Part shown: piece by piece, positions 1-64,000 of the stretch
Numbering within the stretch: the first letter of the stretch is position 1
Layout of the letters: every line of letters begins with the position of its first letter
Assembly: GCA_036344075.1 (NCBI GenBank)
Contig: JAYYUJ010000047.1
Span: forward strand, 13,821 to 77,820
Direction: 5' to 3'
Length of the DNA stretch: 64,000 nt
DNA from: Pseudomonadota bacterium
Lineage (GTDB): Bacteria; Pseudomonadota; Gammaproteobacteria; Pseudomonadales; UBA7434
Made by a program: the position numbers and the translations under genes
The notes under the pieces: model-generated
Databases searched by the model: none
What the model was told of the DNA's origin: nothing
Seen by the model: the letters and a program-made list of their open reading frames with translations, nothing else

Positions 1-1905
1 TTTTTTCTTATACCAAATGGGGGAGCTCCAGGCTCGCTCTTGAATCGTCGCGGGAACATTATCGAGGAGCGGCCATTCATTTCTTAATGCATCCCATGTT
101 GTCCAGCGGCAGCTGTAAACCTCTAGTACACGCGCATAATAAAAAGCATCCTGCGATGGGTCAAAATTCGGATCTGACCAGACGGTAGCGAGCTGATTGC
201 TGCCTTTCTCACTGTCAATACTACAATCATTGAGATTTACTTCTGAACTTATTTTTGGACATCGATGTGTGATTGAATTTGGTTTATCTCCGTCACTACA
301 TGCAACATCAAAAATTAATTCTTTGAGTGCGCCATTCTCATACCAACCTTTAACGATTTGTAGGCGCTCGAGTTTATTACCTTTCTCATCTTTTGCTGCC
401 CAGATATATAACGGGAGTCGATTATTCACTAGAATGTCAGAATCAACGTCGGTGCCCATTGGAACGCCATTCATATAAAGTGTTTTATTAGCTAACCCTG
501 TATTAGAAATTATATTTGGATAGTCGCCAGCAAATAAACGAATGGCTATTTTCGGCCCGCTAGTTGCAAAAACTTCTTTCCGACGCATTGCATCGAACAA
601 TGCGGACCGAGTGTTTTCATGAGCCCATATTCCAGCAAGGCCGGATGCGCTATATAGGCTGTTTTGTGTATTAATAAAGCTACCACCACGACGCAACTCG
701 GGTGTTGCATCGACGCCAATCTTTCCGGTGTAATTATCCTCGTCAACTGGCACACTAGAGTTATGAGAATCACTAGCAGCGATCATACCAAATTGAAATG
801 GATTAAAACCTTTTTCTGACTGAATTTCTAGGCCATTAAGGTACGCCTCTCTAACATAGCTACCGGAAACTTTTCCAATACGTTGACCGCCTAGTAATTC
901 CTCTAGAATTTCAAAGTCGGCCCATTCATCATTAGGTGAAAGTGCCGGATGTGTTTCAGATGTTCCTTTAATTTGGCTCATTTCAACTAGCGGTTCGTTA
1001 CGCATTCTCGTTTGCGCATATTTTTCAGTAATTGGGTTTCCCCATGAGTCGGTTAAAGCGAACATAGTGCCATCGCTTAAGTTACTGTTATGCGGAATGG
1101 CTAATACATCGCTACCATTTGATCTTGCTTTTTCCATCCATTCCCAAAGCTCCTCCGGCTTGTCAGAATCAAAGGCTGAAAAGGGCAAGGCAGGGACGTC
1201 AGTGCCTTTAAAAATAACATTGCGATGTAGATTTTGCGCATTGGGGATTAGTGTCCATTCATAGCCTACAAATGTGGTGAAAACGCCAGGCTCATTATAT
1301 TTTTCGGCCAGCTCAACATAGCTTTTCCAAATCGGTGAGGTGATTGATTCAGTAGTGATCTCTTCTATTGCCTTTGGCGGTGTTCCATTAAGTGAGTAAA
1401 GAATTTTCTGAGTGGCTTTTTTATATCTATCTGGATCCCCACTTAACATTTCCATACCATACCAAGTATTTGCCAATGGACCGTTTGGCCTTGATAGCGC
1501 AGGAAGTATGCCCATGTATTCGGCATGATCAGTTACTGCCATAAAGTCGATCGGAGAGTCGTTCTTGATTTTAATACCACTCACATGATTAATACTTTCT
1601 CCTTTAGCGTAGCGATACGCATCCTCGGGACTGTTACGAACGCCGGTGATATAAGCATCTGGTGAATTACTACTATGAACATGTAGCTCGCCAAAAAAAG
1701 GGAGGGTAGAATATTTATCAATGACCTCTAATGATAAATTGCCATCAGAGGTATCACCAGCATGATTTTTTTTGCTGGCATCAAAGTTATTGTTTTTTAT
1801 GGACTGCTCATTATTCTTATCATCGTTACAGCTCGCCAAAAAAAATGTTGAACCTACTATAAGTGCAGTAAAAGCTAAACATTTTAGTTTAATATATTTT
1901 TTCAC
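1..1905 (-). CDS. DUF3604-family protein, predicted lipoprotein (3' end runs off the left window edge)
   Basis: 635 in-frame minus-strand codons with no stop, checked triplet by triplet. The ORF is open at the window edge and so is absent from the ORF track. GTG at 1905 is preceded by GAGG. N-terminus KKYIKLKCLAFTALIVGSTFFLASC has a lipobox. Motifs HVHS, IPHNSNLSDG, AASDSHN, IWAHEN and ERAWSSPIWY are typical of DUF3604. Confidence 0.8.
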   Translation of the reverse strand, partial: MKKYIKLKCLAFTALIVGSTFFLASCNDDKNNEQSIKNNNFDASKKNHAGDTSDGNLSLEVIDKYSTLPFFGELHVHSSNSPDAYITGVRNSPEDAYRYAKGESINHVSGIKIKNDSPIDFMAVTDHAEYMGILPALSRPNGPLANTWYGMEMLSGDPDRYKKATQKILYSLNGTPPKAIEEITTESITSPIWKSYVELAEKYNEPGVFTTFVGYEWTLIPNAQNLHRNVIFKGTDVPALPFSAFDSDKPEELWEWMEKARSNGSDVLAIPHNSNLSDGTMFALTDSWGNPITEKYAQTRMRNEPLVEMSQIKGTSETHPALSPNDEWADFEILEELLGGQRIGKVSGSYVREAYLNGLEIQSEKGFNPFQFGMIAASDSHNSSVPVDEDNYTGKIGVDATPELRRGGSFINTQNSLYSASGLAGIWAHENTRSALFDAMRRKEVFATSGPKIAIRLFAGDYPNIISNTGLANKTLYMNGVPMGTDVDSDILVNNRLPLYIWAAKDEKGNKLERLQIVKGWYENGALKELIFDVACSDGDKPNSITHRCPKISSEVNLNDCSIDSEKGSNQLATVWSDPNFDPSQDAFYYARVLEVYSCRWTTWDALRNEWPLLDNVPATIQERAWSSPIWYKKK

Positions 1906-1944
1906 AGCGAGCCTCACTGAATTATATAATTTTGGATCTGAGTC

Positions 1945-3498
1945 TTAAACTTGACGAGTTTTACCCTCCCAGTAGGGGTCACGCAAGCGACGTTTGTAAA
2001 GTTTGCCGTTTGGATCTCGAGGCAATTCGTCAAGATAATCAATAGAGCGTGGTAGCTTCATTTTTGCTATACGGCTAGACAGGTATTCAATTATCTCATC
2101 AGTGAGGCCTTGATCGCCAATGACACCGTCTGCCGGTTGCACCACAGCTTTGATCTCTTCTCCCCAATCAGCATTGGGAATACCAAATACTGTGCAGTCT
2201 GTAACTTTCTCATGCAAGATCAATTCGCTTTCAATTTCGGCGGGGTATATGTTTGCCCCACCTGAAATAATCATGTCAATTTTTCTGTCTGATAAAAATA
2301 AATATCCCTCTTCATTTAGGTATCCTACGTCTCCAACAGTAAAATAGTCACCAAGTCGTTCTTTTTGCGTCTTGGCTTTGTCGCCTTTGTACTCGAAACG
2401 CATATTTTCTGATAACAACATGTAAATAGTGCCGACTTCTCCAGCTTTGAGCTCTTTACCATCGTCATTAAATATTTTCACCTCCGCGCTAGGCCAGGCG
2501 CGGCCGACTGTGCCAGGATACTGCATCCATTCTTCAGGAGTCACCAACGTCCCGCCGCCTTCAGTGGCAGCATAGTATTCATAAATAGATGGTCCCCACC
2601 ACTCTATCATGGCCCGCTTAATTTCAATCGGGCAGGGTGCTGCCGCGTGAATCATGTGTCGTGTCGATGAGCAGTCGTACTTATCGCGAATCGATTGAGG
2701 TAATTTTAATGAGCGGACAAACTGGGTTGGCACCATGTGACTTGTGGTGACTTTATATTTATCGATTAAATACAGCATGCCTTCGGCATCCCATTTTTCC
2801 ATCATCACTACCGAGTGACCCAAGTGGAGTGAGTTAGTGGCCCAGATAAGTACCGCAGTGTGATACAGCGGTGATCCAGTAAAATGAACATTATTTTCGT
2901 GGGCTTGAATGCCAAACATCATCATGAACATGGCATTTAACTCGCCCATCATATTAGGGTCAATACCGGCAAGTGCACGCTTTACGCCTTTAGGACGACC
3001 AGTGGTTCCCGAGGTGTAGTTCATGGTTGAACCTGCCGTCATGTTGTCAGGCATAGTATTTGGCTGTGCGACTAGGAATTGTGATAATGATGAAAAGCCC
3101 TCTAGTTCACCAATTGCAAACGCTGCTTCAATGGGAAAGTTTGCTTCTTTAACCGCAAGTTTAGGTGCATCGCCAATGGCGGCATGTGAGAAAAAAGCTT
3201 TCGCTTCAGAGTCTTCAAGAATATACGCCACTTCTGGACCTGCTAAATGCCAGTTAATGGGTACAAAATAAAATCCTGCCGAGGCGCAAGCTAGGTAGGT
3301 GACCAAAAAATCTTTGCAGTTAGGCATCATCAATGCAATAGTGTCACCAGTGTCGACCCCCAGTGTGCGTAAGCCATGGACCATTTGGTTGGCTTCTGCA
3401 AGTAATTGTCCGCGACTATAAATCACTTCATTAGGGTCAATTAATGCTGGCGCGTCAGGATCTGACTGAGCTAAATTCCAAAAACCAAGATCACTCAT
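1945..3498 (-). CDS. AMP-dependent acyl-CoA synthetase/ligase
   Basis: 517 aa. ANL motifs YTSGTTGRPKG, YYAATEGG, GDVGYLNEEGYLFLSDRKIDMIISGGANIYPAEIE and PNGKLYKR. Confidence 0.85.
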   Translation of the reverse strand: MSDLGFWNLAQSDPDAPALIDPNEVIYSRGQLLAEANQMVHGLRTLGVDTGDTIALMMPNCKDFLVTYLACASAGFYFVPINWHLAGPEVAYILEDSEAKAFFSHAAIGDAPKLAVKEANFPIEAAFAIGELEGFSSLSQFLVAQPNTMPDNMTAGSTMNYTSGTTGRPKGVKRALAGIDPNMMGELNAMFMMMFGIQAHENNVHFTGSPLYHTAVLIWATNSLHLGHSVVMMEKWDAEGMLYLIDKYKVTTSHMVPTQFVRSLKLPQSIRDKYDCSSTRHMIHAAAPCPIEIKRAMIEWWGPSIYEYYAATEGGGTLVTPEEWMQYPGTVGRAWPSAEVKIFNDDGKELKAGEVGTIYMLLSENMRFEYKGDKAKTQKERLGDYFTVGDVGYLNEEGYLFLSDRKIDMIISGGANIYPAEIESELILHEKVTDCTVFGIPNADWGEEIKAVVQPADGVIGDQGLTDEIIEYLSSRIAKMKLPRSIDYLDELPRDPNGKLYKRRLRDPYWEGKTRQV

Positions 3499-3605
3499 GT
3501 TACTTTCCTCATTGTCGTTATATCAATACATAAACTGGTTATTTGCAGTTTAGCGGTAGTGTGTTGTTAGCCTAGCTATTCGATTTAGTTATTTTTCTGC
3601 GCGCA

Positions 3606-5042
3606 TTAAGCCGGCAAGTTTACTGTTTTATACTCTAAAAATACTTGTAAGCCCTCGGGGCCTAACTCTCGACCTAAGCCTGATTTTTTGTAGCCACCAA
3701 ATGGGCTACCAAAGTCCATTGCAAAACCGTTAATTGTGTATGTTCCGGTGCGTACTTGCCGAGCAATACTCACACCGCGATCAACATCTTGCGTCCATAC
3801 TGAGCCTGAGAGGCCGTAGTCAGAATCGTTGGCAATAGCGATGGCATCAGCTTCGTCTTGGTAAGGAATCACCACAATTACAGGCCCAAAAATTTCTTCC
3901 TGAGCAATACGCATGGTGTTATCAACATTTGAAAATACTGTCGGTTCAACAAACCAACCCTTATCAAATGCCTTTGGTCGACCTCCGCCGGTAGCGACAG
4001 TTGCACCTTCATCTAAACCGATTTGAATATAGTTTTCCACTCGCTCTCGTTGACGCTCGGCAAATACTGGCCCAATTTGAGTGGTTGCTTCCATAGGATC
4101 GCCTACCACCATATTGGAAACGGCCTCGGCTAAGCGTTCAACAATCGTCTGGTAATTAGATTGCGGCGCCAATATGCGTGTTTGTGCGGCGCAGGCTTGA
4201 CCATTATTCATAAACGCACCGGGTAAAATATTCGGTATAGCGGTATCCAAATCTGCGTCATCTAAAATAATGGCGGCAGATTTTCCGCCAAGCTCTAATG
4301 AGCACCGTTTAATGTGCTCGCCGCAAATAGCACCAATTTTACTGCCGGCGATAGTACTGCCGGTAAACGAGACCTTATCGATATCAGGATGACTCACCAG
4401 ATACTGGCTGACCGCACGTTCTGCGGGCACGACATTAATTACGCCAGCAGGGATATCGGTTTGTGAAACTAACTCCGCTAATAAAAACGCATTAATTGGT
4501 GTTTCGGGTGCAGGTTTAATCACCGCCGTACACCCAGCGAGTAGGGCTGGCGCTAACTTACTCATGATGGTAAACAGTGGTACGTTCCACGGAGTCACTA
4601 AAGCAACAACACCTACGGGCTCGCGAAATACTTTTACGGGGTTGAGTAGCCCTTGTCGTGTTTCTTCAAAGGGGAAACTGTCGGCCAGTTCAATGTAGTA
4701 ATCGAGTACCATAATTGGTGCAAAGGCTTGGCCGCCGGGGGAGAAGCTCATTGGGCTACCCATTTCGCTGGTTACTGTTGTGGCAATGGTGTCAGCATTC
4801 GCTTTCAATAGCTCGGATAATTGCGCCATGCATTTTGCCCGTTCGCTGGGCGCCATTTTAGGCCATGGACCCTGATCAAAAGCCTCTTTAGCAGTGCTGA
4901 CAGCGAGATCAATATCGGCTTCCTTCCCCTCGGGCACGGTCGCAATCACTTGTTCGGTAAAAGGGTTAATGACACTCAGTTTGTCAGTTGAAGAGGGGTT
5001 TACCCACTCATTACCAATATAAAATTCGGTATAGCTTTTCAT
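3606..5042 (-). CDS. NAD(P)-dependent aldehyde dehydrogenase
   Basis: Motifs ELGGKSAAII, NNGQACAAQTR (catalytic Cys) and EEIFGPV. I prefer the ATG at 5042 (MKSYTEFYIGNEW), which is preceded by AGGA, over the track start at 5099. Confidence 0.9.
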   Translation of the reverse strand: MKSYTEFYIGNEWVNPSSTDKLSVINPFTEQVIATVPEGKEADIDLAVSTAKEAFDQGPWPKMAPSERAKCMAQLSELLKANADTIATTVTSEMGSPMSFSPGGQAFAPIMVLDYYIELADSFPFEETRQGLLNPVKVFREPVGVVALVTPWNVPLFTIMSKLAPALLAGCTAVIKPAPETPINAFLLAELVSQTDIPAGVINVVPAERAVSQYLVSHPDIDKVSFTGSTIAGSKIGAICGEHIKRCSLELGGKSAAIILDDADLDTAIPNILPGAFMNNGQACAAQTRILAPQSNYQTIVERLAEAVSNMVVGDPMEATTQIGPVFAERQRERVENYIQIGLDEGATVATGGGRPKAFDKGWFVEPTVFSNVDNTMRIAQEEIFGPVIVVIPYQDEADAIAIANDSDYGLSGSVWTQDVDRGVSIARQVRTGTYTINGFAMDFGSPFGGYKKSGLGRELGPEGLQVFLEYKTVNLPA

Positions 5043-5194
5043 CCTAGGTCCTATTGATTCGAGATTAATGACGGGTCGTTGCTCAAGATAATACAACAAA
5101 TAGCGAGTTAATAACTGGCTATGAAGAATGTTTCATTGTTGGTGTGACGGAATTTCAACCTTTGAGAGTTCAAATCGATCAGTGTTAAATTGCC

Positions 5195-6673
5195 TTAGCG
5201 GCTGGCCTGTCTAGCACGTGCATCAGCCATTACGTCAAGATAGGCTAAAATCTCCTGGGTATTACTTTTTGGATCGAGGATTCGCGCGGTATAAATATCG
5301 ATGACTAATTGCTGAACCGCCGGATGATTAGGGTTCGCCAACCAAGCCCAGTCAGTAAAGTGGCAGGCCAATTGAATATCACTGTGTTGTAAATGTCGAC
5401 TCATTGCAATGAGTTGTTCGATACCACCAACGGCGTCGACGATAGCAGTGGCTTGCTTCTCTAATGGTGCGGGCGTCCATTGCGATGGAAGGTCATTCCA
5501 CCAGCCGGTATAACGCTTAAGTACCATCTTGGAAACATCTTCATAGCTGACGTATTGCTCGCGCAGCGTGTGCTCATGAGCAAGCTCATCAGGCAAGGTG
5601 ATGGATTGAAAAATTTGATCTTTACGCAGGCCTCGGTTTAAGCCATCAATGGCTTGCGTACGTATTGATTCAAAAGCATTGGCCAATAAATTAAACTCAG
5701 ATTGTATACTGTCCGCCTCCGTTAATGCTTCACCGTGGGCAGGTAACATTAGCTCCGCTCCGAGCCCAGCCATTTCTCGCAATGCTACAATCCATTCTTT
5801 GATATGACGTTGAACGCGTTTACCGTTACCAGCATTAGGCATAAAGCCTTGATAGTAATCGGCAGTGGCAAGTATTTTACGGTCCGGCAACCAAACGTAT
5901 AACTGGTCATCAGTTTCACCTTTGTGGTGTTGAAGAACAAAACGCTCATTGCCTATTGTGAGTTCAAGGCGGTTACTGAATACTTTAGTCGGCAAAGCGA
6001 TATCATCCAACGAAAGGGGCATTTGCTCTGCTTTTTGATTCATGTATTTTGCCATTGACTGGCGAAGTTCAATATACCGATTAAACCGTTCTAAAATATT
6101 TTCTTGCGCAATAATCTGAGGAGTCTCGCCAGCGGCTAACAGCGCCCATGTGCCATAAGCATGGTCGACATGGCCATGAGTATAAATAATGGTATGGATC
6201 GGTTTATCACTGACTGAGCGAATAGCATCAAGTAAAGCAGGACCAGCAGGTGCCATACCTGTATCTACCAGTACCAGGCCTTCATCGGTATCAAATAAAA
6301 CGGCGTTAACAATCGGCATGCGAATTAACCACGCATTATCACCGTAAGCTTCAATATAGGTTTTTACCTGCATATCTTTAATGGCCTTAGGATCACGACC
6401 AAACATATTTTGAGCTGCCGCAATTGACATTTCACCACCAAAAGAGCCGCCTTGATCCATGCGTTTTCGCAGTGCTGGATTTTCAATGAGCAGGGCTATG
6501 CGGGCATCCACTTTACCGCGGGTGACGGCCTGATCGATGACTGCGTTTTTTACGCTAGACATGCTACTTTTTGTTTGTTTAGATACTGTTTTGCCTGACT
6601 CAGTTTTAGCCAATAAAAGACCGATAGCTATGCCAAGTAGGATCAGTGAAATGTAATGGAGAGTTTGTTTCAT
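5195..6673 (-). CDS. MBL-fold metallo-hydrolase, alkyl/aryl-sulfatase-like, N-terminal membrane anchor or signal
   Basis: HxHxDH motif (YTHGHVDH). The C-terminal half resembles the alkyl-sulfatase dimerisation region, and no SCP2-like tail is apparent. The start at 6673 (MKQTLHYISLILLGIAIGLLLA) is preferred over 6706. Confidence 0.6.
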   Translation of the reverse strand: MKQTLHYISLILLGIAIGLLLAKTESGKTVSKQTKSSMSSVKNAVIDQAVTRGKVDARIALLIENPALRKRMDQGGSFGGEMSIAAAQNMFGRDPKAIKDMQVKTYIEAYGDNAWLIRMPIVNAVLFDTDEGLVLVDTGMAPAGPALLDAIRSVSDKPIHTIIYTHGHVDHAYGTWALLAAGETPQIIAQENILERFNRYIELRQSMAKYMNQKAEQMPLSLDDIALPTKVFSNRLELTIGNERFVLQHHKGETDDQLYVWLPDRKILATADYYQGFMPNAGNGKRVQRHIKEWIVALREMAGLGAELMLPAHGEALTEADSIQSEFNLLANAFESIRTQAIDGLNRGLRKDQIFQSITLPDELAHEHTLREQYVSYEDVSKMVLKRYTGWWNDLPSQWTPAPLEKQATAIVDAVGGIEQLIAMSRHLQHSDIQLACHFTDWAWLANPNHPAVQQLVIDIYTARILDPKSNTQEILAYLDVMADARARQASR

Positions 6674-6871
6674 AGCGAAAATCTGAATTAAGTATAGCGT
6701 CATCAATTGGTTAAGTATAAATGAAAAACTTTATTAAAAAATGAGTTAAATTTTTTTTAGAAGTTAAAGTATTGTTACATTTCTAACTATGAGAGGATGT
6801 TAAGCTCAAGAAAAATAATTGTCTGCGGCGCATGCTGTCCCCCACCCCAAAAAAGAATTGGAGACACATTG

Positions 6872-8284
6872 ATGAATGACGTTGAAGAATTTATGACCGA
6901 TCCTCTTGCTTTTTTTGACAGTTCGGTGACGAAAATGCATAGCATTGAACCGTCTGAACTTGCAGTGCTTCAGCAAAAAGCGATGCAAAAGCGAGTGGCT
7001 GATCATATTAAAAATATTAGTATGGTAGGTAACCTAGCGAAACGATTGAATATTACTGCTGTAGAAAATTTTAATGATGTAGTGCCACTGTTTTTTGCCC
7101 ATACTGCGTTTAAGTCATATCCGGCATCGTTAATTGATAAGAAGCATTGGGACTTGATGACTCAGTGGATGCAAAAGCTCACCACTTATGATTTATCACA
7201 GGTTGACACCTCCCAATGTGACTCTCTAGATCAATGGTTAGATGCTTTGGATGAGCAAACACCGCTCGAGGTGATTACCTCATCGGGCACCACCGGCACC
7301 ATCTCATTAATACCCAAGTCACGAGTGCAAGCGCATTATCAAATGAAAATTTGGCGTTGTTTTTTATTTCAAACGTTTGGCACTGAGCCGACAGAAGCTG
7401 AGATGAATCCCGATGTCGATGTGATTTGGCCCAACCATGCAAAAGGAAAATTGGGCCATTTACGGATGGCGGCTTTATTACGAAAAGAATTTACTGGTGG
7501 TGACGAAAGTCGTTTTCATGCCTTGTATGAAGGTGCCATTGACAGCGACTTAATGTTCTTAGCCAGTAAAATGCGCGCTGCTGCATCAAAAGGCGAATTA
7601 GATCGTTTGGAAGTTGATCCGAAATTGCTCGCACGCAAAGATGAATTTCTGGCTATGCAGGCTAGGCGGCCGCAAGAAATGGCGGACTTCTTTGCTAACT
7701 GCACTGAAAAACTCAAAGGAAAACGTATTTTTACCACCGCAGCTTATCCGATTATGTATGAGGTCGCTGCTGAGGGCTTGGCTAAAGGAATTAAAGGAGT
7801 TTTTGCTGGTGATTCAGCGGTATTAACCGGAGGCGGCACGAAAGGATTTGTTTTGCCAGATAACTTTATTGAGGTCATTAAAGAGTTTATGGGCGTTGAT
7901 ACGATTCAAGAAGGTTATGGTATGTCTGAAATAGGCGGCTTTCATTGGGCTTGTGAGCACGGCCATTACCATCTATTGCCATGGGTTATTCCTTTTGTGC
8001 TTGATCCTGAGACTAGTGAGCCGTTGCCACGTACTGGTACCGTAACAGGTCGGGCCGCATTTTATGATTTACTAAACGACAGTCATTGGGGCGGAATTAT
8101 TTCAGGTGATGAAGTTACCATCCATTGGGATACACCTTGCCCTTGTGGCCGTAAAAGCGTGTATCTTAGTCATGATATTATGCGATATAGTGAAAAAGAA
8201 GGCGTCGAAGATGATCGCATCAGTTGTTCTGCAACACAACAAGTTCAAGATGAGGTAGTAAACTTTATGAGAGGTTTTGAGTAA
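6872..8284 (+). CDS. LuxE-like acyl-protein synthetase (adenylate-forming enzyme)
   Basis: ITSSGTTGTISLIPKSR, LTGGGTKG and HLLPWVIPFVLDPETSEPLP parallel LuxE FTSSGTNG..., ITGGGWK and HVPPWVYARALDPETLKPVP (recalled from memory). ATG 6872 is preceded by GGAG, and the track start 6797 is probably an extension. Confidence 0.65.
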   Translation: MNDVEEFMTDPLAFFDSSVTKMHSIEPSELAVLQQKAMQKRVADHIKNISMVGNLAKRLNITAVENFNDVVPLFFAHTAFKSYPASLIDKKHWDLMTQWMQKLTTYDLSQVDTSQCDSLDQWLDALDEQTPLEVITSSGTTGTISLIPKSRVQAHYQMKIWRCFLFQTFGTEPTEAEMNPDVDVIWPNHAKGKLGHLRMAALLRKEFTGGDESRFHALYEGAIDSDLMFLASKMRAAASKGELDRLEVDPKLLARKDEFLAMQARRPQEMADFFANCTEKLKGKRIFTTAAYPIMYEVAAEGLAKGIKGVFAGDSAVLTGGGTKGFVLPDNFIEVIKEFMGVDTIQEGYGMSEIGGFHWACEHGHYHLLPWVIPFVLDPETSEPLPRTGTVTGRAAFYDLLNDSHWGGIISGDEVTIHWDTPCPCGRKSVYLSHDIMRYSEKEGVEDDRISCSATQQVQDEVVNFMRGFE

Positions 8285-8313
8285 TTTAAATTTATATAAA
8301 CAGATAGAGCCCA

Positions 8314-9630
8314 TCATAAAAAAATAAATTTACTCAAAAAAATTATAGTCAAAAAATATGCTCCGGCTGATATATCTTTGGCTTCTCCGGCAAATAACTT
8401 TATAAAAAAATAAGTCAAAAACCCTAATGCAATCCCATTTGCTATAGAGAATGTAAGGGGGATCATAATAATAGTTACTAGTGCGGGTATTATCTCCGTT
8501 GGTTTTGACCACTCTAGATACTCCATGCCCCCTAACATCAATAAAGCAACATAAATAAGTGCGCCAGAGGTCGCATATATTGGGACAGCACCGGCAATTG
8601 GTGAAAAGAAAATTGCAAGTAAGAAGAGGACGCCAACTACAACTGCAGTTAATCCGGTTCGCCCGCCTACCTCAACCCCTGATGAACTTTCAATATAGCT
8701 TGTAACTGGCGAGCATCCAAATAAAGTGCAAATCGCACTTGCACTACTATCTGACTTTAATGCTCGATCCATATTTTTATAAGTGCCATTTTCCAAGAAT
8801 TTTGCTCGGTCTGCGACCCCCAATAATGTTCCTGTTGTATCAAATAAATTCACAAAAAGAAAAGACGAGATAACAGCAATCATGGATATATCAAACGCAG
8901 CTTTAATATCAAGTTTTAGTAATATTGGCGTTATACTCGGTGGTGAAGATAAAAATCCGTTAAATGATATTAAGCCTAATAATTGAGCTATAAATGTAAT
9001 GGTGAGGATGCCAATTATAATCGCTCCCTGTATTTTTTTTATCGAAAGAATTGCAATTAAAATAAAACCTACAGCGGCTAGTAAGGTTTCAGGTTTTCTA
9101 ATGTCCCCTAGGGAGAGATAAGTAGAGGCGTTATCTATAATTAACCCGCCATTTTTTAGACCAATAAATCCAATAAATAGCCCAACACCAATCCCCATTG
9201 ATAATTTCATATTGTGAGGTATGCTTTCAATTATCCACCTTCTTATTGGTGTTATGCTCATTAAGAAAAATAGAATGCCTGCTAAGAAGACAGCTCCTAA
9301 TGCGGTCTCCCATTGGTAGCCCATTTCAATAACGACGGTGTAGGTAAAAAAAGCATTAAGCCCCATTCCAGGAGCTAATCCAACCGGCCAGTTAGCATAT
9401 AAACCCATTACGATGCAGGCTAACGATGCTGCTAAGCATGTCCCTACAAAACTTGCACCATAGTCCATACCACTTGCAGCCATCATTTGTGGATTGATAA
9501 AAATGATATAAGCCATTGTCATAAAGGTGGTAAACCCAGCAATAATCTCCGTTTTAACCGATGTGTTATTTTCTTTTAGCTTAAATTTTTTATTGACTAA
9601 GTCATACATAATGTACTTCTCTTTCTTCAA
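8314..9630 (-). CDS. Adenine/guanine/hypoxanthine permease (AzgA/PurP-type, NCS2-related)
   Basis: Polytopic 438 aa protein. N-terminus FKLKENNTSVKTEIIAGFTTFMTMAYIIFINP is the hallmark of this family. It is the last gene of the minus-strand operon 11597->8314. Confidence 0.85.
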   Translation of the reverse strand: MKKEKYIMYDLVNKKFKLKENNTSVKTEIIAGFTTFMTMAYIIFINPQMMAASGMDYGASFVGTCLAASLACIVMGLYANWPVGLAPGMGLNAFFTYTVVIEMGYQWETALGAVFLAGILFFLMSITPIRRWIIESIPHNMKLSMGIGVGLFIGFIGLKNGGLIIDNASTYLSLGDIRKPETLLAAVGFILIAILSIKKIQGAIIIGILTITFIAQLLGLISFNGFLSSPPSITPILLKLDIKAAFDISMIAVISSFLFVNLFDTTGTLLGVADRAKFLENGTYKNMDRALKSDSSASAICTLFGCSPVTSYIESSSGVEVGGRTGLTAVVVGVLFLLAIFFSPIAGAVPIYATSGALIYVALLMLGGMEYLEWSKPTEIIPALVTIIMIPLTFSIANGIALGFLTYFFIKLFAGEAKDISAGAYFLTIIFLSKFIFL

Positions 9631-9646
9631 AAAAATAAAAATAAAT

Positions 9647-9955
9647 TTATTCGCCTGTGATTGAATCTATAACTCCTTCAATGATGATCAGCTTTGATTT
9701 TGAGTATTTCTTTCTCATTGCATGAATATGGCTTAGTTCCTCTGAGTTCACCCATTTTGATGCTAACTCTTCATTGTCAAAAGCGATTACTACTAATCTT
9801 TCTGGAGCCCATTCACTATCGTGATAGATTATTTTCCCTGCTCTTATCAGATATCTACCCGAATATTTATGGACAGTTGGAGTTATCAATTTGAGATACT
9901 TTTGATATTCTTTTTGGTTTTTTACTTCGTTATCAACTATTACATATGTTGTCAT
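9647..9955 (-). CDS. DUF1330 domain protein
   Basis: 102 aa. The pattern YVIVDNEV...EYQKY...YSGRYLIRAGK...E..W.PERLVVIAF is typical of DUF1330. Confidence 0.7.
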   Translation of the reverse strand: MTTYVIVDNEVKNQKEYQKYLKLITPTVHKYSGRYLIRAGKIIYHDSEWAPERLVVIAFDNEELASKWVNSEELSHIHAMRKKYSKSKLIIIEGVIDSITGE

Positions 9956-9970
9956 ATAAAACCTATAGTT

Positions 9971-11410
9971 TTAAATTTTTCCTGTTTTAAAGAAAGGGTT
10001 ATTTTCTACTGGAGATGGTGAAGAAAAACCTTTTTTTTCAAGAAAATTTGCAACTCTCAAGCATAAGTCTTCCCGCCATGGCGGCGCAATAATTTGAACG
10101 CCAATAGGTAATTGACTCTCTTCATCAATTGTGGGAATTACACATGATGGTAAACCTATCGCTGAAATTGGTTGAGTAAAATAGCCGAGATTCGGCCTGA
10201 GAAGTTCCTCTTGTTGGTTAATAAGAATTTTTTTTTGGCCCATTGCCGGAGCTGTGCAAGGTGTCGCTGGTGCAATTATAATATCAACTTCATTGAATTT
10301 AGTTAGGAATTTTTCCTTGAACCATTTTCTAACTTGCTGTGATCTCACATACCAGCTTCCAGGTAGCATTGCTCCAGCTATAAATCTATCTCTTGTATCT
10401 GGGTCAAAATCGCTAAGATTTTTTTTAAGATGATCTCTATGCAATGAGCTGCCTTCTACATTTGTTATGATGTAGGCCGCCGCTCTTCCTTCGAGTGTTC
10501 CATCTATATTAACGGTGCTATTAACGGAAAGGGATTCACAGACTTTGTCTATAGCTTTTTTAGCCTGTGGAAAATTTTTTGTTGAAAAATAGCCGCCTGC
10601 TTTTGCGATCCTTAAATTTTTAATACCAAGACCTATTTGTGAATGAGTGTCAATGTTTTCTCTGTCAATACAAACATGATCTTTCTCATCAAAGCCTTGA
10701 ATAAGATCAAAACATTGAGATAAGTCAGGTATATTTCTGGCGAAAAGACCTAAATGGTCAAGGCTATCTACGAATGGATAAGTGCCTGTTCTAGGCAGAC
10801 GTCCATATGTAGGTTTTAGTCCGAAAATACCACAAAAGGAAGCCGGAACTCTTATGGAGCCATTTGTATCAGAACCTAATGAAATAGGGGCTATGCCTGC
10901 AGAGGTTGCAGATGCACTTCCAGATGAAGACCCCCCACTCATATAACCTAACTTATGGGGGTTCTGACAATTTCCAAAATGAATATTCTCGCCGGTAAAA
11001 TCATATGCAAACTCACCCATTGAGGTTGCACCAAGTAAAATAGCCCCTTCTCGTTCCATTCTTCTAATTAAAATAGCATCTTGTTTAGCGACTTTATTAT
11101 CATAGTTAATCTTACTACCAGCTAATGTTACATTACCTTTTATATCGAACAGATTTTTTACGGCAAAGGGGACGCCTGCAAGGGGGCCTAATTTACCACC
11201 ATTTTTGATTATTTTATCTATTTGTTGGGCTTTTTTTAAAGCTCTATCATCACAAATAAGAGAGTATGCGTTTAAAGTGGGATTTAAATTTCTTATTCGC
11301 TCTAGGAAGTATGAGGTTAATTCGACTGAGGTGATTTTTTTTTCTTTTATTAATAGAGTTAGTTCACTTATAGTTTTAAAATGTAAGGGTGCCTCAACCA
11401 TTTGTGTCAC
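9971..11410 (-). CDS. Amidase-signature enzyme, AtzE-family-like
   Basis: AS motif GGSSSGSASA...GSDTNGSIRVPA. AtzE-like strings VKNLFDIKGNVTLAGSKI, GEFAYDFTGENIHFG, YPFVDSLDHLG, IIAPATPCTAPAMG and PIGVQIIAPPWREDLCLR. Confidence 0.8.
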   Translation of the reverse strand: MTQMVEAPLHFKTISELTLLIKEKKITSVELTSYFLERIRNLNPTLNAYSLICDDRALKKAQQIDKIIKNGGKLGPLAGVPFAVKNLFDIKGNVTLAGSKINYDNKVAKQDAILIRRMEREGAILLGATSMGEFAYDFTGENIHFGNCQNPHKLGYMSGGSSSGSASATSAGIAPISLGSDTNGSIRVPASFCGIFGLKPTYGRLPRTGTYPFVDSLDHLGLFARNIPDLSQCFDLIQGFDEKDHVCIDRENIDTHSQIGLGIKNLRIAKAGGYFSTKNFPQAKKAIDKVCESLSVNSTVNIDGTLEGRAAAYIITNVEGSSLHRDHLKKNLSDFDPDTRDRFIAGAMLPGSWYVRSQQVRKWFKEKFLTKFNEVDIIIAPATPCTAPAMGQKKILINQQEELLRPNLGYFTQPISAIGLPSCVIPTIDEESQLPIGVQIIAPPWREDLCLRVANFLEKKGFSSPSPVENNPFFKTGKI

Positions 11411-11597
11411 CTGAGTTAAACACTGGAGCTAAATCTATATCATTAGAAGGCAGTGGGGCGTTTTGTAGGATTTTTGCCATTTTGGCTGCATTATTTATAT
11501 GGTGAACTACCCCATCATGATATTCAGGTTTAAAATCGATAGGTATTTCCTTAGACATGATCTCTATCAGTTTTGATGCATCAAGTTCATTATCCAT
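11394..11597 (-). CDS. AtzG-like / DUF4089 small subunit
   Basis: 67 aa, overlapping the amidase start by 17 nt. The pattern I.IDFKPEY..GVV.H...AAKMA..L...PLP...DLAPVF matches the small GatC-like partner found upstream of AtzE-family amidases. Confidence 0.6.
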   Translation of the reverse strand: MDNELDASKLIEIMSKEIPIDFKPEYHDGVVHHINNAAKMAKILQNAPLPSNDIDLAPVFNSGDTNG

Positions 11598-11770
11598 AAA
11601 ATTTATTTATTCCAAGGAAGAAGGCCTATACTATATAGCTTTGATTATTAGTTTAATATAACCAAATTAAAATTACTAATATCGAAAAAGCTGTATCTTC
11701 TTATGCTATAAAAGAGGTACGAAACATTTCTGAGTGATATTTTATCTTTTTGCTGGGGATATAAGAATTA

Positions 11771-12400
11771 ATGAAGAAGCCACATAAAAGCGAGATTCGT
11801 GAAAAAAACTCTCAGATAATTTTAGATGCAGCTGAGCATGAATTTTCAGCACATGGGTATCGTGGGACAAGTGTTCAGATGATAGCAGATCGCTCAGGCC
11901 TTCCGAAAGCTAATTTACACTATTATTATAAAAGTAAGAGTGCTTTGTATGGTGCTGTTTTAGAGAGAATTTTGGTCCTATGGAACACTGGTCTCGATGA
12001 TTTAAATGTTGAGAATGACCCCAGAGAAGTTTTAGAGAAGTTTATTAGGTTAAAAGTTTATTTATCATGCACTCGACCTATGGGTTCAAAATTATTTGCA
12101 ACTGAAATTATTTCAGGTGCACCATATCTGAGCGATTACATTCGTTCTGATATGCGCGATTTTATTGAAGATAAAGTAAAAATTATAGAAAAATGGATCC
12201 AACAAAAAAAAATCCTAGCTGTTGATCCGCTAAATTTAATATTTTTGATTTGGGCTTCGACGCAGCACTATGCTGATTTCAATACTCAAGTATTAATATT
12301 AATGAATAAAGAAAAGTATGAAGAGAGAGATATTAAATTAATAGCAGATAATTTAGTACAAATTATTCTGCGTGGGTGTGGTCTCATACCTGAAAAGTAA
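11771..12400 (+). CDS. TetR-family regulator, RutR-like
   Basis: The HTH region and C-terminal LIFLIWASTQHYADF are nearly identical to E. coli RutR LIFMIWASTQHYADF (from memory). KANLHYYYKSKSALY compares with RutR KTNLLYYFPSKEALY. Confidence 0.85.
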   Translation: MKKPHKSEIREKNSQIILDAAEHEFSAHGYRGTSVQMIADRSGLPKANLHYYYKSKSALYGAVLERILVLWNTGLDDLNVENDPREVLEKFIRLKVYLSCTRPMGSKLFATEIISGAPYLSDYIRSDMRDFIEDKVKIIEKWIQQKKILAVDPLNLIFLIWASTQHYADFNTQVLILMNKEKYEERDIKLIADNLVQIILRGCGLIPEK

Positions 12401-12407
12401 AATATCA

Positions 12408-13790
12408 TTACTTTTTATATTTCTTTAAAAGTCTTTCAGCTTGATGATTTTGCTTCAATATAAGCTCTTTCTCGTCTAATTGTAGTAATTTACCTTCTGA
12501 AACAACCCATTTTCCTCCAACCATAACTCTATCGGCTCGGTTAGTGCCACTTAAGATCAGTGACGCTAATGGATCATGACTGCCAGAAAATTGTAGTTCA
12601 TCTTGTTTAAAAAGTGCTAGATCAGCTTTTTTTCCCACTGAAATTTCTCCAATATCTTGACGACCGATAATGTCAGCTGACCCTTTTGTAGCCCACTCCA
12701 ATGTTTTTCTATGTGAAATGTTTTCTGCGCCATATTTGAGCCGTTGTAACAATAATGCTTGTCTTACCTCGATAATCATGTTGCTAGCATCATTCGAGGC
12801 GGATCCATCAACACCAATACCTATCCTTGATCCCGCTCGAAGGAGTTCTTCTGTTTTGCAAATTCCTGATGCAAGAATCATATTTGATGTTGGGCAGTGG
12901 CTAATTCCAATTCCCGCTTCACCTAATCGTTTTATTTCAGAATTGTTGAAGTGAATACCATGAGCAAGCCAAGTATTATTATTTAGCCAGCCAACTTTTT
13001 CGAGATAATCAACTGGTTTACAGTCAAATTTTTCAAGACAGAAATTTTCTTCATCGATAGTTTCGGCTAAATGTGTATGAACTTTTACATTGTATTGCTT
13101 TGCAAGTTTAGCGGTTGACACCATTAATTCTTCGGAAACAGAGAAGGGAGAACATGGCGCTAGTGCGATTTGATTAAATGAGCCATCACTTTTATCATGG
13201 TATTTTTTGAGTAAGCGCTCACTATCCTCTAATATATTATCTTCACTCTGGACAACATGATCAGGCGGAAGTCCACCATCTTTTTCACCAAGTGACATCG
13301 ACCCACGACATAGGGTAACTCTTCCTCCCATTTGTTTGCTAGCAGCTATCTGGATATCTATTGCATGACTCATCTCTTCTGAAAAAATATAGTGGTGATC
13401 AACAGAAGTAGTGCAACCTGACAACAATAACTCTGCTATTGCTGTTTGTGTGGAGACGAAAATCATTTCATCATCAAGATTAGCCCATAGTGGATAAGAA
13501 CTTTCAAGCCAAGGGAAAAGTGCTTTATTTTGTGCATCGATGAATGCTCTTGAAAGCGTTTGGTAAAAATGGTGATGTGTATTTATTAATCCTGGTAAAA
13601 CAACGTATTCATTGGCATTAAATGTCTGATCGACTGGCAAACTTGGCGATCTGCCCATAGGAATTAATTCAGCAATCTTATCGCCCTCAATAACAATTCC
13701 TCCATTAGCATCCTGTTCGCTTATCATGAAAATAGATAAAGGTTCTTTAATCCAAAGTCTGTGCCCCTTTTGGCTTAAAGCGTCATTCAT
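12408..13790 (-). CDS. Amidohydrolase-superfamily deaminase, 8-oxoguanine-deaminase-like
   Basis: LWIKEPLSIF...VVLPGLINTHHHFYQTL, VHTHLAE and GVDGSASND. ATG 13790 (MNDALSQ) with AAGGA is preferred over 13859. Confidence 0.7.
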   Translation of the reverse strand: MNDALSQKGHRLWIKEPLSIFMISEQDANGGIVIEGDKIAELIPMGRSPSLPVDQTFNANEYVVLPGLINTHHHFYQTLSRAFIDAQNKALFPWLESSYPLWANLDDEMIFVSTQTAIAELLLSGCTTSVDHHYIFSEEMSHAIDIQIAASKQMGGRVTLCRGSMSLGEKDGGLPPDHVVQSEDNILEDSERLLKKYHDKSDGSFNQIALAPCSPFSVSEELMVSTAKLAKQYNVKVHTHLAETIDEENFCLEKFDCKPVDYLEKVGWLNNNTWLAHGIHFNNSEIKRLGEAGIGISHCPTSNMILASGICKTEELLRAGSRIGIGVDGSASNDASNMIIEVRQALLLQRLKYGAENISHRKTLEWATKGSADIIGRQDIGEISVGKKADLALFKQDELQFSGSHDPLASLILSGTNRADRVMVGGKWVVSEGKLLQLDEKELILKQNHQAERLLKKYKK

Positions 13791-13880
13791 AGCGATCCTT
13801 TTGAATTTAAATGTCAGTATTTGTAATGAAATATAATTTTTAGGGGTATCTATTACCAAAGATACAGCTTTTTTGCTATA

Positions 13881-13896
13881 TTGACCATATGGTCAG
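13881..13896. promoter_or_regulatory. RutR-type operator (TTGACCATATGGTCAG)
   Basis: 15 of 16 positions match the E. coli RutR box TTGACCAnnTGGTCAA. It lies in the 142-bp divergent region between the deaminase-like gene and the GGT-like operon. Confidence 0.6.
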
Positions 13897-13932
13897 GATA
13901 TCTCCTTCTTAGTAAATTTTATATCACAGATA

Positions 13933-15507
13933 ATGACATCTCATCTTTGTAAACCTGCTATTACCTCGCCTCACAAGTTAGCATCTGAGGCTGGTGCGGA
14001 CATTTTGCGTGAAGGTGGATCTGCTGTAGAGGCTGTTGTTGCTTGCGCTGCGGCTTTGACCGTAGTTTATCCACATATGAACTCTATTGGCGGTGATAGC
14101 TTTTGGTTGATCCAACCTAAAGGTAAAAAGCCTTTTGCGATAGATGCGAGCGGAAGATCTGCCGCAGCGGCAAATATGAATTTTTATGAGGGATATTCTT
14201 CGATACCTTCTAGGGGCGGCATTTCCTCATTGACCAGCGCTGGAACACTAAGTGGATGGAAGCTAGCCATTGATTTAGACGGAGACGCAAAATTACCCCT
14301 CTCTAGAATATTGTCTGCTGCAATCCAATATGCGAAGAATGGATTTACTGTTAGTAAAAGTCTAGAAAATTCCGCATCAATATTAGATAGTGTTACAGAA
14401 AAAAATAATTATTTTAATCAGCTTTATCAATCGAACGACAAAAGATTGTTTTATGGCGAAAATTTTACTAACAATGATTTGGCAAATACATTTATTCATC
14501 TTTCTAAAAAAGGCTTGAATGATTTTTATCAAGGTGAAATTGCCGAGCAATGTATAAAATCTTTAGTAAAAAACGGCAGCCCTTTAAGTACTGATGATCT
14601 CAAAAGTTATTCAGCTAAAAAAGTTGAACCACTAACTGTTCCTGTTCAGGGAGCTAAACTTTTTAACTTACCGGCACCAACACAAGGTGCAGCTTCACTA
14701 ATGATTTTAGCTATAGTCGATAGATTAAAAAAAGACCTTGAAAGTGAGTCGGATTTGATTCACTTAATAGTGGAGGCTACTAAAAGAGCCTTTATACTTC
14801 GCAATAAAAGTATAACAGATCCATCATTTACAGCTCCGACTTATGAATCAATGACGAGCTCTGAATGCATAATGAATGAGGCAAACAAAGTTAGTCTGTC
14901 CTCAGCGTTAGAATGGCCGTACTCATCAAGGGAGAGTGACACCGTTTGGGTTGGAGCAATCGATGCACAGGGGACACTTGTTAGCTTTATTCAAAGTATT
15001 TATTGGGAGTTTGGTTCAGGAATTGCTATTCCAGAGTTAGGTTTTGTTTGGAATAATCGTGGAACGAGTTTTAGTCTCGATAAAGATAATATCAATCATT
15101 TAAGGCCATCTGCAAAACCATTTCATACGCTAAATCCAGCTGTGGCTATTTTTGATGATGGCAGGAGATTAGCTTACGGATGTATGGGTGGTGAAGGGCA
15201 GCCTCAAACTCAAGCCGCAATATTTAGTCGATATGCATGGTTATCTGAGCCTTTAGAAACTGCTATTTCAAGGGGGAGGTGGCTATTAGGTCGGACATGG
15301 GGAAAGGAATCAAATAACCTAAAAATTGAGGCTGATATATTCGATGAAGTTAATGAGAGCCTCACTAACCTAGGCCATGATATTGAATGCGTGCCGAAAC
15401 GTTCGGAAATGATGGGTCATGCTGGGGCTATTTTAAGTGAAAGTTCCGGTGATTCATTTTCTGTGACGGATCCAAGGAGTGATGGTGCAGCTATAGTAAT
15501 TGATTAG
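13933..15507 (+). CDS. Gamma-glutamyltransferase-family Ntn hydrolase, no signal peptide (candidate HpxW-like oxamate amidohydrolase)
   Basis: 524 aa with a GGT-family N-terminus (SPHKLASEAGADILREGGSAVEAVVA...). The putative autoprocessing Thr is in SDTVWVGAID. The purine-catabolic context supports the HpxW-like reading. Confidence 0.75.
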   Translation: MTSHLCKPAITSPHKLASEAGADILREGGSAVEAVVACAAALTVVYPHMNSIGGDSFWLIQPKGKKPFAIDASGRSAAAANMNFYEGYSSIPSRGGISSLTSAGTLSGWKLAIDLDGDAKLPLSRILSAAIQYAKNGFTVSKSLENSASILDSVTEKNNYFNQLYQSNDKRLFYGENFTNNDLANTFIHLSKKGLNDFYQGEIAEQCIKSLVKNGSPLSTDDLKSYSAKKVEPLTVPVQGAKLFNLPAPTQGAASLMILAIVDRLKKDLESESDLIHLIVEATKRAFILRNKSITDPSFTAPTYESMTSSECIMNEANKVSLSSALEWPYSSRESDTVWVGAIDAQGTLVSFIQSIYWEFGSGIAIPELGFVWNNRGTSFSLDKDNINHLRPSAKPFHTLNPAVAIFDDGRRLAYGCMGGEGQPQTQAAIFSRYAWLSEPLETAISRGRWLLGRTWGKESNNLKIEADIFDEVNESLTNLGHDIECVPKRSEMMGHAGAILSESSGDSFSVTDPRSDGAAIVID

Positions 15508-15524
15508 TCAAAAGAGATAAGCCA

Positions 15525-16343
15525 TTGATAGATTTTTTTACCGTTTTACCTGTTGTTCTAGTTCTCATTTTCACTGGCATATTTGCTGGTGTTTTAGCGG
15601 GCTTATTGGGCGTAGGTGGCGGTATCGTTATTGTCCCTGTTTTATACTTTATATTTCAGGGCTTTGGGGTCTCCTCTGAGTCATCAATGGCGATTGCCGT
15701 GGCAACATCATTGGCCGTCATTGTGCCGACTTCGATATCCTCAATAAGATCTCATTTTAAAGCAGGAAACATTGACACTATGATCATGCGTCAATGGACA
15801 CCTTTTATATTTTTGTTTGCATTACTTGGAAGCTTATTTTCTAAGCAAATTGACGCCAAATTGATAATATCCTTATTTGGCATCATTGCTTGTTTTGTTA
15901 GTATAAATATGATTTTTAAAAATTCTTTTACGTTCACTTTTAGGCAACTACCTAGTCGCTTTATACAAACCATGATGGCATCAGTAGTAGGGTTCCTTTC
16001 TGTAATGATAGGTATCGGTGGTGGTACTTTGGGAGTTCCTATTTTAAGTTCGTTAAATTTAGCGACGCACAAAGCTGTTGGGACAGCTGCATGCTTTGGA
16101 TTATTTATTGCTTTGCCAGGCGCTTTAATGGCTCTTTTTTTGTCTGATACACCAAATGATGCGCTTATAGGACATGTGGGTCTTGTAAGTTTGCCAGCGT
16201 TGTTTCTGATAGCGCCATTGACTGTTATTTTCGCACCTATAGGTGTCAAATTAGGAAAAATTCTGAACCAAAATCAGTTGAAAAAGGTATTTGCAGTAAC
16301 CTTATTTTTTACTGGTTTGAGGATGTTGTATAAGGCTTATTAA
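15525..16343 (+). CDS. TauE/SafE (DUF81) family anion transporter
   Basis: 272 aa, about 8 TM segments, duplicated GLLGVGGG / IGIGGGTLGVP motifs, TTG start. Confidence 0.8.
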   Translation: MIDFFTVLPVVLVLIFTGIFAGVLAGLLGVGGGIVIVPVLYFIFQGFGVSSESSMAIAVATSLAVIVPTSISSIRSHFKAGNIDTMIMRQWTPFIFLFALLGSLFSKQIDAKLIISLFGIIACFVSINMIFKNSFTFTFRQLPSRFIQTMMASVVGFLSVMIGIGGGTLGVPILSSLNLATHKAVGTAACFGLFIALPGALMALFLSDTPNDALIGHVGLVSLPALFLIAPLTVIFAPIGVKLGKILNQNQLKKVFAVTLFFTGLRMLYKAY

Positions 16344-16374
16344 CTTTTTTAATTAGCAGATAGGTAAAATTTAA

Positions 16375-17631
16375 ATGTCTAAATCTAAAGATGACTCAAA
16401 TTTTTTTGGCGCCTTAAGTCCACCGCCTAGATTATTAATGGGTCCTGGCCCGATTAATGTCGACCCACGCGTACTTCAAGCCATGTCGACCCAATTGATT
16501 GGCCAATACGATCCTGTTATGACGAATTATATGAATGAGACAATGTCACTCTACAGGCAAGTATTTTATACCCAGAATAAGTGGACCTTACTCATTGATG
16601 GGACCTCGAGAGCAGGTATCGAAGCTATCATGGTATCTTTACTAAAGCCTGGCGATAAAGTTTTAGTACCCATAATGGGCAGGTTTGGTTTTTTGTTAGC
16701 CGAAATCGCAAAACGGGTGGGTGCTAAGGTAGAGATTATAGAGTGCCCTTGGGGAAGGGTTTTTTCCCCTGATGAAATAGAAGATGCTATTAAAAGAGTG
16801 AAGCCTAAGCTTCTGGCTACAGTCCAAGGGGACACCTCAACAACAATGCTTCAGCCTCTCTCAGACTTGGGTGAAATTTGTCGAAGACATGATGTTTTAT
16901 TTTTTTGTGATGCAACTGCATCTATAGGGGGAAATTTACTAAAGACTGATGAGTGGAAGCTCGATGCCGTTTCTGTTGGGCTACAAAAATGTTTAAGTGG
17001 CCCCTCCGGCTCGTCACCGATCACTATAAATGATAGGTTTGTTGAATTTATCCAGCCAAGGAAGCATATTGAGGCGGGTATTAAATCAAGTCATCATGAG
17101 GACGGCAACCAGCCATTTATTAATTCTAACTATTTCGATCTTCCAATGATCTTAGATTATTGGGGAGAGGAAAGACTCAATCACCACACCGAGGCCACAA
17201 CAATGCTTTATTGTGCCAGAGAGTGTGCAAGACTCATACTTAATGAGGGCATTGACAATGCTATACAAAGACACATAGATCATGGGACTGCTATGGTTAA
17301 AGGACTACAGGCAATGGGTTTAGAGTTGTTCGGTGATTTAAGTAACAAGATGTCAAATATAGTTGGTGTCTACATACCCAAGGGTATTGATGGTGAAGCT
17401 GTTCGGTCACAAATGCTTATTGATTTTGATATTGAGATTGGAACTTCTTTCGGGCCACTTCATGGAAAGATATGGCGAATTGGAACTATGGGTTATAACG
17501 CAAGGAAGTCAGCCGTATTATCAACTTTATCAGCTCTGGAGGTAACTTTACAAAACCAAGGTTTTAAATTGCCAAAGACTCAAGGACCATTGGAAGCACT
17601 TAATTACTACAAACAGCTTGGTACTAGCTGA
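16375..17631 (+). CDS. Class V aminotransferase, PucG-like (S)-ureidoglycine-glyoxylate aminotransferase candidate
   Basis: LLMGPGPINVDPRVLQAM, and the PLP lysine context VGLQKCLSGPSG. It sits immediately upstream of allantoate amidohydrolase. Confidence 0.7.
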   Translation: MSKSKDDSNFFGALSPPPRLLMGPGPINVDPRVLQAMSTQLIGQYDPVMTNYMNETMSLYRQVFYTQNKWTLLIDGTSRAGIEAIMVSLLKPGDKVLVPIMGRFGFLLAEIAKRVGAKVEIIECPWGRVFSPDEIEDAIKRVKPKLLATVQGDTSTTMLQPLSDLGEICRRHDVLFFCDATASIGGNLLKTDEWKLDAVSVGLQKCLSGPSGSSPITINDRFVEFIQPRKHIEAGIKSSHHEDGNQPFINSNYFDLPMILDYWGEERLNHHTEATTMLYCARECARLILNEGIDNAIQRHIDHGTAMVKGLQAMGLELFGDLSNKMSNIVGVYIPKGIDGEAVRSQMLIDFDIEIGTSFGPLHGKIWRIGTMGYNARKSAVLSTLSALEVTLQNQGFKLPKTQGPLEALNYYKQLGTS

Positions 17632-17636
17632 TTCTA

Positions 17637-18887
17637 ATGGACTTGAGATTTTCAACACAGAGGGTAATTGATCGTTGTCATGAACTGGCAAAAATTTCAG
17701 AACAACCTGAGTATATTTTGAGACGTTACCTAACTGAAGCCCATAAAAATGCTAACGCATTAGTAGCGAAATGGATGCAAGAATCGGGCATGACGGTTTG
17801 GCAAGATCAGGTTGGTAATCAGTGGGGTAGATATGATGGAACTGATCCAAAATTACCTGCGCTAGTGATTGGCTCACATCTCGATACTGTACCTGATGCT
17901 GGTCAGTATGATGGAATTATTGGTGTCATGTTGGGGATAGAGATAGTTGAAAGATTGTCTCTTAAAAACAAAAGATTACCATTTCCAATCGAGATTGTTG
18001 GTTTTGGTGATGAGGAGGGAGTGAGATTTGGAACAGCCTTTCTTGGTTCTCATGGTGTGACAGGGAGCTGGTGCGAAGATTGGCTCCAAATTAAGGATAA
18101 GGAAGGGAAAAGTTTATATCAATCAATGTTAGATTTTGGCTTAGATCCACTGGATAAACATCTTTCAATCCGCCCTCCGAGTTCGATATTAGGTTATTGG
18201 GAGGTTCATATCGAACAGGGCCCAAAGTTAGAGAGTTTAGGATTACCTTTAGGTGTTGTTACAGGTATTGCCGGTGCTCGTAGAGCAACATTAATGATTA
18301 AAGGTAAAGCTGGCCATGCTGGTACGACACCAATGAACCTTAGAAAAGATGCTCTTTGCGTGGCTTCTGAGATTATTTTGGCAGTCGAAGAGCTTGCTAA
18401 AAATTGCACTTACGAGGCAGTTGCCACGACTGGACAAGTTTTTGTAAATCCAGGAGCGACTAACGTTATTTCAGGTTCAGCTGCACTTTCCTTAGATGTA
18501 AGGGCTGTTAAAGATGAGTTTCGTGACGATTTAATTTTACGTATTTCCAATGAGGTTGATTTGATAGCTTCTAGAAGAAATGTTCAGATTCAATGGCAAT
18601 GGGATCATGAAGCGAAATCTGTTATGTGTGATGATACCTATCAGCAATTATTTTCTAAGGCTATGGAAAATAGTGGCCTAGAAACAGAGTCTCTTTTTTC
18701 AGGAGCTGGCCATGATGCTATGGCTATGGCAACTATTTGTCCTGTTGGGATGTTATTTATAAGAAGTCCAGATGGATTGAGTCACCATCCTGATGAATCA
18801 ATTATTTTTAGCGATGTGACTAAAGCAATTCAAGTTACTGAGTCAGCCTTAACTTCATATTCTGAAATCTTTGGAGAGTCTCAATGA
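17637..18887 (+). CDS. allC: Allantoate amidohydrolase (M20 family)
   Basis: GSHLDTVPDAGQYDG, GFGDEEG and GAGHDAM. An N-carbamoyl-amino-acid hydrolase is the alternative, and the context favours allantoate. Confidence 0.75.
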   Translation: MDLRFSTQRVIDRCHELAKISEQPEYILRRYLTEAHKNANALVAKWMQESGMTVWQDQVGNQWGRYDGTDPKLPALVIGSHLDTVPDAGQYDGIIGVMLGIEIVERLSLKNKRLPFPIEIVGFGDEEGVRFGTAFLGSHGVTGSWCEDWLQIKDKEGKSLYQSMLDFGLDPLDKHLSIRPPSSILGYWEVHIEQGPKLESLGLPLGVVTGIAGARRATLMIKGKAGHAGTTPMNLRKDALCVASEIILAVEELAKNCTYEAVATTGQVFVNPGATNVISGSAALSLDVRAVKDEFRDDLILRISNEVDLIASRRNVQIQWQWDHEAKSVMCDDTYQQLFSKAMENSGLETESLFSGAGHDAMAMATICPVGMLFIRSPDGLSHHPDESIIFSDVTKAIQVTESALTSYSEIFGESQ

Positions 18888-19213
18888 GTAAAATAACTAG
18901 TCATATTCTTGATACAACATGCGGCAAACCTGCAGAGGGGATTGTCGTTGAGTTATATTTAGAAAATGACTTAATTTCACATGATATATCTAATAATGAT
19001 GGAAGGGTTACATCACTCTTAAGCCATGAAAAGTCTTTAAGTCCTGGGAATTACAAACTTAAATTTTATACATCAGTTTATTTTAAAGCTAAGGGCGTTG
19101 AAAGTTTTTATCCCATAGTTGAGATTAATTTTAATGTTGAAGAAATTGACCAGCATTATCATGTGCCACTGCTTCTAGCAAGTCATGGTTACACCACATA
19201 CAGGGGATCATAA
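18884..19213 (+). CDS. uraH: 5-hydroxyisourate hydrolase
   Basis: 109 aa transthyretin-like protein with HILDTTCGKPAEG and the diagnostic C-terminal YTTYRGS. ATGA overlap with allC. Confidence 0.9.
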   Translation: MSKITSHILDTTCGKPAEGIVVELYLENDLISHDISNNDGRVTSLLSHEKSLSPGNYKLKFYTSVYFKAKGVESFYPIVEINFNVEEIDQHYHVPLLLASHGYTTYRGS

Positions 19214-19224
19214 TTCCAAATAAT

Positions 19225-20541
19225 ATGGATGCTTACAGAGCTGAAATTATCTATTGCACAAATGATCCAAGTAAATTTGGCGAGAGCGCAATTTGCCATT
19301 TTGAGGATGGTCTTTTGGTGGTTAACTCATCTGGTGAGATTGTAGCATGCGGTGAAGCAAAAACATTGCTTAAAGAATGGGGGGGTAATTGTTCTTATAA
19401 TGAGTATAAAAATCATCTCATTGTTCCTGGTTTCATAGATTCGCACATTCATTTTCCACAAACTGAAATGCTAGCTGCACACGGTGAGCAGTTATTATCA
19501 TGGTTGGAGAATTATACTTATCCAGTCGAAGAAAATTTCTGTAATAAATCATACAGCCTAAAGATTGCAAATGTCTTTCTTACAGAGCTCTTAAAAAATG
19601 GTACTACTTCAGCAGTTGTTTTTGGCAGTGTTCACAAGGAGTCAGTAGATGCCCTTTTTGAGCTTTCTTATGAGAAAAATATGCGAATAGTTGCTGGCAA
19701 AGCTCTTATGGATCGGAATGTCCCGCTCGGAGTTAGTGAAAATACTTTAGATGGATTTATTAAATCAAAAGAATTAATTGACCAGTGGCATAATAAAGGT
19801 CGTTTGTCATATGCAGTTACTCCTAGATTTGCCGCTTCATCTTCATATCAGCAGCTTGAGGGATGCAAAAAATTATTAAATGATTATCCAGACTTATATT
19901 TACAAACACATTTATCAGAAAATCATGAAGAGATTGACTTTGTAAAAAAAACTTATCCAACATTTCCAAATTATCTTAGTATCTATGATGAGTTTGACTT
20001 CCTTAGCCGGCCTTCGATTTTTGCACACTGTATACACTTAGAAGAAAAAGAGTGGGATCTTTTATCGAATACAAAAGCTGTTATAAGCCACTGTCCGACA
20101 TCGAATTTATTTTTAGGTTCTGGATTGTTTGATATGAAAAAAAGCCGTAACTTTAATATTCCAGTTACAATAGGAACTGACATAGGAGCTGGAACAAGTT
20201 TTTCTATGATGCAAACTTTCTCTGAGGCCTATAAGATTCAACAATTACAGGGTACATCTTTAAACGGTTTTGACGGCTTATATTTGATGACGTTAGCAGG
20301 TGCGAAGGCCATTAATTTAGATCACAGGATAGGTACTTTGGAAGCTGGAACTGAAGCAGACTTTGTCATTTTGAATTATAACTCAACCCCTTATATGGAA
20401 TTTAGAAATAGCAAATGCGATACAATCCATGACAGGCTTTTTTCTCTTTTGATGCTTGGTGATGATAGGGCCGTTTCTGAGACATATATTATGGGCAAGA
20501 AAAAATTTGATCAGTCAAATTGTAATGATACATATTTATAG
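19225..20541 (+). CDS. guaD: Guanine deaminase
   Basis: PGFIDSHIHFPQTEML, QTHLSEN, HCIHL and GTDIGAG. Confidence 0.85.
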   Translation: MDAYRAEIIYCTNDPSKFGESAICHFEDGLLVVNSSGEIVACGEAKTLLKEWGGNCSYNEYKNHLIVPGFIDSHIHFPQTEMLAAHGEQLLSWLENYTYPVEENFCNKSYSLKIANVFLTELLKNGTTSAVVFGSVHKESVDALFELSYEKNMRIVAGKALMDRNVPLGVSENTLDGFIKSKELIDQWHNKGRLSYAVTPRFAASSSYQQLEGCKKLLNDYPDLYLQTHLSENHEEIDFVKKTYPTFPNYLSIYDEFDFLSRPSIFAHCIHLEEKEWDLLSNTKAVISHCPTSNLFLGSGLFDMKKSRNFNIPVTIGTDIGAGTSFSMMQTFSEAYKIQQLQGTSLNGFDGLYLMTLAGAKAINLDHRIGTLEAGTEADFVILNYNSTPYMEFRNSKCDTIHDRLFSLLMLGDDRAVSETYIMGKKKFDQSNCNDTYL

Positions 20542-20553
20542 GTATTAGAACTT

Positions 20554-21738
20554 ATGCAATCGGATTGGCTAGAAATAATAAATTTAATTTTAAGATACTT
20601 TCACGTTGTCGCTGGTATAGCATGGATCGGTGCGTCATTTTATTTCATATGGCTGGATAATAATCTTGAGGAGCCTGCTAGATTAAAAACTGATATGGGT
20701 ATAAAGGGAGATTTATGGGCGATTCATGGAGGCGGCATTTATGAGGTCTCAAAATATAAATTAGCTCCAAAAGAAATGCCAAGTAAACTGCATTGGTTTA
20801 AATGGGAAGCTTATAGTACATGGATTAGTGGTTTTCTCTTATTAACATTAATATATTACATCAATGCTGATAGCTACTTAATTGATAAAGAAAAAATAAG
20901 CATCACTCAGCCAGTATCAATATTAATAAGTCTAGGAAGTCTTGTTTTTGGTTGGTTGATCTATAACGGATTATGTCGCTCCAAGATTATTAATAATGGA
21001 ATATTTTTTGCTTCAGTCTGTCTGTTAATTATCGGATTATTTAGTTTATTTCTGGATCAAATATTTTCAGATAGAGGCGCTTTTATCCACATAGGGGCTA
21101 TGATAGGAACATGCATGGCAGCAAATGTATGGAGAGTCATCATACCATCTCAAAAGTACCTAGTTAGCTCTATCAATGACGGAACTGAACCAGACCCCAA
21201 GATAAGCGAGCATGCCAAATTAAGGTCAACGCATAATAATTATGTGACATTGCCTTTGTTGTTTTTAATGATCAGCCATCATTACTCTTTCATTTATAGC
21301 CATGAGTTTAGTTGGTTGGCATTGGTTGGTATAGTTTTAATTGGCATGCTGATTAGGCATTACTTTAATTTGCGACATAAAGGAGTTAACAAGCCAGTTT
21401 TCTTTTTGAGCGGTTTTCTCTCTTTTTTAATATTAACCTTCTATTTAATGCCATCACCAAATAGGAATGTGGTTTCGTCAGCTCAGATATCTGACGGACA
21501 AGTAATGTCAATCATAAATATGCATTGCACCAGTTGTCATAGTCGGCGGCCAACAGATGAGGTATTTGCAGTTGCACCCGGCGGTATCTATCTTAATACT
21601 AGAGAAGATTTAATCCGTTGGGAAGATAAAATAATTTCCAGTGCTGTTAAAAGTAATTGGATGCCACTTGCGAACAAAACAAAAATGACTGAAGAGGAAA
21701 GAAAGGTTATATATAGCTGGCTAAAACAACAGAACTAA
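20554..21738 (+). CDS. puuD: Membrane cytochrome c urate hydroxylase PuuD
   Basis: N-terminal FHVVAGIAWIGASFYFIWLDN, a multi-TM body, and a C-terminal CTSCH heme-c motif. Confidence 0.8.
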   Translation: MQSDWLEIINLILRYFHVVAGIAWIGASFYFIWLDNNLEEPARLKTDMGIKGDLWAIHGGGIYEVSKYKLAPKEMPSKLHWFKWEAYSTWISGFLLLTLIYYINADSYLIDKEKISITQPVSILISLGSLVFGWLIYNGLCRSKIINNGIFFASVCLLIIGLFSLFLDQIFSDRGAFIHIGAMIGTCMAANVWRVIIPSQKYLVSSINDGTEPDPKISEHAKLRSTHNNYVTLPLLFLMISHHYSFIYSHEFSWLALVGIVLIGMLIRHYFNLRHKGVNKPVFFLSGFLSFLILTFYLMPSPNRNVVSSAQISDGQVMSIINMHCTSCHSRRPTDEVFAVAPGGIYLNTREDLIRWEDKIISSAVKSNWMPLANKTKMTEEERKVIYSWLKQQN

Positions 21739-21763
21739 AATTATCTTGCATAAATTTAGAGAG

Positions 21764-22663
21764 TCATTTATGAGAATCAGATATTCGCCTACTTAAGAAC
21801 TCGCTAACTAAGACTTTTTCATAATTTGAATTTTCATTATTACATCTTGAATGATTGAGACTTTCGACTACTACATCTGAGTCTGGATCTAAAAAAACTG
21901 CAATTGAAAATCTCCTAGATCTTCCAGGACTGGTGGTTACTCTGTGAAGAACTGATGGGAAGTGCCCATTAGTCCAAATCTCCATAAGATCGCCGGTATT
22001 TATAATGACTTCATTTATATTTGAATTCAGTTGAATCCATTCATTCTCAATAAATATCTCAAGTCCACCTATACCTTCTGAAAAGAGAAGAGTTATTGCA
22101 CCATAATCTGTATGAGCACCTGCCCCAAATTGATTATTGAGGGGTTCAGAATTATTAGGATAGTGTAGTAGCCTGATGGTTATATTTTCTCCTGTATGTA
22201 AACTATTAAAAAATCCTGTTGTAATGCCTAAATAATTCTCTATACAAAGAAAAATTTTTCTAGAAGCCTCTAAGACGTCAAAATAAAAGAGAAGTAATGC
22301 TTGTCTAAATTGAGCGGATGGAAAATTTTCAACAGGATGCTGACCTGGATTTCGAAGAGTAAGTGTTTCTTTAAGATCTGGTTGTGAGTCACTATTTAAA
22401 CGCTCAGAGTTAATATTCTGGTAGCCAAAATTACTTTTAGCAGAGCTGTAAGCAAATTGATTTTTTTCTTCTTCATCCATATTAAAAAAATCTTTGCTCG
22501 CCTTAAAAAGATTTTCCAAATACTCTTTGTTTATACCCAAGTTTTCTATTATAAGGAAACCCGATTGTGAAAGTTTAGTTCCAATTTCGTTACTAAGATC
22601 TTTAGTACCATTTGAAGTCTTACTATAAGAAGAAAAATCAATTGAAGGGGTATTCTTTACCAT
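21764..22663 (-). CDS. 2-oxoglutarate/Fe(II)-dependent oxygenase (IPNS-like family)
   Basis: HTDYGAITLLF (HxD), PSVLHRV (distal His) and RRFSIAVF (RxS). It lies 3 nt downstream of uraD. Confidence 0.75.
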   Translation of the reverse strand: MVKNTPSIDFSSYSKTSNGTKDLSNEIGTKLSQSGFLIIENLGINKEYLENLFKASKDFFNMDEEEKNQFAYSSAKSNFGYQNINSERLNSDSQPDLKETLTLRNPGQHPVENFPSAQFRQALLLFYFDVLEASRKIFLCIENYLGITTGFFNSLHTGENITIRLLHYPNNSEPLNNQFGAGAHTDYGAITLLFSEGIGGLEIFIENEWIQLNSNINEVIINTGDLMEIWTNGHFPSVLHRVTTSPGRSRRFSIAVFLDPDSDVVVESLNHSRCNNENSNYEKVLVSEFLSRRISDSHK

Positions 22664-22666
22664 TTT

Positions 22667-23164
22667 TTAGCCTTGGTCAAAAAAAATATTAATTCTATGG
22701 TTAGTGATCTTATTTTGTTGAATAGCAGCATTCACTAATTCTTGCTCAGTGGTATTCAATAATCTCTTTTTTAAAATTTCAGCCATTTGATTTGCTGTTT
22801 TTCCTGTGGCAAAAACGATGAATATAAATCCATTCTTTAATTCATAGGTCTTATTCATTTCAAAAAGCTGTTTGATGACTGACTCGTCCGCATCGATAAT
22901 TTGACCTTGTTCTTTCCTGGCTTTCGAATACTTGTTTTTTATAGAAGAAATGTCTCCGATTTTGGCATGGCTTGAAAAAGCCTCCATTAGATCTTCCTCT
23001 TCAGATCGGCTCCAAACTTCTTTAGAGTCATTTAACATTTGTTCTATATCAATAAAAGGCCTTTTATTGATCATTGATTTTACCCATTTCTTTGATGAGC
23101 AAAATTCTAGGAGCACATTTTTGGCATCTTCGTTGTTTAATAGATTGAACTCTTCAAGGGTCAT
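22667..23164 (-). CDS. uraD: OHCU decarboxylase
   Basis: 165 aa. The N-terminus (FNLLNNEDAKNVLLEFCSSKKWV) and HAKIGD match the family's HPxIG region. ATGA overlap with xdhC. Confidence 0.8.
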   Translation of the reverse strand: MTLEEFNLLNNEDAKNVLLEFCSSKKWVKSMINKRPFIDIEQMLNDSKEVWSRSEEEDLMEAFSSHAKIGDISSIKNKYSKARKEQGQIIDADESVIKQLFEMNKTYELKNGFIFIVFATGKTANQMAEILKKRLLNTTEQELVNAAIQQNKITNHRINIFFDQG

Positions 23165-24012
23165 CTTAAAGGTATCACTTCATGACTTAGGTTTAATTCT
23201 TTTTTTAAGGTTTTCCAATCTAAAAGATTTGAATCCTTTCGATTTCCGGTGAGGGATAGTAGATATGCAGCAACAGAAATAGCAATTTCTTTTGGCTTTT
23301 TGCTCTTTATGCCTTCAATTCCAATGGGGCATTGAAAACGATTTACATCATCAGGATGCAAGCCATCATTTTTTAATCGGGCGCGGAATTTTCTAGATTT
23401 ATTACTTGAGCCAATTAAACCGACATAGGACCATCTCCAATCATCGAGTAGTTTTTTCATTAATAGGTAATCTAATTCGTGATCATGTGTTAAAATTAAA
23501 ACATAACTTCCTTCATCTAGATTGTTTATTTCATTATCTGGCTTTTCAATGTAGTCTGGCATTCTTTTACTACTAACTGCCGATGAGAACGATTTCCTCG
23601 AATCAAACCATGATATTTCAAAGTCCAGGTCTCCTATAATTTGTACTAATTCATGGGCTATATGCCCGCCACCAAAGATAGCAAGAGGAATTTTGTTAAA
23701 AATAAATGTTTCAATTAACACAGTCATGGTACCACCACAACATTGTTTGCACGATGAAGACAGATAAAATTCTTTTATCTCTTGCGAAGCGCAATTATTG
23801 TTAAGCAATTCTCGAGCGCGATTAATAATTTGAAACTCTAATTTCCCACCACCTATTGAGTCATAAGTATTCTCAGTTGTGATTACCATCTTTGAACCTG
23901 ACCCTCTAGGTGATGATCCTGATGACGATATTACCGTCGCAAGTGCATGCGGATGATTAAGCTTTGTAAGTTTTGAAATTACATCACTCCAAGGTGTCGA
24001 TAGCATAGTCAT
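23161..24012 (-). CDS. xdhC: Xanthine dehydrogenase accessory protein XdhC
   Basis: 283 aa with GGGHIAHELVQI in a Rossmann-like segment, positioned directly after xdhB. Confidence 0.8.
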   Translation of the reverse strand: MTMLSTPWSDVISKLTKLNHPHALATVISSSGSSPRGSGSKMVITTENTYDSIGGGKLEFQIINRARELLNNNCASQEIKEFYLSSSCKQCCGGTMTVLIETFIFNKIPLAIFGGGHIAHELVQIIGDLDFEISWFDSRKSFSSAVSSKRMPDYIEKPDNEINNLDEGSYVLILTHDHELDYLLMKKLLDDWRWSYVGLIGSSNKSRKFRARLKNDGLHPDDVNRFQCPIGIEGIKSKKPKEIAISVAAYLLSLTGNRKDSNLLDWKTLKKELNLSHEVIPLR

Positions 24013-24027
24013 TTTTTTAATTCACCT

Positions 24028-26361
24028 CTATGAAGTCATTTTATTTTTTAAAGCGTCTTCAGCGGCAAAAAAAACTGATTCATTAGTCGCTGGTGCGGAG
24101 AGGGATGGACTGTATTTATAGTTTGAAAGGCTTGAGCATGCGTCTCTTATTGCACACCAAGTTGATATGGCAAGCATAAAAGGCGGTTCACCGACTGCTT
24201 TAGACTTATGTATTGTTTCTTCAGTGTTATCTTGATTATAAAGTTCAACATTGAAAATGGATGGAGTATCAAAAGCAGTGGGTATTTTATAGGTTGCAGG
24301 ACCTTGACAATTGATCTTTCCTTTTTCATCCCAATTTAAATCTTCTGTGGTCAACCAGCCCATCCCTTGTATGAACCCTCCTTCTATTTGGCCTATGTCA
24401 ATACCGGGATTTAATGATTTTCCTGTATCATGGAGAATATCAACTTGATTCACCCTGTATTGCCCTGTAGTGATATCAATTGTAACTTCAGAGCAAGCCG
24501 CGCCATTAGCAAAATAATAAAATGGTCTTCCCTTGCCTGTATCAGGGTCAAACCAGATCTTAGGAGTTTTGTAGTATCCTGTTGAGCTTAGTTGAATTCT
24601 GTTTAGATATGCTAAATTTATAAAATCTTCAAAAGGTATTTTCTCCTTCCCAGCGATAATATGATTGTTTTTGAAATAAATTGAAGATTCATCGATGTTA
24701 AAGTAACTCACAGCAAAATTAACTAATTTTTTCTTTATCTGATTACAAGCATCTAATGCAGCCATGCCATTCATATCTGATCCTGAAGAGGCAGCTGTTG
24801 GTGATGTGTTCGGAACCTTATCTGTCCTTGTTGCTGAAGATTTAACTCGTTCAATAGAAACCCCAAAAGCGTTTGCGACAACTTGTTGGACCTTGATAAA
24901 TAAACCTTGGCCCATTTCTGTACCGCCATGGTTTAACAAGATACTACCATCGGTATAAATATGAACTAACGCCCCAGCTTGATTTAAATGTTTTGACGTA
25001 AAAGAGATCCCAAATTTCACGGGTGTCAGTGCAATACCTTTCTTGAGGTATTCATTAGTTTGGTTAAATTCTATAATTTCACGACGCCTCAGCCAATAAT
25101 CTGATTGATCCTCTAATTTTTCAATGAGCGGCAGCAAAATATTCTCATCAACTTCTTGACCATAGGGTGTAGTATCGCCTGGCTTGTATAGGTTTTTTTT
25201 CCTTACAATTAATGGATCAAGTCCTATCTTTCGGGCTATATCATCTATCATTGATTCGCATGCAAGCATGCCTTGAGGCCCACCGAATCCTCTAAATGCT
25301 GTATTTGATGCTTTGTTTGTTTTGCAAAAATGGCCTTTTATTTGTACATTTGGATATTGGTATGCATTATCAGCATGAAACATGGCTCTTTGAACAATTC
25401 CAATTGAAAGATCCATAGAGCATCCACAATCAGCATATAAGTCAATATCAACTGCTTCTATTTTACCGTTTCCGTCGAAACCAACTTTGTATGAAGAAAG
25501 GAATGGATGACGTTTGCCTGTCTGTATAAAATCATCCCTACGATTCATTCGATGCTTAACAGGCCGGTTGCATCTCATTGCAAAAAGTGCCGCAATACAA
25601 GCGGTAATCGCTGCTTGGGATTCTTTTCCCCCAAAGGCCCCGCCCATACGCCTCACTTCGGTTTGAATACTGTGTAATGGAAGGTCAAGAACTTCTGAGA
25701 CAAGTTTTTGTATTTCACTAGGGTGTTGGCTTGAGCTATGTATAGTTATGCTATCTTCACTGGGAACAGCAAGCGCCACTTGGCTTTCAAGGTAGAAATG
25801 TTCTTGGCTAGGTATTTGAAGTTCAGACTCAAGAATGTTTGCTGATTTTTTAATTGAATTTTTAGCGTCACCAGATTTAAAAATTTTAGGTGGCATGAGA
25901 TACGAGTTTTTCTTTTTGGATTCAGCTATGTCAATTATTGGTTCCAGATTTTCATATTCCACAACTGCTAAGGCAACGGCTTTATGGGCTGCCTTGTAAG
26001 ACAAAGCAGCAACAGCAAATATTATTTGCCCATAAAAATTCACTGTTTGATCAGCTAGGAGAGGATCACCATCAAAAACTGGTGCTATATCATTTAGACC
26101 GGGTATATCTGAACTAATGATTACGTCGATAACGTCCTTGGCATTTCTTACTTTTGATAAATCGATTTTTTTAATTTTTGCATGTGCTTGGGTTGAAAAA
26201 CCAGTCGCCACATGAAGTAAACCTTCTTGCTCAGATATATCATCAACGTATTTAGCGCAGCCACTGACATGCTTAATCGCAGAGTCATGTATGATAGCTT
26301 CACCGATTATGGATGAGTTATTATCCAACGTGCCTTTAGTGTGATGATTAATTTTTCGCAT
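24028..26361 (-). CDS. xdhB: Xanthine dehydrogenase molybdopterin-binding subunit
   Basis: 777 aa with RRMGGAFGGKE, FRGFGGPQG, GGTEMGQG and KAVGEPP. Confidence 0.95.
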   Translation of the reverse strand: MRKINHHTKGTLDNNSSIIGEAIIHDSAIKHVSGCAKYVDDISEQEGLLHVATGFSTQAHAKIKKIDLSKVRNAKDVIDVIISSDIPGLNDIAPVFDGDPLLADQTVNFYGQIIFAVAALSYKAAHKAVALAVVEYENLEPIIDIAESKKKNSYLMPPKIFKSGDAKNSIKKSANILESELQIPSQEHFYLESQVALAVPSEDSITIHSSSQHPSEIQKLVSEVLDLPLHSIQTEVRRMGGAFGGKESQAAITACIAALFAMRCNRPVKHRMNRRDDFIQTGKRHPFLSSYKVGFDGNGKIEAVDIDLYADCGCSMDLSIGIVQRAMFHADNAYQYPNVQIKGHFCKTNKASNTAFRGFGGPQGMLACESMIDDIARKIGLDPLIVRKKNLYKPGDTTPYGQEVDENILLPLIEKLEDQSDYWLRRREIIEFNQTNEYLKKGIALTPVKFGISFTSKHLNQAGALVHIYTDGSILLNHGGTEMGQGLFIKVQQVVANAFGVSIERVKSSATRTDKVPNTSPTAASSGSDMNGMAALDACNQIKKKLVNFAVSYFNIDESSIYFKNNHIIAGKEKIPFEDFINLAYLNRIQLSSTGYYKTPKIWFDPDTGKGRPFYYFANGAACSEVTIDITTGQYRVNQVDILHDTGKSLNPGIDIGQIEGGFIQGMGWLTTEDLNWDEKGKINCQGPATYKIPTAFDTPSIFNVELYNQDNTEETIHKSKAVGEPPFMLAISTWCAIRDACSSLSNYKYSPSLSAPATNESVFFAAEDALKNKMTS

Positions 26362-27853
26362 TAGGTGATTTCTTTAAAGGGAAAATAATCGAATTACTTT
26401 TAAACACATCTGTTGGTTTTAAACCATTTATCTCTAGAATAGCTCTCTTGATGAGATTCTTAGCCATAGACTTCCGATATGATTTTGAACCTCGAACATC
26501 ACTTATTGGGTTTATTTCAGAATCAATGATGCTATTAATATCGTCAAAACTTAAGTCATCAATTCTTTTGTCAATCAAAAAAGCTTCAGTTTTTGTCGCT
26601 CTTATAGGAATTTCTGCGACACCACCAAAAGCTAACTTTGAATCTATAATTTTTTGGTTGCTTAATTTAAGAGTGATGGCCATCATTATTGTAGAGATAT
26701 CATCTTCATATCGTTTTGAAATTTTGAAAAAACTTGAGTGCTCTTCCATTGATTCTTTCGGTACTTTGATATTAGAAATATACTCGTTTGGCGCCAGTGA
26801 TGTGACTCGGTAGCTTTTATAAAAGTCTTTTATAGGTATCATTCTTTCCTTATTGGAAGAATCCTTAATTATAATTTCTGCATTCCAACTAAGTAAAATT
26901 GGTGGAAGATCAGCAATTGGAGATGCGTTAGCGATATTTCCGCCTACGGTGCCACGATTCCTTATTTGCGTGGAACCAATTTGCCCAATAAATTTTCTGA
27001 ATTTGAGAGGCAACAATTCATTTTTTTCTAGCTGCTCGTATGTAACACAGGGGCCAATGTGTATATGATCATCAATTAATAAAATTTGCTTCAATGAATC
27101 AATGCGACTTATATCAATGATCGATATAAATTCTTCAAAATCTTGAGTTATTTTTAATGTCTTATCCGTTCCGCCAGCGAAGATTTCTGGTTTAGGAATA
27201 TCTTTCAACAGTTTTTGCAGTTCATCTTCATTTCTTGGGATTAAATAATTTTTATTAGCGCTGGTTAACGCGTCCTCTTTAGGAAACGATTCGATGATTA
27301 GATTTTGGTTGTGATGAGTCAATTTTTCAGTTATTGCTTTCTCAGCTGCTTTGAGTATTGACTTATAGCCAGTACAGCGGCACAGATTACCTGAAATAGC
27401 ATCTAAAGTTTTGTCCAGATCAAATTTTTTTTCGTTATAGATTTTTTGATTTTCAAGCAGGCATGTAAGCGACATAACGAAGCCAGGCGTACAGAACCCA
27501 CATTGCGATCCATGACACTCAACCATTGATTGTTGAATAGCGTTCAGCTGATTTTTTTTTAAGCTGATAGTTTGGTGAGAATCATTGTTTTTGGTGCTTG
27601 AATCCAGAGCCTCAACAGTGAAAATATTTTTCTCTGCAAAGCTTCCTAATAAACTGATGCAAGCATTTACGGTTTCGAATCCTCCTTTTTCATTGTTTGA
27701 AATGACAGTGCATGCGCCGCAATCACCTGACGCACATCCTTCCTTAGTTCCCTTTAAACCACAATCATGCCTGATAAAATCTAGGAGTGTCTGATTTGGG
27801 TCAAAGCTTTCGTCTCGAATTGAGTAGCATTTTCCATTTAAAAAGAGCTTCAC
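26348..27853 (-). CDS. xdhA: Xanthine dehydrogenase small subunit (2Fe-2S + FAD)
   Basis: GCASGDCGACTV, CHGSQCGFCTPG, CRCTGY, and FAD-domain RNRGTVGGNIANASP. Confidence 0.95.
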   Translation of the reverse strand: MKLFLNGKCYSIRDESFDPNQTLLDFIRHDCGLKGTKEGCASGDCGACTVISNNEKGGFETVNACISLLGSFAEKNIFTVEALDSSTKNNDSHQTISLKKNQLNAIQQSMVECHGSQCGFCTPGFVMSLTCLLENQKIYNEKKFDLDKTLDAISGNLCRCTGYKSILKAAEKAITEKLTHHNQNLIIESFPKEDALTSANKNYLIPRNEDELQKLLKDIPKPEIFAGGTDKTLKITQDFEEFISIIDISRIDSLKQILLIDDHIHIGPCVTYEQLEKNELLPLKFRKFIGQIGSTQIRNRGTVGGNIANASPIADLPPILLSWNAEIIIKDSSNKERMIPIKDFYKSYRVTSLAPNEYISNIKVPKESMEEHSSFFKISKRYEDDISTIMMAITLKLSNQKIIDSKLAFGGVAEIPIRATKTEAFLIDKRIDDLSFDDINSIIDSEINPISDVRGSKSYRKSMAKNLIKRAILEINGLKPTDVFKSNSIIFPLKKSPNAKN

Positions 27854-27962
27854 TTCTTGATTTATACCTTTGTTTTTAATGTATTATTTTCCGTAATAAT
27901 GTGATCTTGATGTGGTTTTCAATTACAAAAAAAATTTAATGACGACTAGATTTAACCAATAC

Positions 27963-27978
27963 TTGACCAACTAGTCAA
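27963..27978. promoter_or_regulatory. RutR-type operator (TTGACCAACTAGTCAA) overlapping a candidate -35
   Basis: 15 of 16 positions match TTGACCAnnTGGTCAA. It lies in the 288-bp xdhA/puuE divergent region. The left half TTGACC plus an 18-nt spacer plus AATAAT (27987-27992) reads as a plus-strand sigma70-like promoter. Confidence 0.6.
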
Positions 27979-28141
27979 TATTTTAGAATAATGGGACTCA
28001 TATATTTTTTACCCTGTTATAGAAAAAATCTGATTTTTCGAAATTTTAAAAATTCATGTATCTAACTCTACACCCCATAGTGATGAGACGTTAGCATTCA
28101 GATATAGTTAATCTTAATAGATTTTTTTGAGATAGATAGCC

Positions 28142-29053
28142 ATGGTTACGAGTCAAAACAAATACCCTAGGGACATGATAGGTTATGGAGCGAAGCTACC
28201 TGATATAAAGCTCCCTGGGGATGCGAGGATTGCAGTTCAATTTGTCTTGAATTATGAGGAGGGCGGAGAAAATTCTGTTCTCCATGGTGATGGAGCCTCA
28301 GAGACCTTTTTATCAGAAATTATCGGTGCAAGAGCTTATGAAGATCGTCATATGAGTATGGAGTCTCTCTACGAATATGGAAGTCGTGCAGGGTTTTGGC
28401 GTGCCCATGATTTTTTTGTTGAGCAAAATATACCATTAACAGTTTTTGGTGTTGGTATGGCTTTAGAGCGAAATCCTGAAGCTGTTAGAGCCATGCTTAA
28501 TGCTAACTGGGAAATTGCCTGTCACGGGTATCGCTGGATTGATCATCAATTTATGCCAAGAGAGGTCGAAAGAAATCAAATAGCAAAAGCAATGGAGACA
28601 CATTTAGCTGTAACAGGAGCGCTTCCTGTCGGTTGGTACACAGGTAGAGATAGTCCAAATACTCGAACCCTTGTATTAGAGCATGAAAATATTCTATATG
28701 ATTCTGATTCCTATGCAGATGACCTTCCATATTGGGTAAAAGGTCCAAAAGCTCCACATCTTGTTATTCCATATACGTTAGACACCAATGATATGCGCTT
28801 TGCTACGGCTCAGGGGTTTAATTCAGGTGAACAATTCTTTCAATATATCAAAGACGCTTTCGATATCCTTTATGAGGAGGGCGAAAAGACACCTAAGCTT
28901 TTAAACATTGGTTTGCATTGCAGAATTATTGGACGTCCAGCTAGATTCAAAGCGCTCAAAAAGTTCGTTTCGTATATTAAATCAAAATCTAATGTCTGGA
29001 TTTGTAAGCGTGAGGACATTGCCTATCATTGGCATGAGAATCATCAACCATAA
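28142..29053 (+). CDS. puuE: Allantoinase PuuE (polysaccharide-deacetylase fold)
   Basis: YPRDMIGYG..., IAVQFVLNYEEGGENSVLHGD, and HGYRWIDH. Confidence 0.85.
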   Translation: MVTSQNKYPRDMIGYGAKLPDIKLPGDARIAVQFVLNYEEGGENSVLHGDGASETFLSEIIGARAYEDRHMSMESLYEYGSRAGFWRAHDFFVEQNIPLTVFGVGMALERNPEAVRAMLNANWEIACHGYRWIDHQFMPREVERNQIAKAMETHLAVTGALPVGWYTGRDSPNTRTLVLEHENILYDSDSYADDLPYWVKGPKAPHLVIPYTLDTNDMRFATAQGFNSGEQFFQYIKDAFDILYEEGEKTPKLLNIGLHCRIIGRPARFKALKKFVSYIKSKSNVWICKREDIAYHWHENHQP

Positions 29054-29226
29054 AAAACCTAGCTTTTTTTGTTTAGTTTATCTTCAACATATTCCCCATT
29101 AAAGCTGCATCTTAATTACCCCGATTAAAAAATCTTTTATTTTTTGTCTTGATATAAAAAATGGCACAGTCTGTGCAAGATGGTAAATGAATTTACTTTT
29201 TTCTTAAAAAAAAGGGGAATAATATC

Positions 29227-31782
29227 GTGAACTTACCTAGCTCGGCTAAAAATTTCGGCACCATTTTGGGACTTAGCATCTCTATTTGCTCCATAAGTGC
29301 TCACACTTCTGCTCAACAAATTGAAGAAATTACTGTTCAGGCAGTAAAAGACTTCTATTCCATCATGCCTGAAGAAAATAGTGAAAGTACGTTTGGTTTA
29401 AGCAAAAGCTTGGCAGAAACACCTCGCTCAATTACTGAAGTAAGAGCCGATTTGGTTGAGAAGTTTGTTCTGAGGAGTGTTGATGACCTGGTCAGACTAA
29501 CACCCGGAGCCTTCACAAGCTCATTTTTTGGCATTAAAGGTGCCATGGATATTAGGGGAGAGCCTGCTGATAACTATTTTAGGGGATTCCGAAGAATTGC
29601 TAACCCCGGCGCATTCAACACTATCGTTAGAGGCGCAGAAAAACTTGAAATCATGAGAGGACCAGTCTCTCCTCTATATGGCAGTGGTAGTGTCGGCGGT
29701 CAATTAAACTATACGCCTAAATCCTCGAAGGTTAAGGGTGATAAGTATATTGACGACATTACTGGCGGAGCCTCACTGACAGTGGGCTCATACCAGCAAC
29801 AAATCATCTCTGGTAACTTAGGTGCGCCCTTCATGCTTGGTGATAAGGAGGCGGGTGTCCATATCTTTGCCGAGTTAGAAGACTCTGAATCTTTTTTTGA
29901 TGGTTATTATCCCAGTAGTTTTCTCCTCCAAACTGCATTTGATGTAGACTGGAGTGATGAAACGAAGGTTGAGTTTGGATTCCAGTATCAGACCTCAGAC
30001 AGTATTCAGGTCCCAGGTTGGACACGTGTCACTCAGGACCTGATAGATAATGGTACTTATATCACAGGTGCCCCTCAGGAATTGAATTCAACAAACTTAA
30101 TTGGATTTGATACCCTATTGCCCCAAGAGTCTGCATTCATAGCACCATTTGCACCAGGGTTTTTGAATAATGCTTTCTCCAATACCGGTAGCTTCTGTAG
30201 CCGAGCAAGTAATGGAAATGAAAATGCCGTTTATGATGGTATTGATCTTTTCTGCCCGGGTGGATTTGGTAATTGGCTCGCAGATCCAGTGAATAATACA
30301 AATCCATTTCAGCTAACAAATGTGGGTACTGCGCAACTTGACCACGATACTACTTTTATTGATACGGTTGACTATGCTGACACAACTGCTTTCACAGCCT
30401 ACCTTGATATAACTCACGATCTTGATAACGGCATGATTTGGAAAAATGAAATCTTTTACGATTATCTCGAACACACCAAATACCAGAGCTGGGGTTTCAC
30501 AGCGTTTTACCCAGAGGTCGATACGTTTGAGCTGCGATCAAGTTTGACATTCAGTCTTGATGGCGATGCATGGACTTCTGAGAACATTGTCGGTGCTAAT
30601 TACCGCTATGAAGATCTTGAAATGTGGCATGCATGGTTTGATGAAACTTTCGACTTTCGTGACATGACTGTTGGCCCAACGCCTAATGACCGTATATCAC
30701 CGGCAACTTTTGATCCTTATTCAGCTGGAGCAACTTTAACTTATGACGCAAACGGTGATGTATCTGGTGTAGATGGCACTTTACTCCGTAACTTTAATGA
30801 GGTCCACTTATCAACTAATGAAAATATTGGCATCTTCGCCATGAGTGATATCTCTATCGATAAGTTCAATATACTACTTGGTGCTCGCTATGACGTATTC
30901 AATGTAGAATCTGAGGATGGCTGGGTTACATATTTAGGCCAGGCACAAGGGCAAGGCGTTATTGACGGCGATGAGGATGCCTTTAGTTACAATGTCAGTG
31001 TGTCATACACAGATGAAGGCTTTACTCCTTATGTGACTTATGCAGAATCTAATTCTCTAAGCCCCAACCAGGTCGGTGGCATTATACCCGCTACTGTTGA
31101 GAATGGTGAATTTGTTCAAGACTCTGAGCTGGCTGAGGTTGGTATTAAGTTCCAGAATGATTTTCTTTATGCCTCATTGTCCTACTATGACCAAGAAAAA
31201 TCTTTCCGTGATGACCAAACTAACGCCCTCGTTGCAGTATATGGTGATGGTGTTGAGTTGGAAGTAAGGGCATTAATCAATGATAGTTTTTCTATCCTAG
31301 GCACAGTTAGTTCAAGTGATACAACTGAAATATGTGATGGCTGCTTGGCTATTATGAATAGTGCTGACTTTGCCGAACAAAATGGATTGACTCCTGATCA
31401 AGTGTACGGCGGTAGAATAGGTGGTAACCGATCAACATTTGCAGCTCCTGGTAGTGAACTTGACCGAGGTGGCTTGCCTGATTTGGTTGCTAGTTTATAT
31501 GCTACATATACAACTTATTTTGAAGAATCGGAGCTTACAAGCAGTCTAGGCTTCACTTATGTCGATGAGGCATATAACGATGTCTTTGAGACAATTCTTC
31601 TGCCTGACTATACTATAGTCAATGGATCAATCAGTTATACAAAAGATGGTTTAACAGCGCTTCTTCAGGCAAACAATTTATTGGATGAAGAATATTATAC
31701 CAATGCTGACTTGTTTGATTCTGTTGTTATTAAGCCATCAGAGGGTAGAACATTCTCATTCATGTTATCCTATGAGTTCTAA
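29227..31782 (+). CDS. TonB-dependent receptor
   Basis: GTG start after AGGGGA, a signal peptide, plug motifs IEEITVQA and RGPVSPLYGSGSVGGQLNY, and C-terminal ...LSYEF. Confidence 0.85.
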   Translation: MNLPSSAKNFGTILGLSISICSISAHTSAQQIEEITVQAVKDFYSIMPEENSESTFGLSKSLAETPRSITEVRADLVEKFVLRSVDDLVRLTPGAFTSSFFGIKGAMDIRGEPADNYFRGFRRIANPGAFNTIVRGAEKLEIMRGPVSPLYGSGSVGGQLNYTPKSSKVKGDKYIDDITGGASLTVGSYQQQIISGNLGAPFMLGDKEAGVHIFAELEDSESFFDGYYPSSFLLQTAFDVDWSDETKVEFGFQYQTSDSIQVPGWTRVTQDLIDNGTYITGAPQELNSTNLIGFDTLLPQESAFIAPFAPGFLNNAFSNTGSFCSRASNGNENAVYDGIDLFCPGGFGNWLADPVNNTNPFQLTNVGTAQLDHDTTFIDTVDYADTTAFTAYLDITHDLDNGMIWKNEIFYDYLEHTKYQSWGFTAFYPEVDTFELRSSLTFSLDGDAWTSENIVGANYRYEDLEMWHAWFDETFDFRDMTVGPTPNDRISPATFDPYSAGATLTYDANGDVSGVDGTLLRNFNEVHLSTNENIGIFAMSDISIDKFNILLGARYDVFNVESEDGWVTYLGQAQGQGVIDGDEDAFSYNVSVSYTDEGFTPYVTYAESNSLSPNQVGGIIPATVENGEFVQDSELAEVGIKFQNDFLYASLSYYDQEKSFRDDQTNALVAVYGDGVELEVRALINDSFSILGTVSSSDTTEICDGCLAIMNSADFAEQNGLTPDQVYGGRIGGNRSTFAAPGSELDRGGLPDLVASLYATYTTYFEESELTSSLGFTYVDEAYNDVFETILLPDYTIVNGSISYTKDGLTALLQANNLLDEEYYTNADLFDSVVIKPSEGRTFSFMLSYEF

Positions 31783-31807
31783 AATTATTATTTGTCTCTC
31801 CTCCAAT

Positions 31808-31838
31808 GGGGTAAGCTGTTTATCGAGCAGCTTGCCCC
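31808..31838 (+). terminator. Hairpin downstream of the TBDR gene (weak terminator candidate)
   Basis: GGGGTAAGCTG-N9-CAGCTTGCCCC forms an 11-bp stem with one G-U pair. The T-rich run is not immediately adjacent. Confidence 0.35.
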
Positions 31839-31920
31839 ATTCCTAAAAATTTCTTTTTTGTTTTCTTGAAAAATTTTCGAACCAAGAGAGGGCAGAGTTC
31901 TTTACTGGGAAGAATATAAA

Positions 31921-33294
31921 ATGAATAATTACTCCAGTGATATACCAAGTAATAGCAACTCACCTCCAAGTCTTCTTTATGGGCTGAATGACAAGCCCAG
32001 TAAGGGGACAGCACTTCTCACAGGTTTTCAGCATCTATTAGCGGTTATTGGCGGCATCTTAACTGCACCGCTTGTGATTGCGCTAGGGATGGGCTTGTCA
32101 CTGGAACAAACAAACTACCTTATCACTTCTGCTTTAGTAATTTCAGGAGTTGCTACCAGTATTCAAATATCAAAAATAGGCATTATTGGCTCTGGATTAT
32201 TATCTATTCAGGGCACCAGTTTTACCTTTATGGGGGCAATTATTTTTTCATTCTATCAATTGCCATCTAGTATGAGTTCAGATGAAAAATTGGCCACTAT
32301 TTTAGGAAGTTGTATAGTAGCTTCTCTTGTAATGGCAGTGCTTGCTTATAATATAAAAAAAATTAAAAAAGTATTTTCACCTGCCGTTCTTGGTGCAACA
32401 ATAGTAATGTTAGGGATGAATTTGGTTTGGACAACGCTTCAAAACTTAGTAAGAGAATTCAATAATCAAAGTGCTTTAGACCTTGGTTGGACTGTTATTT
32501 TGTTAAGTAGCCTAGTCTTTTTTTTAACCCTGTTGATGTCACTGTCAAAAAATCAATGGGCAAAGCTCTCGAGCATCATGATAGGCTTATTCTTTGGCTA
32601 TGCCATTGCAATAGGTCTTGGGATGGTTAACTTCTCAAAATTATCAACCCTTGATAATACCGCCATACCAGTTCCATTCAATTTTGGGGTAGGGTTTGAT
32701 TTTGGAGTCTTTCTGATTCTTCTGCCAGTCTTCATAGTCTCTGCTACCGAATCAATAGGCGACTTAACGGCAACAAGTAAATTAAGTGGATTAGAAACGA
32801 CAGGGGATAATTATTGGGATCGTATTAGAGGGGGAGTCATCGGTGATTCAATCAACTCTCTTTTAGCAGGCTTTTTCGCGACATTTCCAAACACCACATT
32901 CAGTCAAAATTGTGGTGTTATACAACTAACAGGTATCGCTAGTCGATACATTGGTTATATAACCGCTTTCCTCTTAGTAGTTCTGGGTTTATTCCCCAAG
33001 ATAGGTGGCTTATTTCAAATCATTCCGCCCTCAGTAATATACGGTAGTACTCTGCTGATGTTTTCATTGGTGATTTTTGCAGGGTTAAATATTTTAAGAA
33101 GCAGTGATATTGGAAAGCGAGGGGTACTTATTTCATGCGTGTCTATAATCTGCGGGTGGCTGATAAGCTCAAATGTTGATAACCTAGAATCATTACCAGA
33201 AACATTAATGATGTTACTTAGCTTTCCTGTCTCGACGACGGCATTTATAGCAATGCTTATGGAGTTAACATTGCCAAAGATTAGTAAAAATTAA
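31921..33294 (+). CDS. NCS2/NAT-family nucleobase permease (xanthine/urate type)
   Basis: 457 aa polytopic protein with LTGFQHLL and the NAT signature SQNCGVIQLTG (QNxGxxxxTG). Confidence 0.85.
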   Translation: MNNYSSDIPSNSNSPPSLLYGLNDKPSKGTALLTGFQHLLAVIGGILTAPLVIALGMGLSLEQTNYLITSALVISGVATSIQISKIGIIGSGLLSIQGTSFTFMGAIIFSFYQLPSSMSSDEKLATILGSCIVASLVMAVLAYNIKKIKKVFSPAVLGATIVMLGMNLVWTTLQNLVREFNNQSALDLGWTVILLSSLVFFLTLLMSLSKNQWAKLSSIMIGLFFGYAIAIGLGMVNFSKLSTLDNTAIPVPFNFGVGFDFGVFLILLPVFIVSATESIGDLTATSKLSGLETTGDNYWDRIRGGVIGDSINSLLAGFFATFPNTTFSQNCGVIQLTGIASRYIGYITAFLLVVLGLFPKIGGLFQIIPPSVIYGSTLLMFSLVIFAGLNILRSSDIGKRGVLISCVSIICGWLISSNVDNLESLPETLMMLLSFPVSTTAFIAMLMELTLPKISKN

Positions 33295-33360
33295 TAGCTG
33301 AATTCAAGTTCTATTAACAAATATTACAATCAATCATTGCTTTTAGAAGGATATTAAAAA

Positions 33361-34407
33361 TTGTTTCGTTTCCTTTCGTTATTGATACTGCCTTTTTTCG
33401 TAGTAAGTTGCTCTGATACTGAGAATAATTTTAACGCCCCAATTCCAATAAAAGTTGTTGTTGTAACTATGTTCGATAGAGGTGTTGATGGCGAGTTTTA
33501 TCGTTGGCAAGATAGGAGAAAGTTGGATACTGTCTTCGAAGCCCCTAATATGCATCATGATATTCATGTTAATCTGGAGACTGGTGTTATGGGCATTGTT
33601 ACCGGGATGGGGACTGCTAATTCGGCCGCATCAATTATGGCATTGGGTTTGGATTCAAGATTTGATTTAACCTCGGCTTACTGGTTGGTTGTTGGCATTG
33701 CCGGTTTTGATCCAGAGGATGCTTCTTTAGGTTCAGTCGCCATCGCAGATTTTTTAGTTGATGGCGATTTGGCTCATGAAATTGATTCTAGAGAAATCCC
33801 GGATGATTGGTCAGATGGTTTCTTCCCATTATTTAGTAAAGGGCCAAATGATGAAAATCGAAAAAATTATCAAATAGGCGAGGTTTTTCAACTCAAAAAA
33901 ACTTTTGTTGACTGGGCCTATAATCTTACTAATTCGATAGAATTATATGATGATGAAAAACTGTCTTTGATTAGAGATTTATATGTTGACTATCCGCAAG
34001 CTGTTAGAAAGCCTTTTGTACTTAGAGGCGATCAACTTGCAGCAATGACTTTTTGGCACGGGAATATGTTGAATGATTGGGCTAATAGGTGGGTAGATTA
34101 TTGGTCTAAGGGTGAAGGCGAATTTGTTTCTTCCGCTATGGAGGACACTGGAACATTTCAGTCCTTAGATTACCTTGATAGGGGAGGGTATGTAGATAAA
34201 GACAGATTGTTAGTAATTAGGACAGCCAGCAACTTCACAATTCCTGCGCCTAACGTGAGTGCAGTTGATAATTTGCTTAATGAACAGCATGGTGGTTATA
34301 CTGGTCTTGAGGTTGCGTTAGAAAATGGCTACATTGTTGGGAGTAAAATAATTGATGAGCTCTTAACTGACTGGCAAATATATAAAAATAATATTCCATC
34401 TATTTAG
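33361..34407 (+). CDS. NUP-family (annotated purine nucleoside permease) lipoprotein
   Basis: TTG start after AAGGA and a lipobox FFVVSC. The pattern IKVVVVTMF...GE...W is typical of PF06516-type proteins (from memory). Confidence 0.65.
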   Translation: MFRFLSLLILPFFVVSCSDTENNFNAPIPIKVVVVTMFDRGVDGEFYRWQDRRKLDTVFEAPNMHHDIHVNLETGVMGIVTGMGTANSAASIMALGLDSRFDLTSAYWLVVGIAGFDPEDASLGSVAIADFLVDGDLAHEIDSREIPDDWSDGFFPLFSKGPNDENRKNYQIGEVFQLKKTFVDWAYNLTNSIELYDDEKLSLIRDLYVDYPQAVRKPFVLRGDQLAAMTFWHGNMLNDWANRWVDYWSKGEGEFVSSAMEDTGTFQSLDYLDRGGYVDKDRLLVIRTASNFTIPAPNVSAVDNLLNEQHGGYTGLEVALENGYIVGSKIIDELLTDWQIYKNNIPSI

Positions 34408-34444
34408 ATACCCATAAAACTATTCAATTTTTCAGCCTGATGAT

Positions 34445-35893
34445 ATGAATGAATTTGATTTGCCTTTATTTATTCGGGGTCAAATAATCGAAGATGATTG
34501 GTGCGATTATAGCTTGCGACATAATGGGAAGAGCTTCCGCGCCCCTAATCTGCATCGATATATCAAAAATCTACCCCTCTCGAATCCTAAAGCATTAAAG
34601 GATCTTCAGGATATAAATTTCGGAGAAATTCTTGATGTGCTTGAGGAGTTAGGTAAGAATTTAGATTTTGATAAGAATCCCTATATCCGGCAGGCTTATA
34701 AAGCAAGCTTAGTCGCGGCACCATATCCTCCAGCCATGTTAAAGAATAGTTATCTTATGCTTCCTTCGGCATTCAACCGAGATTCGATTGAGGAGATTGC
34801 CGAAAAGCGAATTGGCATTGATTATTTAGACGGTTGGGTCAGCCAGGAATTGTTAGATGGAAGAATTCTTAATGTTCGTGCTTTTGGTGCCCGTTCGTTA
34901 CATATCCCTGCCGGCAATGGTGGCCTAGTGTCAGCAATTACACTGATCAGAAACGCCATCACAAGGAGTGACGCTATCATCAAAGCGCCTTCCAATGACC
35001 CTATGACGGCTATGGCACTGGCTAGGACCTTGGCTGAAATTGCCCCTAATCATCCTTTAACAAATCATCTTAGTGTTGCCTATTGGAAAGGGGGTGATGA
35101 AAATATTGAACAGCAATTATTTAGACCTGAACATATAGAGAAGATTGTTGCTTGGGGTGGTTTTAGTTCGGTGAAACATATCACTCAGTTTATCCAGCCT
35201 GGTCTGGAAATGATCGCTTTGGATCCTAAGCGGAGTGCGACAATAATTGGCCCTGAGGCGTTCCTAGATCAAACAACGATGAAAGAAGTTGCTAAAAGGG
35301 CGGCTTGTGACATAGCGATGGCCAATCAGGAGGCTTGTGCCAGTGCGAGAATAATTTATGTTCTGTGCGGGACTGATGTAGACGCGATAGAAAACCTCAA
35401 TTTTTTTGGCAAGCTTATATATGAAGCAATGCTATCAATGCCTAGCGAATTAACTTCAAAGCCAGTAAACTTTGATCGCGAGTTGCGTGATCAAATGGAG
35501 GCTACACGGTTAGATGATACCTTTTATCGAATTATCGGTGGTGAAGATAATGAGGGTGCTATCATTGTTTCCCAATTTGATGAGCCTGTTGACTATTCAG
35601 CTTTATTAAGTGGTCGTGTTGCTAATCTAGTACCAATCGACGATATCAAAAAAGTTACGGATGCTGTGAATGCTTATACCCAAACGGTTGGTATCTATCC
35701 TGAGAATTTAAAAAAACAATTACGTGATGAGCTCCCTATCTACGGAGCCCAGCGATTAACATCATTGGGTTATGCTTGTAATGTGACTTCTGCTTCACCT
35801 CAAGATGCGATTGAACCGGTTCGTCGAATGTGTAAATGGGTATTTGAAGAGGAATGTGATCCTAAAAAAGTCCATCCTTTATGGAGTTCTTAA
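34445..35893 (+). CDS. LuxC-like acyl-CoA (acyl-protein) reductase
   Basis: LHIPAGNGGLVSAITLIRNAITRSDAIIKAPSNDPMTAMALA, PNHPLTNHLSVAYW, IVAWGG and QEACASARIIYV parallel LuxC HLLAGNVPLSG...IIKTSSTDP, PNHPITRSLSVIYW, VIVAWGG and QRACFSAQNIYY (from memory). Confidence 0.85.
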   Translation: MNEFDLPLFIRGQIIEDDWCDYSLRHNGKSFRAPNLHRYIKNLPLSNPKALKDLQDINFGEILDVLEELGKNLDFDKNPYIRQAYKASLVAAPYPPAMLKNSYLMLPSAFNRDSIEEIAEKRIGIDYLDGWVSQELLDGRILNVRAFGARSLHIPAGNGGLVSAITLIRNAITRSDAIIKAPSNDPMTAMALARTLAEIAPNHPLTNHLSVAYWKGGDENIEQQLFRPEHIEKIVAWGGFSSVKHITQFIQPGLEMIALDPKRSATIIGPEAFLDQTTMKEVAKRAACDIAMANQEACASARIIYVLCGTDVDAIENLNFFGKLIYEAMLSMPSELTSKPVNFDRELRDQMEATRLDDTFYRIIGGEDNEGAIIVSQFDEPVDYSALLSGRVANLVPIDDIKKVTDAVNAYTQTVGIYPENLKKQLRDELPIYGAQRLTSLGYACNVTSASPQDAIEPVRRMCKWVFEEECDPKKVHPLWSS

Positions 35894-36209
35894 CTTTTAA
35901 GAGCTGCTGGAAAGTAAATGCTTAAGATTTTACCAAATGTATGTTTTAGTATTTTCTTTGCCTCGGGGTTGGTAATATTATTTTTTAAGCTAAGAGATTT
36001 TTTAGCTTTTCAATTCACAGCTGGTTGATTTTCCCTCAATCCCAAACTTTTATTCATATAATCAATTGTACAGTTAATTATATCTCAGAGTATTGTATAA
36101 TGGTGGATTATCCAATTTAACATTCAGATTTATTTTTGTCTGTTTTTCTGGCTATCACTATTTTTTTCATTGTAATTTAAGAGTTATTTTCTATTTTTTG
36201 AGGCCATTA

Positions 36210-38489
36210 ATGAAATCATATCTTCCTTTATTGTTAACTACTCTTTTTCTATCTATCAATGTTTTTGCTAATGGGTCATCGCCAACTCTTGAAGAGATTT
36301 TTGTAACAGCAGAAAAGAAATCAGAGAGCTTACAGGATTTATCTCAAGCGGTTACTGCGCTCACTGATGAGGACCTTGATGTAAAGCAGATTACTTCTTT
36401 TGTTGACTTGAGTGCTATAGCGCCAGGAGTGAACGTTGCCAAAAATGAAGGTTTTAAAACGGTAATTACTATTCGTGGCATCGGTAATGAAGCTAATCAA
36501 AATGCTATTGCCAACCCTTCCGTCTCATATCACCTAGATGGCGTGTATATAGCTTCTCCATTTTCACTTCAGACAGATTTTCTTGATTTAGAACGGGTTG
36601 AGGTTTTAAGGGGCCCCCAAGGGACTTTATTTGGTCAGAACTCAACTGGTGGTGCTATAAACGTTATAACCAAAGCACCCAGCCTCGATAATTCTTTTGG
36701 TAAGTTCGATGTTACTTTAGGTAACTACGATCTTATAAAATTTCGCGCATCATATAATCAGGTTCTATCGGATACTATTGCTATACGAGGATCTATAATT
36801 TCACATGAAAGAGATGGCTTTTCTGAAAACCTTACTCTTAGTCAAGATTTAGACGATGCAGATAGTTTATCTGGGCGGATTAGACTTTTATACCAACCTA
36901 GCGATGATTTTAGAGCTTTTTTAACGGCACAATATTTTGATGAGGATAGGAATGGTGCTGCTCAAAAAGGTTTGGCAGACACTACTCCTGACCCTAGAGA
37001 ATTAAGGCAAGATGAGCTTTCAGAATATGCTTTGACTTCTGAGTTGTACAGTCTCACTTTAGAAAAAGACTTTGATGCGTTTACGTTTAAGTCGATCACA
37101 AGTTATCAAAAAGACGATATTCTCATCCGAAGAGATAATGATAGACATGATTGGTTTGCAGATCCGCAATTTACTTTTCTGAATTCATACTTTGATCCTG
37201 AGACTAACGTTCAGAAAACTGTAACCCAAGAATTCAATTTGATATCTAATGAGCCAGCATTTGGAATGCTTGATTGGGTTGTAGGCGCTTTTTACCTTGA
37301 CACAGAGGTTGAAATTTTAATTAGAGAGCGGATTGATAATGTCAATTTTGATGGTGAATTAGCTCCTTACACTGTTCAAGAAGTTCTGGGTTTTGGTGGT
37401 GAGGTGGGATTTATATCTGATTCTAAGCCAGAGAGAGAGTCTTATTCTTTATATGGGCAGGGCACTTTTAACATATCTGAATCAACCAGACTTATTGCAG
37501 GGCTTCGCTATACTGAGGATGAGGTATACAGTGAAGTTACTAATTTCTTTGGTAGGTCTGGCACTGATATCCTAGAAATAGAGAGCGATAAGGTAACAAG
37601 TCGCTTTGCTTTGGAGGTTGATGTTAACGATTCCACCATGTGGTATACCTCATATACAAAAGGATTTAAACCTGGTGGCTCTAACTTAACCTTTGGTCGC
37701 GAGGCGGTCGTAGCACCTATTGTCGTTTTACCTACATATGATGAAGAAGTTGTTGATGCTTTTGAGGTGGGATTGAAAACTGATCTACTTGAAGGTCGAT
37801 TGCGTTTAAATGCTGCTGCTTTCATGTATGACTATGAGGGTCTTCAGTATCAGGCGACTGAGGCAGAAATTTTTGAAGGCGGCGTCGGAAATATTCCAGA
37901 ATCTGAAATTAAGGGTTTTGAGTTAGAGGGAACAGCATTTTTAACTGATAGTCTAGTGCTTGATGCGCGACTAGCTTGGCTAGAGACTGAGATTACCGAG
38001 GATCATTTTGCAATTGACAATGTCCAGTCAGATATCGCAACAAATGCTCTCCTGGGTCCAAATGATTGTAATGGGAACTTATTTTGCGATGCTATTCAAG
38101 TGGCGAGATATGGGGCGCTCCAAAACGTAAATGGTAATGAGCTAGCGAAAACACCGAGTTTCACTAGTAATGTCTCATTAAATTGGAATAAAGAGATGGC
38201 ATCTGTAGTTAGAAAAGTTGTACTATCTTATACATACAGAGGCGACTTTCAACATCGAATTTTTAATAATTCTACGACTGATAATGTGCCAAGTTATGAA
38301 GTTTTTGATTTATTGATTGGCTTTTATCCATTTAAAGAAAACTCGCCATTTGTTGAGTTCATTGCTAAGAATTTAGATGATGCGGATGGAATCAATGCAC
38401 GAATGACTGATGTGTTTGGTGTTGGTGCTACAGGAGATGAGCTAATACCACCTAAACAATTAATGATTAGAGTTGGTCAAAATTTTTAG
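36210..38489 (+). CDS. TonB-dependent receptor
   Basis: ATG 36210 after GAGG with signal peptide MKSYLPLLLTTLFLSINVFA. The track start 36093 is an implausible extension. Plug motif VEVLRGPQGTLFGQNSTGGAINV and terminal ...VGQNF. Confidence 0.9.
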   Translation: MKSYLPLLLTTLFLSINVFANGSSPTLEEIFVTAEKKSESLQDLSQAVTALTDEDLDVKQITSFVDLSAIAPGVNVAKNEGFKTVITIRGIGNEANQNAIANPSVSYHLDGVYIASPFSLQTDFLDLERVEVLRGPQGTLFGQNSTGGAINVITKAPSLDNSFGKFDVTLGNYDLIKFRASYNQVLSDTIAIRGSIISHERDGFSENLTLSQDLDDADSLSGRIRLLYQPSDDFRAFLTAQYFDEDRNGAAQKGLADTTPDPRELRQDELSEYALTSELYSLTLEKDFDAFTFKSITSYQKDDILIRRDNDRHDWFADPQFTFLNSYFDPETNVQKTVTQEFNLISNEPAFGMLDWVVGAFYLDTEVEILIRERIDNVNFDGELAPYTVQEVLGFGGEVGFISDSKPERESYSLYGQGTFNISESTRLIAGLRYTEDEVYSEVTNFFGRSGTDILEIESDKVTSRFALEVDVNDSTMWYTSYTKGFKPGGSNLTFGREAVVAPIVVLPTYDEEVVDAFEVGLKTDLLEGRLRLNAAAFMYDYEGLQYQATEAEIFEGGVGNIPESEIKGFELEGTAFLTDSLVLDARLAWLETEITEDHFAIDNVQSDIATNALLGPNDCNGNLFCDAIQVARYGALQNVNGNELAKTPSFTSNVSLNWNKEMASVVRKVVLSYTYRGDFQHRIFNNSTTDNVPSYEVFDLLIGFYPFKENSPFVEFIAKNLDDADGINARMTDVFGVGATGDELIPPKQLMIRVGQNF

Positions 38490-38497
38490 CTTGATGC

Positions 38498-38537
38498 AGA
38501 AGCCTCTGATTGGTTAAAGTTAGAGGCTTTTTTTTTT
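38498..38537 (+). terminator. Rho-independent terminator
   Basis: AAGCCTCT-N14-AGAGGCTT followed by a run of 9-10 T, starting 9 nt after the TBDR stop. Confidence 0.75.
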
Positions 38538-38548
38538 GTGTTTAATTT

Positions 38549-39115
38549 ATGAAAAAAACATATATTCAAGCTGATAAGCTTCTGGAAGATTCATTTCTCT
38601 TGGCATGGAAAATCTATGAGAGCGGATACTTGCCTAACTACATTGTCGGTGTTTGGAGGGGTGGCGCGCCTATTGGAATTGCTGTTCAAGAATTCCTTGA
38701 CGTGATTGGCATTCAGTCTGACCATATTGCAATCAGGACATCTTCCTATACAGGTATAGGCCAACGCAGTAAAGAAATTAAAGTTCATGGATTAAGCTAT
38801 GTTATTAAAAAGTTTGAATCTGAGGATTCACTTTTAATCGTTGACGATGTTTATGATACGGGGCTTTCGGTCCAACAAACTATTAAAGATATTAAAACAG
38901 CCTGTAAGAAAAATACTCCAGAAATTAGAGTTGCTACACCCTACTTTAAACCCAACAGTAATCAAACAGATAACACCCCTGATTATTATCTCCATGAGAC
39001 AGATGATTGGCTTGTGTTCCCTCACGAATTGCATGGTTTGACAAAACAAGAAATTGCCGATAACAAACCGCAACTATCAAGTCTTATTGATAAGATAGGT
39101 GATCTAATAACTTAA
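38549..39115 (+). CDS. Type I phosphoribosyltransferase, Gpt-like purine PRTase
   Basis: PRPP motif LLIVDDVYDTGLS. VWRGGAPIGIAVQEFL...IRTSSY parallels E. coli Gpt VSRGGLVPGALLAREL...ISSY (from memory). Confidence 0.7.
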   Translation: MKKTYIQADKLLEDSFLLAWKIYESGYLPNYIVGVWRGGAPIGIAVQEFLDVIGIQSDHIAIRTSSYTGIGQRSKEIKVHGLSYVIKKFESEDSLLIVDDVYDTGLSVQQTIKDIKTACKKNTPEIRVATPYFKPNSNQTDNTPDYYLHETDDWLVFPHELHGLTKQEIADNKPQLSSLIDKIGDLIT

Positions 39116-39166
39116 ATTTTCTAAGATAGTAAAAAATTTCTCTTCCTTAAACGGATTGCTTCTTCC

Positions 39167-40099
39167 ATGGCAAATAGTAATTCTAAATTTACTCGTCGAT
39201 CAACTGCTGAACAAGTAACAGAGGGAATTGATCTTAATGGTAAGACGGTACTGATTACTGGGGTTAATTCTGGTTTAGGATTTGAGTCAATGCGTGTGCT
39301 CTCCATGAGGGGTGCTCATATTATTGCCGCAGCTCGAAGTTTAGCTAAGGCAGAGCAAGCCTGCGTTGAAGTCAAAGCCCTAGTAAAAGGGGCAAATATG
39401 ACACCTGTCGCTTGTGAGTTAAGTGAACCAGAGTCAGTACTGTCGTGTGTTAGGTCCGTTCAAGAAAAATTCACAATGATTGATGTTTTAATGGCGAACG
39501 CTGGCATTATGTCGCCAGCGACATTGCAAACTGCCTATGGCTATGCGCAATCTCTAGAAATGCAATTTGCCGCTAATCATTTGGGTCATTTTTTATTAAT
39601 CAACCATTTATTGCCGCAATTGAAAAATGCTCAGCAGGGTAGGATTGTTTTACTTTCGAGCATGGGTCATGTACAGACACCAAAAGCCGGTATTGATTTC
39701 ACCAATCTTGATGGCAGTCAAGGCTATAACCCTTGGCAAAGCTATGGCCAGTCAAAATTAGCTAACATACTTTGTGCGAAGTCTTTGGGTCAGCAATTAT
39801 CAGGCACTAAAATTACCGCTAATGCGGTCCATCCTGGCGTGATTAAAACCAATCTTAGTCGTTACAGTGCTGGGCCATTATTTAATGTGATCCAGTTCTT
39901 CGCTAATTTCTTCCAACGCAGTGTTGCGCAGGGTGCTGCGACCCAATGCTACGTGGCAACGCATCCATCACTGTCTGAGACAAGTGGCGCCTATTTCGCT
40001 GACAGTGATATCGCAGTACCCTCAAAGCAAGCGCAAGATTTAGCGCTAGCGCAGCAACTTTGGAATGAGTCATTACGTTTAGTCGAAGGCTATTTATAA
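39167..40099 (+). CDS. SDR-family oxidoreductase
   Basis: VLITGVNSGLGFE (TGxxxGxG) and YGQSKLANIL (YxxxK). Confidence 0.85.
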   Translation: MANSNSKFTRRSTAEQVTEGIDLNGKTVLITGVNSGLGFESMRVLSMRGAHIIAAARSLAKAEQACVEVKALVKGANMTPVACELSEPESVLSCVRSVQEKFTMIDVLMANAGIMSPATLQTAYGYAQSLEMQFAANHLGHFLLINHLLPQLKNAQQGRIVLLSSMGHVQTPKAGIDFTNLDGSQGYNPWQSYGQSKLANILCAKSLGQQLSGTKITANAVHPGVIKTNLSRYSAGPLFNVIQFFANFFQRSVAQGAATQCYVATHPSLSETSGAYFADSDIAVPSKQAQDLALAQQLWNESLRLVEGYL

Positions 40100-40179
40100 A
40101 TAAACGACTTGATTGTTTTTGCGAATTTTACTGCGATGGCTGAGAGAGTAGAATGTGAGCTTTGGGTTTGTCATGACTA

Positions 40180-41190
40180 TTAGTTTAGCTGATCTGACTG
40201 CTGGCGCTGAAGATAGATTAAGAATATTGCAAGTAAAGCAAGGCTTGTTATTCCAAGCGAAGGAATGACTAAGTTGGCGTCTTCATTAAGAATAACATGC
40301 TGATAAAGAAAGCCAAGCATGCGTAAAAAGACGGTTTCGCCACTACTATCAATCACTGTATTGAGGCCATAACCATGGCTTGCATTATTTATAATATACA
40401 TCTGATGAGGTAATTGAATAGATGCGGCACGGTCACTTAGTTCATAAGCTTTGGTTACCGGCACAGTGGCATCATTACTGCCGTGGGTAATAAACAGAGC
40501 AGGGTCGTCATTTTGAATGTAAGATGTTTCAACCTGTAAAGAGCCCCACATGTCGATCACTGCACTAATATCGCCTTTGTTGAGTAGCTGTAAGTCATCC
40601 AAAAAATAACCGACTAAGAGTGAGGTTGCTGCACCGGCTGAACTTCCACCGATCGCTATTTTTGTAGGGTCGATGCCAAGGTCTTCGGCATTTGCTATTA
40701 ACCATTGGTAGGCCGCTAAGCTGTCTTCGGTGGCTGCGGCAATGGCTGTTGCTTTGGTAAATTCTTGTTCTGTCATGATGGGTAGCGATGACCACCACTG
40801 GGTGTCAGTAATCATTGGGTCCAATATAGGTTGGTCACCCATGAGACGATAATCAATCGACACGCACACCCAGCCGCGTTTTGCCATATCCTTACAAAGT
40901 TGAATCAAACGACTATTAAATCGATTTCCCCCAGTAAAGCCACCACCGTGAATTAATACTAACGCGGGTTTCTGTATGGGTAAGTTGTTGCCTGTGGGTG
41001 AAAAAAGTTCAAGTTGTAAATCGATTGTCGCTGCAGCTGATGCAGTAGGTTTAGTGGCAAAGACAATTCCGGAGTTTTGCTGATAGTTGAATTGCTCATC
41101 CAGATAAAGCGTTTGTGCAAGGCAGGGAATGTTTGTAAATAAAATAAATAGTATCGCGAACAGTTGCTTACCTGTCATTGCCTTTAACAT
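40180..41190 (-). CDS. Secreted alpha/beta-hydrolase (carboxylesterase type) with C-terminal TM tail
   Basis: Signal peptide, LIHGGGFTGG (HGGG) and GGSSAGA (GxSxG). The tail is VIPSLGITSLALLAIFLIYLQRQQ. Confidence 0.75.
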   Translation of the reverse strand: MLKAMTGKQLFAILFILFTNIPCLAQTLYLDEQFNYQQNSGIVFATKPTASAAATIDLQLELFSPTGNNLPIQKPALVLIHGGGFTGGNRFNSRLIQLCKDMAKRGWVCVSIDYRLMGDQPILDPMITDTQWWSSLPIMTEQEFTKATAIAAATEDSLAAYQWLIANAEDLGIDPTKIAIGGSSAGAATSLLVGYFLDDLQLLNKGDISAVIDMWGSLQVETSYIQNDDPALFITHGSNDATVPVTKAYELSDRAASIQLPHQMYIINNASHGYGLNTVIDSSGETVFLRMLGFLYQHVILNEDANLVIPSLGITSLALLAIFLIYLQRQQSDQLN

Positions 41191-41630
41191 ATGGGGCCTT
41201 TATCGTGAGATTCGAGATCCCAATGAGCGATTTTGTTTTATGCATGTTAACATGAGTGTTGATCTAAATTAATATAAAGCCTATCAAGCGACGACTAATC
41301 GTTTTTTTCCCTTGGCCTAAAAAAAGTTAAGCGGCGATTAAGTTAGCCATTTTATAAATAACATATTGATTTCAAAAGTTTTGTTTAGATTTTTAGCAAA
41401 TAGATCACGTCTGTGAAAAAAATTCACCGATAACTATAAATTTAATCTATTGCCGAGAGATAATTTTGTATTTATGATTGTATCTGGTTCTTTTTTGAAC
41501 TGGTCATGTTGTTTAAATCGAAAAAAGTTAATTGATTGTACGACACTTTTTTAATTTTTTGCTAGTTACTGCGACGTTATAACTTACTTATAACAATAAC
41601 TATTTATCGGTCAAGGATGGTTTTATTTTC

Positions 41631-42665
41631 ATGAGTCTGAAGTTTATACCAAGCATATTTATCTTTTCACTCTTAAGTGCGATTAATTTAAATACCCATG
41701 CTTTTGAATGGAAATTAAATGACCTTTGGGTGTGCGGTGATGCGCCATTTACTACTTGTGATGATTTTCCTACGCTCACATCCTTTATCGATGACTTTGA
41801 AGACGGCGATCGAACCGTAGAACCGACGTCAACATTGGTGGATTTTTCAGGTAGCAATGTTGTTGAAACGGGTGGTTACTTAGTTTTTGATGGCAGCGAT
41901 GGTGGCATTGAAATTGACCTAGGTGATGGCTCAACACCTTATATCCGTGATGAAGTGTTTGTTGACATTAGGGTCCCTGATAACACCGGCGATGGTTTCA
42001 CTGCTTTCTCTGCTCAGTTTGATTCTGATCTTACACAATTAGCGGTAGGTGGTATCAATGATACCAGTAGTGGTTTTGGCATTACCTTTGCTGGCATTTT
42101 AGACACAAGCGCTCAAAATGGTTTGGGTGCCCAAGGTGCACAGCTAGGCGTATTTAATAGCATCTATGGCTGCCCAACTGTTTTCTTTAACGACCTTAAC
42201 CCTTATTACATTAATCTTGGTTACTCAAATTATGGTTATGACGTCATTGGTGGTGGAACTGATTGTACTGATAAGGTAATTACAGGCGAGATTATTTTAC
42301 GTCTGACCCTATGGCAGGATACGTTGCCTAACCCTGTTCTTTCTGCCAATAATTATTTAATACCCTCTTATAGCATCGATGGCGGTGCAACATTTATTGA
42401 ATATGCAAATTGGGATTCAGCTGCGTCTGTGGCCGAAGGGGGGTATGGTTCTTCCTATCTTATCCCTATTAGCTACGGCGTTGATGGAAATAGCGACGGT
42501 GTTTTAAGTGCTGACGAACTCTCGGCAGTTGCAACTGCGTTTGGGCAAACAGCTATTACACAGTTAGCCAGTCCAGAAGAATTTATCCCTTATCCCATTT
42601 GGATGCTGGGTTTGCTCGGAGGAATCCTATTAATGATCGTTAAAGTTGTAAAAGATAAATTATAA
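41631..42665 (+). CDS. Secreted protein of unknown function, paralog 1 of 3, C-terminal IPYP-TM-basic tail
   Basis: Signal peptide ...NLNTHA. It shares SGFGIT, GAQLGVFNS, FFNDL, IPSYSIDGGATF and AFGQTA with the next two ORFs. Confidence 0.6.
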   Translation: MSLKFIPSIFIFSLLSAINLNTHAFEWKLNDLWVCGDAPFTTCDDFPTLTSFIDDFEDGDRTVEPTSTLVDFSGSNVVETGGYLVFDGSDGGIEIDLGDGSTPYIRDEVFVDIRVPDNTGDGFTAFSAQFDSDLTQLAVGGINDTSSGFGITFAGILDTSAQNGLGAQGAQLGVFNSIYGCPTVFFNDLNPYYINLGYSNYGYDVIGGGTDCTDKVITGEIILRLTLWQDTLPNPVLSANNYLIPSYSIDGGATFIEYANWDSAASVAEGGYGSSYLIPISYGVDGNSDGVLSADELSAVATAFGQTAITQLASPEEFIPYPIWMLGLLGGILLMIVKVVKDKL

Positions 42666-42703
42666 GAACTTGTTTTATAAGATAAAAAAAAAACTGGTTA
42701 AAC

Positions 42704-42733
42704 TTGCACCAACTAAATTGGTCATGATATAAT
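42704..42733 (+). promoter_or_regulatory. Candidate sigma70 promoter for paralog 2
   Basis: TTGCAC, an 18-nt spacer, then TATAAT. It lies 29 nt upstream of ATG 42762, with an A10 tract just upstream. Confidence 0.4.
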
Positions 42734-42761
42734 CAAAATAACATCCTGGAGGATTATAAGA

Positions 42762-43499
42762 ATGAAAACTATTAAACTTAGCTTGTTAGCTTTGTTGTCT
42801 GTTGTGGGTTTCAACAGCTCGGCATTAGCTAATTTCTATCTCAGCGGCGGTGGCCTTTACATTGATTCCGCTGCTGCAACTATTAGTGATGTACCAGGCT
42901 CGAATACGTCTTATATCGAAAATGGTATCGGTATAAGTAATGTCCCTTACAATTTTGCTTGGTTTGCTCCTGATGGCGGTGATCTTAACTGGGATTTTAT
43001 CAATCGCGAAGCAGTCACTGGTGGTGCTTCAGGCACAAGCAATGTAGCTTACTTTCCCGCATCGAATTTGACAGCATTAACAACTAATCCATCAGATATA
43101 AACAGTGGCTTTGGTATCACTATTGAAAATCCTTACGGTGAAGGCGCTCAACTTGGCATTTTTAATAGTGAGGTCACAGGCACGCCTTACCTTTTCTTCA
43201 ACGATTTGACTTACGGCTATGCATTAAACGCTTACACTGCCGTACCTGATGCTTCGTTTGACTTTATTGGGTTGAGTATTTATAACGATGGTACTTATCT
43301 TTATCCAAGCTACACCATCGATTATGGTCAAACATTTGTCTTAGCCTCTTCATGGGAATTTAACTCTTTTGCCGGTACAACACCTACAGGCGCTGAGACG
43401 ATTGTCTTTGGACAGACTGCAGTGCCTGTTCCTGCAGCTGCTTGGTTATTTGCCTCGGCTTTAGCTGGATTAGGCTTGACTCGCCGTAATCGTAAGTAA
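42762..43499 (+). CDS. Secreted protein of unknown function, paralog 2 of 3, PEP-CTERM-like (VPVP) tail
   Basis: RBS CTGGAGGA, signal peptide ...NSSALA, and the family motifs. The tail is FGQTAVPVPAAAWLFASALAGLGLTRRNRK. Confidence 0.7.
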   Translation: MKTIKLSLLALLSVVGFNSSALANFYLSGGGLYIDSAAATISDVPGSNTSYIENGIGISNVPYNFAWFAPDGGDLNWDFINREAVTGGASGTSNVAYFPASNLTALTTNPSDINSGFGITIENPYGEGAQLGIFNSEVTGTPYLFFNDLTYGYALNAYTAVPDASFDFIGLSIYNDGTYLYPSYTIDYGQTFVLASSWEFNSFAGTTPTGAETIVFGQTAVPVPAAAWLFASALAGLGLTRRNRK

Positions 43500-43560
43500 C
43501 ATCTCTCGTGCTTTTTTAATTTTACCCAGTGTTGTTTCTTTGACCACTGGGTTTTATTTA
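43407..43560 (+). repeat. Copy A of the duplicated 3' coding end plus terminator
   Basis: Roughly 80 percent identical by eye to 44290-44450, including tggttatttgcctc.gctttagctggattagg and the ACCCAGTG/CACTGGGT hairpin. Confidence 0.7.
43524..43560 (+). terminator. Rho-independent terminator
   Basis: ACCCAGTG-N13-CACTGGGT followed by TTTTATTTAT. Confidence 0.7.
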
Positions 43561-43632
43561 TCTGGCACAAGCCTTATGAGCAATTATGATTTAACTATAT
43601 TAATAACTATAGAATCCTGGAGGATTGTAATA

Positions 43633-44382
43633 ATGAAGGCCCTTAAACTTAGCTTTCTAGCTATGTTGATGACTTTTGGTTTTAATAGTTCAGCGCTAGC
43701 TGTCTTCTCTCTCGATAATGTCTACATTGATGGCTTAATTATACCTGTTGAAGGTGTTGCTGGTCAGAGTACGAGTTACATCCAAAATGTTCGAAACTCT
43801 TATAGCTATGCATACTTTGACCCAGATGCGAACGATCTTAACTTTGGTACGTTTAATCGCGAGCAAGTCAGTGCAGGCGATGCTGGCACCTATAATACTT
43901 TTTTATTTAGCACTGCTAACTTAAGCCAGTTATCTTCATTGGGCGATACTGAAAGTGGTTTTGGTATGACCGTTACTAATTCAGATGGTCAAGGCTCTAC
44001 TCTTGGTGTTTTTAATAGCCCATATAGTGGAGCTCCTTACTTTTATTGGTTAGATAACACTTATCTTACTGTAGATGGTTCACCCCTTATCAACGGTTTT
44101 CACCCGGTTGATTTAAGCCCTTCCTCAGATGGTTTCTTGCGTTTAAGTATTTACAATAATGGTGGCTTCTTACATCCAAGCTATAGTTATGATGGTGTTA
44201 CCTACACATCTTTACATGATTGGGAGTCAACGTTTATTCTTGGTGGCGTTTTCTACGGTATATCTCCAATTGATGGTGAAGCTACTGCATTTGGACAAAC
44301 AGCTGTACCAGTTCCTGGCGCGGCATGGTTATTTGCCTCAGCTTTAGCTGGATTAGGTCTAACTCGAAGTAGTCGTAAGTAA
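43633..44382 (+). CDS. Secreted protein of unknown function, paralog 3 of 3, PEP-CTERM-like (VPVP) tail
   Basis: ATG 43633 after CTGGAGGA, with signal peptide MKALKLSFLAMLMTFGFNSSALA. The track start 43540 would read through the upstream terminator. The tail is FGQTAVPVPGAAWLFASALAGLGLTRSSRK. Confidence 0.7.
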   Translation: MKALKLSFLAMLMTFGFNSSALAVFSLDNVYIDGLIIPVEGVAGQSTSYIQNVRNSYSYAYFDPDANDLNFGTFNREQVSAGDAGTYNTFLFSTANLSQLSSLGDTESGFGMTVTNSDGQGSTLGVFNSPYSGAPYFYWLDNTYLTVDGSPLINGFHPVDLSPSSDGFLRLSIYNNGGFLHPSYSYDGVTYTSLHDWESTFILGGVFYGISPIDGEATAFGQTAVPVPGAAWLFASALAGLGLTRSSRK

Positions 44383-44450
44383 CTACCCTCCGTTAGTTTT
44401 TAAATTTAACCCAGTGTTGCTTTTCCGCGGCACTGGGTTTTGTATATTTT
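44290..44450 (+). repeat. Copy B of the duplicated 3' coding end plus terminator
   Basis: See copy A. Confidence 0.7.
44409..44450 (+). terminator. Rho-independent terminator
   Basis: ACCCAGTG-N14-CACTGGGT followed by TTTTGTATATTTT. Confidence 0.7.
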
Positions 44451-44546
44451 GCATAACTGTTTCTTATTCTTGACTTTTGTCTGCTGGTAAACATGGCTTG
44501 TGCCAGTTAAAATGCGATCTTTATTTAACGATACTCGAGGTGTTTG

Positions 44547-45392
44547 ATGAGTCAAATAGCCATTGCAGGTCTTCAGTTAGAACTGACACAAGGCGATAAT
44601 CTGGCAACAATCGAGAAAGAAATTATATCGACAATGGCTCGTTTTCCTTGGCTTAAGATGCTTGTGATTGGTGAACTTGCCCCATTTGGCTCGGGTAAGG
44701 ATTTTGCCCAACCATTACCTGGGCCTGCTGAACAGTTCCTGTGTGGGCTGGCAAAAAAATATCAGGTTTGGTTGGTACCTGGTTCGCTCTATGAAAAACA
44801 GGCAGATAAATTGTTCAATACCACGTCTGTGATTAATCCCGACGGTGAGGTGATTGCCCGTTACCGTAAAATGTTTCCTTGGACGCCCTATGAATCGGGC
44901 GTTGAAGCGGGTAGTGAGTTTGTCGTTTTTGATGTGCCTGATGTTGGTCGATTTGGTGTCTCGATTTGCTACGACATGTGGTTTCCTGAAACGACCCGCA
45001 CACTGGCCTGTATGGGTGCTGAAATCATTATTCATCCGACGATGACCAACACGATTGACCGTGACGCGGAATTGGCAATCATGCGCGCCAGCGCGGTGAC
45101 GAATCAATGCTTCGTGGTTGATGTGAATGTAGCGGGTCAAATTGGTAACGGCCGGTCAATCGTAGCTGGCCCTGGCGGCGAGGTTTTATATCAGGCCGGA
45201 GCGGGACGAGATGTTTTTCCGTTAGAACTGGATTTAGTGGCAGTGCGTAATGCGAGAGAACGCGGCTGGCATGGCCTAGGCCAACCGCTGAAAAGCTTTC
45301 GCGACAGTCAACAAAGCTTTCCGCCCTATCAAGATTCTAATGAGAAGAACGCATACCTCGACAGTCTGGGACCTCTTGAAATACCGAAATAG
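44547..45392 (+). CDS. Carbon-nitrogen hydrolase (nitrilase superfamily)
   Basis: E-K-C context: VIGELAPFG, RYRKMFPW and GVSICYDMWFPE. ATG 44547 after GAGG. Confidence 0.8.
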   Translation: MSQIAIAGLQLELTQGDNLATIEKEIISTMARFPWLKMLVIGELAPFGSGKDFAQPLPGPAEQFLCGLAKKYQVWLVPGSLYEKQADKLFNTTSVINPDGEVIARYRKMFPWTPYESGVEAGSEFVVFDVPDVGRFGVSICYDMWFPETTRTLACMGAEIIIHPTMTNTIDRDAELAIMRASAVTNQCFVVDVNVAGQIGNGRSIVAGPGGEVLYQAGAGRDVFPLELDLVAVRNARERGWHGLGQPLKSFRDSQQSFPPYQDSNEKNAYLDSLGPLEIPK

Positions 45393-45431
45393 ACGCATCA
45401 TTTGGGTGGCGCTAATCCGGGTGTAATGTCG

Positions 45432-47624
45432 TTAAAGTTCGCACAAGTTGCGGATGCGATGACTGGCTCTAATGCCGGTACGCCAGCGGTGGGTGTAGTT
45501 ATCGGAGAAGTAATAATAAATCGTATTATTTGGAAAAAGAGCGATGGTAATGCCGCCAAAACCCGACATAAAGGGTACCCAAACCGGTTTTGGGCAGTCC
45601 AGTATTGAGGCGACATCTAAGGCCCAAAATCCATTGTTATAGCGAAAATTCTTACCGCCAGCTGCTAAGCCGCGGTCGCTATCATCGCGTTGCAGACTGG
45701 CATTAAGCAAACGAGCATCCAGTACTTGTTTGTCGTCTAAATGTCCCTCGCCGTTATCTAACCAATCGGCTAAGCGAACAATGTCATCGGCTTCGAAAGT
45801 CAGTCCGTATCCGGCAAACGGTTGCGCTCGTTGATCATAGGTTCGTTTGCTATGGTCGAGTAATGGGCTTAGAGACAGTTTTTGCCAAATGGGATTTACC
45901 AGCAACGCGCTATAAGCATCATCAATTTCAGGCTGTTGTTTAGCGAGAATATTACTAAGGGCCGTGCCGACCAAATACGTATCGGAGGTGTGATAAACAA
46001 ACTTTTTTTGTGGCGACGATTTGCGTGGATAGTGCGTGCAAGCAAAATCAATTTTACTGGCATGTTTATCATCGAAAATAAACGACATTTGTGCATCACT
46101 GTCTTCATCGATAGAAAAAACGGTGCTTGTATAGTGGCCGGTCGCCATGTCTAGAGCGTCTTCAATGCTAACCTTGCGCCAAGATTTTTTTTCACAACTG
46201 GGAATGGTTTCCGCAATACTGCGTTGTGAAATACCTGGCATCTGCTTTTCAAGCTGCATCAGCGCGATGCCGGCGTAAATCGATTTTGCCGTAGAGTATG
46301 AGGGCAGCGCCATTGCGTCACAGAACGGGTAGGCACCGTGTCTTGTATTGCAATCACTGCGGTAATGTATACCATCGACGACCAAGCCATAAACGCTTAG
46401 ATCTGATGGACTAACGCCATCGCCAATGGCTAAGTTGTCAATATCGATACCAGTATAGTTATTGCTTAAATTAGCTAAGGGCTCTACGGGCAGTCGTGAT
46501 TTATGATGGGCTTCGAAACGTGCTACGGCTTCTGAAATATCAGCGTCTGTCGCTGTAGTTTTATTGGGTTTGACGGCGACAGTGCCCCACATATCAAATT
46601 TAAAATACGCGCAAGTTTCGCTACTGATTTGATAGGCGAGCCGCGAGATCGCGCCTTCGTGATTGAATAACCATGTGAAAACGCCATTATGTGTGCAGTT
46701 AGCTGCGCGTTCTTGTAAGGCGAATGGCACTGCGGCGCGTGACCAACCTTGGTCATTGGTTTCTTGCCAAACTTTACCGGGTTGTACCAGCAACTCCCAG
46801 TAAGGGTGTTCGCTTTGCATTACCCCGCGGTTGAGCGGAATAAGATCGCGGCCTTGCTGGGTAAATCCCAGGCTGAAAGCCGGCAGACGTCTAATCGCTT
46901 GACCGTATTGTTTAACGCGATTCAATGAATCGCGTAGCACATAGAAACCATCGGCGATGGCAATCGTATCCAAGGTAAGGTGAGCATTAAACCGGTCGCT
47001 GGGTGCAGTTGCTGAGGGCGGTGGTGTAAACTCCAGTAACGAGATGGGTTGGCTAAGTGGTTTACCACTATTAAGAAAATCGGCCGTGAGGGTTCGCTGT
47101 GCTAAGGTTTTTACTTGGCTATCATGAATTGGCGACCAAGCGATAAACACATTATCGAGCCAACAGGTATCATTTTTTGCATTACCGACGACGCGCGCCC
47201 GAACGAAGGCGCTGGTGACAGTGGTGTCAATATCGTGTGTCACGGCATTGGTATGCAGGGTAACACTGTCATCTTGGCCATCCCTGACACGCAGTACTTC
47301 AAACCAGCGTTTACCGCCATCGAGTGTCGCCTCCATTAAGCATGCGTCGTTGGCTTCGAGGTCATTGGCTGCAAATGAGGCCCCAATACTGATGCGTCCA
47401 GCGCCAGGCACCGCCACGCCTGTTGCGGCTAAGGCTTTTTTAGTCATGCGCAATGAAACATTATCGCCATAGGTGGTAAGGCTAATATCGCCGTCGCCAC
47501 TGGCTTGCCAGCCCTCGGCATTACCGTCTTGAAAATCATCAGAGAACAACGATTCTGTGGCTGCTGCGGTGAACGCTGTGGCAGCCAAAGTTAAAATTAA
47601 AATGGTTGAGGTAAGGCCTCTCAT
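45432..47624 (-). CDS. Secreted multidomain serine hydrolase (beta-lactamase/PBP-like C-terminal domain)
   Basis: Signal peptide MRGLTSTILILTLAATAFTAAA. The N-terminal module begins FSDDFQDGNAEGWQ. The conserved middle module contains SETCAYFKFDMWG. The C-terminal domain has SxxK (PSYSTAKS), ALDMATGH, YHTSDTY and SGFGGITIALFP. Paralog of 50208-52820. Confidence 0.65.
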   Translation of the reverse strand: MRGLTSTILILTLAATAFTAAATESLFSDDFQDGNAEGWQASGDGDISLTTYGDNVSLRMTKKALAATGVAVPGAGRISIGASFAANDLEANDACLMEATLDGGKRWFEVLRVRDGQDDSVTLHTNAVTHDIDTTVTSAFVRARVVGNAKNDTCWLDNVFIAWSPIHDSQVKTLAQRTLTADFLNSGKPLSQPISLLEFTPPPSATAPSDRFNAHLTLDTIAIADGFYVLRDSLNRVKQYGQAIRRLPAFSLGFTQQGRDLIPLNRGVMQSEHPYWELLVQPGKVWQETNDQGWSRAAVPFALQERAANCTHNGVFTWLFNHEGAISRLAYQISSETCAYFKFDMWGTVAVKPNKTTATDADISEAVARFEAHHKSRLPVEPLANLSNNYTGIDIDNLAIGDGVSPSDLSVYGLVVDGIHYRSDCNTRHGAYPFCDAMALPSYSTAKSIYAGIALMQLEKQMPGISQRSIAETIPSCEKKSWRKVSIEDALDMATGHYTSTVFSIDEDSDAQMSFIFDDKHASKIDFACTHYPRKSSPQKKFVYHTSDTYLVGTALSNILAKQQPEIDDAYSALLVNPIWQKLSLSPLLDHSKRTYDQRAQPFAGYGLTFEADDIVRLADWLDNGEGHLDDKQVLDARLLNASLQRDDSDRGLAAGGKNFRYNNGFWALDVASILDCPKPVWVPFMSGFGGITIALFPNNTIYYYFSDNYTHRWRTGIRASHRIRNLCEL

Positions 47625-47682
47625 AAAGCATACTCTATTCTGTTTGAAAGTGACCTTAGCATACCCCAATAGTGAAATGGCA

Positions 47683-50124
47683 TTAGAATTGATAGTTTAT
47701 CGCCAGTCCAAACGTGCGCGGTAAGGCAATAAAGCTACGGCTATTGCTGCCATAAAATTCAGCATTGGTATTAGGGCCGTAAGCTTCAGGGGTAAACGAC
47801 CCGGTAACGCCGCGCTCATTAAAGATATTTTTGACGAATAACGAACTGGTCCAGCCTTCGTAGAGCAATGAGGCGCTGGCATCCCAGATTTCAAATCCGT
47901 CGAACTCCACAGACTGTAGTTCGCCCTCGTTTATAATATTCTGCGTTTTTGATTGGTGAAAACCGTCGAGTCGCAAGGCCAAATCGGTATTGGCGGTCAG
48001 TGGTTGAAAATAATCAAAGGCAATGTTAATGGCATGTTTAGGTACACCGGGTAGTCTTGCACCGTCAACAGCGATTTGAGTATTAATCGGGGTCAGTAAA
48101 TCGGCCGAGAGTTTAGCATCGACATAAGCATAGCCGAAGGCGTATGAAAGCCTATCATTAAGCGCGCCGCTTAATTGCACTTCGATACCCTGTGTCTGTG
48201 CTTGGTCGCCATTCACTACGCTAAAAAAAGCACCTGTGTCAACCGGCGTCGAGGTGTTGAATTGCGGGTCGTTCCACTCCATATAAAACACACTGATATC
48301 ATATCGAATGCGCTTGACAATGCCCTTGATGCCGGCTTCATAATTCAATACGGTGTCTGAATCGTACACGACCCAACTTTGATCATTGGCAAGAGCGCCT
48401 TCGGTTGCTACGGCATTATTGCCACCGCGACGAAATCCCTCTGAAACGGTGAGATAGAAGAGTTCGTCATCTAAAAAGTCATAAGCAAGGTTGGCTTTTA
48501 ATAGGGTATCGTTTTCAGAGGCTGAATATTCTGTTTCAGTCGGGTTGGCATAATCAGCATACGCCGACACCTTGCCAAAGGTATCTACACTTGATTTGAG
48601 ATCAAAATAGCGTGCGCCTAATGTTAGATGCAATCGATCGCTAGCATGCCAGGTAAGTTCACCAAAACCTGCCGTCTCCTTGTAGTTTTCACTGCGTTGA
48701 TATGTAAAAACATTATCGGTATTAACGCCTTTATTAGGAAAGGGTGCTGAGGGATTATAATAGCCATACCAGTTCTCATAGCCCATTAGGTCGCTGACTT
48801 GAGAAAAACCACTGTCATTGTCGCGATAAAATGCGCCGGCAACATAATCAAATTGCTCGTTAAAACTACCGACTAGTCGTATTTCTTGAATGAGCGCTTT
48901 GTCTAGAAAAGTCCGGGCTGCTGTGTAGAGGGGACGTGGATAATTAAGATAGAGGTCAGCAAAGTTATTCGCATAAAAGCCAGTGTTATCGGTTTTACTA
49001 GAGCCATTATTGTTGTAATACGAGCTTGCCGAAGTCAGGGTGGCAAAGCCTAGGTCAATCGTGGCTTCAAGGCTGAACATGTCAAAGGTGCGCTCAGAGG
49101 GTTCGAGAATCATTGCCCCTTGTTCGTAATCATTATAGCTTTGGCCGAAGCCATTGACGCCCTCGGATTCGGCTCGTCGGCTACCCACATCGTCCTCTTG
49201 AAAAATATAGCTCGCTAATACATCGATGTTGCTATTTGGGGTCCATAATAGAGCGACACGATTGTATAAACTTTTATAGCTGTCGGCATCTTTTTTGCTG
49301 GTGAAGGAAGTCGAACAAGGGCCTGTATCGTAAGTTGCTCCAAATGGAGATGAATTGCCATTACAATCGACACCTGTTTTTATGGGAACACCGTTACCAT
49401 CTAATTGATAAAGGTTGACGTAATCCGTGATGCCTGGATAGTCCTGCCAGTAAAGATTAGCGCGAACTGCAAGTGTGTCGCTTAAAGGATAGTTAATGAC
49501 CGCCGAGGTGGTGTAGCCGATGGGATCGTGAATCGAGCGATGTGAACCCTTGACGCTCGATAGTGAAGTGCCAATCGAACCCTCTATCTCGCCGAGTATT
49601 GGCTCGTTAAGAAAATACTTCACAGTGCCGCCCAATGCACCAGAACCATATAAGGTGGCTTGTGGACCACGTAATACTTCAACTCGATCGAGATCGATCA
49701 ACGCCAGATTTGCATAAACCGGCGTTTCATTCACATAGGTCGACACCGTGGCGACTGAGGCAACAGCATAATCAGAATTAGCTGAGCTGTCGACGTTTAA
49801 TCCGCGGATGCGAATACTGCTGAACTGCGCTGCGTTGCGAGGCCCTTGATCGATTTGACTAACACCAGGAATAGATCGAAGTAATTCAGCGCTATCACGG
49901 GTAAACGATGCGGCAACATCATCGCCAGACACGGCGGTAATGTTGTAAGGCACATCAAGAATATTCTGTTCGCGGCGCTGAACAGTGACGGTGACTTCTT
50001 GCATTTGTGTTTCGATGGCACCATCCGGTACTTGACCATAAGCTGATGGATGATGACTAGCAAGCAGTATGAGACTGGCAGTAACGACAGGTGTTGTTGT
50101 GAATACACGATGAATCAAACACAT
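47683..50124 (-). CDS. TonB-dependent receptor
   Basis: Signal peptide, plug motif VEVLRGPQATLYGSGALGGTVKY, and terminal ...AINYQF. Confidence 0.9.
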   Translation of the reverse strand: MCLIHRVFTTTPVVTASLILLASHHPSAYGQVPDGAIETQMQEVTVTVQRREQNILDVPYNITAVSGDDVAASFTRDSAELLRSIPGVSQIDQGPRNAAQFSSIRIRGLNVDSSANSDYAVASVATVSTYVNETPVYANLALIDLDRVEVLRGPQATLYGSGALGGTVKYFLNEPILGEIEGSIGTSLSSVKGSHRSIHDPIGYTTSAVINYPLSDTLAVRANLYWQDYPGITDYVNLYQLDGNGVPIKTGVDCNGNSSPFGATYDTGPCSTSFTSKKDADSYKSLYNRVALLWTPNSNIDVLASYIFQEDDVGSRRAESEGVNGFGQSYNDYEQGAMILEPSERTFDMFSLEATIDLGFATLTSASSYYNNNGSSKTDNTGFYANNFADLYLNYPRPLYTAARTFLDKALIQEIRLVGSFNEQFDYVAGAFYRDNDSGFSQVSDLMGYENWYGYYNPSAPFPNKGVNTDNVFTYQRSENYKETAGFGELTWHASDRLHLTLGARYFDLKSSVDTFGKVSAYADYANPTETEYSASENDTLLKANLAYDFLDDELFYLTVSEGFRRGGNNAVATEGALANDQSWVVYDSDTVLNYEAGIKGIVKRIRYDISVFYMEWNDPQFNTSTPVDTGAFFSVVNGDQAQTQGIEVQLSGALNDRLSYAFGYAYVDAKLSADLLTPINTQIAVDGARLPGVPKHAINIAFDYFQPLTANTDLALRLDGFHQSKTQNIINEGELQSVEFDGFEIWDASASLLYEGWTSSLFVKNIFNERGVTGSFTPEAYGPNTNAEFYGSNSRSFIALPRTFGLAINYQF

Positions 50125-50207
50125 GGTGACTCCTAATGTCGGTGAGTGTTTTTGTCGTGTTAGCGCAATTAATTGTGCACTAACAGTCTATCTTTATGAC
50201 GCCGTGG

Positions 50208-52820
50208 CTAAAAGCGACGGCGCAAGGCAATGATCAACAGTGTAAGCCCTGTTATTACTGCGCCGGCCAAAGGTAATACGGGAATCGTGACGGGTTCAGC
50301 GGCGGGTTCATAGCTCAGTGATGTGCCCGTTGTTGAGGCAAGGTTGATCACATCCAGTGCTTGAACGAAATACTCATGACTTTGGTCAAGGTTCGCATCA
50401 CTGTCAGTCCATTCATTACCACTGGTAATAGCAACGAGCTGGCCATCTCGATAGACTCTGAAACGCATGACGTTAATCGGCGTAGGGTCAGGCGTCCATC
50501 GTAAAGTTAATCCATCAGCTTGATCATCAACGATGACAAGATTTGTTGGTGGATTAGGGCTACTGGCAATGCAGCTGCTCCGAATTTCTTCTGCTTCGGC
50601 GAATGCACGACTCCACTCGACGCTGTAGCCATCACTGAAATAATAGTAAACGACGCCACTGGGCGCCATAGCAATGGTGATACCACCAAAGCCAGACATG
50701 TAAGGTACATATAAACCGCTGCAACCAGCGATCGAGCCGCGATTTAAACCCCAGAACGCATTGTTATAAAGGCCATTAGCTATCCATGTCAATCCTGGGT
50801 CGGCGGCCGTAGCAAACTTACTGGCTGCCAGTTGTTCAGGTTCGAGTACCTGAATATTATTGATTCGACCATGATCTACGCCGAGTAAACGGCCCAATTT
50901 TGCAATATCATCCCGCACGAAACTTGCGCCGTTTCCACCGACAGGTTGCTGAATGGGATCGTAGGTTCGATTCGTTGAAAGGCTGCCGGCATCAAGTCCT
51001 AGCGGTGCCCAAATGTCATTGACGACCACATCCTCAAACACATCGCCGCAATAACCCACTTTATCGCGGTGGTACTGTTGAGCCGCGGCCATCACTAAAA
51101 ACGTATCGCTGGTGTGATAGCGCATCTGTGTGCCGGGCGTTGCCTGCCGCGGATATTGATTAACAGCAAAATTCATTTTTTCGGCATGGGTTTCTGGTAA
51201 AAAGAAATCGTTTACATCGCTGGCGTACTCATCATCAAAGTAGCCCGATAATTGGTAATGACCGGTCGCCATATCGAGAGCATTGTTGACGGATACGTCA
51301 AAAAAGTAACCTTGTTGGCTAGTAGCTGCTTCTGGTACTAAGCTGGTAATGCTTTGACTAAAAAAGTCGCCGTATAGTTGTTCTAAACGCATGGCGCCTG
51401 CCGAGGCCAATGCTGTTTTCGATACGGAATAAGACGGTACACGTAAAGTATCGCAGTATGGATGGGTACCGTAACGTGTTTCGCAACCGCCCACGTAATG
51501 GGTGCCATCGACAATCACACCAAATATCGATAGATCTAATGGTGAGACCTCCGATGAGTGAGCAAACTCGTTAGGATTCACACCAGGATAATCCATTGCG
51601 AGGCTGGCAATGGGTTTTTGTGGCATGCGTCCGGCAATATGTTGTTGGTGATTGGCGGCTATCTCTAAGGCATTTGTTACTTGTTGGGGTGTATATTGGG
51701 CATCTAACAATCCCCACATATCGAACTGAAAATAGGCACAAGTCTCACTGGTAATCTGATAAAACACTTTAGAGACGCTGTTATTATCGAACAAGAAAGT
51801 CATTAATCCGTTATGCATGCAGTTGGCATTACGCTGCTGTAGAGTAAAAGGAAGTGCTGCGCGGGTTTTTCCTGGGTCACTAGTTTCGGACCAGACGCGT
51901 CCTGGTTCGATAATAAATTCCCAATTTGGATGCTCAGAGAGAATGACGCCACGTTGAACGGGAATTAAATGGGTGCCTGACTGGATAAACTCAAAATCAA
52001 ACTCGGGCAGGTGCTTGTGCGTACTGTCGGAACTATCAGTATAGTCATAATCATCTTGACGCTCGAAGAAGAAACCTGCGCTTGCTTCATTGAAGAGCTC
52101 TAATCGGCCCTCAAAAGTGTGCTGGGGAGCAGCGGCATTTACAGGTATCGCAAAACCACTGCCAGTGATGGCCGGCGAGGCGGGCGTGGGTCCATTATTC
52201 AAAGTCGCTGCTGTCAATACGCTGCGATTAGTCACGCCACTGCCACTTACCGGATCAAAGTTGCTGGTATAGCCTGTATAAAGATCATCAGTGGTTGAAT
52301 TAACGGGGCAGGACTCGCTACCAAGTTGAAAACCCGAGAGACTGACATCCTCGGCATAGCAGTAATCATAGTAACTGTTAACTGCCGCGCGATAACGAAG
52401 CCGCAAATCGGGATTGTTGTCATAAGCCGGCGAGCGAAGAGTTGCCCACCGCGGTTGATCATCATCTTGATCAGCGTCGAGCGCCTTCGCTTCAACCCAG
52501 CTACTACCACCGTTAGATGAAACTTCGACGATACAGCGGTCAGAACCCTCGAGGCTACGCGCCGCCACAAAGAAACTAATCTCAACATCTTGCCAGCCTA
52601 ATGTCGAGAAAGATCGCGATAGGCTGCTGCCACCGCCCCGTAATCGGACGGAATAGGGTACTAAGGCGCGTTGCGTAGATGAAGAAGCATAACCATTGCT
52701 CGTCCAACCGTTAAAGCCGTCATTAAAGTCATCAAAAAATAGCGGGTCGGCTTTGGCGGTGGTTACAAGCATCAAGATTGCAAACAGAGTCATTCGCTTC
52801 GTTAATGTTTGTTGGTGCAT
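50208..52820 (-). CDS. Secreted multidomain serine hydrolase with FN3-like domain and C-terminal TM anchor
   Basis: ATG 52820 or 52793 (MTLFAILMLVTTAKA) avoids overlap with the MFS gene. Same three modules as 45432-47624 (FFDDFNDGFNGWT, SETCAYFQFDMWG, PSYSVSKT, ALDMATGH, YHTSDTF, SGFGGITIAMAP). It adds PPTNLVIVDDQADGLTLRWTP...YRDGQ (FN3-like) and the tail IPVLPLAGAVITGLTLLIIALRRRF. Confidence 0.65.
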   Translation of the reverse strand: MHQQTLTKRMTLFAILMLVTTAKADPLFFDDFNDGFNGWTSNGYASSSTQRALVPYSVRLRGGGSSLSRSFSTLGWQDVEISFFVAARSLEGSDRCIVEVSSNGGSSWVEAKALDADQDDDQPRWATLRSPAYDNNPDLRLRYRAAVNSYYDYCYAEDVSLSGFQLGSESCPVNSTTDDLYTGYTSNFDPVSGSGVTNRSVLTAATLNNGPTPASPAITGSGFAIPVNAAAPQHTFEGRLELFNEASAGFFFERQDDYDYTDSSDSTHKHLPEFDFEFIQSGTHLIPVQRGVILSEHPNWEFIIEPGRVWSETSDPGKTRAALPFTLQQRNANCMHNGLMTFLFDNNSVSKVFYQITSETCAYFQFDMWGLLDAQYTPQQVTNALEIAANHQQHIAGRMPQKPIASLAMDYPGVNPNEFAHSSEVSPLDLSIFGVIVDGTHYVGGCETRYGTHPYCDTLRVPSYSVSKTALASAGAMRLEQLYGDFFSQSITSLVPEAATSQQGYFFDVSVNNALDMATGHYQLSGYFDDEYASDVNDFFLPETHAEKMNFAVNQYPRQATPGTQMRYHTSDTFLVMAAAQQYHRDKVGYCGDVFEDVVVNDIWAPLGLDAGSLSTNRTYDPIQQPVGGNGASFVRDDIAKLGRLLGVDHGRINNIQVLEPEQLAASKFATAADPGLTWIANGLYNNAFWGLNRGSIAGCSGLYVPYMSGFGGITIAMAPSGVVYYYFSDGYSVEWSRAFAEAEEIRSSCIASSPNPPTNLVIVDDQADGLTLRWTPDPTPINVMRFRVYRDGQLVAITSGNEWTDSDANLDQSHEYFVQALDVINLASTTGTSLSYEPAAEPVTIPVLPLAGAVITGLTLLIIALRRRF

Positions 52821-52878
52821 AACAGGCAACCTTAATGACAGTATTAATCTTAAAGAGAGATACACGACCTTCAAAAAT

Positions 52879-54069
52879 TTACTTAGCCTCGCGATCAAGA
52901 AAGCGTGCCGGAATAATGGCCGCAATCATACTGATCGCCATAAAGACTAATGCGACATTAATGAGCAAGGAATAGTTGTTTTCACCGACAATTAATGCGG
53001 CCACAAAAGGCCCAGAAGCCAGACCCATCTTAGAAGCAAAGCCGCCCAATGCGGCCATGCGCCCCGCTTTATCAAATTCGGCGCTCATACCCAGAAGGTA
53101 AGCAATAATAAATGCCCAGGTAATACCGACCGCGCAATTTGCAATAATAAATGCCAGTTGTGAACCACTGAAGTGCAGTAACCAAGTCGCCGCTAAGGTC
53201 AACATCATACCGGTCAGTACTGGGGAAAAACGACCATAGCGGGTCGAGAACACCACGACCAATAATGCCCCTAGTACACCCACCCACGATGCGGCGCCCA
53301 ATACGGGCGTTATAAAGGCGGGGTCTAAGCCGAAGGACTTACCAAGCCCAATAATATAAGCAAATACTGCCATATTGGCTGCTTGAAACAAGAATAAGGC
53401 GAGCAGCGTGAGACCGAGCGGCTGAAGTTTAATAGCCGATGTTTGATGCTCAACACTATTGGTTGTTGTTGTATCGATCGGGTAGTCGTCGATAAACGGT
53501 AGCATTAATGCGGTGACAGCAGAAAATCCAATCAGAGTAATAAATAAGATCGGTGTGCCGTACTCAGGAACCAGCGGTGGTATCACCATGATGCCTAAAC
53601 CGCCCAACCCATATTGCACACCAAGTAACATACCAAAAGTACGATCAGGTTCATTAGTGCGAGCAATAACAGCAAATCCAGTGCCCACTAACATGCCGCC
53701 AATGAAGCCGTGAAAAAAGCGAAGCGCAGTGAGTAATTGTGCATCGCCAATAAAAATGGAGACTATGTCGATGGTTATTAATCCGCTTAAAAATATCCAC
53801 GCAGCAGTACGCCAATTTATTCGGCTGATTAAAAAGACAATTAAGAACGCCCCGACGGCAGCACCATAAACGTTTGAAGAACCAACTAAGCCAGCTTCTT
53901 TATTAGTAAAGCCTAGACCCTCGACTAAGCCGTCGACTAGCGCCGGCATAATGTTGACATAAAAAAGTCCAGCAGTTGCTAAAAAAGCTAGCAGCAAGCG
54001 AGCCAGCATGCTGTCAGGGGCTGCTTTAGGAAAAGCGACTGAATTGTTATTATTGATTTGTTCGGCCAT
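52879..54069 (-). CDS. MFS transporter
   Basis: 396 aa with about 12 hydrophobic segments, in an operon position between gabT and the hydrolase. Confidence 0.8.
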   Translation of the reverse strand: MAEQINNNNSVAFPKAAPDSMLARLLLAFLATAGLFYVNIMPALVDGLVEGLGFTNKEAGLVGSSNVYGAAVGAFLIVFLISRINWRTAAWIFLSGLITIDIVSIFIGDAQLLTALRFFHGFIGGMLVGTGFAVIARTNEPDRTFGMLLGVQYGLGGLGIMVIPPLVPEYGTPILFITLIGFSAVTALMLPFIDDYPIDTTTTNSVEHQTSAIKLQPLGLTLLALFLFQAANMAVFAYIIGLGKSFGLDPAFITPVLGAASWVGVLGALLVVVFSTRYGRFSPVLTGMMLTLAATWLLHFSGSQLAFIIANCAVGITWAFIIAYLLGMSAEFDKAGRMAALGGFASKMGLASGPFVAALIVGENNYSLLINVALVFMAISMIAAIIPARFLDREAK

Positions 54070-54174
54070 TATTTCTCCATTTTAATGGGTTGTCTTTCTT
54101 TGTTCAGGCAACTCGATTAATGATCTATTTATGGATTCATGGATAGCATTATACGGTATTTTTTTCACCATCGT

Positions 54175-55503
54175 TTAATTCTTGGCGGTTAACGCTGCAA
54201 AGCTATCAGCTAAAATAGTCATGCCTTCGTCAATAAGTTTATTCGAAATTGTTAGTGCAGGCAGGCAGCGAATCACATTGCCATGAAAACCACACGACAA
54301 CAAAATCAAACCACGGCTGTGAGCTTCTGAAACTAAGGCGCGGGTCAATTCTGGGTTGGCTTGAGATGGATCGCTTTTGTGCACTAGCTCGATTGCAATC
54401 ATCGCGCCACGATCTGTTCTTATCTCGCCAATTACATCGCTATGATTGTCCTGCAGTTCCCTGAGTCGCTTGCTAAACTGTTGGCCGATTTGGTTGGCCC
54501 GCGTGACTAACTTTTCTTGTTCAATGATTTCCAACACTGCTAGTGCGGCCGCACAAGCAACGGGTGATCCAGCATACGTGCCACCTAATCCACCTGGTAG
54601 AGGTGCATCCATAATTTCTGCTTTACCGATGACACCGGCGAGAGGAAATCCGCCAGCTATCCCTTTTGCTACACTGATTAGATCGGGTTCAATATTAGCG
54701 TATTCACTGGCAAAGAATTTACCCGTTCTGCCAAAACCACTTTGTACTTCGTCACAGATAAGAAGGATGCCGTGTTCGTCAGCAATTTTCCGTAAGGCTT
54801 TAAGAAAGGCATTGGGTGCGGGATAGAATCCGCCTTCGCCTTGGACAGGCTCAATAATGAATGCTGCAATATCAGAAGGTGCGATATCTACCTTAAATAA
54901 GTTTTCAAGCCCTTTGATGGCATCGTCGATAGTCACATCGTGCGCATTTATTGGAAATGGTGCGTGAAAAATATCACCTGGGAAAGGCCCAAATAAATTT
55001 TTATAGGGTGTGATTTTACCGGTTAAAGTCATCGTCATTAGCGTGCGGCCATGATAGCCGCCATTGAAAGCGATGACGCCTCGTCGACCAGTGTGTGCGC
55101 GTGCAATTTTAACGCAGTTCTCTACTGCTTCGGCACCGGTAGTAACAAAAAGTGATTTTTTAGGGGAAGTTCCTGGTGCCAACTGATTGAGTTTTTCAGC
55201 CAATATTACTGCGCTGTCGTAGGGAGTGACCATGAGGCAAGTGTGACTGAAACGATCAATTTGTTCTTTGACGGCATCGATAACTTGTGGATGGCTGTGT
55301 CCAGTGTTGCAGACTGCAATACCGGTAGCAAAATCAATATAGCGATTGCCCTCTACATCCCATATTTCCGAACCGAGCGCTCGTTCAACATAAACTGGCG
55401 CAACATTCGATAGCCCGCGAGCGAGGGCAGCTTCTTTGCGTTGCTGCCAAGCCGAGTTACTCGGTTGTTCTGCATCTGCCGGCTTTGTCTGCTGTGTACT
55501 CAC
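54175..55503 (-). CDS. gabT: 4-aminobutyrate (omega-amino acid) aminotransferase
   Basis: IIEPVQGEGGF, DEVQSGFGRTG, AKGIAGGFPLAG and GGLGGTYAGSP closely parallel E. coli GabT. GTG start in a GTGA overlap with the gabD stop. Confidence 0.85.
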   Translation of the reverse strand: MSTQQTKPADAEQPSNSAWQQRKEAALARGLSNVAPVYVERALGSEIWDVEGNRYIDFATGIAVCNTGHSHPQVIDAVKEQIDRFSHTCLMVTPYDSAVILAEKLNQLAPGTSPKKSLFVTTGAEAVENCVKIARAHTGRRGVIAFNGGYHGRTLMTMTLTGKITPYKNLFGPFPGDIFHAPFPINAHDVTIDDAIKGLENLFKVDIAPSDIAAFIIEPVQGEGGFYPAPNAFLKALRKIADEHGILLICDEVQSGFGRTGKFFASEYANIEPDLISVAKGIAGGFPLAGVIGKAEIMDAPLPGGLGGTYAGSPVACAAALAVLEIIEQEKLVTRANQIGQQFSKRLRELQDNHSDVIGEIRTDRGAMIAIELVHKSDPSQANPELTRALVSEAHSRGLILLSCGFHGNVIRCLPALTISNKLIDEGMTILADSFAALTAKN

Positions 55504-56957
55504 TTATCGATTCCTCCTAAGCACATATATTTTAGTTCTAGATAATCATCCAGACCGTATTTTGAGCCTTCACGACCTTGTCCTGATTCTTTTACACCAC
55601 CGAAGGGCGCCATTTCATTTGAAACAATTCCCTCGTTAATTCCAACAATGCCATATTCAAGTGCTTCTCCTACTCGCCAGATTCGACCTATATCGCGTGA
55701 ATAAAAATAGCAAGCTAGGCCAAACTCAGTGTTGTTAGCAATATCTATTGCTTGTTGCTCATTGTCGAATTTAAACACTGGGGCAATGGGGCCAAAAATT
55801 TCTTCTTTAAAGACTCGCATATCATCAGTGACATCAGCTAGTACAGTGGGTTCTACAAAGCAAGGTCCGAGTGATGAACGATTACCGCCGAGTAAAACGG
55901 TCGCGCCTTTACTCGTGGCATCATTAATAAAGTCAAATACATCGTTAGCAGCATTTTCATTAATCAGTGGACCAATAACCACACCTTCATCAGTGCCGTT
56001 TCCGACTTTAAATTGAGATACTTTGGCAGTGAATTTTTCAATGAATGCATTATAAATAGATGATTGGACTAGTAGACGATTAGAGCAAACACAGGTTTGC
56101 CCAGCGTTTCTAAATTTACTGGCTATAGCCCCATCAACGGCGGCGTCTAAATCAGCATCATCGAAAACAATAAACGGTGCATTGCCTCCAAGTTCCATTG
56201 AGGTTCGCTTAACCGTTTGCGCACATTCTGCCATGAGCTGTTTGCCGACCGGTGTCGAGCCAGTAAAGGTTAACTTTCTAACTGTTGGGTTAGCCGTTAA
56301 TTCAGCGCCGATATCACTGGTTTGACCGGCAACGATATTAATAACGCCGGCTGGAATGCCGGCACGGTCGGCCAATTCGGCGAAGGCTAATGCCGATAGT
56401 GGAGTGGCATTGGCTGGCTTGCAAACCACAGTACAACCTGCGGCCAATGCCGGTGCTATTTTTCGTGTTAGCATGGCGTTAGGGAAATTCCATGGTGTAA
56501 TGCATGCCACCACACCTACGGGTTGTTTTATACAAATCAGACGTTTGTCTTTTGATGGTTCAGGAATTGTGTCGCCATAAATTCGCTTGGCCTCCTCTGA
56601 GAACCACTCGATATAATTCGCACCATAAGCAATTTCTCCGCGAGCTTCGGCTAAAGGTTTTCCTTGTTCTGCCGTCAGAATTTGTGCTAAATCTTCTTGG
56701 TTGGCCATCATCAATACAAACCATTGACGAAGAAGCGATGCCCTTTCTTTGGCTGACTTGTTTCGCCATGCCGCTTGCGCCTTTTCCGCCGCCTTAATTG
56801 CACGGCGGGTCTCATCAGTGCGGCATTTAGCTACTTCAGCAATCACTTCGCCATTGGCTGGGTTGCAGACAGAAAATGTTTCACCATTATCAGCACTGAC
56901 CCATTGGCCATTAATATAGGCTTTATCCCTTAATAGAGAGGCATCATTGATGTTCAT
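55500..56957 (-). CDS. gabD: Succinate-semialdehyde dehydrogenase
   Basis: MNINDASLLRDKAYINGQWV..., EQGKPLAEARGEI and RIYGDTIP parallel E. coli GabD, plus MELGGNAP. ATG 56957 is preferred over 57023. Confidence 0.85.
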   Translation of the reverse strand: MNINDASLLRDKAYINGQWVSADNGETFSVCNPANGEVIAEVAKCRTDETRRAIKAAEKAQAAWRNKSAKERASLLRQWFVLMMANQEDLAQILTAEQGKPLAEARGEIAYGANYIEWFSEEAKRIYGDTIPEPSKDKRLICIKQPVGVVACITPWNFPNAMLTRKIAPALAAGCTVVCKPANATPLSALAFAELADRAGIPAGVINIVAGQTSDIGAELTANPTVRKLTFTGSTPVGKQLMAECAQTVKRTSMELGGNAPFIVFDDADLDAAVDGAIASKFRNAGQTCVCSNRLLVQSSIYNAFIEKFTAKVSQFKVGNGTDEGVVIGPLINENAANDVFDFINDATSKGATVLLGGNRSSLGPCFVEPTVLADVTDDMRVFKEEIFGPIAPVFKFDNEQQAIDIANNTEFGLACYFYSRDIGRIWRVGEALEYGIVGINEGIVSNEMAPFGGVKESGQGREGSKYGLDDYLELKYMCLGGIDK

Positions 56958-57073
56958 GTTAGGGCTCATTTTTATATTTTTAAGGTAAAAGTCTATAATA
57001 AATACAAAAAAATCTCGCGGCAATCGATTAAAATTTGTATTATTGGTGAGATATATTCACAGGAAGATAAGTT

Positions 57074-57976
57074 TTGCTGAATAAACGTACATTACCTCTG
57101 TCAGGTCTAAGGGCCTTTGAAAGTGCCGGTAGGCATCTTCATCTAGGCCGGGCAGGTGAGGAACTCGGTGTCACACATGGTGCGATTAGCCACCAAGTAC
57201 GTGCGCTTGAGGCGCAGTTGGGGGTGAAGTTATTTATTCGCGCTAATAGCCGCCTGCAGTTAACAGATGCTGGACAGCGACTTCTCATGGCAGTCGGTGA
57301 AGGTTTTGAAAAAATCCTAGAAGGTGCGCAGCATCTTGATACGGATAGCTTGGCAGGGAGTTTAATTATTGCCTGTACTCAAACCGCGGGCGCCAGTTGG
57401 ATGGCTAAGCATATTTGCGATTTTCAAGCGCAGTATCCTCAGATTGATATTCATACCCTTGAAGTGAAGCCACAACAGCGAGACATTCCCCGAGAGATCG
57501 ACGTGGCGATTTGCTATGGCAAGCCTCAAGCCAGCGATAGGAAGGTTGAAGAGCTCACTACACCTGATATTTTTCCTGTGTGCAGTCCTCGCTTAGTGCA
57601 CGGCAAAGGTGTCTTATTACGGCCTGATCATCTGACGCAATTCCCTTTAATTCACGATACACAAAATAGTTGGCGTCGCTGGTTTGATGCCATGCAGATT
57701 AAAGAGTCAGATGATGTGAATGCGATATATTTTTTTAATACCACGCTTTCGCTGGCTGCAGCAAGACAGGGTTACGGCATTGCATTATGCAACCATTTTG
57801 AGGTCCAAGAGGATTTGCGAGAGGGGCGACTAATCAGGCTATTTGATCAAACTATTCCCGAATCTCAAAGTTATTATTTGCTGACAGATCGAAGTGAAAA
57901 CCAGTCACTCAGGGCGCAGATTTTCGAGACATGGATAAAAGAAATCTTAACCAGTCCACCCACCGTACCAAAATGA
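57074..57976 (+). CDS. LysR-family regulator (GcvA-like)
   Basis: HTH LRAFESAGRHLHLGRAGEELGVTHGAISHQVRALE. It is divergent from the gabD operon across about 115 bp. Confidence 0.85.
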   Translation: MLNKRTLPLSGLRAFESAGRHLHLGRAGEELGVTHGAISHQVRALEAQLGVKLFIRANSRLQLTDAGQRLLMAVGEGFEKILEGAQHLDTDSLAGSLIIACTQTAGASWMAKHICDFQAQYPQIDIHTLEVKPQQRDIPREIDVAICYGKPQASDRKVEELTTPDIFPVCSPRLVHGKGVLLRPDHLTQFPLIHDTQNSWRRWFDAMQIKESDDVNAIYFFNTTLSLAAARQGYGIALCNHFEVQEDLREGRLIRLFDQTIPESQSYYLLTDRSENQSLRAQIFETWIKEILTSPPTVPK

Positions 57977-58005
57977 ATGTTATTCTTATATAGCATAATT
58001 TCAAT

Positions 58006-58899
58006 TTATTGGGCGTTAAATAAATCAATTATCTTATCTTCAGGCCAAGGTCCTTCTTGATCTGTTTCTCGATAGGCTTGAATTTTTTCATCCGGCCATG
58101 AAAAACTCCCTAGGTGTTTACCTGAGCAGGTGTAGAGTTTACCGGTTATAGACAGGGCTTGGTCACTGACAAGGTAAGTATAGATAGGGGCAATATTGCT
58201 CGGGGGTAGGGCATCCAGTGCTGAGGTTAACCGCTCTTTACTAAGTAAGCCTCTCGCATGCAGTGATAGCATATTTTTTTTAAACGCATCGCCACTGGAG
58301 AGCCGCGTTTTAGCGCCCGGTAGTACCACGTTACAGCGCACATTGCTGGCTTGTAAATCTTTTGCAATGGCAGCGCTAAAGCTATTAATGGCCCCTTTTG
58401 CGGCGGCATAAGCAGTGCCACCATAGTTGCCTAAAAAGGCATGGCTGCCAGTATTAATAATCACGCCACTCCCTTGAGCAGCCATTAAGGGTGCAGCGTG
58501 GCGACAGGTATTAAACGTGCCGTGTAAGTGAATATCAATGACCCGCTGCCAATCTTGTGACGAGATGTTTAGTAAGTTACTTTGCTCAGGTTCAGCGATG
58601 CCAGCAAGATTAATCAATCCATCAATGCCACCAAAGCGATCACAGCATAGCTGTATTAGTTTACCGGCATAGTCAAAGTCAGATATATCGCCATAACTGT
58701 AATCAGCCACACCATCCATCGTAATAATATGCTGGGTTAGTTGTTCCAGTAAATTGGCGTCAGCTTGATTAGCGCCCCGACTATTGACTACTAAAGAAGC
58801 GCCCTCTTGGGCTAGCTCAAGCGCTACGGCCTTGCCAATGCCCATACTGGCGCCAGTAATAACAATCCGCTTATTGCGTAACTTTTGATGTAACGCCAT
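58006..58899 (-). CDS. SDR-family oxidoreductase
   Basis: ITGASMGIGKAVA and YAAAKGA (YxxxK). Confidence 0.8.
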   Translation of the reverse strand: MALHQKLRNKRIVITGASMGIGKAVALELAQEGASLVVNSRGANQADANLLEQLTQHIITMDGVADYSYGDISDFDYAGKLIQLCCDRFGGIDGLINLAGIAEPEQSNLLNISSQDWQRVIDIHLHGTFNTCRHAAPLMAAQGSGVIINTGSHAFLGNYGGTAYAAAKGAINSFSAAIAKDLQASNVRCNVVLPGAKTRLSSGDAFKKNMLSLHARGLLSKERLTSALDALPPSNIAPIYTYLVSDQALSITGKLYTCSGKHLGSFSWPDEKIQAYRETDQEGPWPEDKIIDLFNAQ

Positions 58900-58917
58900 A
58901 AAAGTAGACCTTCTTTT

Positions 58918-60084
58918 TTAGACTTGAGTAACGTTTAACGCTAGAGGGGACCTTAACGCGGAGCCTCTGGGCTGGCTATCTTCAATATTTGTTAGTTCTA
59001 AATTTGGTAATCTTTCTAGTAAAAGTTGAATGGCTACAATCATATTTCTTTTGGCTAAATGCTTCCCAGGGCAGGTTTTTGGGCCTCGGCCAAAAGCTAG
59101 AGTATCTTTAGATTCTCGTTCAATATTGAATTCATCTGGATTGTTAAATACGGAAGGATCTCGGTTAGCAGCAGCAATACCAAATAAAATTAGAGAGTTT
59201 GGCGGCACATTAAAATCGAAAAAATTAAATGATTTGCCTGCGCTAATTCTTGGTAATAGAGCGACAGATGATTCCCACCGTGATAATTCATCCACAGCAC
59301 TTGGAATTAAATGAGGTTCAGCTATCAGTCGTTTCCAAAGAGATGGATGAGTTAATAGGGCATAAAGAAGGTTGCCTAAACTGCCATGCGTCGTTTCGCC
59401 TCCGGTTGGAAAGAGCAAGCCTATATGACTTAATATTTCATCGTCATTCAATTTAATCCCATCAATTTCAACGGCAGTTAGTTCTGAAATGATATCTTCT
59501 TTTGGCGATTTTCTTCGCGCAGCAATAATAGGTCTAAGCACATTATAGAATGCGGATTGCTTCTTTTCTGAGTTTTGATTTTCTTCTGGTAACAGTAGCG
59601 CCATCGCCCACTCGTGGAATTCTTCTTCTTTATCTTTTGGTATACCGAGCAATTGTGTAATAATTAAATAAGGGAAGCGAGCGGTAAAATCTTTCACTAG
59701 GTCGATTTCTTTTTTCTCTACTAACGCATCAATCAAATTATTTGCAGTATGAAAAAATATTTCATTATCGTATTCGGCAATATTTCTTGATTTAAAGGCA
59801 GGCGTCGATAATTTCCGATACGTCCTGTGGGGTTCAGGGTCGGGCATAGATATAAAACTTTTACCGATCGATTGCTCTATCGACATTTGGTAGCTTAGGT
59901 GGCCTGGAAATAAATAGTTGTCTTCAAAAGCAGCTTTCAATGCTCTATGGGAGGTAATAATAGTTGCTGGGTGACCATTGAATGTAACTTCTGATAAGTC
60001 GCCATTATTTCTAAGCTCCTTCAATATAGAATGGAATGATTCGCCTGGATATGAGTGCGAGTGAAAATCGTACATAGAGGCCAT
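58918..60084 (-). CDS. Cytochrome P450
   Basis: Heme loop FGRGPKTCPGKHLA, ExxR (ELSRW), and I-helix-like FPTGGETT. Confidence 0.85.
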   Translation of the reverse strand: MASMYDFHSHSYPGESFHSILKELRNNGDLSEVTFNGHPATIITSHRALKAAFEDNYLFPGHLSYQMSIEQSIGKSFISMPDPEPHRTYRKLSTPAFKSRNIAEYDNEIFFHTANNLIDALVEKKEIDLVKDFTARFPYLIITQLLGIPKDKEEEFHEWAMALLLPEENQNSEKKQSAFYNVLRPIIAARRKSPKEDIISELTAVEIDGIKLNDDEILSHIGLLFPTGGETTHGSLGNLLYALLTHPSLWKRLIAEPHLIPSAVDELSRWESSVALLPRISAGKSFNFFDFNVPPNSLILFGIAAANRDPSVFNNPDEFNIERESKDTLAFGRGPKTCPGKHLAKRNMIVAIQLLLERLPNLELTNIEDSQPRGSALRSPLALNVTQV

Positions 60085-60380
60085 CCTAAATTTTAATCAG
60101 CTGCGTCATACGATATAATAGAGATGTTATCACTTGCGGCTATTATTCTTATGTGCCTAATGCTTTACAAGATCAACAACTGGCACGCAAAATTTTTCTA
60201 GAGTAGAATTAAAAGCACTTAAACATTCGAGTAGAGCCTCATTGACAGAGATTAATATTTTTCTTAATTGTCATCAATGCTTTTATAGCATTATTAATAG
60301 ATACTAATAAAAAGCTTGGTAGAATTATTTAAATTGATTTACTAGAGGTAAGTTAAACCGTCAACCTGAGATATAATCAA

Positions 60381-61103
60381 ATGAGAAGACTTATCTACTT
60401 TTCTTTGCCAATTGCCTTATTCATATTGCCCTATGTTTTTTTCGCTTTCTTCGATGGCGCGCCGTTTTATTTTGCTAAAGAAAGTGGAGCGGTAGAAAAT
60501 ATTACAGCCGTCATTCTTGCATTAGCATTGTTGTTAACGGCAAGTACTTTTTTTCAATATCGAGCAAAAACTGAAGTGCTTAAGCGAGCGCCTAATTCAG
60601 CTATTCCTTTTCGGGGCTTCACACTAGGTTGGTTGGTCGTTTACGCACTGGGCTGTATTTATTTTTTGGGTGAAGAGATTAGTTGGGGGCAACATTTATT
60701 TAATTGGTCTACGCCTGACGCATGGTTAGCGGTTAATGACCAGCAGGAAACAAATTTTCATAACACTTCGGCATTGCTTGATCAGGTACCTCGTTTTCTT
60801 CTTGGTTTGGGGATTGTTATTGGGGGACTTATTTATCCACTTTTTGTTCGAAATAAACGGCTTGCTGCTGATAGTTCAGCATCGTTTCTTACATTCATTA
60901 TGCCAAGCTTCCACTGTGTTACCGCTGCAAGTACAGTACTGCTAATCACCGTCCATGATAAAATTTATAGCTTGCTGCAAATCGATATGCCAGCTTTTTT
61001 GCAAATTAACGACGGTGAAGTTAAGGAAAGTCTTATCGCGATGTTTATATTGGTTTATATCTACGACTTTCACCAGCGATTAAAATCTAAGAAATATCTA
61101 TAG
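60381..61103 (+). CDS. Hypothetical polytopic membrane protein
   Basis: 240 aa with about 6 hydrophobic segments and a conserved-looking GEEISWGQHLF loop. I do not recognise a family. Confidence 0.5.
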   Translation: MRRLIYFSLPIALFILPYVFFAFFDGAPFYFAKESGAVENITAVILALALLLTASTFFQYRAKTEVLKRAPNSAIPFRGFTLGWLVVYALGCIYFLGEEISWGQHLFNWSTPDAWLAVNDQQETNFHNTSALLDQVPRFLLGLGIVIGGLIYPLFVRNKRLAADSSASFLTFIMPSFHCVTAASTVLLITVHDKIYSLLQIDMPAFLQINDGEVKESLIAMFILVYIYDFHQRLKSKKYL

Positions 61104-61159
61104 CGGTTGGTGAATACTACCGCTTGATTTTTTATACTATATGTAAAGGTGGGGGGGAG

Positions 61160-62464
61160 ATGATAAAGGTTTGCCTTAATATTGTTTTATACGTTTTATT
61201 AGCATCTTGCTCGCCAGAAATAGAGAGTAATAAAGGTAGTTTTACTCTGGCAGTCATCCCCGATACGCAAAATTATTTGGATTACACCCATCAAAAATCC
61301 GAAGGATTTTCTCTTGATGCTTCGGATCAATTCTTAACTCAAATGAAATACATTGCAGAGCATTCTTTTAATAACGGCGGTGATATCGTTTTTGCTATTC
61401 ATCTGGGCGATGTTTGGCAGCATCAAACCATACAAATGGATGACCAACATAGAGTAGAAGGGTTTGAGGCTATTCCTAATAAGTGGTTGGCAGGCCATGT
61501 TTTTCCTGCGCCTGATCAGGTGTTTGGTTTTGAGGTTCCGATGGCTATAGAAGGATTTAGGATTTTATCGGAGGCCAATATCCCATTTGGTGTGGTGCCT
61601 GGAAATCACGACTATGATGCTATGTGGAGCGCCGCTGGTTGGCCTCCTACGGATGATCCTAAAAAATTAACCATGAGTATTGAGGCGCTTGGCAGGCTAC
61701 ATGCCGGAGGCTTAAACACGTTTAGAGCGGTTTTTGGTGAAAAATCTGAGTTTTTTAAAAATAAAGATTGGTATGTTGAAAGTTATGATGGCGGCACCAA
61801 TAGCGCACAAATATTTGAGGCTGGCGGATACCAGTTCCTGCATTTGGCGCTTGAAATGTCGCCGATGGATGACGTTTTAAGTTGGGCTTCATCTGTTTTA
61901 AAAAAATACGATGGACTGCCATCCATTGTCACTACTCATGATTATCTGAGCGCAAGTAGTGAAAAAAAATCCGTGCCCATTATTGATTTTCACGCGGTAG
62001 ATGCTCGACATAATAATGCTCAAATGCTCTGGGATAAATTGATTTCTCAGCATTCTCAGATTTTCATGGTGTTATCTGGCCATCAACATGGCCAAGGCCT
62101 TTTAATCGAAAAGAATGATTTTGGTGGTAAGGTCTATCAGATAATGGCCGACTATCAAGATAGGGGGCAATCTGGTATTGATGCAGGCCAGCCTATTGAT
62201 CCTTACACGGGGAGGCCTGTTGGGATTGGCGATGGATGGATGCGATTAATGACCTTTGATTTTAGTGGCAGCATGCCATTTGTAGAAGTTTCAACTTATT
62301 CTTCCCATTATTTGGTGGATGCTAATCACTTAGATAATTATGCGGATTGGTATCGACGCTTGGAACAGCCGAATATGACGGATGATGAGTTCCTAAAAGC
62401 TGATAGTTTTACCTTAGAGCTTGATGATTTTTATAGTCGATTTGGAAGTGCCACTGGATTATAA
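61160..62464 (+). CDS. Calcineurin-like metallophosphoesterase, lipoprotein
   Basis: ATG 61160 after GGTGGGGGGGAG and a lipobox LLASC. Motifs VIPDTQNY, HLGDVWQH, PGNHDY, TTHDY and SGHQHG. Confidence 0.75.
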   Translation: MIKVCLNIVLYVLLASCSPEIESNKGSFTLAVIPDTQNYLDYTHQKSEGFSLDASDQFLTQMKYIAEHSFNNGGDIVFAIHLGDVWQHQTIQMDDQHRVEGFEAIPNKWLAGHVFPAPDQVFGFEVPMAIEGFRILSEANIPFGVVPGNHDYDAMWSAAGWPPTDDPKKLTMSIEALGRLHAGGLNTFRAVFGEKSEFFKNKDWYVESYDGGTNSAQIFEAGGYQFLHLALEMSPMDDVLSWASSVLKKYDGLPSIVTTHDYLSASSEKKSVPIIDFHAVDARHNNAQMLWDKLISQHSQIFMVLSGHQHGQGLLIEKNDFGGKVYQIMADYQDRGQSGIDAGQPIDPYTGRPVGIGDGWMRLMTFDFSGSMPFVEVSTYSSHYLVDANHLDNYADWYRRLEQPNMTDDEFLKADSFTLELDDFYSRFGSATGL

Positions 62465-62921
62465 GTTTTTATGTACGGACTCATTGATTGGCTAAATACC
62501 TCAATTGTCGTCACCGCCAACGTCTTGTCGGTCTAATTTCAGCCAGCCTGTTTAGAGTTTTACAAGACCGACCGTGCCAAGCGCACCGCCAGTTAAGAAT
62601 AGATCAGACAGCCTATTTATTAATCGGTAGTTGATGAGTGGCGTAATTTTGAATCCCACCGGCAACCGCTTATTCCTCAATTAACCGACGCATAAACACA
62701 TCCTATCAGTAATCTTGCTATTGCCGTTTATTTCGATTGTGGTCTTTATCGCTGCTTAGTAGCTGTTTCGCTATGACTTACGGGCCGCCATGGGAATTGG
62801 CTTATATAAAAAGCTTTATTGCAGCGGTTGATAGGTGGTTTTCAATTCTGTCATCATTATAGTTATTTTATTTCGCTAAGATAGACGTATTGAATAAATT
62901 ATATTTTAGCGGAGCAATAAA

Positions 62922-63977
62922 ATGACCTATAAAGTCGTGCAGTGGGCCACTGGGATTCATGGCCGTTTAGCCTTACGCGGTATCCTTGATCATCCTGAGA
63001 TGGAATTGGTGGGCGTTAAAGTCTACAGTGACGACAAGCATGGTATGGATGCAGGGCAGCTCTGCGGTCGGCCTGATACCGGTATTAAAGCCACTAATAA
63101 GATCGAAGAGATTCTGGCCTTAGACGCCGACTGCGTGGTGTACATGCCACTGCTCGCTAATCCTGATGAAGTGATACCCCTGCTGGAATCGGGTAAAAGT
63201 TTGATCACGTCTTGTGGTTGGGTATACCCTAAAAATCGCGATACCACTAAGCTTGAGGCAGCTTGTCAAAAAGGCCAGTCGGTATTACACGGTACGGGTA
63301 TTCATCCCGGTGGCTTAACCGAAAAATTGCCGCTATTGGCGTCAGCCTTTGTGACTAACGTGCGCTACGTGCGGGGCGAAGAGTTTTCAGATTTGCGCAC
63401 CTATGACGCGCAAGACGTGGTCACCGACATTATGATGTTCGGCCAAACTGAAAAGCAATTAGCTACTAGCATTATGAAAGACGTATTAGCCGACGGTTTT
63501 ACCCAATCCATCGACATGGTGGCCGATCAAATTGGTGTCACACTCGATGCAGACTTTATTACCAAGCATCGCTGGAGTCTTGCCACGGCCAATATTGAAA
63601 CGCCTTTTGGGGTGCTTGAAAAAGGCACGGTAGCGGCGCAAGCATTTTCATGGCAGGGCACGGTTAAAGGCACGCCAGTAATAGAGGCGGCGGTGAATTG
63701 GTACATGGGCAATGATCACCTTGAAGCCGGTTGGGACTTAGGCAAAGAACGGTTTGAGATGGAAGTGATCGGCGACAACCGTATTCAATTGGTTACTGAA
63801 GGCTTACACGCTGACTCACCTGAGCACGGTGCCGACGACGAAGAGTCGGCCTTGGTCGCTACTGCCATGCACTGTGTGAATGCCGTGCCTTATGTGTGTC
63901 AGGCCAGTCCTGGGATCAAAACTTACACCGATATGCCCATGATTACTGGCCGTGCTGATGTGTCATTAATAAAGTAG
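62922..63977 (+). CDS. NAD(P)-dependent oxidoreductase, dihydrodipicolinate-reductase-N-terminal-like family
   Basis: 351 aa. The N-terminus YKVVQWATGIHGRLALRGIL...LVGVKVYS is typical of this poorly characterised family. The substrate is unknown. Confidence 0.55.
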   Translation: MTYKVVQWATGIHGRLALRGILDHPEMELVGVKVYSDDKHGMDAGQLCGRPDTGIKATNKIEEILALDADCVVYMPLLANPDEVIPLLESGKSLITSCGWVYPKNRDTTKLEAACQKGQSVLHGTGIHPGGLTEKLPLLASAFVTNVRYVRGEEFSDLRTYDAQDVVTDIMMFGQTEKQLATSIMKDVLADGFTQSIDMVADQIGVTLDADFITKHRWSLATANIETPFGVLEKGTVAAQAFSWQGTVKGTPVIEAAVNWYMGNDHLEAGWDLGKERFEMEVIGDNRIQLVTEGLHADSPEHGADDEESALVATAMHCVNAVPYVCQASPGIKTYTDMPMITGRADVSLIK

Positions 63978-64000
63978 CACGGCTTTAGTCCGAGCTAAGC

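Follow-up and report, generated by a model that had tools for sequence, protein, structure and literature searches.

Among 59 informative loci related to the one described here, a luxE gene lies immediately 5′ of a luxC gene in 57, in a range that extends from close relatives to soil contigs of 60–68% GC. The spacing of the pair, taken from five relatives, runs from a 4-bp overlap (L001, L004) through abutting genes (L002) to gaps of 5 bp (L087) and 42 bp (L003), and an SDR-family reductase gene completes a conserved luxE-luxC-SDR triad. In L087, a close relative that was used as the reference for nucleotide identity and dS, the gene order is DUF3604, AMP-ligase, Aldedh, MBL, LuxE, LuxC, SDR; in L007, the LuxE protein is 97.4% identical to the one studied here and LuxC (82.6%) is encoded directly downstream of it.

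The window (the whole stretch of DNA analyzed, 64,000 nucleotides) presents a second form of this locus, in which the LuxE-like gene ends at 8284, the LuxC-family gene starts at 34445, and the 26.2-kb gap between them holds 22 genes, most of them for purine uptake and catabolism, with spacers of 29 bp after the luxE stop and 37 bp before the luxC start. This layout agrees with a first-pass annotation of the DNA, as does the gene count once the 67-aa AtzG-like gene at 11406–11606 is included, and the luxE-luxC adjacency that it expected in relatives without the block emerged from the synteny comparison. The purine block is missing in the close relatives L007 and L087, and a tandem luxE-luxC pair is supported as ancestral, with the block derived and acquired. 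The population contains an empty luxE-luxC-SDR form, in which 5 bp separate luxE from luxC (L087, L007), and an island form (the window). The source is a marine gammaproteobacterium that is uncultured and represented by a metagenome-assembled genome (MAG); its relatives carry the labels Cellvibrionales, Pseudomonadales, and Halieaceae.

Gene content and assembly integrity

The features of the locus are as follows; several enzyme assignments rest on scores over NCBIfam cut-offs.

6872–8284, +, LuxE-like adenylating enzyme, backbone (ORF 6797/6872–8284; likely true start ATG 6872, giving 470 aa)
8071–8284, +, candidate left recombination zone (carrier luxE 3′ end donor-like, without terminal Gly codon)
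8314–9630, −, NCS2 nucleobase permease 1 (Pfam Xan_ur_permease, 151 bits)
9647–9955, −, DUF1330 protein (Pfam PF07045)
9971–11410, −, AtzE-family amidase (NCBIfam NF006631, 615.6 bits, cut-off 461)
11406–11606, −, AtzG-like small subunit (Pfam PF13318, 43.3 bits; gene also called in L082–L084)
11771–12400, +, TetR-family regulator with RutR/YcdC-type C-terminal domain (Pfam TetR_N and TetR_C_3; NCBIfam RutR 173 bits, below cut-off)
12408–13859, −, 8-oxoguanine deaminase (NCBIfam NF006055, 663.7 bits, cut-off 532)
13933–15507, +, gamma-glutamyltranspeptidase (GGT)-family Ntn hydrolase, possibly an HpxW-like oxamate amidohydrolase (Pfam G_glu_transpept 387 bits; NCBIfam GGT below cut-off)
15525–16343, +, TauE/SafE-family membrane protein (Pfam PF01925)
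16375–17631, +, class-V aminotransferase, possibly a ureidoglycine aminotransferase (Pfam Aminotran_5; no NCBIfam model at cut-off)
17637–18887, +, allantoate amidohydrolase (NCBIfam NF006775, 543.6 bits, cut-off 479)
18884–19213, +, 5-hydroxyisourate (HIU) hydrolase (Pfam Transthyretin/HIUase, 119.8 bits)
19225–20541, +, guanine deaminase (NCBIfam TIGR02967, 544 bits, cut-off 375)
20554–21738, +, PuuD-type membrane urate oxidase (Pfam Urate_ox_N, 405 bits)
21764–22663, −, 2OG-Fe(II) oxygenase (Pfam 2OG-FeII_Oxy and DIOX_N)
22667–23164, −, OHCU decarboxylase (Pfam PF09349, 115 bits)
23161–24012, −, XdhC maturation factor (NCBIfam TIGR02964, 229 bits, cut-off 161.6)
24028–26361, −, xanthine dehydrogenase Mo-binding subunit XdhB (NCBIfam TIGR02965, 1141.5 bits, cut-off 849.5)
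26348–27853, −, xanthine dehydrogenase small subunit XdhA (Pfam Fer2, Fer2_2, FAD_binding_5, CO_deh_flav_C; NCBIfam TIGR02963 433 bits, just below cut-off 467)
28142–29053, +, allantoinase PuuE (NCBIfam TIGR03212, 489.8 bits, cut-off 424.6)
29227–31782, +, TonB-dependent receptor 1 (Pfam Plug; NCBIfam TonB-dependent models below cut-offs)
31921–33294, +, NCS2 permease 2, xanthine-permease-like (Pfam Xan_ur_permease 248 bits; NCBIfam ncs2 296.6 bits, cut-off 291.8)
33361–34407, +, NUP-family purine nucleoside permease (Pfam PF06516, 360 bits)
34445–35893, +, LuxC-family acyl-CoA reductase, foreign (xenologous) allele (Pfam LuxC PF05893, 137.5 bits)
36093–38489, +, TonB-dependent receptor 2, TBDR2 (Pfam Plug and TonB barrel; GC 37.8%)
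38498–38531, +, terminator-like hairpin, 14-pair stem then T run (consensus scan only)
38549–39115, +, purine phosphoribosyltransferase (PRTase)-like protein, last gene of the island (Pfam Pribosyltran; weak NCBIfam XPRT and HGPRT matches)
39167–40099, +, SDR-family reductase, third gene of the triad (Pfam adh_short; backbone again from ~39190)

The first-pass annotation assigned all 22 genes of the gap to purine metabolism or its regulation. About 16 are secure and the claim does not extend to all: the GGT-family protein, AtzE/AtzG, the class-V aminotransferase, and the DUF1330 protein are plausible late-pathway enzymes, and the TauE protein and the 2OG-Fe(II) oxygenase are unassigned. Homologues of NCS2 permease 1 (62.5% identity) and of the PRTase (66.8%) occur in a purine module in L089; since the latter adjoins NUP and permease genes there, the PRTase is counted in the purine set. 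The closest relatives of the NUP permease beyond its own cluster are 62–71% identical, several of them named Halieaceae. The LuxE assignment is weak at the sequence level, the window protein scoring 19.4 bits for LuxE in Pfam against a cut-off of 24.9, but is propped by PF04443 matches in 18 of 20 homologues and by a predicted PaaK-like adenylating fold (AF2 model, pLDDT 78.8, resembling PaaK-family AMP-ligases). The protein is identical (100%) to P0123 (MEE3241380.1), and P0125 is a carrier-type LuxE on record.

The structure is not a chimera, because both junctions reappear in independent ocean metagenome assemblies. The source is a MAG, its composition shifts at the junctions, and the contig of the closest GTDB representative (L005) is broken within luxE, all of which might suggest that two organisms were joined by assembly or binning at 8.28 kb and at 34.44 or 39.17 kb. 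This reading is hardly credible: five other records from four sample sets contain the left junction in assemblies of their own (L082–L086; ERZ841394, ERZ908504, ERZ908571, Logan ERR598993, and GCA_001757005), which are colinear at 91–94.5% identity, and the right junction is seen in L006 (CENX01179287).

Composition and borders of the island

The block was described as AT-rich against flanks in which most 60-nt lines held 45–58% GC. Its distinctness stands (37.3% GC at 8285–34444 vs. 43.8% at 1–8284 and 44.4% at 39167–64000; mean GC3 0.30 for island genes vs. 0.40 for backbone genes, Mann–Whitney p = 6e-7); the flank range does not, since only about half of the flank lines fall within it around means of 44%. 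Nor does the compositional edge lie at 34444: the segment 34445–39166 is also low in GC (38.5%) and clusters with the block by tetranucleotide profile to ~40 kb. The island is judged from sequence to span ~31 kb, from ~8.1 kb, some 200 nt short of the luxE stop, to ~39.19 kb, at codon 8 of the SDR gene, and beyond the 22-gene block it includes the luxC allele, TBDR2, and the PRTase. TBDR2 is variable among carriers, being missing in L006 (where the alignment skips from window position 36199 to 38531), and the PRTase is missing in the block-free L087 and L008.

Divergence from block-free relatives changes at both ends of this interval. At the left, luxE is 95–97% identical to that of L007, then 90%, then 82–86% across the final ~230 nt, a short basis on which the divergence amounts to 82–90% identity rather than 75%; the luxE 3′ end is 95% alike among carriers, whose LuxE proteins terminate in NFMR[G/A/F]FE, whereas those of non-carriers terminate in FMQGFEG. 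At the right, homology of the SDR gene to L087 restarts at about codon 8 (~39190) and continues at 87–96%. Between these points, luxC has 75.9% nucleotide identity to L087, against 92.9–96.4% for AMP-ligase, Aldedh, MBL, and the 5′ part of luxE, and 91.3, 90.6, and 94.6% for SDR, abhydrolase, and hyp344; its dS of ~2.9 (flanks 0.12–0.40, SDR 0.38) is saturated, a value near 3 that marks a much older divergence and gives no date. Because identity and dS depart so sharply from those of the flanking genes, the window luxC is judged to be a foreign allele that travels with the island; it is 95.9% identical at the nucleotide level to that of carrier L006. The window LuxC is 77–83% identical to those of L007, L002, L008, and L003, which are 83–90% identical to one another, and is thus unusually distant from these four relatives, whereas the window LuxE is not.

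Across the flanks, the window is ~96% identical to the non-carriers L087 and L007 and ~94% to carrier L082, in a comparison that spans a few kb and includes the window DUF3604 gene as a 77% outlier, so that the region is mosaic and the baseline approximate. Island interiors are 90.6–93.5% identical among carriers, and the distribution of the island departs from the flank phylogeny.

Competing histories of the luxC allele

The best explanation overall, held at a probability of roughly three in four, is that in some strains ~31 kb, comprising AT-richer purine genes and their own luxC copy, replaced the resident luxC in the middle of the luxE-luxC-reductase operon by homologous recombination. The acquired character of the block, as first proposed, is upheld in that the insertion is derived; its right border at a native luxC is not, given the 75.9% identity and dS of 2.9, and with 8285–34444 deleted, the resident luxE would abut a luxC of foreign origin and not its original partner. 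An exact 26.2-kb insertion into the luxE-luxC junction, with luxC as the original partner of luxE, would account for two intact genes, for a block that fills the space from stop to start with spacers of 29 and 37 bp, and for the tandem pair in relatives, but is improbable: it is disfavored by the identity of luxC (75.9% to the block-free relative vs. 91–96% on both sides) and its dS (2.9 vs. 0.12–0.40), and by TBDR2 and the PRTase, two genes on the right side of luxC that block-free relatives lack as well and whose composition is block-like. Rapid divergence of luxC in place, driven by AT drift and by relaxed or new selection once the gene was uncoupled from luxE, is considerably less likely still. 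The lower GC3 of the window gene (0.346 vs. 0.389 in L087) and the loss of the close 5-bp spacing are in line with it; relaxed selection, however, lifts dN and not dS, and the finding of saturated synonymous sites at a dN/dS of 0.04, next to genes with dS ≤0.4, disfavors it.

The direction of exchange might also be reversed, such that the window luxC is resident and L007 and L087 replaced theirs, or the flanks might have been homogenized by recent gene flow, leaving luxC at the true genome-wide distance; this is as improbable as exact insertion. The mosaic nature of the region is in its favor, with the window DUF3604 77.5% identical to those of L082, L087, and L005, and L008 90% identical at 44.3–48.7 kb and 72–78% elsewhere. 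However, DUF3604 of carrier L082 is 94–95% identical to those of the non-carriers L087 and L005, which sets the baseline at ~94% and makes the window a private outlier. Moreover, against L002, L008, and L003 the LuxC of L007 (90.2, 85.6, and 84.0%) tracks its LuxE (87.8, 86.9, and 81.9%), whereas the window LuxC (81.7, 79.6, and 77.3%) lies 4–7 points under its LuxE (86.9, 86.7, and 81.6%) in each case. An ancestral split arrangement, from which a precise deletion removed the block in relatives, found no supporting point and is refuted by the distribution across loci: the tandem arrangement in 57 of 59 includes very distant lineages, and deletion cannot yield the different luxC allele of block-free relatives.

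Proposed exchange and predicted function

Four points on the substitution of luxC by the island form are treated as demonstrated: the structure, its variation between close relatives, the foreign history of luxC, and where divergence changes. The donor would be a lower-GC relative of the same order in which purine genes already flanked luxC on both sides, a gene order that was not seen; no donor lineage emerged, and beyond the window's own LuxC cluster identity falls to 82% in the next one. The segment most likely entered, and is exchanged, much like an allele, through homologous recombination in the genes on either side, with crossovers in the luxE 3′ end and the SDR 5′ end. The first-pass annotation left the mechanism unclear, having noted the lack of mobility genes, and its negative findings hold: Pfam yielded zero integrase or transposase matches (46 non-nested ORFs of at least 100 aa plus the 67-aa AtzG-like gene), the window contains no tRNA and no Rfam match, and the junctions share no k-mers of 12 or more and no repeat. 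Recombination in luxE and the SDR gene, now the best explanation, would make integrase, tRNA, and repeats dispensable and would account for the lack of mobility genes.

The 26-kb purine module is predicted to combine two NCS2 permeases, a NUP permease, a TonB-dependent receptor, and a RutR-like TetR regulator with guanine and 8-oxoguanine deaminases, xdhABC, PuuD, HIU hydrolase, OHCU decarboxylase, PuuE, allantoate amidohydrolase, several downstream amidases, and an aminotransferase. Pattern scans suggest that luxC probably now shares a transcript with the purine uptake genes, because it lies 37 bp 3′ of the NUP gene in the same orientation and the first terminator-like site comes at 38498, and strong purifying selection suggests that luxC continues to act together with luxE in trans. 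The locus is an ordinary strain-variable metabolic island, not a new kind of element, and from their family assignments its genes would equip carriers to import purines and nucleosides and to break them down to ammonia for use as a nitrogen source.

Gene content of the locus

The layout of the locus was taken from the list of open reading frames and from Pfam and NCBIfam scans of the window.

Features of the locus (window coordinates, strand, description)
11-1900, −, DUF3604 gene, partial, running off the left window end
after DUF3604, −, acyl-CoA ligase, aldehyde dehydrogenase and alkyl-sulfatase-type metallo-beta-lactamase (MBL; 5195-6706)
6872-8284, +, LuxE-like gene
8285-34444, block of 22 genes, with the contents of the next seven lines
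block, transport: two NCS2 permeases, a nucleoside (NUP) permease and a TonB-dependent receptor
block, deaminases: 8-oxoguanine deaminase and guanine deaminase
block, xanthine dehydrogenase: xdhA, xdhB and xdhC
block, urate steps: PuuD-type urate oxidase, HIU hydrolase and OHCU decarboxylase
block, allantoin steps: PuuE allantoinase and allantoate amidohydrolase
block, others: class-V aminotransferase, GGT-family hydrolase, DUF1330, TauE, 2OG-Fe(II) oxygenase, and an AtzE-family amidase with a 67-aa AtzG-like partner
block, regulator: TetR type with a RutR-type ligand domain
34445-35893, +, LuxC-family gene
36093-38489, +, second TonB-dependent receptor (TBDR2)
38549-39115, +, purine phosphoribosyltransferase
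39167-40099, +, SDR

The purine catabolic cluster holds xdhABC together with genes for urate oxidase, HIU hydrolase, OHCU decarboxylase, allantoinase and allantoate amidohydrolase. Curated NCBIfam cut-offs are exceeded by XdhB, XdhC, PuuE, allantoate amidohydrolase, the guanine and 8-oxoguanine deaminases and AtzE, and PuuD, HIU hydrolase and OHCU decarboxylase pass their Pfam cut-offs. Judged from these families, the TonB-dependent receptors would take up purines or nucleosides over the outer membrane, and the NCS2 permeases and NUP would do so over the inner membrane; the phosphoribosyltransferase is a predicted salvage enzyme, and the catabolic genes are predicted to carry out oxidation, ring opening to allantoate and then ammonia formation under a RutR-like repressor. 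Within the cluster, DUF1330, the AtzE-family amidase and the overlapping 67-aa AtzG-like gene form a trio (9647-11606, −), whose AtzE/AtzG-like pair (9971-11606) appears to resemble the 1-carboxybiuret hydrolase pair of the cyanuric acid pathway.

The LuxC-family protein matches PF05893 over its full length (137.5 bits, cut-off 21; positions 3-401 of the 401 in the model). It does not reach the bioluminescence LuxC equivalog NF052251 (135.5 bits against a cut-off of 750), and the Pfam results for the window's open reading frames contain no match to the luciferase-like family PF00296 (luxAB). The product of 6872-8284 scores 19.4-19.6 bits against PF04443, at model positions 234-368 only and below the gathering score of 24.9, and the gene is therefore called LuxE-like rather than LuxE; 18 of 20 LuxE-like homologues match PF04443 (E <= 0.01; best E 1.4e-6). 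A search of PDB sequences with the LuxE-like protein returned nothing significant. Its AF2 model (pLDDT 78.8, pTM 0.81) finds PaaK1, PaaK2, ClxA and BT_0428 as best Foldseek matches (probability 1.0, TM ~0.5), and on this predicted structure the protein is assigned an ANL/PaaK-like two-domain adenylating fold.

luxC lies 37 bp downstream of NUP on the same strand and may now be transcribed with the purine uptake genes. The sole strong terminator-like hairpin found by pattern scan lies after TBDR2, at 38498-38531; apart from this long hairpin, promoter and terminator scans were at or below shuffle expectation and give weak hints only.

Extent of the replaced segment and origin of luxC

The first-pass annotation had placed a 26-kb purine block exactly between a native luxE and a native luxC. 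Its premise that the two genes were ancestrally adjacent stands: among loci collected by a genome scan with LuxE (5 loci) and a metagenome scan with LuxC (76 loci), LuxE is directly upstream of LuxC in 57 of the 59 with readable upstream sequence. The tandem pair also occurs on 60-68% GC contigs at only 60-65% protein identity, and its spacing in four genome-scan relatives is a 4-bp overlap (L001, L004), abutment (L002) or 42 bp (L003). Only L056, with LuxE downstream, and L006, the window's sister locus with the same block, depart from the tandem order. In 35 of 65 loci the gene directly after LuxC is an SDR homologue, which makes the conserved unit a luxE-like/luxC-like/SDR triad. The genome-scan locus L005, with the top identity to the query among GTDB species representatives (96-98% aa), breaks in luxE at residue 204 (L005 7189-7795), which may reflect strain heterogeneity at the locus; it is not scorable for the island, as its contig breaks inside luxE.

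Both junctions recur in independent assemblies. The luxE/permease junction, with colinear sequence well into the block, is found in five of them (L082-L086; 91-94.5% identity), and the NUP/luxC junction is found in L006, a stretch of the 82,244-bp contig CENX01179287; a carrier-type LuxE (P0125) is recorded on a contig of equal length. Interiors are almost gapless over 10 kb each, at 93.5% identity between the window and L082 or L083 and 90.6% between the window and L006. These junctions, common to all six carriers, define a fixed insertion point, and the block structure is not an assembly artefact. That the block was acquired, as first proposed, is borne out by its absence from two close relatives, L007 and L087. 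The latter (19.5 kb) contains the whole empty locus, in the order DUF3604, AMP-ligase, Aldedh, MBL, LuxE, LuxC, SDR, Pkinase, PP2C, abhydrolase, DUF1295, hyp344 and hyp240.

The edges of the exchange lie within genes. In a MAFFT-based identity profile of luxE, carriers and non-carriers are 95-97% identical over the first ~1200 nt; over the last ~230 nt their identity drops to 90% and then to 82-86%, whereas carriers remain 95% alike. Carriers also do not have the terminal glycine codon of luxE (..NFMR[G/A/F]FE* vs ..FMQGFEG*). On the right, the window can be aligned with L087 from about codon 8 of the SDR gene (~39190) onward, at 87-96%; the match breaks off before that point. From the 3′ drop in luxE and the return of homology in the SDR gene, the replaced segment is placed at ~8.1-39.19 kb; non-carriers have a 1.45 kb luxC in its stead. 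The right boundary at luxC must accordingly be moved to ~39.19 kb, within the SDR gene. In the purine module of L089, the context of a NUP relative, a 66.8% homologue of the phosphoribosyltransferase found on the right of luxC lies beside homologues of NUP and a permease, and purine genes thus flank luxC on both sides. TBDR2 is itself variable among carriers (window 36093-38531): the L006 alignment (11750-11760) jumps from window position 36199 to 38531, the end of the long terminator-like hairpin.

Composition follows the same extent. GC content is 43.8% in 1-8284, 37.3% in 8285-34444, 38.5% in 34445-39166 and 44.4% in 39167-64000, and mean GC3 is 0.30 in the 24 genes of 8285-39166 against 0.40 in 22 backbone genes (p = 6e-7). 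Tetranucleotide profiles, computed per 4 kb, place 8-40 kb in one group and 1-8 kb and 40-64 kb in another, a result that is partly circular as the references were built from the same partition. The compositional contrast reported at first is real; it is smaller than was then estimated, and it continues beyond luxC.

The native status given to luxC could not be upheld. In L007, LuxE is 97.4% identical to that of the window and the LuxC directly after it only 82.6%. At the nucleotide level, the window and L087 are 92.9-96.4% identical in AMP-ligase, Aldedh, MBL and the 5′ part of luxE, 91.3% in SDR, 90.6% in abhydrolase and 94.6% in hyp344, against 75.9% in luxC; dS between them is 0.12-0.40 in six flanking genes and 2.9 (saturated) in luxC, with a luxC dN/dS of 0.04. 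Rapid evolution of luxC in place is excluded by this combination of a luxC dS of 2.9 and dN/dS of 0.04 with the low dS of the flanks. Identity of the window LuxC to its counterparts in L007, L002, L008 and L003 is 77-83%, and that of these four to one another 83-90%, while the distances of the window's LuxE to L002, L008 and L003 are the same as those of the L007 LuxE; because LuxC distances deviate and LuxE distances do not, the window-type luxC is the odd allele. The converse reading, with homogenised flanks and a luxC that records the true distance, is countered by DUF3604, in which the carrier L082 and L087 and L005, here taken as non-carriers, are 94-95% identical. By these sequence comparisons, luxC is assigned to the island as an imported gene.

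The DUF3604 gene of the window (11-1900, −) shares 77.5-77.8% nucleotide identity with those of L082, L087 and L005, which over the next 6 kb are 91-96% identical to the window. With these three 94-95% alike and the window alone at 77.5%, the baseline is taken as ~94%; in the window, a divergent allele seems to have replaced DUF3604 in a second, independent event.

Route of exchange and candidate donors

The segment would have been exchanged whole, via homologous recombination in luxE and the SDR gene. This route is suggested by the mapped edges, by discordance with the flanks, and by the lack of mobility genes, repeats and plasmid matches. The window's flanks are closer to those of non-carriers (~96%) than to those of carrier L082 (~94%), so that island presence does not track flank phylogeny. 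Junctions are common to the carriers, the segment is present or absent among close relatives (in the flanks, L007 and L087 share 93-96% identity with the window), and the history inside it is discordant with that of the flanks, with divergence shifting within luxE and SDR. A classical integrase-mediated genomic island was also considered. The window's open reading frames have no Pfam match to an integrase or transposase, scans of the window returned no tRNA or tmRNA and no Rfam family, riboswitches included, and a plasmid megablast with the window returned no match; a k-mer search for direct or inverted repeats between the junctions gave only chance matches of 9-11 nt and none >= 12. Having no integrase or recombinase, no tRNA or attachment site and no flanking repeats, the segment does not conform to that class.

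The donor would be a lower-GC member of the same order. Outside its own cluster, the nearest named relatives of NUP include several Halieaceae at 62-67% identity, a distance similar to that separating LuxE and LuxC from Halieaceae-labelled sequences. A database search with LuxC gave nothing closer than 82% beyond the window's own cluster, which indicates that the donor has not been sampled. L089 and L090, the contexts of the nearest NUP relatives beyond that cluster, were rejected as donors, having 57-62% GC, a different and smaller purine module and no adjacent luxC.

Other segments nearby are variable as well. The Ser/Thr kinase and PP2C pair found between SDR and abhydrolase in L006, L008 and L087 is deleted in the window, where a 22-codon remnant of the PP2C phosphatase gene is left (40109-40174, −). 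The carrier L006 (16205-16216) joins abhydrolase straight to the SDR297/P450 region, so that ~16.7 kb of the window (41260-57970) constitutes another variable segment, spanning hyp344 to a LysR gene and including a third TonB receptor, an MFS transporter, an aminotransferase and an aldehyde dehydrogenase. Identity between L008 and the window reaches 90% at 44277-48719 against 72-78% elsewhere, which suggests recent exchange between more distant lineages. Two adjacent genes at 42762-44382 (+), of 245 and 280 aa and without a Pfam match, are tandem paralogues; both match one single-copy stretch in L008 and L087, hyp280 at ~50% and hyp245 at 76-79% aa identity.

Relation to known systems and implications

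Flexible genomic islands in Alteromonas, Prochlorococcus and SAR11 occupy a fixed site between conserved core genes and are swapped by homologous recombination in the flanks. The present island resembles them in its fixed insertion point, in its presence or absence among relatives 92-96% identical, without integrase, tRNA or repeats, in its shifted composition, in inner divergence discordant with the flanks, and in a metabolic cargo of nutrient-uptake genes that includes TonB-dependent receptors. Unlike them, it lies inside an operon rather than between operons, and it carries a replacement luxC, a conserved operon gene embedded in foreign cargo. As a metabolic island that varies among strains, the segment belongs to a known kind; it is notable mainly for this position inside an operon and for the substitute copy of an operon gene that it carries. 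The first-pass observation was largely right; its interpretation is correct on the acquisition and the ancestral adjacency, and wrong on the right boundary and a native luxC.

Purine-use clusters in bacteria include those of Pseudomonas-type pathways, where xdhABC is joined by puuD/hiuH/uraD/puuE, and the Klebsiella hpx genes. Like these, the island encodes enzymes leading from guanine and xanthine via urate and allantoin to allantoate, most of them assigned above NCBIfam cut-offs; unlike them, it adds two TonB-dependent receptors, NUP, AtzE/AtzG-like subunits, DUF1330, TauE and a 2OG oxygenase, whose roles are predicted. By analogy with the Hpx route, oxalurate and oxamate could be substrates for the products of the GGT-family and amidase genes. 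The gene names hpxW and hpxY occur in PMC12625717. Purine use is patchy among ocean microbes, and horizontal transfer has been invoked in the partitioning of the trait (Sci Adv 2025, PMC11698098). The marine purine-use scheme of that study comprises NCS2 permeases, phosphoribosyltransferase, xanthine dehydrogenase, PuuD, hiuH, uraD and PuuE, all of which the window has in common with it; the word ‘gammaproteobacteria’ is absent from its main text, and the words ‘island’ and ‘hypervariable’ are not used in it (PMC11698098). The island is a further example of patchy marine purine use in a different lineage, adding a gammaproteobacterial case that is linked to TonB-dependent receptors.

As with LuxC and LuxE of luxCDABE, a PF05893 reductase is here paired, almost always adjacently, with an ANL/PaaK-like adenylating enzyme. 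Unlike luxCDABE, the window has no PF00296 match, its LuxC scores 135 bits against 750 and its LuxE-like protein falls under the Pfam cut-off; an SDR is the third member conserved with the pair, in a neighbourhood of alkyl-sulfatase-type MBL, aldehyde dehydrogenase and acyl-CoA ligase genes. The triad, kept from marine gammaproteobacteria to 60-68% GC contigs, may serve to produce or recycle fatty alcohols or alkyl sulfates. The MBL gene (5195-6706) is the divergent neighbour of luxE, and a sulfotransferase and a DUF1214-like gene lie between luxC and SDR in L002 (10723-13431) and L003 (6422-9176).

With these interposed genes, and with the purine genes to the left and right of the window's luxC, the two intergenic junctions of luxE-luxC-SDR could be recurrent landing sites for cargo; we consider it improbable that they are such sites and that the foreign luxC, which is under strong purifying selection within the purine island and probably transcribed with the uptake genes, has been rewired to nitrogen or purine regulation or given a new role. 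Were luxC rewired or recruited, its relation to the purine island would be a functional link and not that of a passenger.

For the reading of synteny, the locus is a caution that a gene apparently intact at the border of an insertion, here luxC, can be imported cargo. The breakpoints are located to a few hundred nucleotides, and mobile-element machinery has no part in the arrangement. The widespread luxE-like/luxC-like/SDR triad contains a pair that tolerates physical separation, and a whole predicted nitrogen-scavenging pathway—uptake over both membranes, salvage, catabolism and a regulator—behaves as an allele that is present or absent within a wild population of an uncultured marine bacterium.

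Follow-up and report, generated by a model that had tools for sequence, protein, structure and literature searches.

An AtzG/AtzE-type amidase in a gammaproteobacterial purine island, a predicted variant of the Klebsiella oxalurate amidase system

AtzG/AtzE-type systems and known or predicted routes of oxalurate breakdown

AtzE of Pseudomonas sp. ADP converts 1-carboxybiuret to 1,3-dicarboxyurea and is insoluble without AtzG. The two proteins (PDB 6C62) are encoded in atzDGEHF, a plasmid-borne cyanuric acid operon. Homologues of atzG, atzE and atzH are found in Klebsiella as hpxX, hpxY and hpxZ, which are labelled "putative oxalurate amidohydrolase / oxalurate utilization" in GenBank EU884423. 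The NCBIfam equivalogs HpxX (NF033624) and HpxZ (NF033625) are both titled "oxalurate catabolism protein", and hpxY is called "oxalurate amidohydrolase" in a 2025 paper (PMC12625717) that cites Huynh & Stewart 2023. PMC6219798 is also among the prior, independent assignments of the homologous Klebsiella genes. A preliminary description of the locus discussed here had regarded non-triazine AtzEG homologues as being, to its author's knowledge, without an assigned native function, a view that is not borne out by EU884423, NCBIfam and PMC12625717. Because the oxalurate idea is already present in databases and in a review, no missing enzyme is discovered in this study. An assay of oxalurate hydrolysis by any HpxXY/AtzEG homologue was not found in the literature searched, and the assignment rests on context everywhere. 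Even for Klebsiella, the conversion of oxalurate to oxamate in the aerobic HPX pathway is so far only predicted.

In E. coli, oxalurate is also the metabolite and oxamate the product of the oxamic transcarbamylase AllFGH, which acts with the carbamate kinase AllK (PMC11326118). These proteins are unrelated to the amidase described below, and the AllFGH chemistry is a phosphorolytic transfer to carbamoyl phosphate with a gain of ATP. Klebsiella pneumoniae, which carries the HPX set, is without OXTCase or carbamate kinase genes (PMC11326118).

Here we examine a 64-kb stretch of DNA (the window) containing a locus that is predicted to be a variant of this oxalurate amidase system. The recurrence of an AtzG/AtzE-type solution in a separate, environmentally abundant marine lineage strengthens the Klebsiella assignment, and the lineage offers a second, simpler protein set without HpxZ for testing.

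A four-gene set within a purine-catabolic island

Four closely packed ORFs occupy the minus strand between 8314 and 11597. All four were found where the preliminary description had placed them, and its family assignments agree with the Pfam and NCBIfam profile matches:

8314..9630 (likely start ATG at 9609), minus strand, AZG/AzgA-type NCS2 purine-base permease, 438 aa (Xan_ur_permease, PF00860)
9647..9955, minus strand, DUF1330 protein, 102 aa, candidate HpxZ/AtzH substitute of a purine-island-linked subfamily (PF07045)
9971..11410, minus strand, AtzE-family Ser-cisSer-Lys amidase, 479 aa, predicted catalytic subunit of an oxalurate amidohydrolase (NCBIfam and PDB matches)
11394..11597, minus strand, AtzG-like small subunit, 67 aa, HpxX/AtzG counterpart (Pfam PF13318)

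The overlap between the amidase and small-subunit genes, previously given as 17 nt, has that length with a GTG start at 11410 and shortens to 8 nt if the in-frame ATG at 11401 is used. The other intergenic gaps are 15 nt and 16-37 nt. The overlap and the short gaps make it plausible that the four genes form a single, co-transcribed operon. A promoter and terminator consensus scan of positions 8000-12500 returned sites no more often than in shuffled sequences and is of no help in placing the operon boundaries.

The 67-aa protein matches the Pfam AtzG-like family PF13318 (E=4.9e-11, 43.3 bits, cutoff 24), and its top PDB match is AtzG (6c62_C, E=0.005). Among family models this identity comes from Pfam only: the NCBIfam HpxX model NF033624 gives no match even at E<=10, whereas Klebsiella HpxX itself scores 101.7 bits, and BLASTP returns no alignment between the two small proteins. 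In essentially all of 86 related loci, the amidase gene is immediately preceded by a homologous small ORF. The Pfam match, together with the overlapping stop and start, upholds the AtzG-like assignment and the two-subunit AtzG/AtzE architecture proposed earlier. By analogy with AtzE, the amidase would require its small subunit.

The 479-aa protein matches Pfam Amidase (E=3e-94), the NCBIfam model for AtzE family amidohydrolases NF006631 (615.6 bits, cutoff 461), which Klebsiella HpxY also passes, and TIGR02715 (579.8 bits, cutoff 425.75). Its top PDB match is AtzE (6c62_A, E=6e-118). The Lys/cis-Ser/Ser triad is present as Lys85, cis-Ser161 and Ser185. In a 22-sequence alignment K85, G159-G160-S161-S162 (the GGSSSG motif) and S185 (in LGSDTNGSIR) are invariant, and these residues align with those of AtzE in 6C62. 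GatA structures are the next-best PDB matches, and AtzEG is thought to descend from GatCA (PMC6219798), but the notion that the pair is a remnant of a GatC/GatA-type tRNA-dependent amidotransferase unconnected with purine catabolism is effectively refuted by a score of 271.9 bits against the GatA equivalog TIGR00132 (cutoff 481.1), by a window without GatB and by the conserved embedding in purine islands.

The operon is divergent from a RutR-like regulator and lies within a purine-catabolic island, a context that the family profile matches of the neighbouring genes confirm:

11771..12400, plus strand, divergent RutR-like TetR regulator (TetR_N and TetR_C_3)
12408..13859, minus strand, 8-oxoguanine deaminase (NF006055, 663.7 bits, cutoff 532)
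13933..15507, plus strand, HpxW-like Ntn-hydrolase of the GGT family, predicted oxamate amidohydrolase (PF01019)
15525..16343, plus strand, TauE/SafE-family anion exporter (PF01925), between the hpxW-like and hpxJ-like genes
16375..17631, plus strand, HpxJ/PucG orthologue, oxalurate-forming ureidoglycine-glyoxylate aminotransferase (PDB matches)
17637..18887, plus strand, allantoate amidohydrolase AllC/HpxK (NF006775, 543.6 bits, cutoff 479)
18884..21738, plus strand, hydroxyisourate hydrolase (TIGR02962), guanine deaminase (NF006679) and PuuD-type urate oxidase (Urate_ox_N PF06181, E=3e-121)
22667..27853, minus strand, OHCU decarboxylase, XdhC, XdhB and XdhA (NCBIfam equivalogs; the first three pass their cutoffs, and XdhA at 433.3 bits is just under the TIGR02963 cutoff of 467)
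28142..29053, plus strand, PuuE-type allantoinase (TIGR03212, 489.8 bits, cutoff 424.6)

The homologues of HpxJ, HpxK and HpxW are all within 7 kb. The HpxJ orthologue, which accounts for the PucG-like formation of oxalurate recognized earlier, is 66% identical to Klebsiella HpxJ, with 3NNK (E=3e-188) and 3ISL (E=3e-140) as its best PDB matches. The AllC/HpxK protein is 46% identical to Klebsiella HpxK. For the GGT/HpxW-like protein, the earlier proposal of an oxamate amidohydrolase is supported by the top PDB match, HpxW 5HFT (chains A and B, E=8e-69 and 4e-63), and by 42% identity to the Klebsiella hpxW ORF. Among the scanned ORFs of the window there is no AtzD, AtzF, AtzH, AllFGH, carbamate kinase or urease, and no member of the ureidoglycine aminohydrolase or ureidoglycolate lyase families. 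The reported lack of AtzD, AtzF and AtzH and of an oxamate carbamoyltransferase thus holds for the window.

In the pathway that these genes would support, purine bases would be imported by the AZG-type permease of the operon, a second NCS2 permease and TonB-dependent receptors, and the deaminases and XdhABC would convert them to urate. PuuD, HIU hydrolase and OHCU decarboxylase would take urate to (S)-allantoin, PuuE would form allantoate, AllC/HpxK would produce ureidoglycine, and the HpxJ orthologue would produce oxalurate. The AtzGE-like enzyme may then hydrolyse the terminal ureido amide of oxalurate to give ammonia and N-carboxy-oxamate, which would lose carbon dioxide to become oxamate. 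Finally, the HpxW-like Ntn hydrolase would convert oxamate to oxalate and ammonia. As the preliminary description proposed, the amidase fits the island as the predicted enzyme between the HpxJ orthologue and the HpxW-like amidohydrolase; it would close this gap because an AtzG/AtzE pair lies in a purine island and the window holds no transcarbamylase route.

Comparison with HpxXYZ and AtzEG and the substrate of the amidase

As in Klebsiella HpxXYZ, an overlapping gene for an AtzG-like protein of 60-70 aa precedes that of an AtzE-family amidase, homologues of HpxJ (66%), HpxK (46%) and HpxW (42%) are encoded nearby, and the predicted position in the pathway is oxalurate to oxamate. The window differs from Klebsiella in that the HpxX model fails to recognize the small subunit, the amidase groups in a clade apart from HpxY, and the operon has a DUF1330 protein and an AZG-type permease where hpxWXYZ has HpxZ. 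The hpxW-like gene is outside the amidase operon, the regulator is a RutR-like TetR protein instead of the RpiR-type HpxU, and a TauE exporter takes the place of the Klebsiella ABC transporter genes. An oxalurate role had earlier been put forward for Klebsiella HpxX/HpxY, and the novelty of the locus is therefore confined to the DUF1330 protein that takes the place of HpxZ.

The family models, the two-gene arrangement and the catalytic motifs are also shared with AtzE-AtzG of Pseudomonas sp. ADP, although AtzD, AtzF and AtzH were not found in the 64-kb window and the window genes are chromosomal and lie in a purine island. The AtzE substrate 1-carboxybiuret and oxalurate are close chemical analogues, each with a terminal ureido amide beside a carbonyl.

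The conserved neighbourhood provides further context. In Agarilytica rhodophyticola, Microbulbifer harenosus and several metagenomic relatives, atzG-atzE is found beside puuE and is divergent from ggt-(tauE)-hpxJ-(adenosine deaminase)-allC; at least six relatives retain the synteny of atzGE with hpxJ, hpxW, allC and puuE. The operon recurs unchanged in a 96%-identical relative, and two more metagenomic relatives keep the puuE/atzG-atzE linkage only. The TauE/SafE gene has the same position in four related loci (L081, L089, L090 and L093). The gene order in Acidithiobacillus is xdhC-atzG-atzE-atzH-x-ggt, and 8-oxoguanine deaminase homologues adjoin AtzE in about 10 other loci. Taken with the family matches, this argues that the 67-aa and 479-aa proteins are probably the two subunits of a heteromeric AtzG/AtzE-type enzyme of the amidase-signature class, which would serve as oxalurate amidohydrolase in an HPX-type route from purines to oxalate. 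Judged from context, oxalurate is the most likely substrate.

It is unlikely, but worth considering, that the amidase acts on another purine-derived amide or ureide (ureidoglycolate, ureidoglycine, allantoate or oxamate) and that oxalurate is left to AllFGH or another enzyme whose genes lie beyond the window. The view taken here is limited to 64 kb of the genome, substrate specificity in the amidase-signature family is not readable from sequence, and at some loci where atzGE accompanies Xdh and 8-oxoguanine deaminase, neither GGT nor HpxJ is encoded within 10 kb. However, allantoate and oxamate already have enzymes of their own here (AllC and the HpxW-like protein), the island corresponds to the Klebsiella HPX set gene for gene with the exception of HpxZ, and K. 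pneumoniae carries that set without the transcarbamylase and kinase genes, as noted above.

We regard as quite improbable a role in scavenging nitrogen from oxidative by-products of urate, in which an AtzE-like or related preference for N-carboxylated or poly-ureido substrates (for instance 1-carboxybiuret, allophanate or an intermediate of the triuret/biuret pathway) would place the amidase off the main allantoin-to-oxalate line. The amidase is slightly nearer to pADP-1 AtzE (44% identity) than to Klebsiella HpxY (42%, full length), so orthology to HpxY is not claimable from sequence. HpxY and AtzE are closer to each other (54%) and group together, whereas the window amidase falls in a separate marine gammaproteobacterial clade. 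A loop in a conserved region of the amidase reads MGEFAYDFTGEN in the window, MDAYAYGFTTEN in HpxY and MDEFAYGFTTEN in AtzE, which counts against oxalurate as the substrate, as do the negative HpxX match of the small subunit, the missing HpxZ and the restriction of the view to 64 kb. The scavenging role is also favoured by isochorismatase-family neighbours at related loci, as biuret and triuret hydrolases belong to that family. Within the same clade, the atzGE operons of Haliea and Halioxenophilus also encode an FAD enzyme, an amidohydrolase and an isochorismatase-like hydrolase, and in most alphaproteobacterial relatives atzGE is accompanied by ABC transporters, a second amidase and an isochorismatase. 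The AtzGE family clearly serves more than one pathway, which also counts against the oxalurate assignment. Against a scavenging role, the scanned ORFs of the window include no isochorismatase-family hydrolase and none of AtzD, AtzF and AtzH, the synteny described above is retained, and the oxalurate made by the HpxJ orthologue and the substrate of the HpxW-like enzyme would be left without a connecting enzyme in the island.

The DUF1330 protein, the permease and the regulator

HpxZ/AtzH (DUF3225, NF033625), which has an NTF2 fold, was found neither in the window nor in the loci of the clade by jackhmmer and tblastn; of 80 other AtzE-family loci, 52 have it. The third protein of the operon matches PF07045 (E=3.6e-22). 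A single-sequence search gave four matches and was rerun with an alignment as the query; orthologues with 40-60% identity occur in the HPX-type islands of about 10 related genomes, where the gene adjoins atzGE, puuE, allC or adenosine deaminase and is always within a purine island. The alignment contains conserved residues specific to this island-linked subfamily. The DUF1330 protein is a conserved accessory of the HPX-type islands of these relatives. An AlphaFold2 model from a five-sequence alignment (mean pLDDT 57.8) was too poor for a fold search.

The simplest guess is that the DUF1330 protein stands in for the missing HpxZ/AtzH and may handle the labile carboxylated product, and the AtzH-like role suggested in the preliminary description is compatible with the phyletic pattern. 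More specifically, we tentatively suggest, as a possibility with the odds against it, that this distinct subfamily works as an enzyme devoted to HPX-type purine breakdown in marine gammaproteobacteria. As a non-homologous replacement of HpxZ/AtzH, it would process the labile N-carboxylated compound that the AtzGE-type oxalurate amidase releases, for instance through its controlled decarboxylation to oxamate. No reported function of the DUF1330 family was found in the literature searched. The recurrent gene provides a concrete hypothesis for this family and, if true, the replacement would be the first function for any DUF1330 protein.

Cupin_5 (PF06172) was considered as an obligatory substitute for HpxZ and rejected, as it is absent from the window and from three related loci (L083, L091 and L094). 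A Cupin_5 gene is found in four relatives, either between puuE and the DUF1330 gene or on the opposite strand, immediately past the end of atzE.

The best solved relatives of the permease are the Arabidopsis adenine/guanine permeases AZG1 and AZG2 (E=2e-67). The divergent regulator has a C-terminal domain of the YcdC/RutR type (PF08362) and scores below both RutR equivalog cutoffs (173.4 bits vs 368 and 165 vs 230), so that "RutR-like" was the right wording. Two RutR-box-like sites with at most two mismatches were found in the window (0.24 expected):

13881..13896, no strand assigned, RutR-box-like palindrome TTGACCATATGGTCAG in the divergent promoter between the 8-oxoguanine deaminase and hpxW-like genes
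27963..27978, no strand assigned, RutR-box-like palindrome TTGACCAACTAGTCAA in the divergent xdhA/puuE promoter

The intergenic region between atzG and the regulator gene has no box within four mismatches, and direct control of the operon by the RutR-like protein is thus not supported, although these two boxes are present elsewhere in the island. The same type of regulator is found in the islands of three related loci (L091, L093 and L094).

The amidase operon and its clade

The preliminary description placed four ORFs at 8314-11597 and assigned three of them to the AtzG-like, AtzE and DUF1330 families. All four are present there and the family assignments were all matched in Pfam or NCBIfam.

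11394..11597, minus strand, AtzG-like small subunit, 67 aa (Pfam PF13318, E=4.9e-11)
9971..11410, minus strand, AtzE-family amidase, 479 aa (Pfam Amidase; NCBIfam 'AtzE family amidohydrolase' models)
9647..9955, minus strand, DUF1330 protein, 102 aa (Pfam)
8314..9630, minus strand, NCS2 permease, 438 aa (Pfam)

The amidase scores above the cutoff in both NCBIfam models (615.6 and 579.8 bits). Overlap between the small gene and the amidase gene is 17 nt with a GTG start or 8 nt with an ATG start; gaps of 15 nt and 16-37 nt separate the remaining genes. The closest solved structures to the permease are the plant adenine/guanine permeases AZG1/AZG2. The regulator described as RutR-like is divergent from the operon and has a RutR-type C-terminal domain, but it scores below the RutR equivalog cutoffs.

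The nearest solved structure to the amidase is the AtzE/AtzG complex 6C62 (AtzE E=6e-118), and AtzG is the sole meaningful PDB match of the 67-aa protein. K85, the GGSSSG motif and S185 (in LGSDTNGSIR) of the amidase are invariant in a 22-sequence alignment. AtzG plays no catalytic part and assembles into an obligate heterotetramer with AtzE, which is insoluble without AtzG and which deamidates 1-carboxybiuret to 1,3-dicarboxyurea (PMC6219798). An AtzG-like ORF is located directly upstream of the amidase gene in essentially all of the 86 related loci collected, which makes the two-subunit architecture a trait of the family.

The window amidase shares 42% identity with Klebsiella HpxY and 44% with pADP-1 AtzE; HpxY and AtzE share 54% with each other. 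Neighbour joining of 93 family members places it apart from the HpxY/AtzE pair, in a gammaproteobacterial clade with Agarilytica, Microbulbifer, Halioxenophilus and contigs from marine metagenomes; identity is ~60% with the closest named relatives and 96% with one metagenomic protein. The 67-aa protein does not match the NCBIfam HpxX model, nor does BLASTP align it with HpxX. Within a conserved part of the amidase, the loop at residues 130-142 (window protein numbering) reads MGEFAYDFTGEN in the window clade, alphaproteobacterial relatives and Acidithiobacillus, MDAYAYGFTTEN in HpxY and MDEFAYGFTTEN in AtzE, and may mark two specificity groups; the locus collection is biased towards the MGEFAYDFTGEN-loop group. 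In Cellvibrionaceae bacterium AOL6 (L002, 9938-12727) the AtzE-like ORF extends to 929 aa, suggesting either a missed stop codon or fusion to a downstream domain.

The purine island and the predicted oxalurate step

Family-model scans identified a purine-catabolic gene island at 12.4-29 kb of the window, with TonB-dependent receptors, a second NCS2 permease and a NUP-family protein beyond it.

Genes of the purine island (all within 12.4-29 kb)
12408-13859, 8-oxoguanine deaminase
GGT-family protein, HpxW-like
15525-16343, TauE/SafE-family anion exporter
class-V aminotransferase, HpxJ-like
allantoate amidohydrolase
HIU hydrolase
guanine deaminase
PuuD-type urate oxidase
21764-22663, DIOX_N/2OG-Fe(II) oxygenase
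OHCU decarboxylase
XdhCBA
PuuE allantoinase

The aminotransferase (best PDB match 3NNK, E=3e-188; 66% identity with Klebsiella HpxJ) is by sequence a clear HpxJ/PucG orthologue, and the closest solved structure to the GGT-family protein is the Klebsiella oxamate amidohydrolase HpxW (5HFT), so that the island would make oxalurate and consume oxamate. Both steps had been proposed in the preliminary description, as had the lack of an oxamate carbamoyltransferase, which agrees with Pfam scans of the larger ORFs of the window: these contain no AllFGH (FdrA/DUF1116/DUF2877), carbamate kinase or urease, nor a ureidoglycine aminohydrolase or ureidoglycolate lyase.

The E. coli RutR consensus is TTGACCAnnTGGTCAA. 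Two matches with one mismatch each were found in the window, where 0.24 palindromes are expected at up to two mismatches and 2 are observed.

13881-13896, RutR-type palindrome TTGACCATATGGTCAG, divergent promoter of the 8-oxoguanine deaminase and hpxW-like genes
27963-27978, RutR-type palindrome TTGACCAACTAGTCAA, divergent promoter of xdhA and puuE

These boxes suggest that the RutR-like regulator may control the purine island; the intergenic region between atzG and the regulator gene, scanned for the same consensus, contains no box.

The low identity to HpxY and AtzE and the failed HpxX match mean that the functional inference rests on genomic context, and at this locus that context is strong. 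In Agarilytica rhodophyticola, puuE-cupin5-DUF1330-atzG-atzE is divergent from allC-adenosine deaminase-hpxJ-tauE-ggt, and in Microbulbifer harenosus, which has a RutR-like regulator, puuE-DUF1330-atzG-atzE is divergent from allC-Adeaminase-hpxJ-ggt. Two large metagenomic contigs follow the same pattern, the 96%-identical relative has the exact window arrangement (ggt / 8-oxoguanine deaminase / TetR / atzG-atzE-DUF1330-permease), and Acidithiobacillus has xdhC-atzG-atzE-atzH-x-ggt. We consider the AtzG/AtzE-type pair to be probably an oxalurate amidase, and an AtzEG-like conversion of oxalurate to oxamate, as first proposed for this operon, is a reasonable mechanistic reading.

The AtzGE family is tied to more than one pathway, and as far as sequence goes a specificity of the window amidase nearer 1-carboxybiuret or allophanate is a less likely alternative. 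The clade atzGE genes of Haliea sp. E17 and Halioxenophilus come last in an operon that also encodes a FAD-binding protein, an amidohydrolase and a hydrolase of the isochorismatase family. Genes most often adjoining the amidase in 80 mainly alphaproteobacterial loci encode an Opp-type ABC transporter, a second amidase, AtzH, an isochorismatase-family hydrolase and a GntR regulator. In the alphaproteobacterial loci L003-L080, atzG-atzE-atzH has an Opp-type ABC transporter nearby in 49 loci, a second amidase-signature amidase in 39, a hydrolase of the isochorismatase family in 21 and a GntR regulator in 20; these neighbourhoods look like a different ureide pathway. 8-oxoguanine deaminase and/or Xdh occur in only ~10 loci. 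An 8-oxoguanine-deaminase-like amidohydrolase (47-57% identical) lies beside or close to AtzE in L016, L026, L027, L044, L049, L051, L057 and L071, in distant taxa and often with Xdh.

An oxalurate role for AtzEG homologues is not new and rediscovers the HpxXY(Z) prediction. The statement that non-triazine AtzEG homologues have no assigned native function is contradicted by GenBank EU884423 (Klebsiella oxytoca M5al, copied in the supplementary data of PMC3560190), where hpxX, hpxY and hpxZ carry the annotation 'putative oxalurate amidohydrolase / oxalurate utilization', by the NCBIfam equivalogs HpxX (NF033624) and HpxZ (NF033625), both titled 'oxalurate catabolism protein', by PMC6219798 and by PMC12625717. 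pADP-1 AtzH also scores above the HpxZ model cutoff. The naming of hpxY is still unsettled, because the text of PMC12625717 gives 'oxalurate amidohydrolase', citing Huynh & Stewart 2023, and its Fig 7 legend gives 'oxamate carbamoyltransferase'. No paper with biochemical proof of oxalurate amidohydrolase activity was found in the literature searched, and the assignment is a prediction everywhere. What is new here is a distinct enzyme clade among marine gammaproteobacteria, together with the loss of HpxZ and a DUF1330 subfamily that recurs.

A current Klebsiella record has hpxX, an 'AtzE family amidohydrolase' gene and hpxZ consecutively, with hpxU, an ABC transporter and an aminotransferase alongside. 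In Klebsiella CP125156.1, a 5.37-Mb record filed as a plasmid in PLSDB, hpxW may be disrupted, as its region holds an ORF of only 411 aa and no listed CDS.

The TauE/SafE exporter gene lies between the hpxW-like and hpxJ-like genes, as in Agarilytica, Haliea and two metagenomic relatives, and could export oxalate (the end product) or oxamate. We know of no role in purine catabolism for the 2OG-Fe(II) oxygenase; homologues (26-32% identity) occur near AtzE in six alpha- and gammaproteobacterial loci, and one adjoins DUF1330 in Halioxenophilus. The island is bracketed by genes for a weak LuxE-like acyl-protein synthetase (6797-8284, plus strand) and a LuxC-type acyl-CoA reductase (34445-35893, plus strand), and G+C is 0.34-0.40 across 8-44 kb versus 0.42-0.48 in the flanks; the island may be an insertion that split a former luxE/luxC pair.

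DUF1330 and the absence of HpxZ

Of the 80 genome loci, 52 have an HpxZ/AtzH-like ORF, in most cases immediately downstream of the amidase gene; the window and the clade loci have none. DUF1330 is found in 10 of 12 clade loci, whereas the 80 genome-scan loci outside the clade lack it. The clade's DUF1330 proteins cohere as a subfamily with 40-60% identity to the window protein and share D8, T25, H78, M80 and other residues; one of their contigs also carries a paralogue outside the island, which lacks these residues. The gene position varies, always inside HPX-type islands.

Positions of the clade DUF1330 genes
After atzE: window and its 96%-identical relative
Before atzG: Agarilytica (L081), Microbulbifer (L091), metagenomic contigs L089 and L090
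After puuE: L083 and L085
Overlapping an adenosine deaminase gene, divergent from a RutR-like regulator, ~25 kb from atzGE: Haliea
Convergent with allC-hpxJ-ggt: lineage whose DUF1330 protein is listed in 173 blocks of the collection

A distant DUF1330 protein (38% identity) has an unrelated context. The two PDB relatives of the window protein are uncharacterised structural-genomics entries, and DUF1330 function is not evident as a topic in the titles and abstracts of papers that mention it. The complementary distribution is compatible with a functional replacement of HpxZ by DUF1330, but we regard this as unlikely: DUF1330 does not always adjoin atzGE, and the atzGE loci L001, L002 and L027 have neither HpxZ nor DUF1330 within 10 kb.

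A Cupin_5 (PF06172) gene, absent from the window, separates puuE from DUF1330 in three relatives (L081, L085 and L090); in L089 it lies on the strand opposite to atzE, a short way downstream of it.

Follow-up and report, generated by a model that had tools for sequence, protein, structure and literature searches.

Gene content of the purine locus

The stretch of DNA analysed here (the window; 64,000 nucleotides) comes from an organism known from short metagenomic contigs only, and gene absences are stated for the window. Seven ORFs were identified on the forward strand between positions 13933 and 21738, each where the original prediction had placed it:

13933-15507, forward strand: HpxW-like cytoplasmic GGT-family amidase, predicted oxamate amidohydrolase (PF01019, 387 bits)
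15525-16343, forward strand: TauE/SafE (TSUP, DUF81) membrane transporter (PF01925, 160.7 bits, full length)
16375-17631, forward strand: HpxJ/PucG-type ureidoglycine-glyoxylate aminotransferase, class V (PF00266; 3NNK, 629 bits; 3ISL, 471 bits)
17637-18887, forward strand: allantoate amidohydrolase, AllC/HpxK type (NF006775 equivalog, 543.6 bits, cutoff 479)
18884-19213, forward strand: 5-hydroxyisourate (HIU) hydrolase UraH (TIGR02962, 129 bits, cutoff 87)
19225-20541, forward strand: guanine deaminase GuaD (NF006679, 589 bits; TIGR02967, 544 bits; both over cutoff)
20554-21738, forward strand: PuuD-type membrane cytochrome-c urate oxidase (PF06181 Urate_ox_N, 405 bits)

The family assignments hold, being upheld by matches to both profiles and solved structures. 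Those of the aminotransferase are to the Klebsiella pneumoniae ureidoglycine-glyoxylate aminotransferase (3NNK) and to PucG (3ISL), in agreement with the HpxJ/PucG transamination route that had been predicted. The PuuD protein possesses a CTSCH haem-c motif at residue 325. Consecutive genes are separated by 17, 31, 5, -4, 11 and 12 nt, the negative value corresponding to an ATGA overlap, also predicted and seen at the junction, between the stop codon of allC and the start codon of uraH. We infer that all seven are transcribed as a single unit. The first four (GGT-TauE-HpxJ-AllC) occur in the same order in dozens of other genomes, which is far beyond chance, and the uraH-guaD-puuD tail is particular to the lineage of the window.

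The following neighbouring genes were also identified:

8314-9630, reverse strand: Xan_ur_permease-family nucleobase permease, last gene of the AtzG-AtzE unit described below (PF00860, 151 bits)
9647-9955, reverse strand: DUF1330 protein, downstream of the AtzE-like gene (PF07045, 79 bits)
12408-13859, reverse strand: 8-oxoguanine deaminase-like amidohydrolase, divergent from the operon (NF006055, 663.7 bits, cutoff 532)
21764-22663, reverse strand: 2OG-Fe(II) oxygenase, convergent with puuD (PF03171 and PF14226)
22667-23164, reverse strand: uraD (profile match)
23161-24012, reverse strand: xdhC (profile match)
24028-26361, reverse strand: xdhB (profile match)
26348-27853, reverse strand: xdhA (profile match)
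28142-29053, forward strand: PuuE allantoinase (TIGR03212, 489.8 bits, cutoff 424.6)
29227-31782, forward strand: TonB-dependent receptor, probable purine uptake (profile search)
31921-33294, forward strand: NCS2 xanthine/urate-type permease, probable purine uptake (profile search)
33361-34407, forward strand: NUP purine nucleoside permease, probable purine uptake (profile search)

The presence of xdhABC, uraD and puuE, which had been predicted, is thus supported by profile matches. Within the uraD-xdhCBA block (22667-27853), NF010372, TIGR02964 and TIGR02965 were over cutoff and TIGR02963 scored 433 bits (cutoff 467). In Colwellia, a homologue of the 8-oxoguanine deaminase-like gene follows AllC; the receptor-NCS2-NUP trio also follows AllC in four other loci, and homologues of the 2OG-Fe(II) oxygenase occur near purine genes in five. 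Among window ORFs of at least 100 aa, no match was found to ureidoglycine aminohydrolase, ureidoglycolate lyase/hydrolase, urease or allophanate hydrolase, consistent with the predicted lack of a ureidoglycolate branch and urease.

Regulation

A regulator gene and two potential operators were identified:

11771-12400, forward strand: RutR-like TetR-family regulator (TIGR03613 and NF011584 matches, below cutoff)
13881-13896, no strand: RutR-box-like palindrome TTGACCATATGGTCAG, with one mismatch to TTGACCAnnTGGTCAA
27963-27978, no strand: second RutR-box-like palindrome TTGACCAACTAGTCAA, between xdhA and puuE (motif scan of the window)

These two sites compare with 0.24 expected in the window. 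The palindrome TTGACCATATGGTCAG lies within the 73-nt divergent promoter region, and its first bases fall in the -10 hexamer (13877-13882) of a promoter-like site (13853-13882). A RutR box at the xdhA/puuE position was also seen in five other loci, and in related loci regulators 42-51% identical to the RutR-like protein are encoded next to the module or xdhA, with the same box adjoining. The RutR-like protein is likely a repressor of the purine genes. It presumably binds the RutR-type operator overlapping the promoter from which the seven-gene transcript would start, with a second operator at xdhA/puuE.

Candidate enzymes for oxalurate and oxamate

The best solved match of the GGT-like protein is HpxW of K. 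pneumoniae (5HFT; 236 and 217 bits for its two chains, 453 together), followed by 208 bits for the next, 2NLZ, and 154 bits for E. coli GGT. It shares 42% identity with the large chain of K. pneumoniae HpxW and 43% with the HpxW orthologue of Ca. Pantoea carbekii, which is encoded in an hpxWXYZ operon, against 26% with E. coli GGT. The protein retains the nucleophile Thr337 and a Gly-Gly oxyanion hole. All gamma-glutamyl-binding residues checked (Arg114, Asn411, Gln430, Asp433 and Ser462) are replaced, and the replacements match those of the enteric HpxW orthologue; neither a signal peptide nor the lid-loop Tyr was found in the protein. These identities and replacements, together with the missing signal peptide, bear out the view that the protein is HpxW-like and not glutathione-hydrolysing, and it is predicted to convert oxamate to oxalate and NH3. 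The title of the original prediction stops at oxamate; with the HpxW-like step the pathway would continue to oxalate.

Conversion of oxalurate to oxamate had been assigned to the seven-gene operon. No gene of the operon covers this step; the candidate is a gene pair (9971-11597, reverse strand) located 2.3 kb upstream in a divergent unit:

9971-11410, reverse strand: AtzE-family amidase (HpxY type), predicted oxalurate amidohydrolase (NF006631, 615.6 bits, cutoff 461)
11394-11597, reverse strand: AtzG-like small subunit, HpxX type (PF13318 AtzG-like, 43.3 bits, cutoff 24)

The AtzG-like gene overlaps the start of the AtzE-like gene. Its product matches AtzG in the PDB (6C62_C, E=0.005) and a counterpart in Agarilytica (35% identity, E=2e-10). 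The AtzE-like protein scores 398 bits against AtzE (6C62_A) versus ~215 bits against GatA, and is 43% identical (372 bits) to HpxY of the Pantoea carbekii hpxWXYZ operon. The products of enteric hpxXYZ are AtzG-, AtzE- and AtzH-like proteins; a counterpart of HpxZ (AtzH-like) was not found in the window. PMC12625717, citing Huynh & Stewart 2023, calls HpxY an oxalurate amidohydrolase, and a figure legend in PMC12625717 gives hpxY a different label; in the literature within reach, HpxXY is likewise assigned this role by prediction. The original prediction had also taken the oxalurate step as missing and pointed to an oxamate carbamoyltransferase elsewhere.

Comparison of related loci bears on the role of this pair. 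Most HpxJ-AllC loci encode an amidase of ~400 aa. Next to the GGT/HpxJ genes of the window and of loci L035, L086, L088 and L090 this amidase is absent, and every one of the five carries AtzG/AtzE instead; two enzymes that can stand in for each other at a single step would be expected to show such a distribution. The closest AtzE-like relatives whose context was inspected (L086, L088, L090 and L091) all lie inside purine clusters, three of the four beside PuuE and near GGT/HpxJ. The DUF1330 gene adjoins AtzG-AtzE in L086, L088 and L090 as well (38-40% identity to the L086 and L088 copies), and in L091 a Xan_ur_permease-family gene stands beside a small ORF and AtzE. The pair is thus a strong candidate for the predicted conversion of oxalurate to oxamate, NH3 and CO2.

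Two other readings of these enzymes were considered. It is unlikely that the AtzG/AtzE-like pair acts on another ureide, such as 1-carboxybiuret or a urate over-oxidation product, with oxalurate being the end product or handled outside the window, for example by the oxamic transcarbamylase AllFGH, the proven oxalurate enzyme of E. coli (PMC11326118). The AtzE-like protein is about equally close to authentic AtzE and to HpxY, no RutR box was found upstream of the pair (AtzG/RutR intergenic region), and a 58% identical pair in Halioxenophilus lies in another nitrogen-compound cluster with an isochorismatase-family hydrolase, in a genome that also has the ~400-aa amidase module. However, homologues of AtzD, AtzF, AtzH or biuret hydrolase were not found in the window, the four inspected relatives are in purine clusters, it is exactly the GGT/HpxJ clusters close to three of them that do without the ~400-aa amidase, and HpxW would have no source of substrate if oxalurate were not cleaved. 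As for the GGT-family protein, it is most improbable that it is a true gamma-glutamyl hydrolase or cephalosporin-acylase-like, leaving the operon to end at oxalurate or oxamate. Its second-best solved match, 2NLZ, is annotated as a cephalosporin acylase, and the generic GGT equivalog TIGR00066 is missed narrowly (312.8 bits, cutoff 357.85); the protein nevertheless stays under this curated cutoff, and the identities, active-site replacements, missing lid-loop Tyr and signal peptide, and bit scores given above all favour HpxW.

The TauE/TSUP transporter

The TauE protein (272 aa) resembles TSUP/TauE-SafE transporters (TauE, SafE, TsaS and KbuT) in its full-length match and in its size, which is typical of PF01925. 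The characterised or proposed substrates of TSUP members are sulfite, sulfoacetate, toluenesulfonate and alpha-ketobutyrate, none of them linked to purine catabolism, oxalate or oxamate. Since KbuT is needed for the use of alpha-ketobutyrate in Neisseria (PMC12671195), TSUP proteins are not restricted to sulfur compounds; glycine and acetate phenotypes of Shewanella TSUP genes are reported in the same paper (PMC12671195). The original prediction regarded the transporter as unexplained by known pathways. This stands insofar as no published function for the TauE of this module was found in the literature, but the gene is no local oddity: in over 30 species of marine gammaproteobacteria a relative with 50-58% identity is encoded between GGT and HpxJ, and the TauE copies of the module form one orthologous clade. 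Among 74 HpxJ loci with enough flanking sequence, TauE and GGT are both present in 31 and both absent from 39, with discordant loci at 2 + 2, counts that come mostly from related marine lineages inheriting the block together and so represent few independent events.

Our tentative preference, held at slightly under even chances, is that TauE exports the terminal C2 acid, namely oxalate, or oxamate where HpxW is missing. Three loci with the arrangement amidase-TauE-HpxJ and no GGT fit the export of whichever C2 acid is terminal. Such cases of TauE apart from GGT also count against this preference, as do HpxW lacking TauE in Microbulbifer and the enteric locus and a solitary orthologue in Spongiibacter. 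Alternatively, with the enzymatic pathway unchanged, TauE might serve the aminotransferase step by importing glyoxylate, the obligatory amino acceptor, or by moving glycine. TauE always lies directly upstream of hpxJ, even in the three loci lacking GGT, and the Neisseria and Shewanella findings concern an alpha-keto acid and glycine; this is nonetheless rather improbable, as TauE is missing near 39 of the HpxJ-AllC loci (Actinobacteria, Kushneria, Photobacterium and others), whose need for the co-substrate is the same, the presence of TauE follows GGT and not HpxJ, and free glyoxylate in seawater would be an unlikely substrate to depend on. It is also doubtful that TauE is a generic or unrelated protein (export of sulfite or another small anion, membrane housekeeping) inherited with the block and having no specific link to purines. 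The family annotation is sulfite/sulfonate export, an orthologue nested in the clade stands alone in Spongiibacter, away from purine genes and near TauD and GntR genes, and clusters with HpxW in Microbulbifer and enteric bacteria function without TauE. Against this, genomes of Alteromonadales, Vibrionales, Cellvibrionales and the Oceanospirillales type all have the gene in this slot, its junctions being short or overlapping, even where one amidase type has replaced the other; such constancy would be difficult to account for if co-expression were not under selection.

Comparison with known systems

The window shares the lower-pathway logic of the Klebsiella HPX system (hpxK, hpxJ, hpxWXYZ) and encodes homologous proteins: allantoate amidohydrolase, ureidoglycine-glyoxylate aminotransferase, the AtzG/AtzE-like pair and a GGT-family amidase of the HpxW type, in which the active-site substitutions are shared. 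Neither ureidoglycolate branch nor urease is encoded nearby in either. The upper pathway of Klebsiella employs HpxDE, HpxO and HpxB, whereas that of the window employs XdhABC, PuuD and PuuE. Unlike in Klebsiella, hpxW shares one operon with hpxJ and allC, AtzG/AtzE form a separate divergent unit adjoined by the DUF1330 gene with no AtzH-like HpxZ, a TauE/TSUP gene is inserted between hpxW and hpxJ, and the regulator is a RutR-like TetR protein.

A marine module, (RutR-like)-(RraA-like)-~400-aa amidase-GGT-TauE-HpxJ-AllC, is found in Pseudoalteromonas, Colwellia, Reinekea, Paraglaciecola, Vibrio and others; no description of the GGT-TauE-HpxJ-AllC module of marine gammaproteobacteria was found in the literature. 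It shares with the window the order of these four genes (identities of 47-56%, 50-58%, 63-73% and 40-54%, respectively), the RutR-like regulator and the operator. The window differs in having AtzG/AtzE and DUF1330 instead of the ~400-aa amidase and RraA-like gene, a replacement also seen in Agarilytica, Microbulbifer and L090, and in adding uraH-guaD-puuD to the operon.

In Bacillus subtilis, PucG is a side branch beside the ureidoglycine aminohydrolase/ureidoglycolate route. Its aminotransferase is homologous to that of the window (ureidoglycine and glyoxylate to oxalurate and glycine), but the main route is not encoded in the window. The AtzE-AtzG 1-carboxybiuret hydrolase of the cyanuric acid pathway in Pseudomonas sp. 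ADP has the same two-protein architecture, an amidase-signature large subunit with a GatC-like small subunit of ~65 aa, and an analogous reaction here would deamidate a terminal ureido group. The window differs in its purine catabolism context, in lacking the AtzD, AtzF and AtzH partners, and in the predicted substrate, oxalurate rather than 1-carboxybiuret.

Proposed pathway

Given the AtzG/AtzE pair, the window appears to encode a route from guanine or xanthine to oxalate. We infer the enzyme activities, operon structure, regulation, and substrate and direction of the transporter from gene content, homology, conservation of active-site patterns, synteny and co-occurrence. GuaD would convert guanine to xanthine, which XdhABC would oxidise to urate, and the 8-oxoguanine deaminase-like protein would yield urate from 8-oxoguanine. 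PuuD, UraH and UraD would take urate to allantoin, the ring of which would be opened by PuuE to give allantoate, and AllC would release ureidoglycine, NH3 and CO2. The HpxJ-like aminotransferase would then form oxalurate and glycine from ureidoglycine and glyoxylate, the AtzG/AtzE-like (HpxX/HpxY-type) amidase of the divergent unit would produce oxamate, NH3 and CO2, and the cytoplasmic HpxW-like Ntn-hydrolase would complete the conversion to oxalate. The four ring nitrogens would thus be recovered as three NH3 and one glycine, urea not being formed, and the TauE/TSUP protein encoded between hpxW and hpxJ may export the final acid.

The enzymatic pathway is very probably as proposed, judging from the encoded proteins, and its logic is that of the known HPX system and not a new pathway. 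Taken with TauE as a C2-acid exporter, the region probably represents an HPX-type (Klebsiella-type) purine nitrogen-scavenging system of an unsampled marine gammaproteobacterium.

Gene content of the purine catabolic operon

Gene identities were assigned by profile and structure-database searches of the window ORFs. The seven plus-strand ORFs of the operon were rechecked and occupy exactly the positions they had been given in the original prediction:

13933–15507, plus strand: GGT-family protein (PF01019)
15525–16343, plus strand: TauE/SafE (TSUP) transporter (PF01925, 160.7 bits against a cutoff of 32.6; full length, profile positions 1–237 of 237)
16375–17631, plus strand: HpxJ-like class-V aminotransferase (PDB 3NNK, K. 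pneumoniae HpxJ, ureidoglycine-glyoxylate aminotransferase, 629 bits, near full length; 3ISL, B. subtilis PucG, 471 bits)
17637–18887, plus strand: allantoate amidohydrolase, HpxK/AllC (NF006775 equivalog, 543.6 bits against a cutoff of 479)
18884–19213, plus strand: HIU hydrolase (profile search)
19225–20541, plus strand: guanine deaminase (profile search)
20554–21738, plus strand: PuuD-type urate oxidase (profile search; CTSCH haem-c motif)

Successive intergenic gaps are 17, 31, 5, −4, 11 and 12 nt, the negative value being the predicted ATGA overlap of allC and uraH, which was confirmed on reading the junction. The HpxJ-like protein is 67% identical to its orthologue in Candidatus Pantoea carbekii. 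Downstream, on the opposite strand, are genes for a 2OG-Fe(II) oxygenase, uraD and xdhCBA, beyond which lie puuE and genes for a TonB-dependent receptor, an NCS2 permease and a NUP permease. From this inventory of the operon and the downstream block, it follows that the window encodes all the enzymes needed to turn guanine or xanthine into ureidoglycine, as had been proposed. Among all ORFs of at least 100 aa in the 64 kb, no match was found to ureidoglycine aminohydrolase, ureidoglycolate lyase/hydrolase, urease or allophanate hydrolase, the first three of which had already been reported as missing. The description of the route as urea-free holds for the gene content of the window and is limited to it.

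The oxygenase (21764–22663, minus strand) possesses DIOX_N and 2OG-FeII_Oxy domains, with homologues located beside purine catabolic genes in five related loci of other genomes (L007, L008, L015, L020 and L087). A weakly LuxE-like acyl-protein synthetase gene (6797–8284, plus strand) and a LuxC-like acyl-CoA reductase gene (34445–35893, plus strand) flank the purine block of approximately 26 kb, the G+C content of which is 0.34–0.40, compared to 0.42–0.48 at 1–8 kb and 44–58 kb. The purine genes may have inserted into what was once a luxE/luxC-like pair.

The GGT-family protein resembles HpxW

The closest solved structure to the GGT-like protein is 5HFT, the oxamate amidohydrolase HpxW of K. 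pneumoniae (processed chains, 236 and 217 bits), with the next PDB entry scoring 208 bits and E. coli GGT 154 bits. It shares 42% identity with the HpxW large chain, 26% with E. coli GGT and 43% with the GGT-family protein in the canonical enteric hpxWXYZ operon of Ca. P. carbekii. It scores under the curated NCBIfam cutoffs for GGT (TIGR00066, 312.8 bits against 357.85; NF007187, 145 bits against 990). No periplasmic signal was found, its N-terminus MTSHLCKPAITSPHKLASEAG being without a hydrophobic stretch, while E. coli GGT starts MIKPTFLRRVAIAALLSGSCFSAAAA.

Of the traits tested, only the Thr nucleophile and the Gly-Gly oxyanion hole are shared with glutathione GGT. Alignment places Thr337 at Thr391 of E. 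coli GGT and at the N-terminal residue of the 5HFT small chain, indicating that the Ntn-hydrolase core is retained, and Gly483/Gly484 are conserved. The residues of E. coli GGT that bind the gamma-glutamyl group (Arg114, Asn411, Gln430, Asp433 and Ser462/463) are all substituted (R114S, N411Y, Q430R, D433S, S462H and S463T), and the lid residue Tyr444 aligns to a gap. Identical pocket substitutions occur in the Pantoea orthologue and in all marine homologues examined. A glutathione-hydrolysing GGT was rejected as the identity of this protein on account of its scores below the GGT cutoffs, the replaced binding residues and the lack of a signal peptide. The likeness to HpxW that was originally suggested is thus upheld, and the protein is predicted to be a cytoplasmic HpxW-type oxamate amidohydrolase. 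Relatives of it already carry the label 'oxamate amidohydrolase' in some sources.

An AtzG/AtzE-like pair as candidate for the oxalurate step

A four-gene unit on the minus strand lies two to four kb upstream of the operon:

11394–11597, minus strand: 67-aa AtzG-like ORF, overlapping the start of the next gene (PF13318, 43.3 bits against a cutoff of 24; AtzG, 6C62_C, E=0.005)
9971–11410, minus strand: 479-aa AtzE-family amidase (NF006631, 615.6 bits against a cutoff of 461; AtzE, 6C62_A, 398 bits, against approximately 215 for GatA)
9647–9955, minus strand: DUF1330 gene, third of the unit
8314–9630, minus strand: nucleobase permease, last of the unit

The oxalurate step had been considered missing, but the AtzG/AtzE-like pair is a candidate for it. 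In Ca. P. carbekii (locus L035), the hpxWXYZ operon encodes a GGT, an AtzG-like protein (61 aa), an AtzE-like protein (470 aa) and an AtzH-like protein. The AtzE-like protein of the window is 43% identical to HpxY of this locus. BLASTP gave no alignment between the 67-aa ORF and Pantoea HpxX, and only the Pfam AtzG-like profile and a homologue in Agarilytica reveal their kinship. HpxY is named as the oxalurate amidohydrolase of the HPX pathway in the accessible text of one report (PMC12625717), which cites a review (Huynh & Stewart 2023). By homology, the pair would act on oxalurate, converting it to oxamate with release of NH3 and CO2, and the HpxW-like protein would then convert oxamate to oxalate, releasing a further NH3. 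The AtzE-like protein of the window is, however, about as near to authentic AtzE as to HpxY.

A tblastn search of the window with HpxZ of Ca. P. carbekii (AtzH-like, PF11533) was negative. DUF1330 genes adjoin AtzG/AtzE in four lineages (window, 9647–9955; Agarilytica, L086:9346–9645; Microbulbifer, L088:9456–9749; L090:9376–9684), in the position that AtzH-like HpxZ takes in enteric hpxWXYZ. The DUF1330 protein may take over the function of AtzH/HpxZ, or may work with the amidase in some other way. In three purine clusters, a Cupin_5 gene (PF06172) is located beside the AtzG/AtzE unit (L086:8824–9330, L090:11659–12312 and L091:7646–8218); it is absent from the window.

Two amidase types among related loci

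A single scan of species-representative genomes, anchored on the HpxJ-like protein and annotated by tblastn with the window proteins, yielded 80 loci, among which the pairing of HpxJ with AllC is near-universal. In most of these, from marine Gammaproteobacteria to Actinobacteria, HpxJ-AllC is accompanied by an amidase-signature protein of approximately 400 aa (L002:7213–8415, with equivalents in most of L006–L085). Its nearest model is NF006169 (367 bits, just under the cutoff). That it is the same protein as the window amidase was rejected, given an identity of 27–31% to the AtzE-like protein and different NCBIfam models. The gene order amidase-GGT-TauE-HpxJ-AllC occurs in over 30 species of marine Gammaproteobacteria. 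A gene for a RutR-like regulator is often found ahead of this marine module, as is an RraA-like gene in Pseudoalteromonas and Colwellia; the RraA-like gene occurs with the approximately 400-aa amidase in several loci (L002, L003, L015, L020, L039 and L051). No trace of this amidase, of the RraA-like protein or of an AtzH-like protein was found in the window in any frame.

AtzG/AtzE genes were located next to those of GGT and HpxJ in L035 (Pantoea), L086, L088 and L090, all of which are without the approximately 400-aa amidase. The AtzE-like proteins of L086 (Agarilytica) and L088 (Microbulbifer) are 62% and 59% identical to that of the window, respectively. In L091, the AtzG/AtzE pair adjoins xdhABC-uraD-uraH and a RutR-like gene. 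One counter-example was identified: besides the module with the approximately 400-aa amidase (L045), Halioxenophilus sp. WMMB6 has another nitrogen-compound cluster (L087) that contains an AtzG/AtzE pair with 58% identity.

The either/or distribution among the other loci would be expected if one step had two non-homologous solutions; tempered by the Halioxenophilus case, it is the main argument that both amidase types act on oxalurate. These sequence comparisons suggest that at least two unrelated amidase types, which replace one another, carry out the oxalurate step, and the approximately 400-aa protein is a candidate oxalurate (or oxamate) amidase of a kind not yet described. A possibility is that three interchangeable solutions exist, namely the approximately 400-aa amidase (with the RraA-like protein in some loci), AtzG/AtzE with DUF1330, and AtzG/AtzE with an AtzH-like protein.

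The TauE/TSUP transporter

Relatives of TauE with 50–58% identity share the slot between hpxW and hpxJ in Alteromonadales, Vibrio, Reinekea, Pokkaliibacter and Cellvibrionales, and this slot is kept in both amidase variants. In the window and more than 30 related loci, the gene context of TauE is one of purine catabolism and not of sulfur metabolism. In a neighbour-joining tree, the TauE copies of the module form one group, with a stand-alone copy from Spongiibacter nested inside. This orthologue (L005:10001–10828, Logan contig) is 69% identical to that of Halioxenophilus and is found among Abi/PIN defence-type genes, near TauD/GntR and far from purine genes. A literature search found no link of TauE/TSUP/DUF81 with purine catabolism, allantoin or oxalate, in keeping with the original remark that known pathways do not explain the role of this transporter. 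The TSUP family is not confined to sulfur compounds, as Neisseria requires its member KbuT to use alpha-ketobutyrate (PMC12671195).

Co-occurrence was counted in the 74 HpxJ-anchored loci whose upstream sequence reached 3 kb or more, with GGT scored at 40% identity or more and TauE when next to HpxJ. Both genes were present in 31 of the 74 loci and both absent in 39, with TauE alone in two and GGT alone in two, counts that are only suggestive as the shared ancestry of the block inflates them. One of the two GGT-only loci (L032) does carry TauE behind a longer spacer. GGT occurs without TauE in enteric L035 and Microbulbifer L088. The arrangement amidase-TauE-HpxJ-AllC without GGT was seen in three MAGs, two labelled Halothiobacillus and one Gynuella (L020, L022 and L039), whose pathway may go no further than oxamate.

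Both the association with GGT and the GGT-less exceptions are most simply accommodated if TauE exports the terminal C2 acid, which would be oxalate in carriers of HpxW and oxamate in the others, a proposal we hold at slightly under even chances. That TauE is a dedicated exporter of oxalate (or oxamate) as the dead-end C2 product of HPX-type catabolism is put forward a little more tentatively. It seems unlikely that the transporter imports glyoxylate or handles glycine, and a non-specific role is judged equally improbable, with part of the probability left unassigned. If C2-acid export is correct, TauE would give the TSUP family its first member with a C2 carboxylate as defined substrate, and the fate of oxalate in the HPX pathway would be answered.

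Promoter and RutR-type boxes

The 73-nt region between hpxW and a divergent 8-oxoguanine deaminase-like gene contains a promoter-like site (TTACCA-18 nt-TATATT, 13853–13882). A palindrome, TTGACCATATGGTCAG (13881–13896), begins within its −10 hexamer (13877–13882), and a second copy, TTGACCAACTAGTCAA (27963–27978), is located between the divergent xdhA and puuE. Both are one mismatch from TTGACCAnnTGGTCAA, the E. coli RutR box; two such matches are found in the window against 0.24 expected. Five related loci have a RutR-type box in the interval from the RutR-like gene to xdhA. Such boxes were identified in related marine genomes at L017:17029, L028:17140, L029:17140, L034:17098, L057:18934 and L006:8745. 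The distribution of these boxes suggests a conserved purine regulon controlled by a RutR-like TetR protein, and the boxes in the window and the related loci make the RutR-like TetR regulator encoded at 11771–12400 the probable repressor, by prediction, of the hpxW and xdh/puuE units. No RutR-type box was found upstream of the AtzG/AtzE unit at up to three mismatches. Promoter and terminator scans of the window were overall at or below chance, with no internal terminator standing out, and the claim of a single transcript therefore rests on gene spacing and conserved order.

Comparison with known systems

The lower pathway is alike in logic to that of Klebsiella HPX and is built of homologous parts, with four HPX components recognised at sequence level (HpxK/AllC, HpxJ, HpxX/HpxY and HpxW). 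It differs in lacking AtzH-like HpxZ and in its upper pathway, which in Klebsiella consists of the HpxDE hydroxylase, the FAD urate oxidase HpxO and the allantoinase HpxB, and in the window of XdhABC, PuuD and PuuE. The amidase-signature and AtzG-like subunits are common to the Atz system of cyanuric acid degradation, where AtzE/AtzG form 1-carboxybiuret hydrolase, but the AtzD (cyanuric acid hydrolase), AtzH and AtzF families are absent from the window. Judged on these features, the region is predicted to be neither a glutathione GGT system nor a cyanuric acid system. Given the comparison with HPX and the exclusion of these two systems, the pathway as originally read is essentially right but incomplete, the oxalurate step having been overlooked.

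In Colwellia echini, urea carboxylase and allophanate hydrolase genes (L003:1–5555) are located directly upstream of the RutR-like/RraA/amidase/GGT/TauE/HpxJ/AllC module, and 'urea-free' may therefore not describe every carrier of it. Candidatus Pantoea carbekii, a stink-bug symbiont with a reduced genome of 1.15 Mb, keeps together PuuE, an Asp/Glu/hydantoin-type racemase, hpxWXYZ, hpxJ and allantoate amidohydrolase (L035), a gene set consistent with recycling of host uric acid nitrogen by the HPX route.

Significance of the module

As Klebsiella already provides a precedent for the logic of the pathway, the window offers no new chemistry. What is new is the conserved association of a TSUP protein with HpxW, the DUF1330 companion and an oxalurate step at which two types of amidase apparently alternate. 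No description of the marine module was found in a literature search, and its genes are still annotated in databases as 'gamma-glutamyltransferase', 'sulfite exporter' and 'amidase'. These loci point to an HPX-type urea-free route that is widespread in marine Gammaproteobacteria and reaches Actinobacteria as a compact module. The alternation of amidases provides a comparative handle on the oxalurate step, which is only predicted in the accessible literature. With the TSUP transporter as a near-constant partner of HpxW in these modules, a hypothesis on the fate of oxalate can be tested directly in relatives that grow in culture. If oxalate or oxamate is indeed exported, many marine heterotrophs (Alteromonadales, Vibrionales, Cellvibrionales, Reinekea and others) would shed these acids to seawater while scavenging purine nitrogen, and such scavenging would supply the sea with dissolved oxalate or oxamate.
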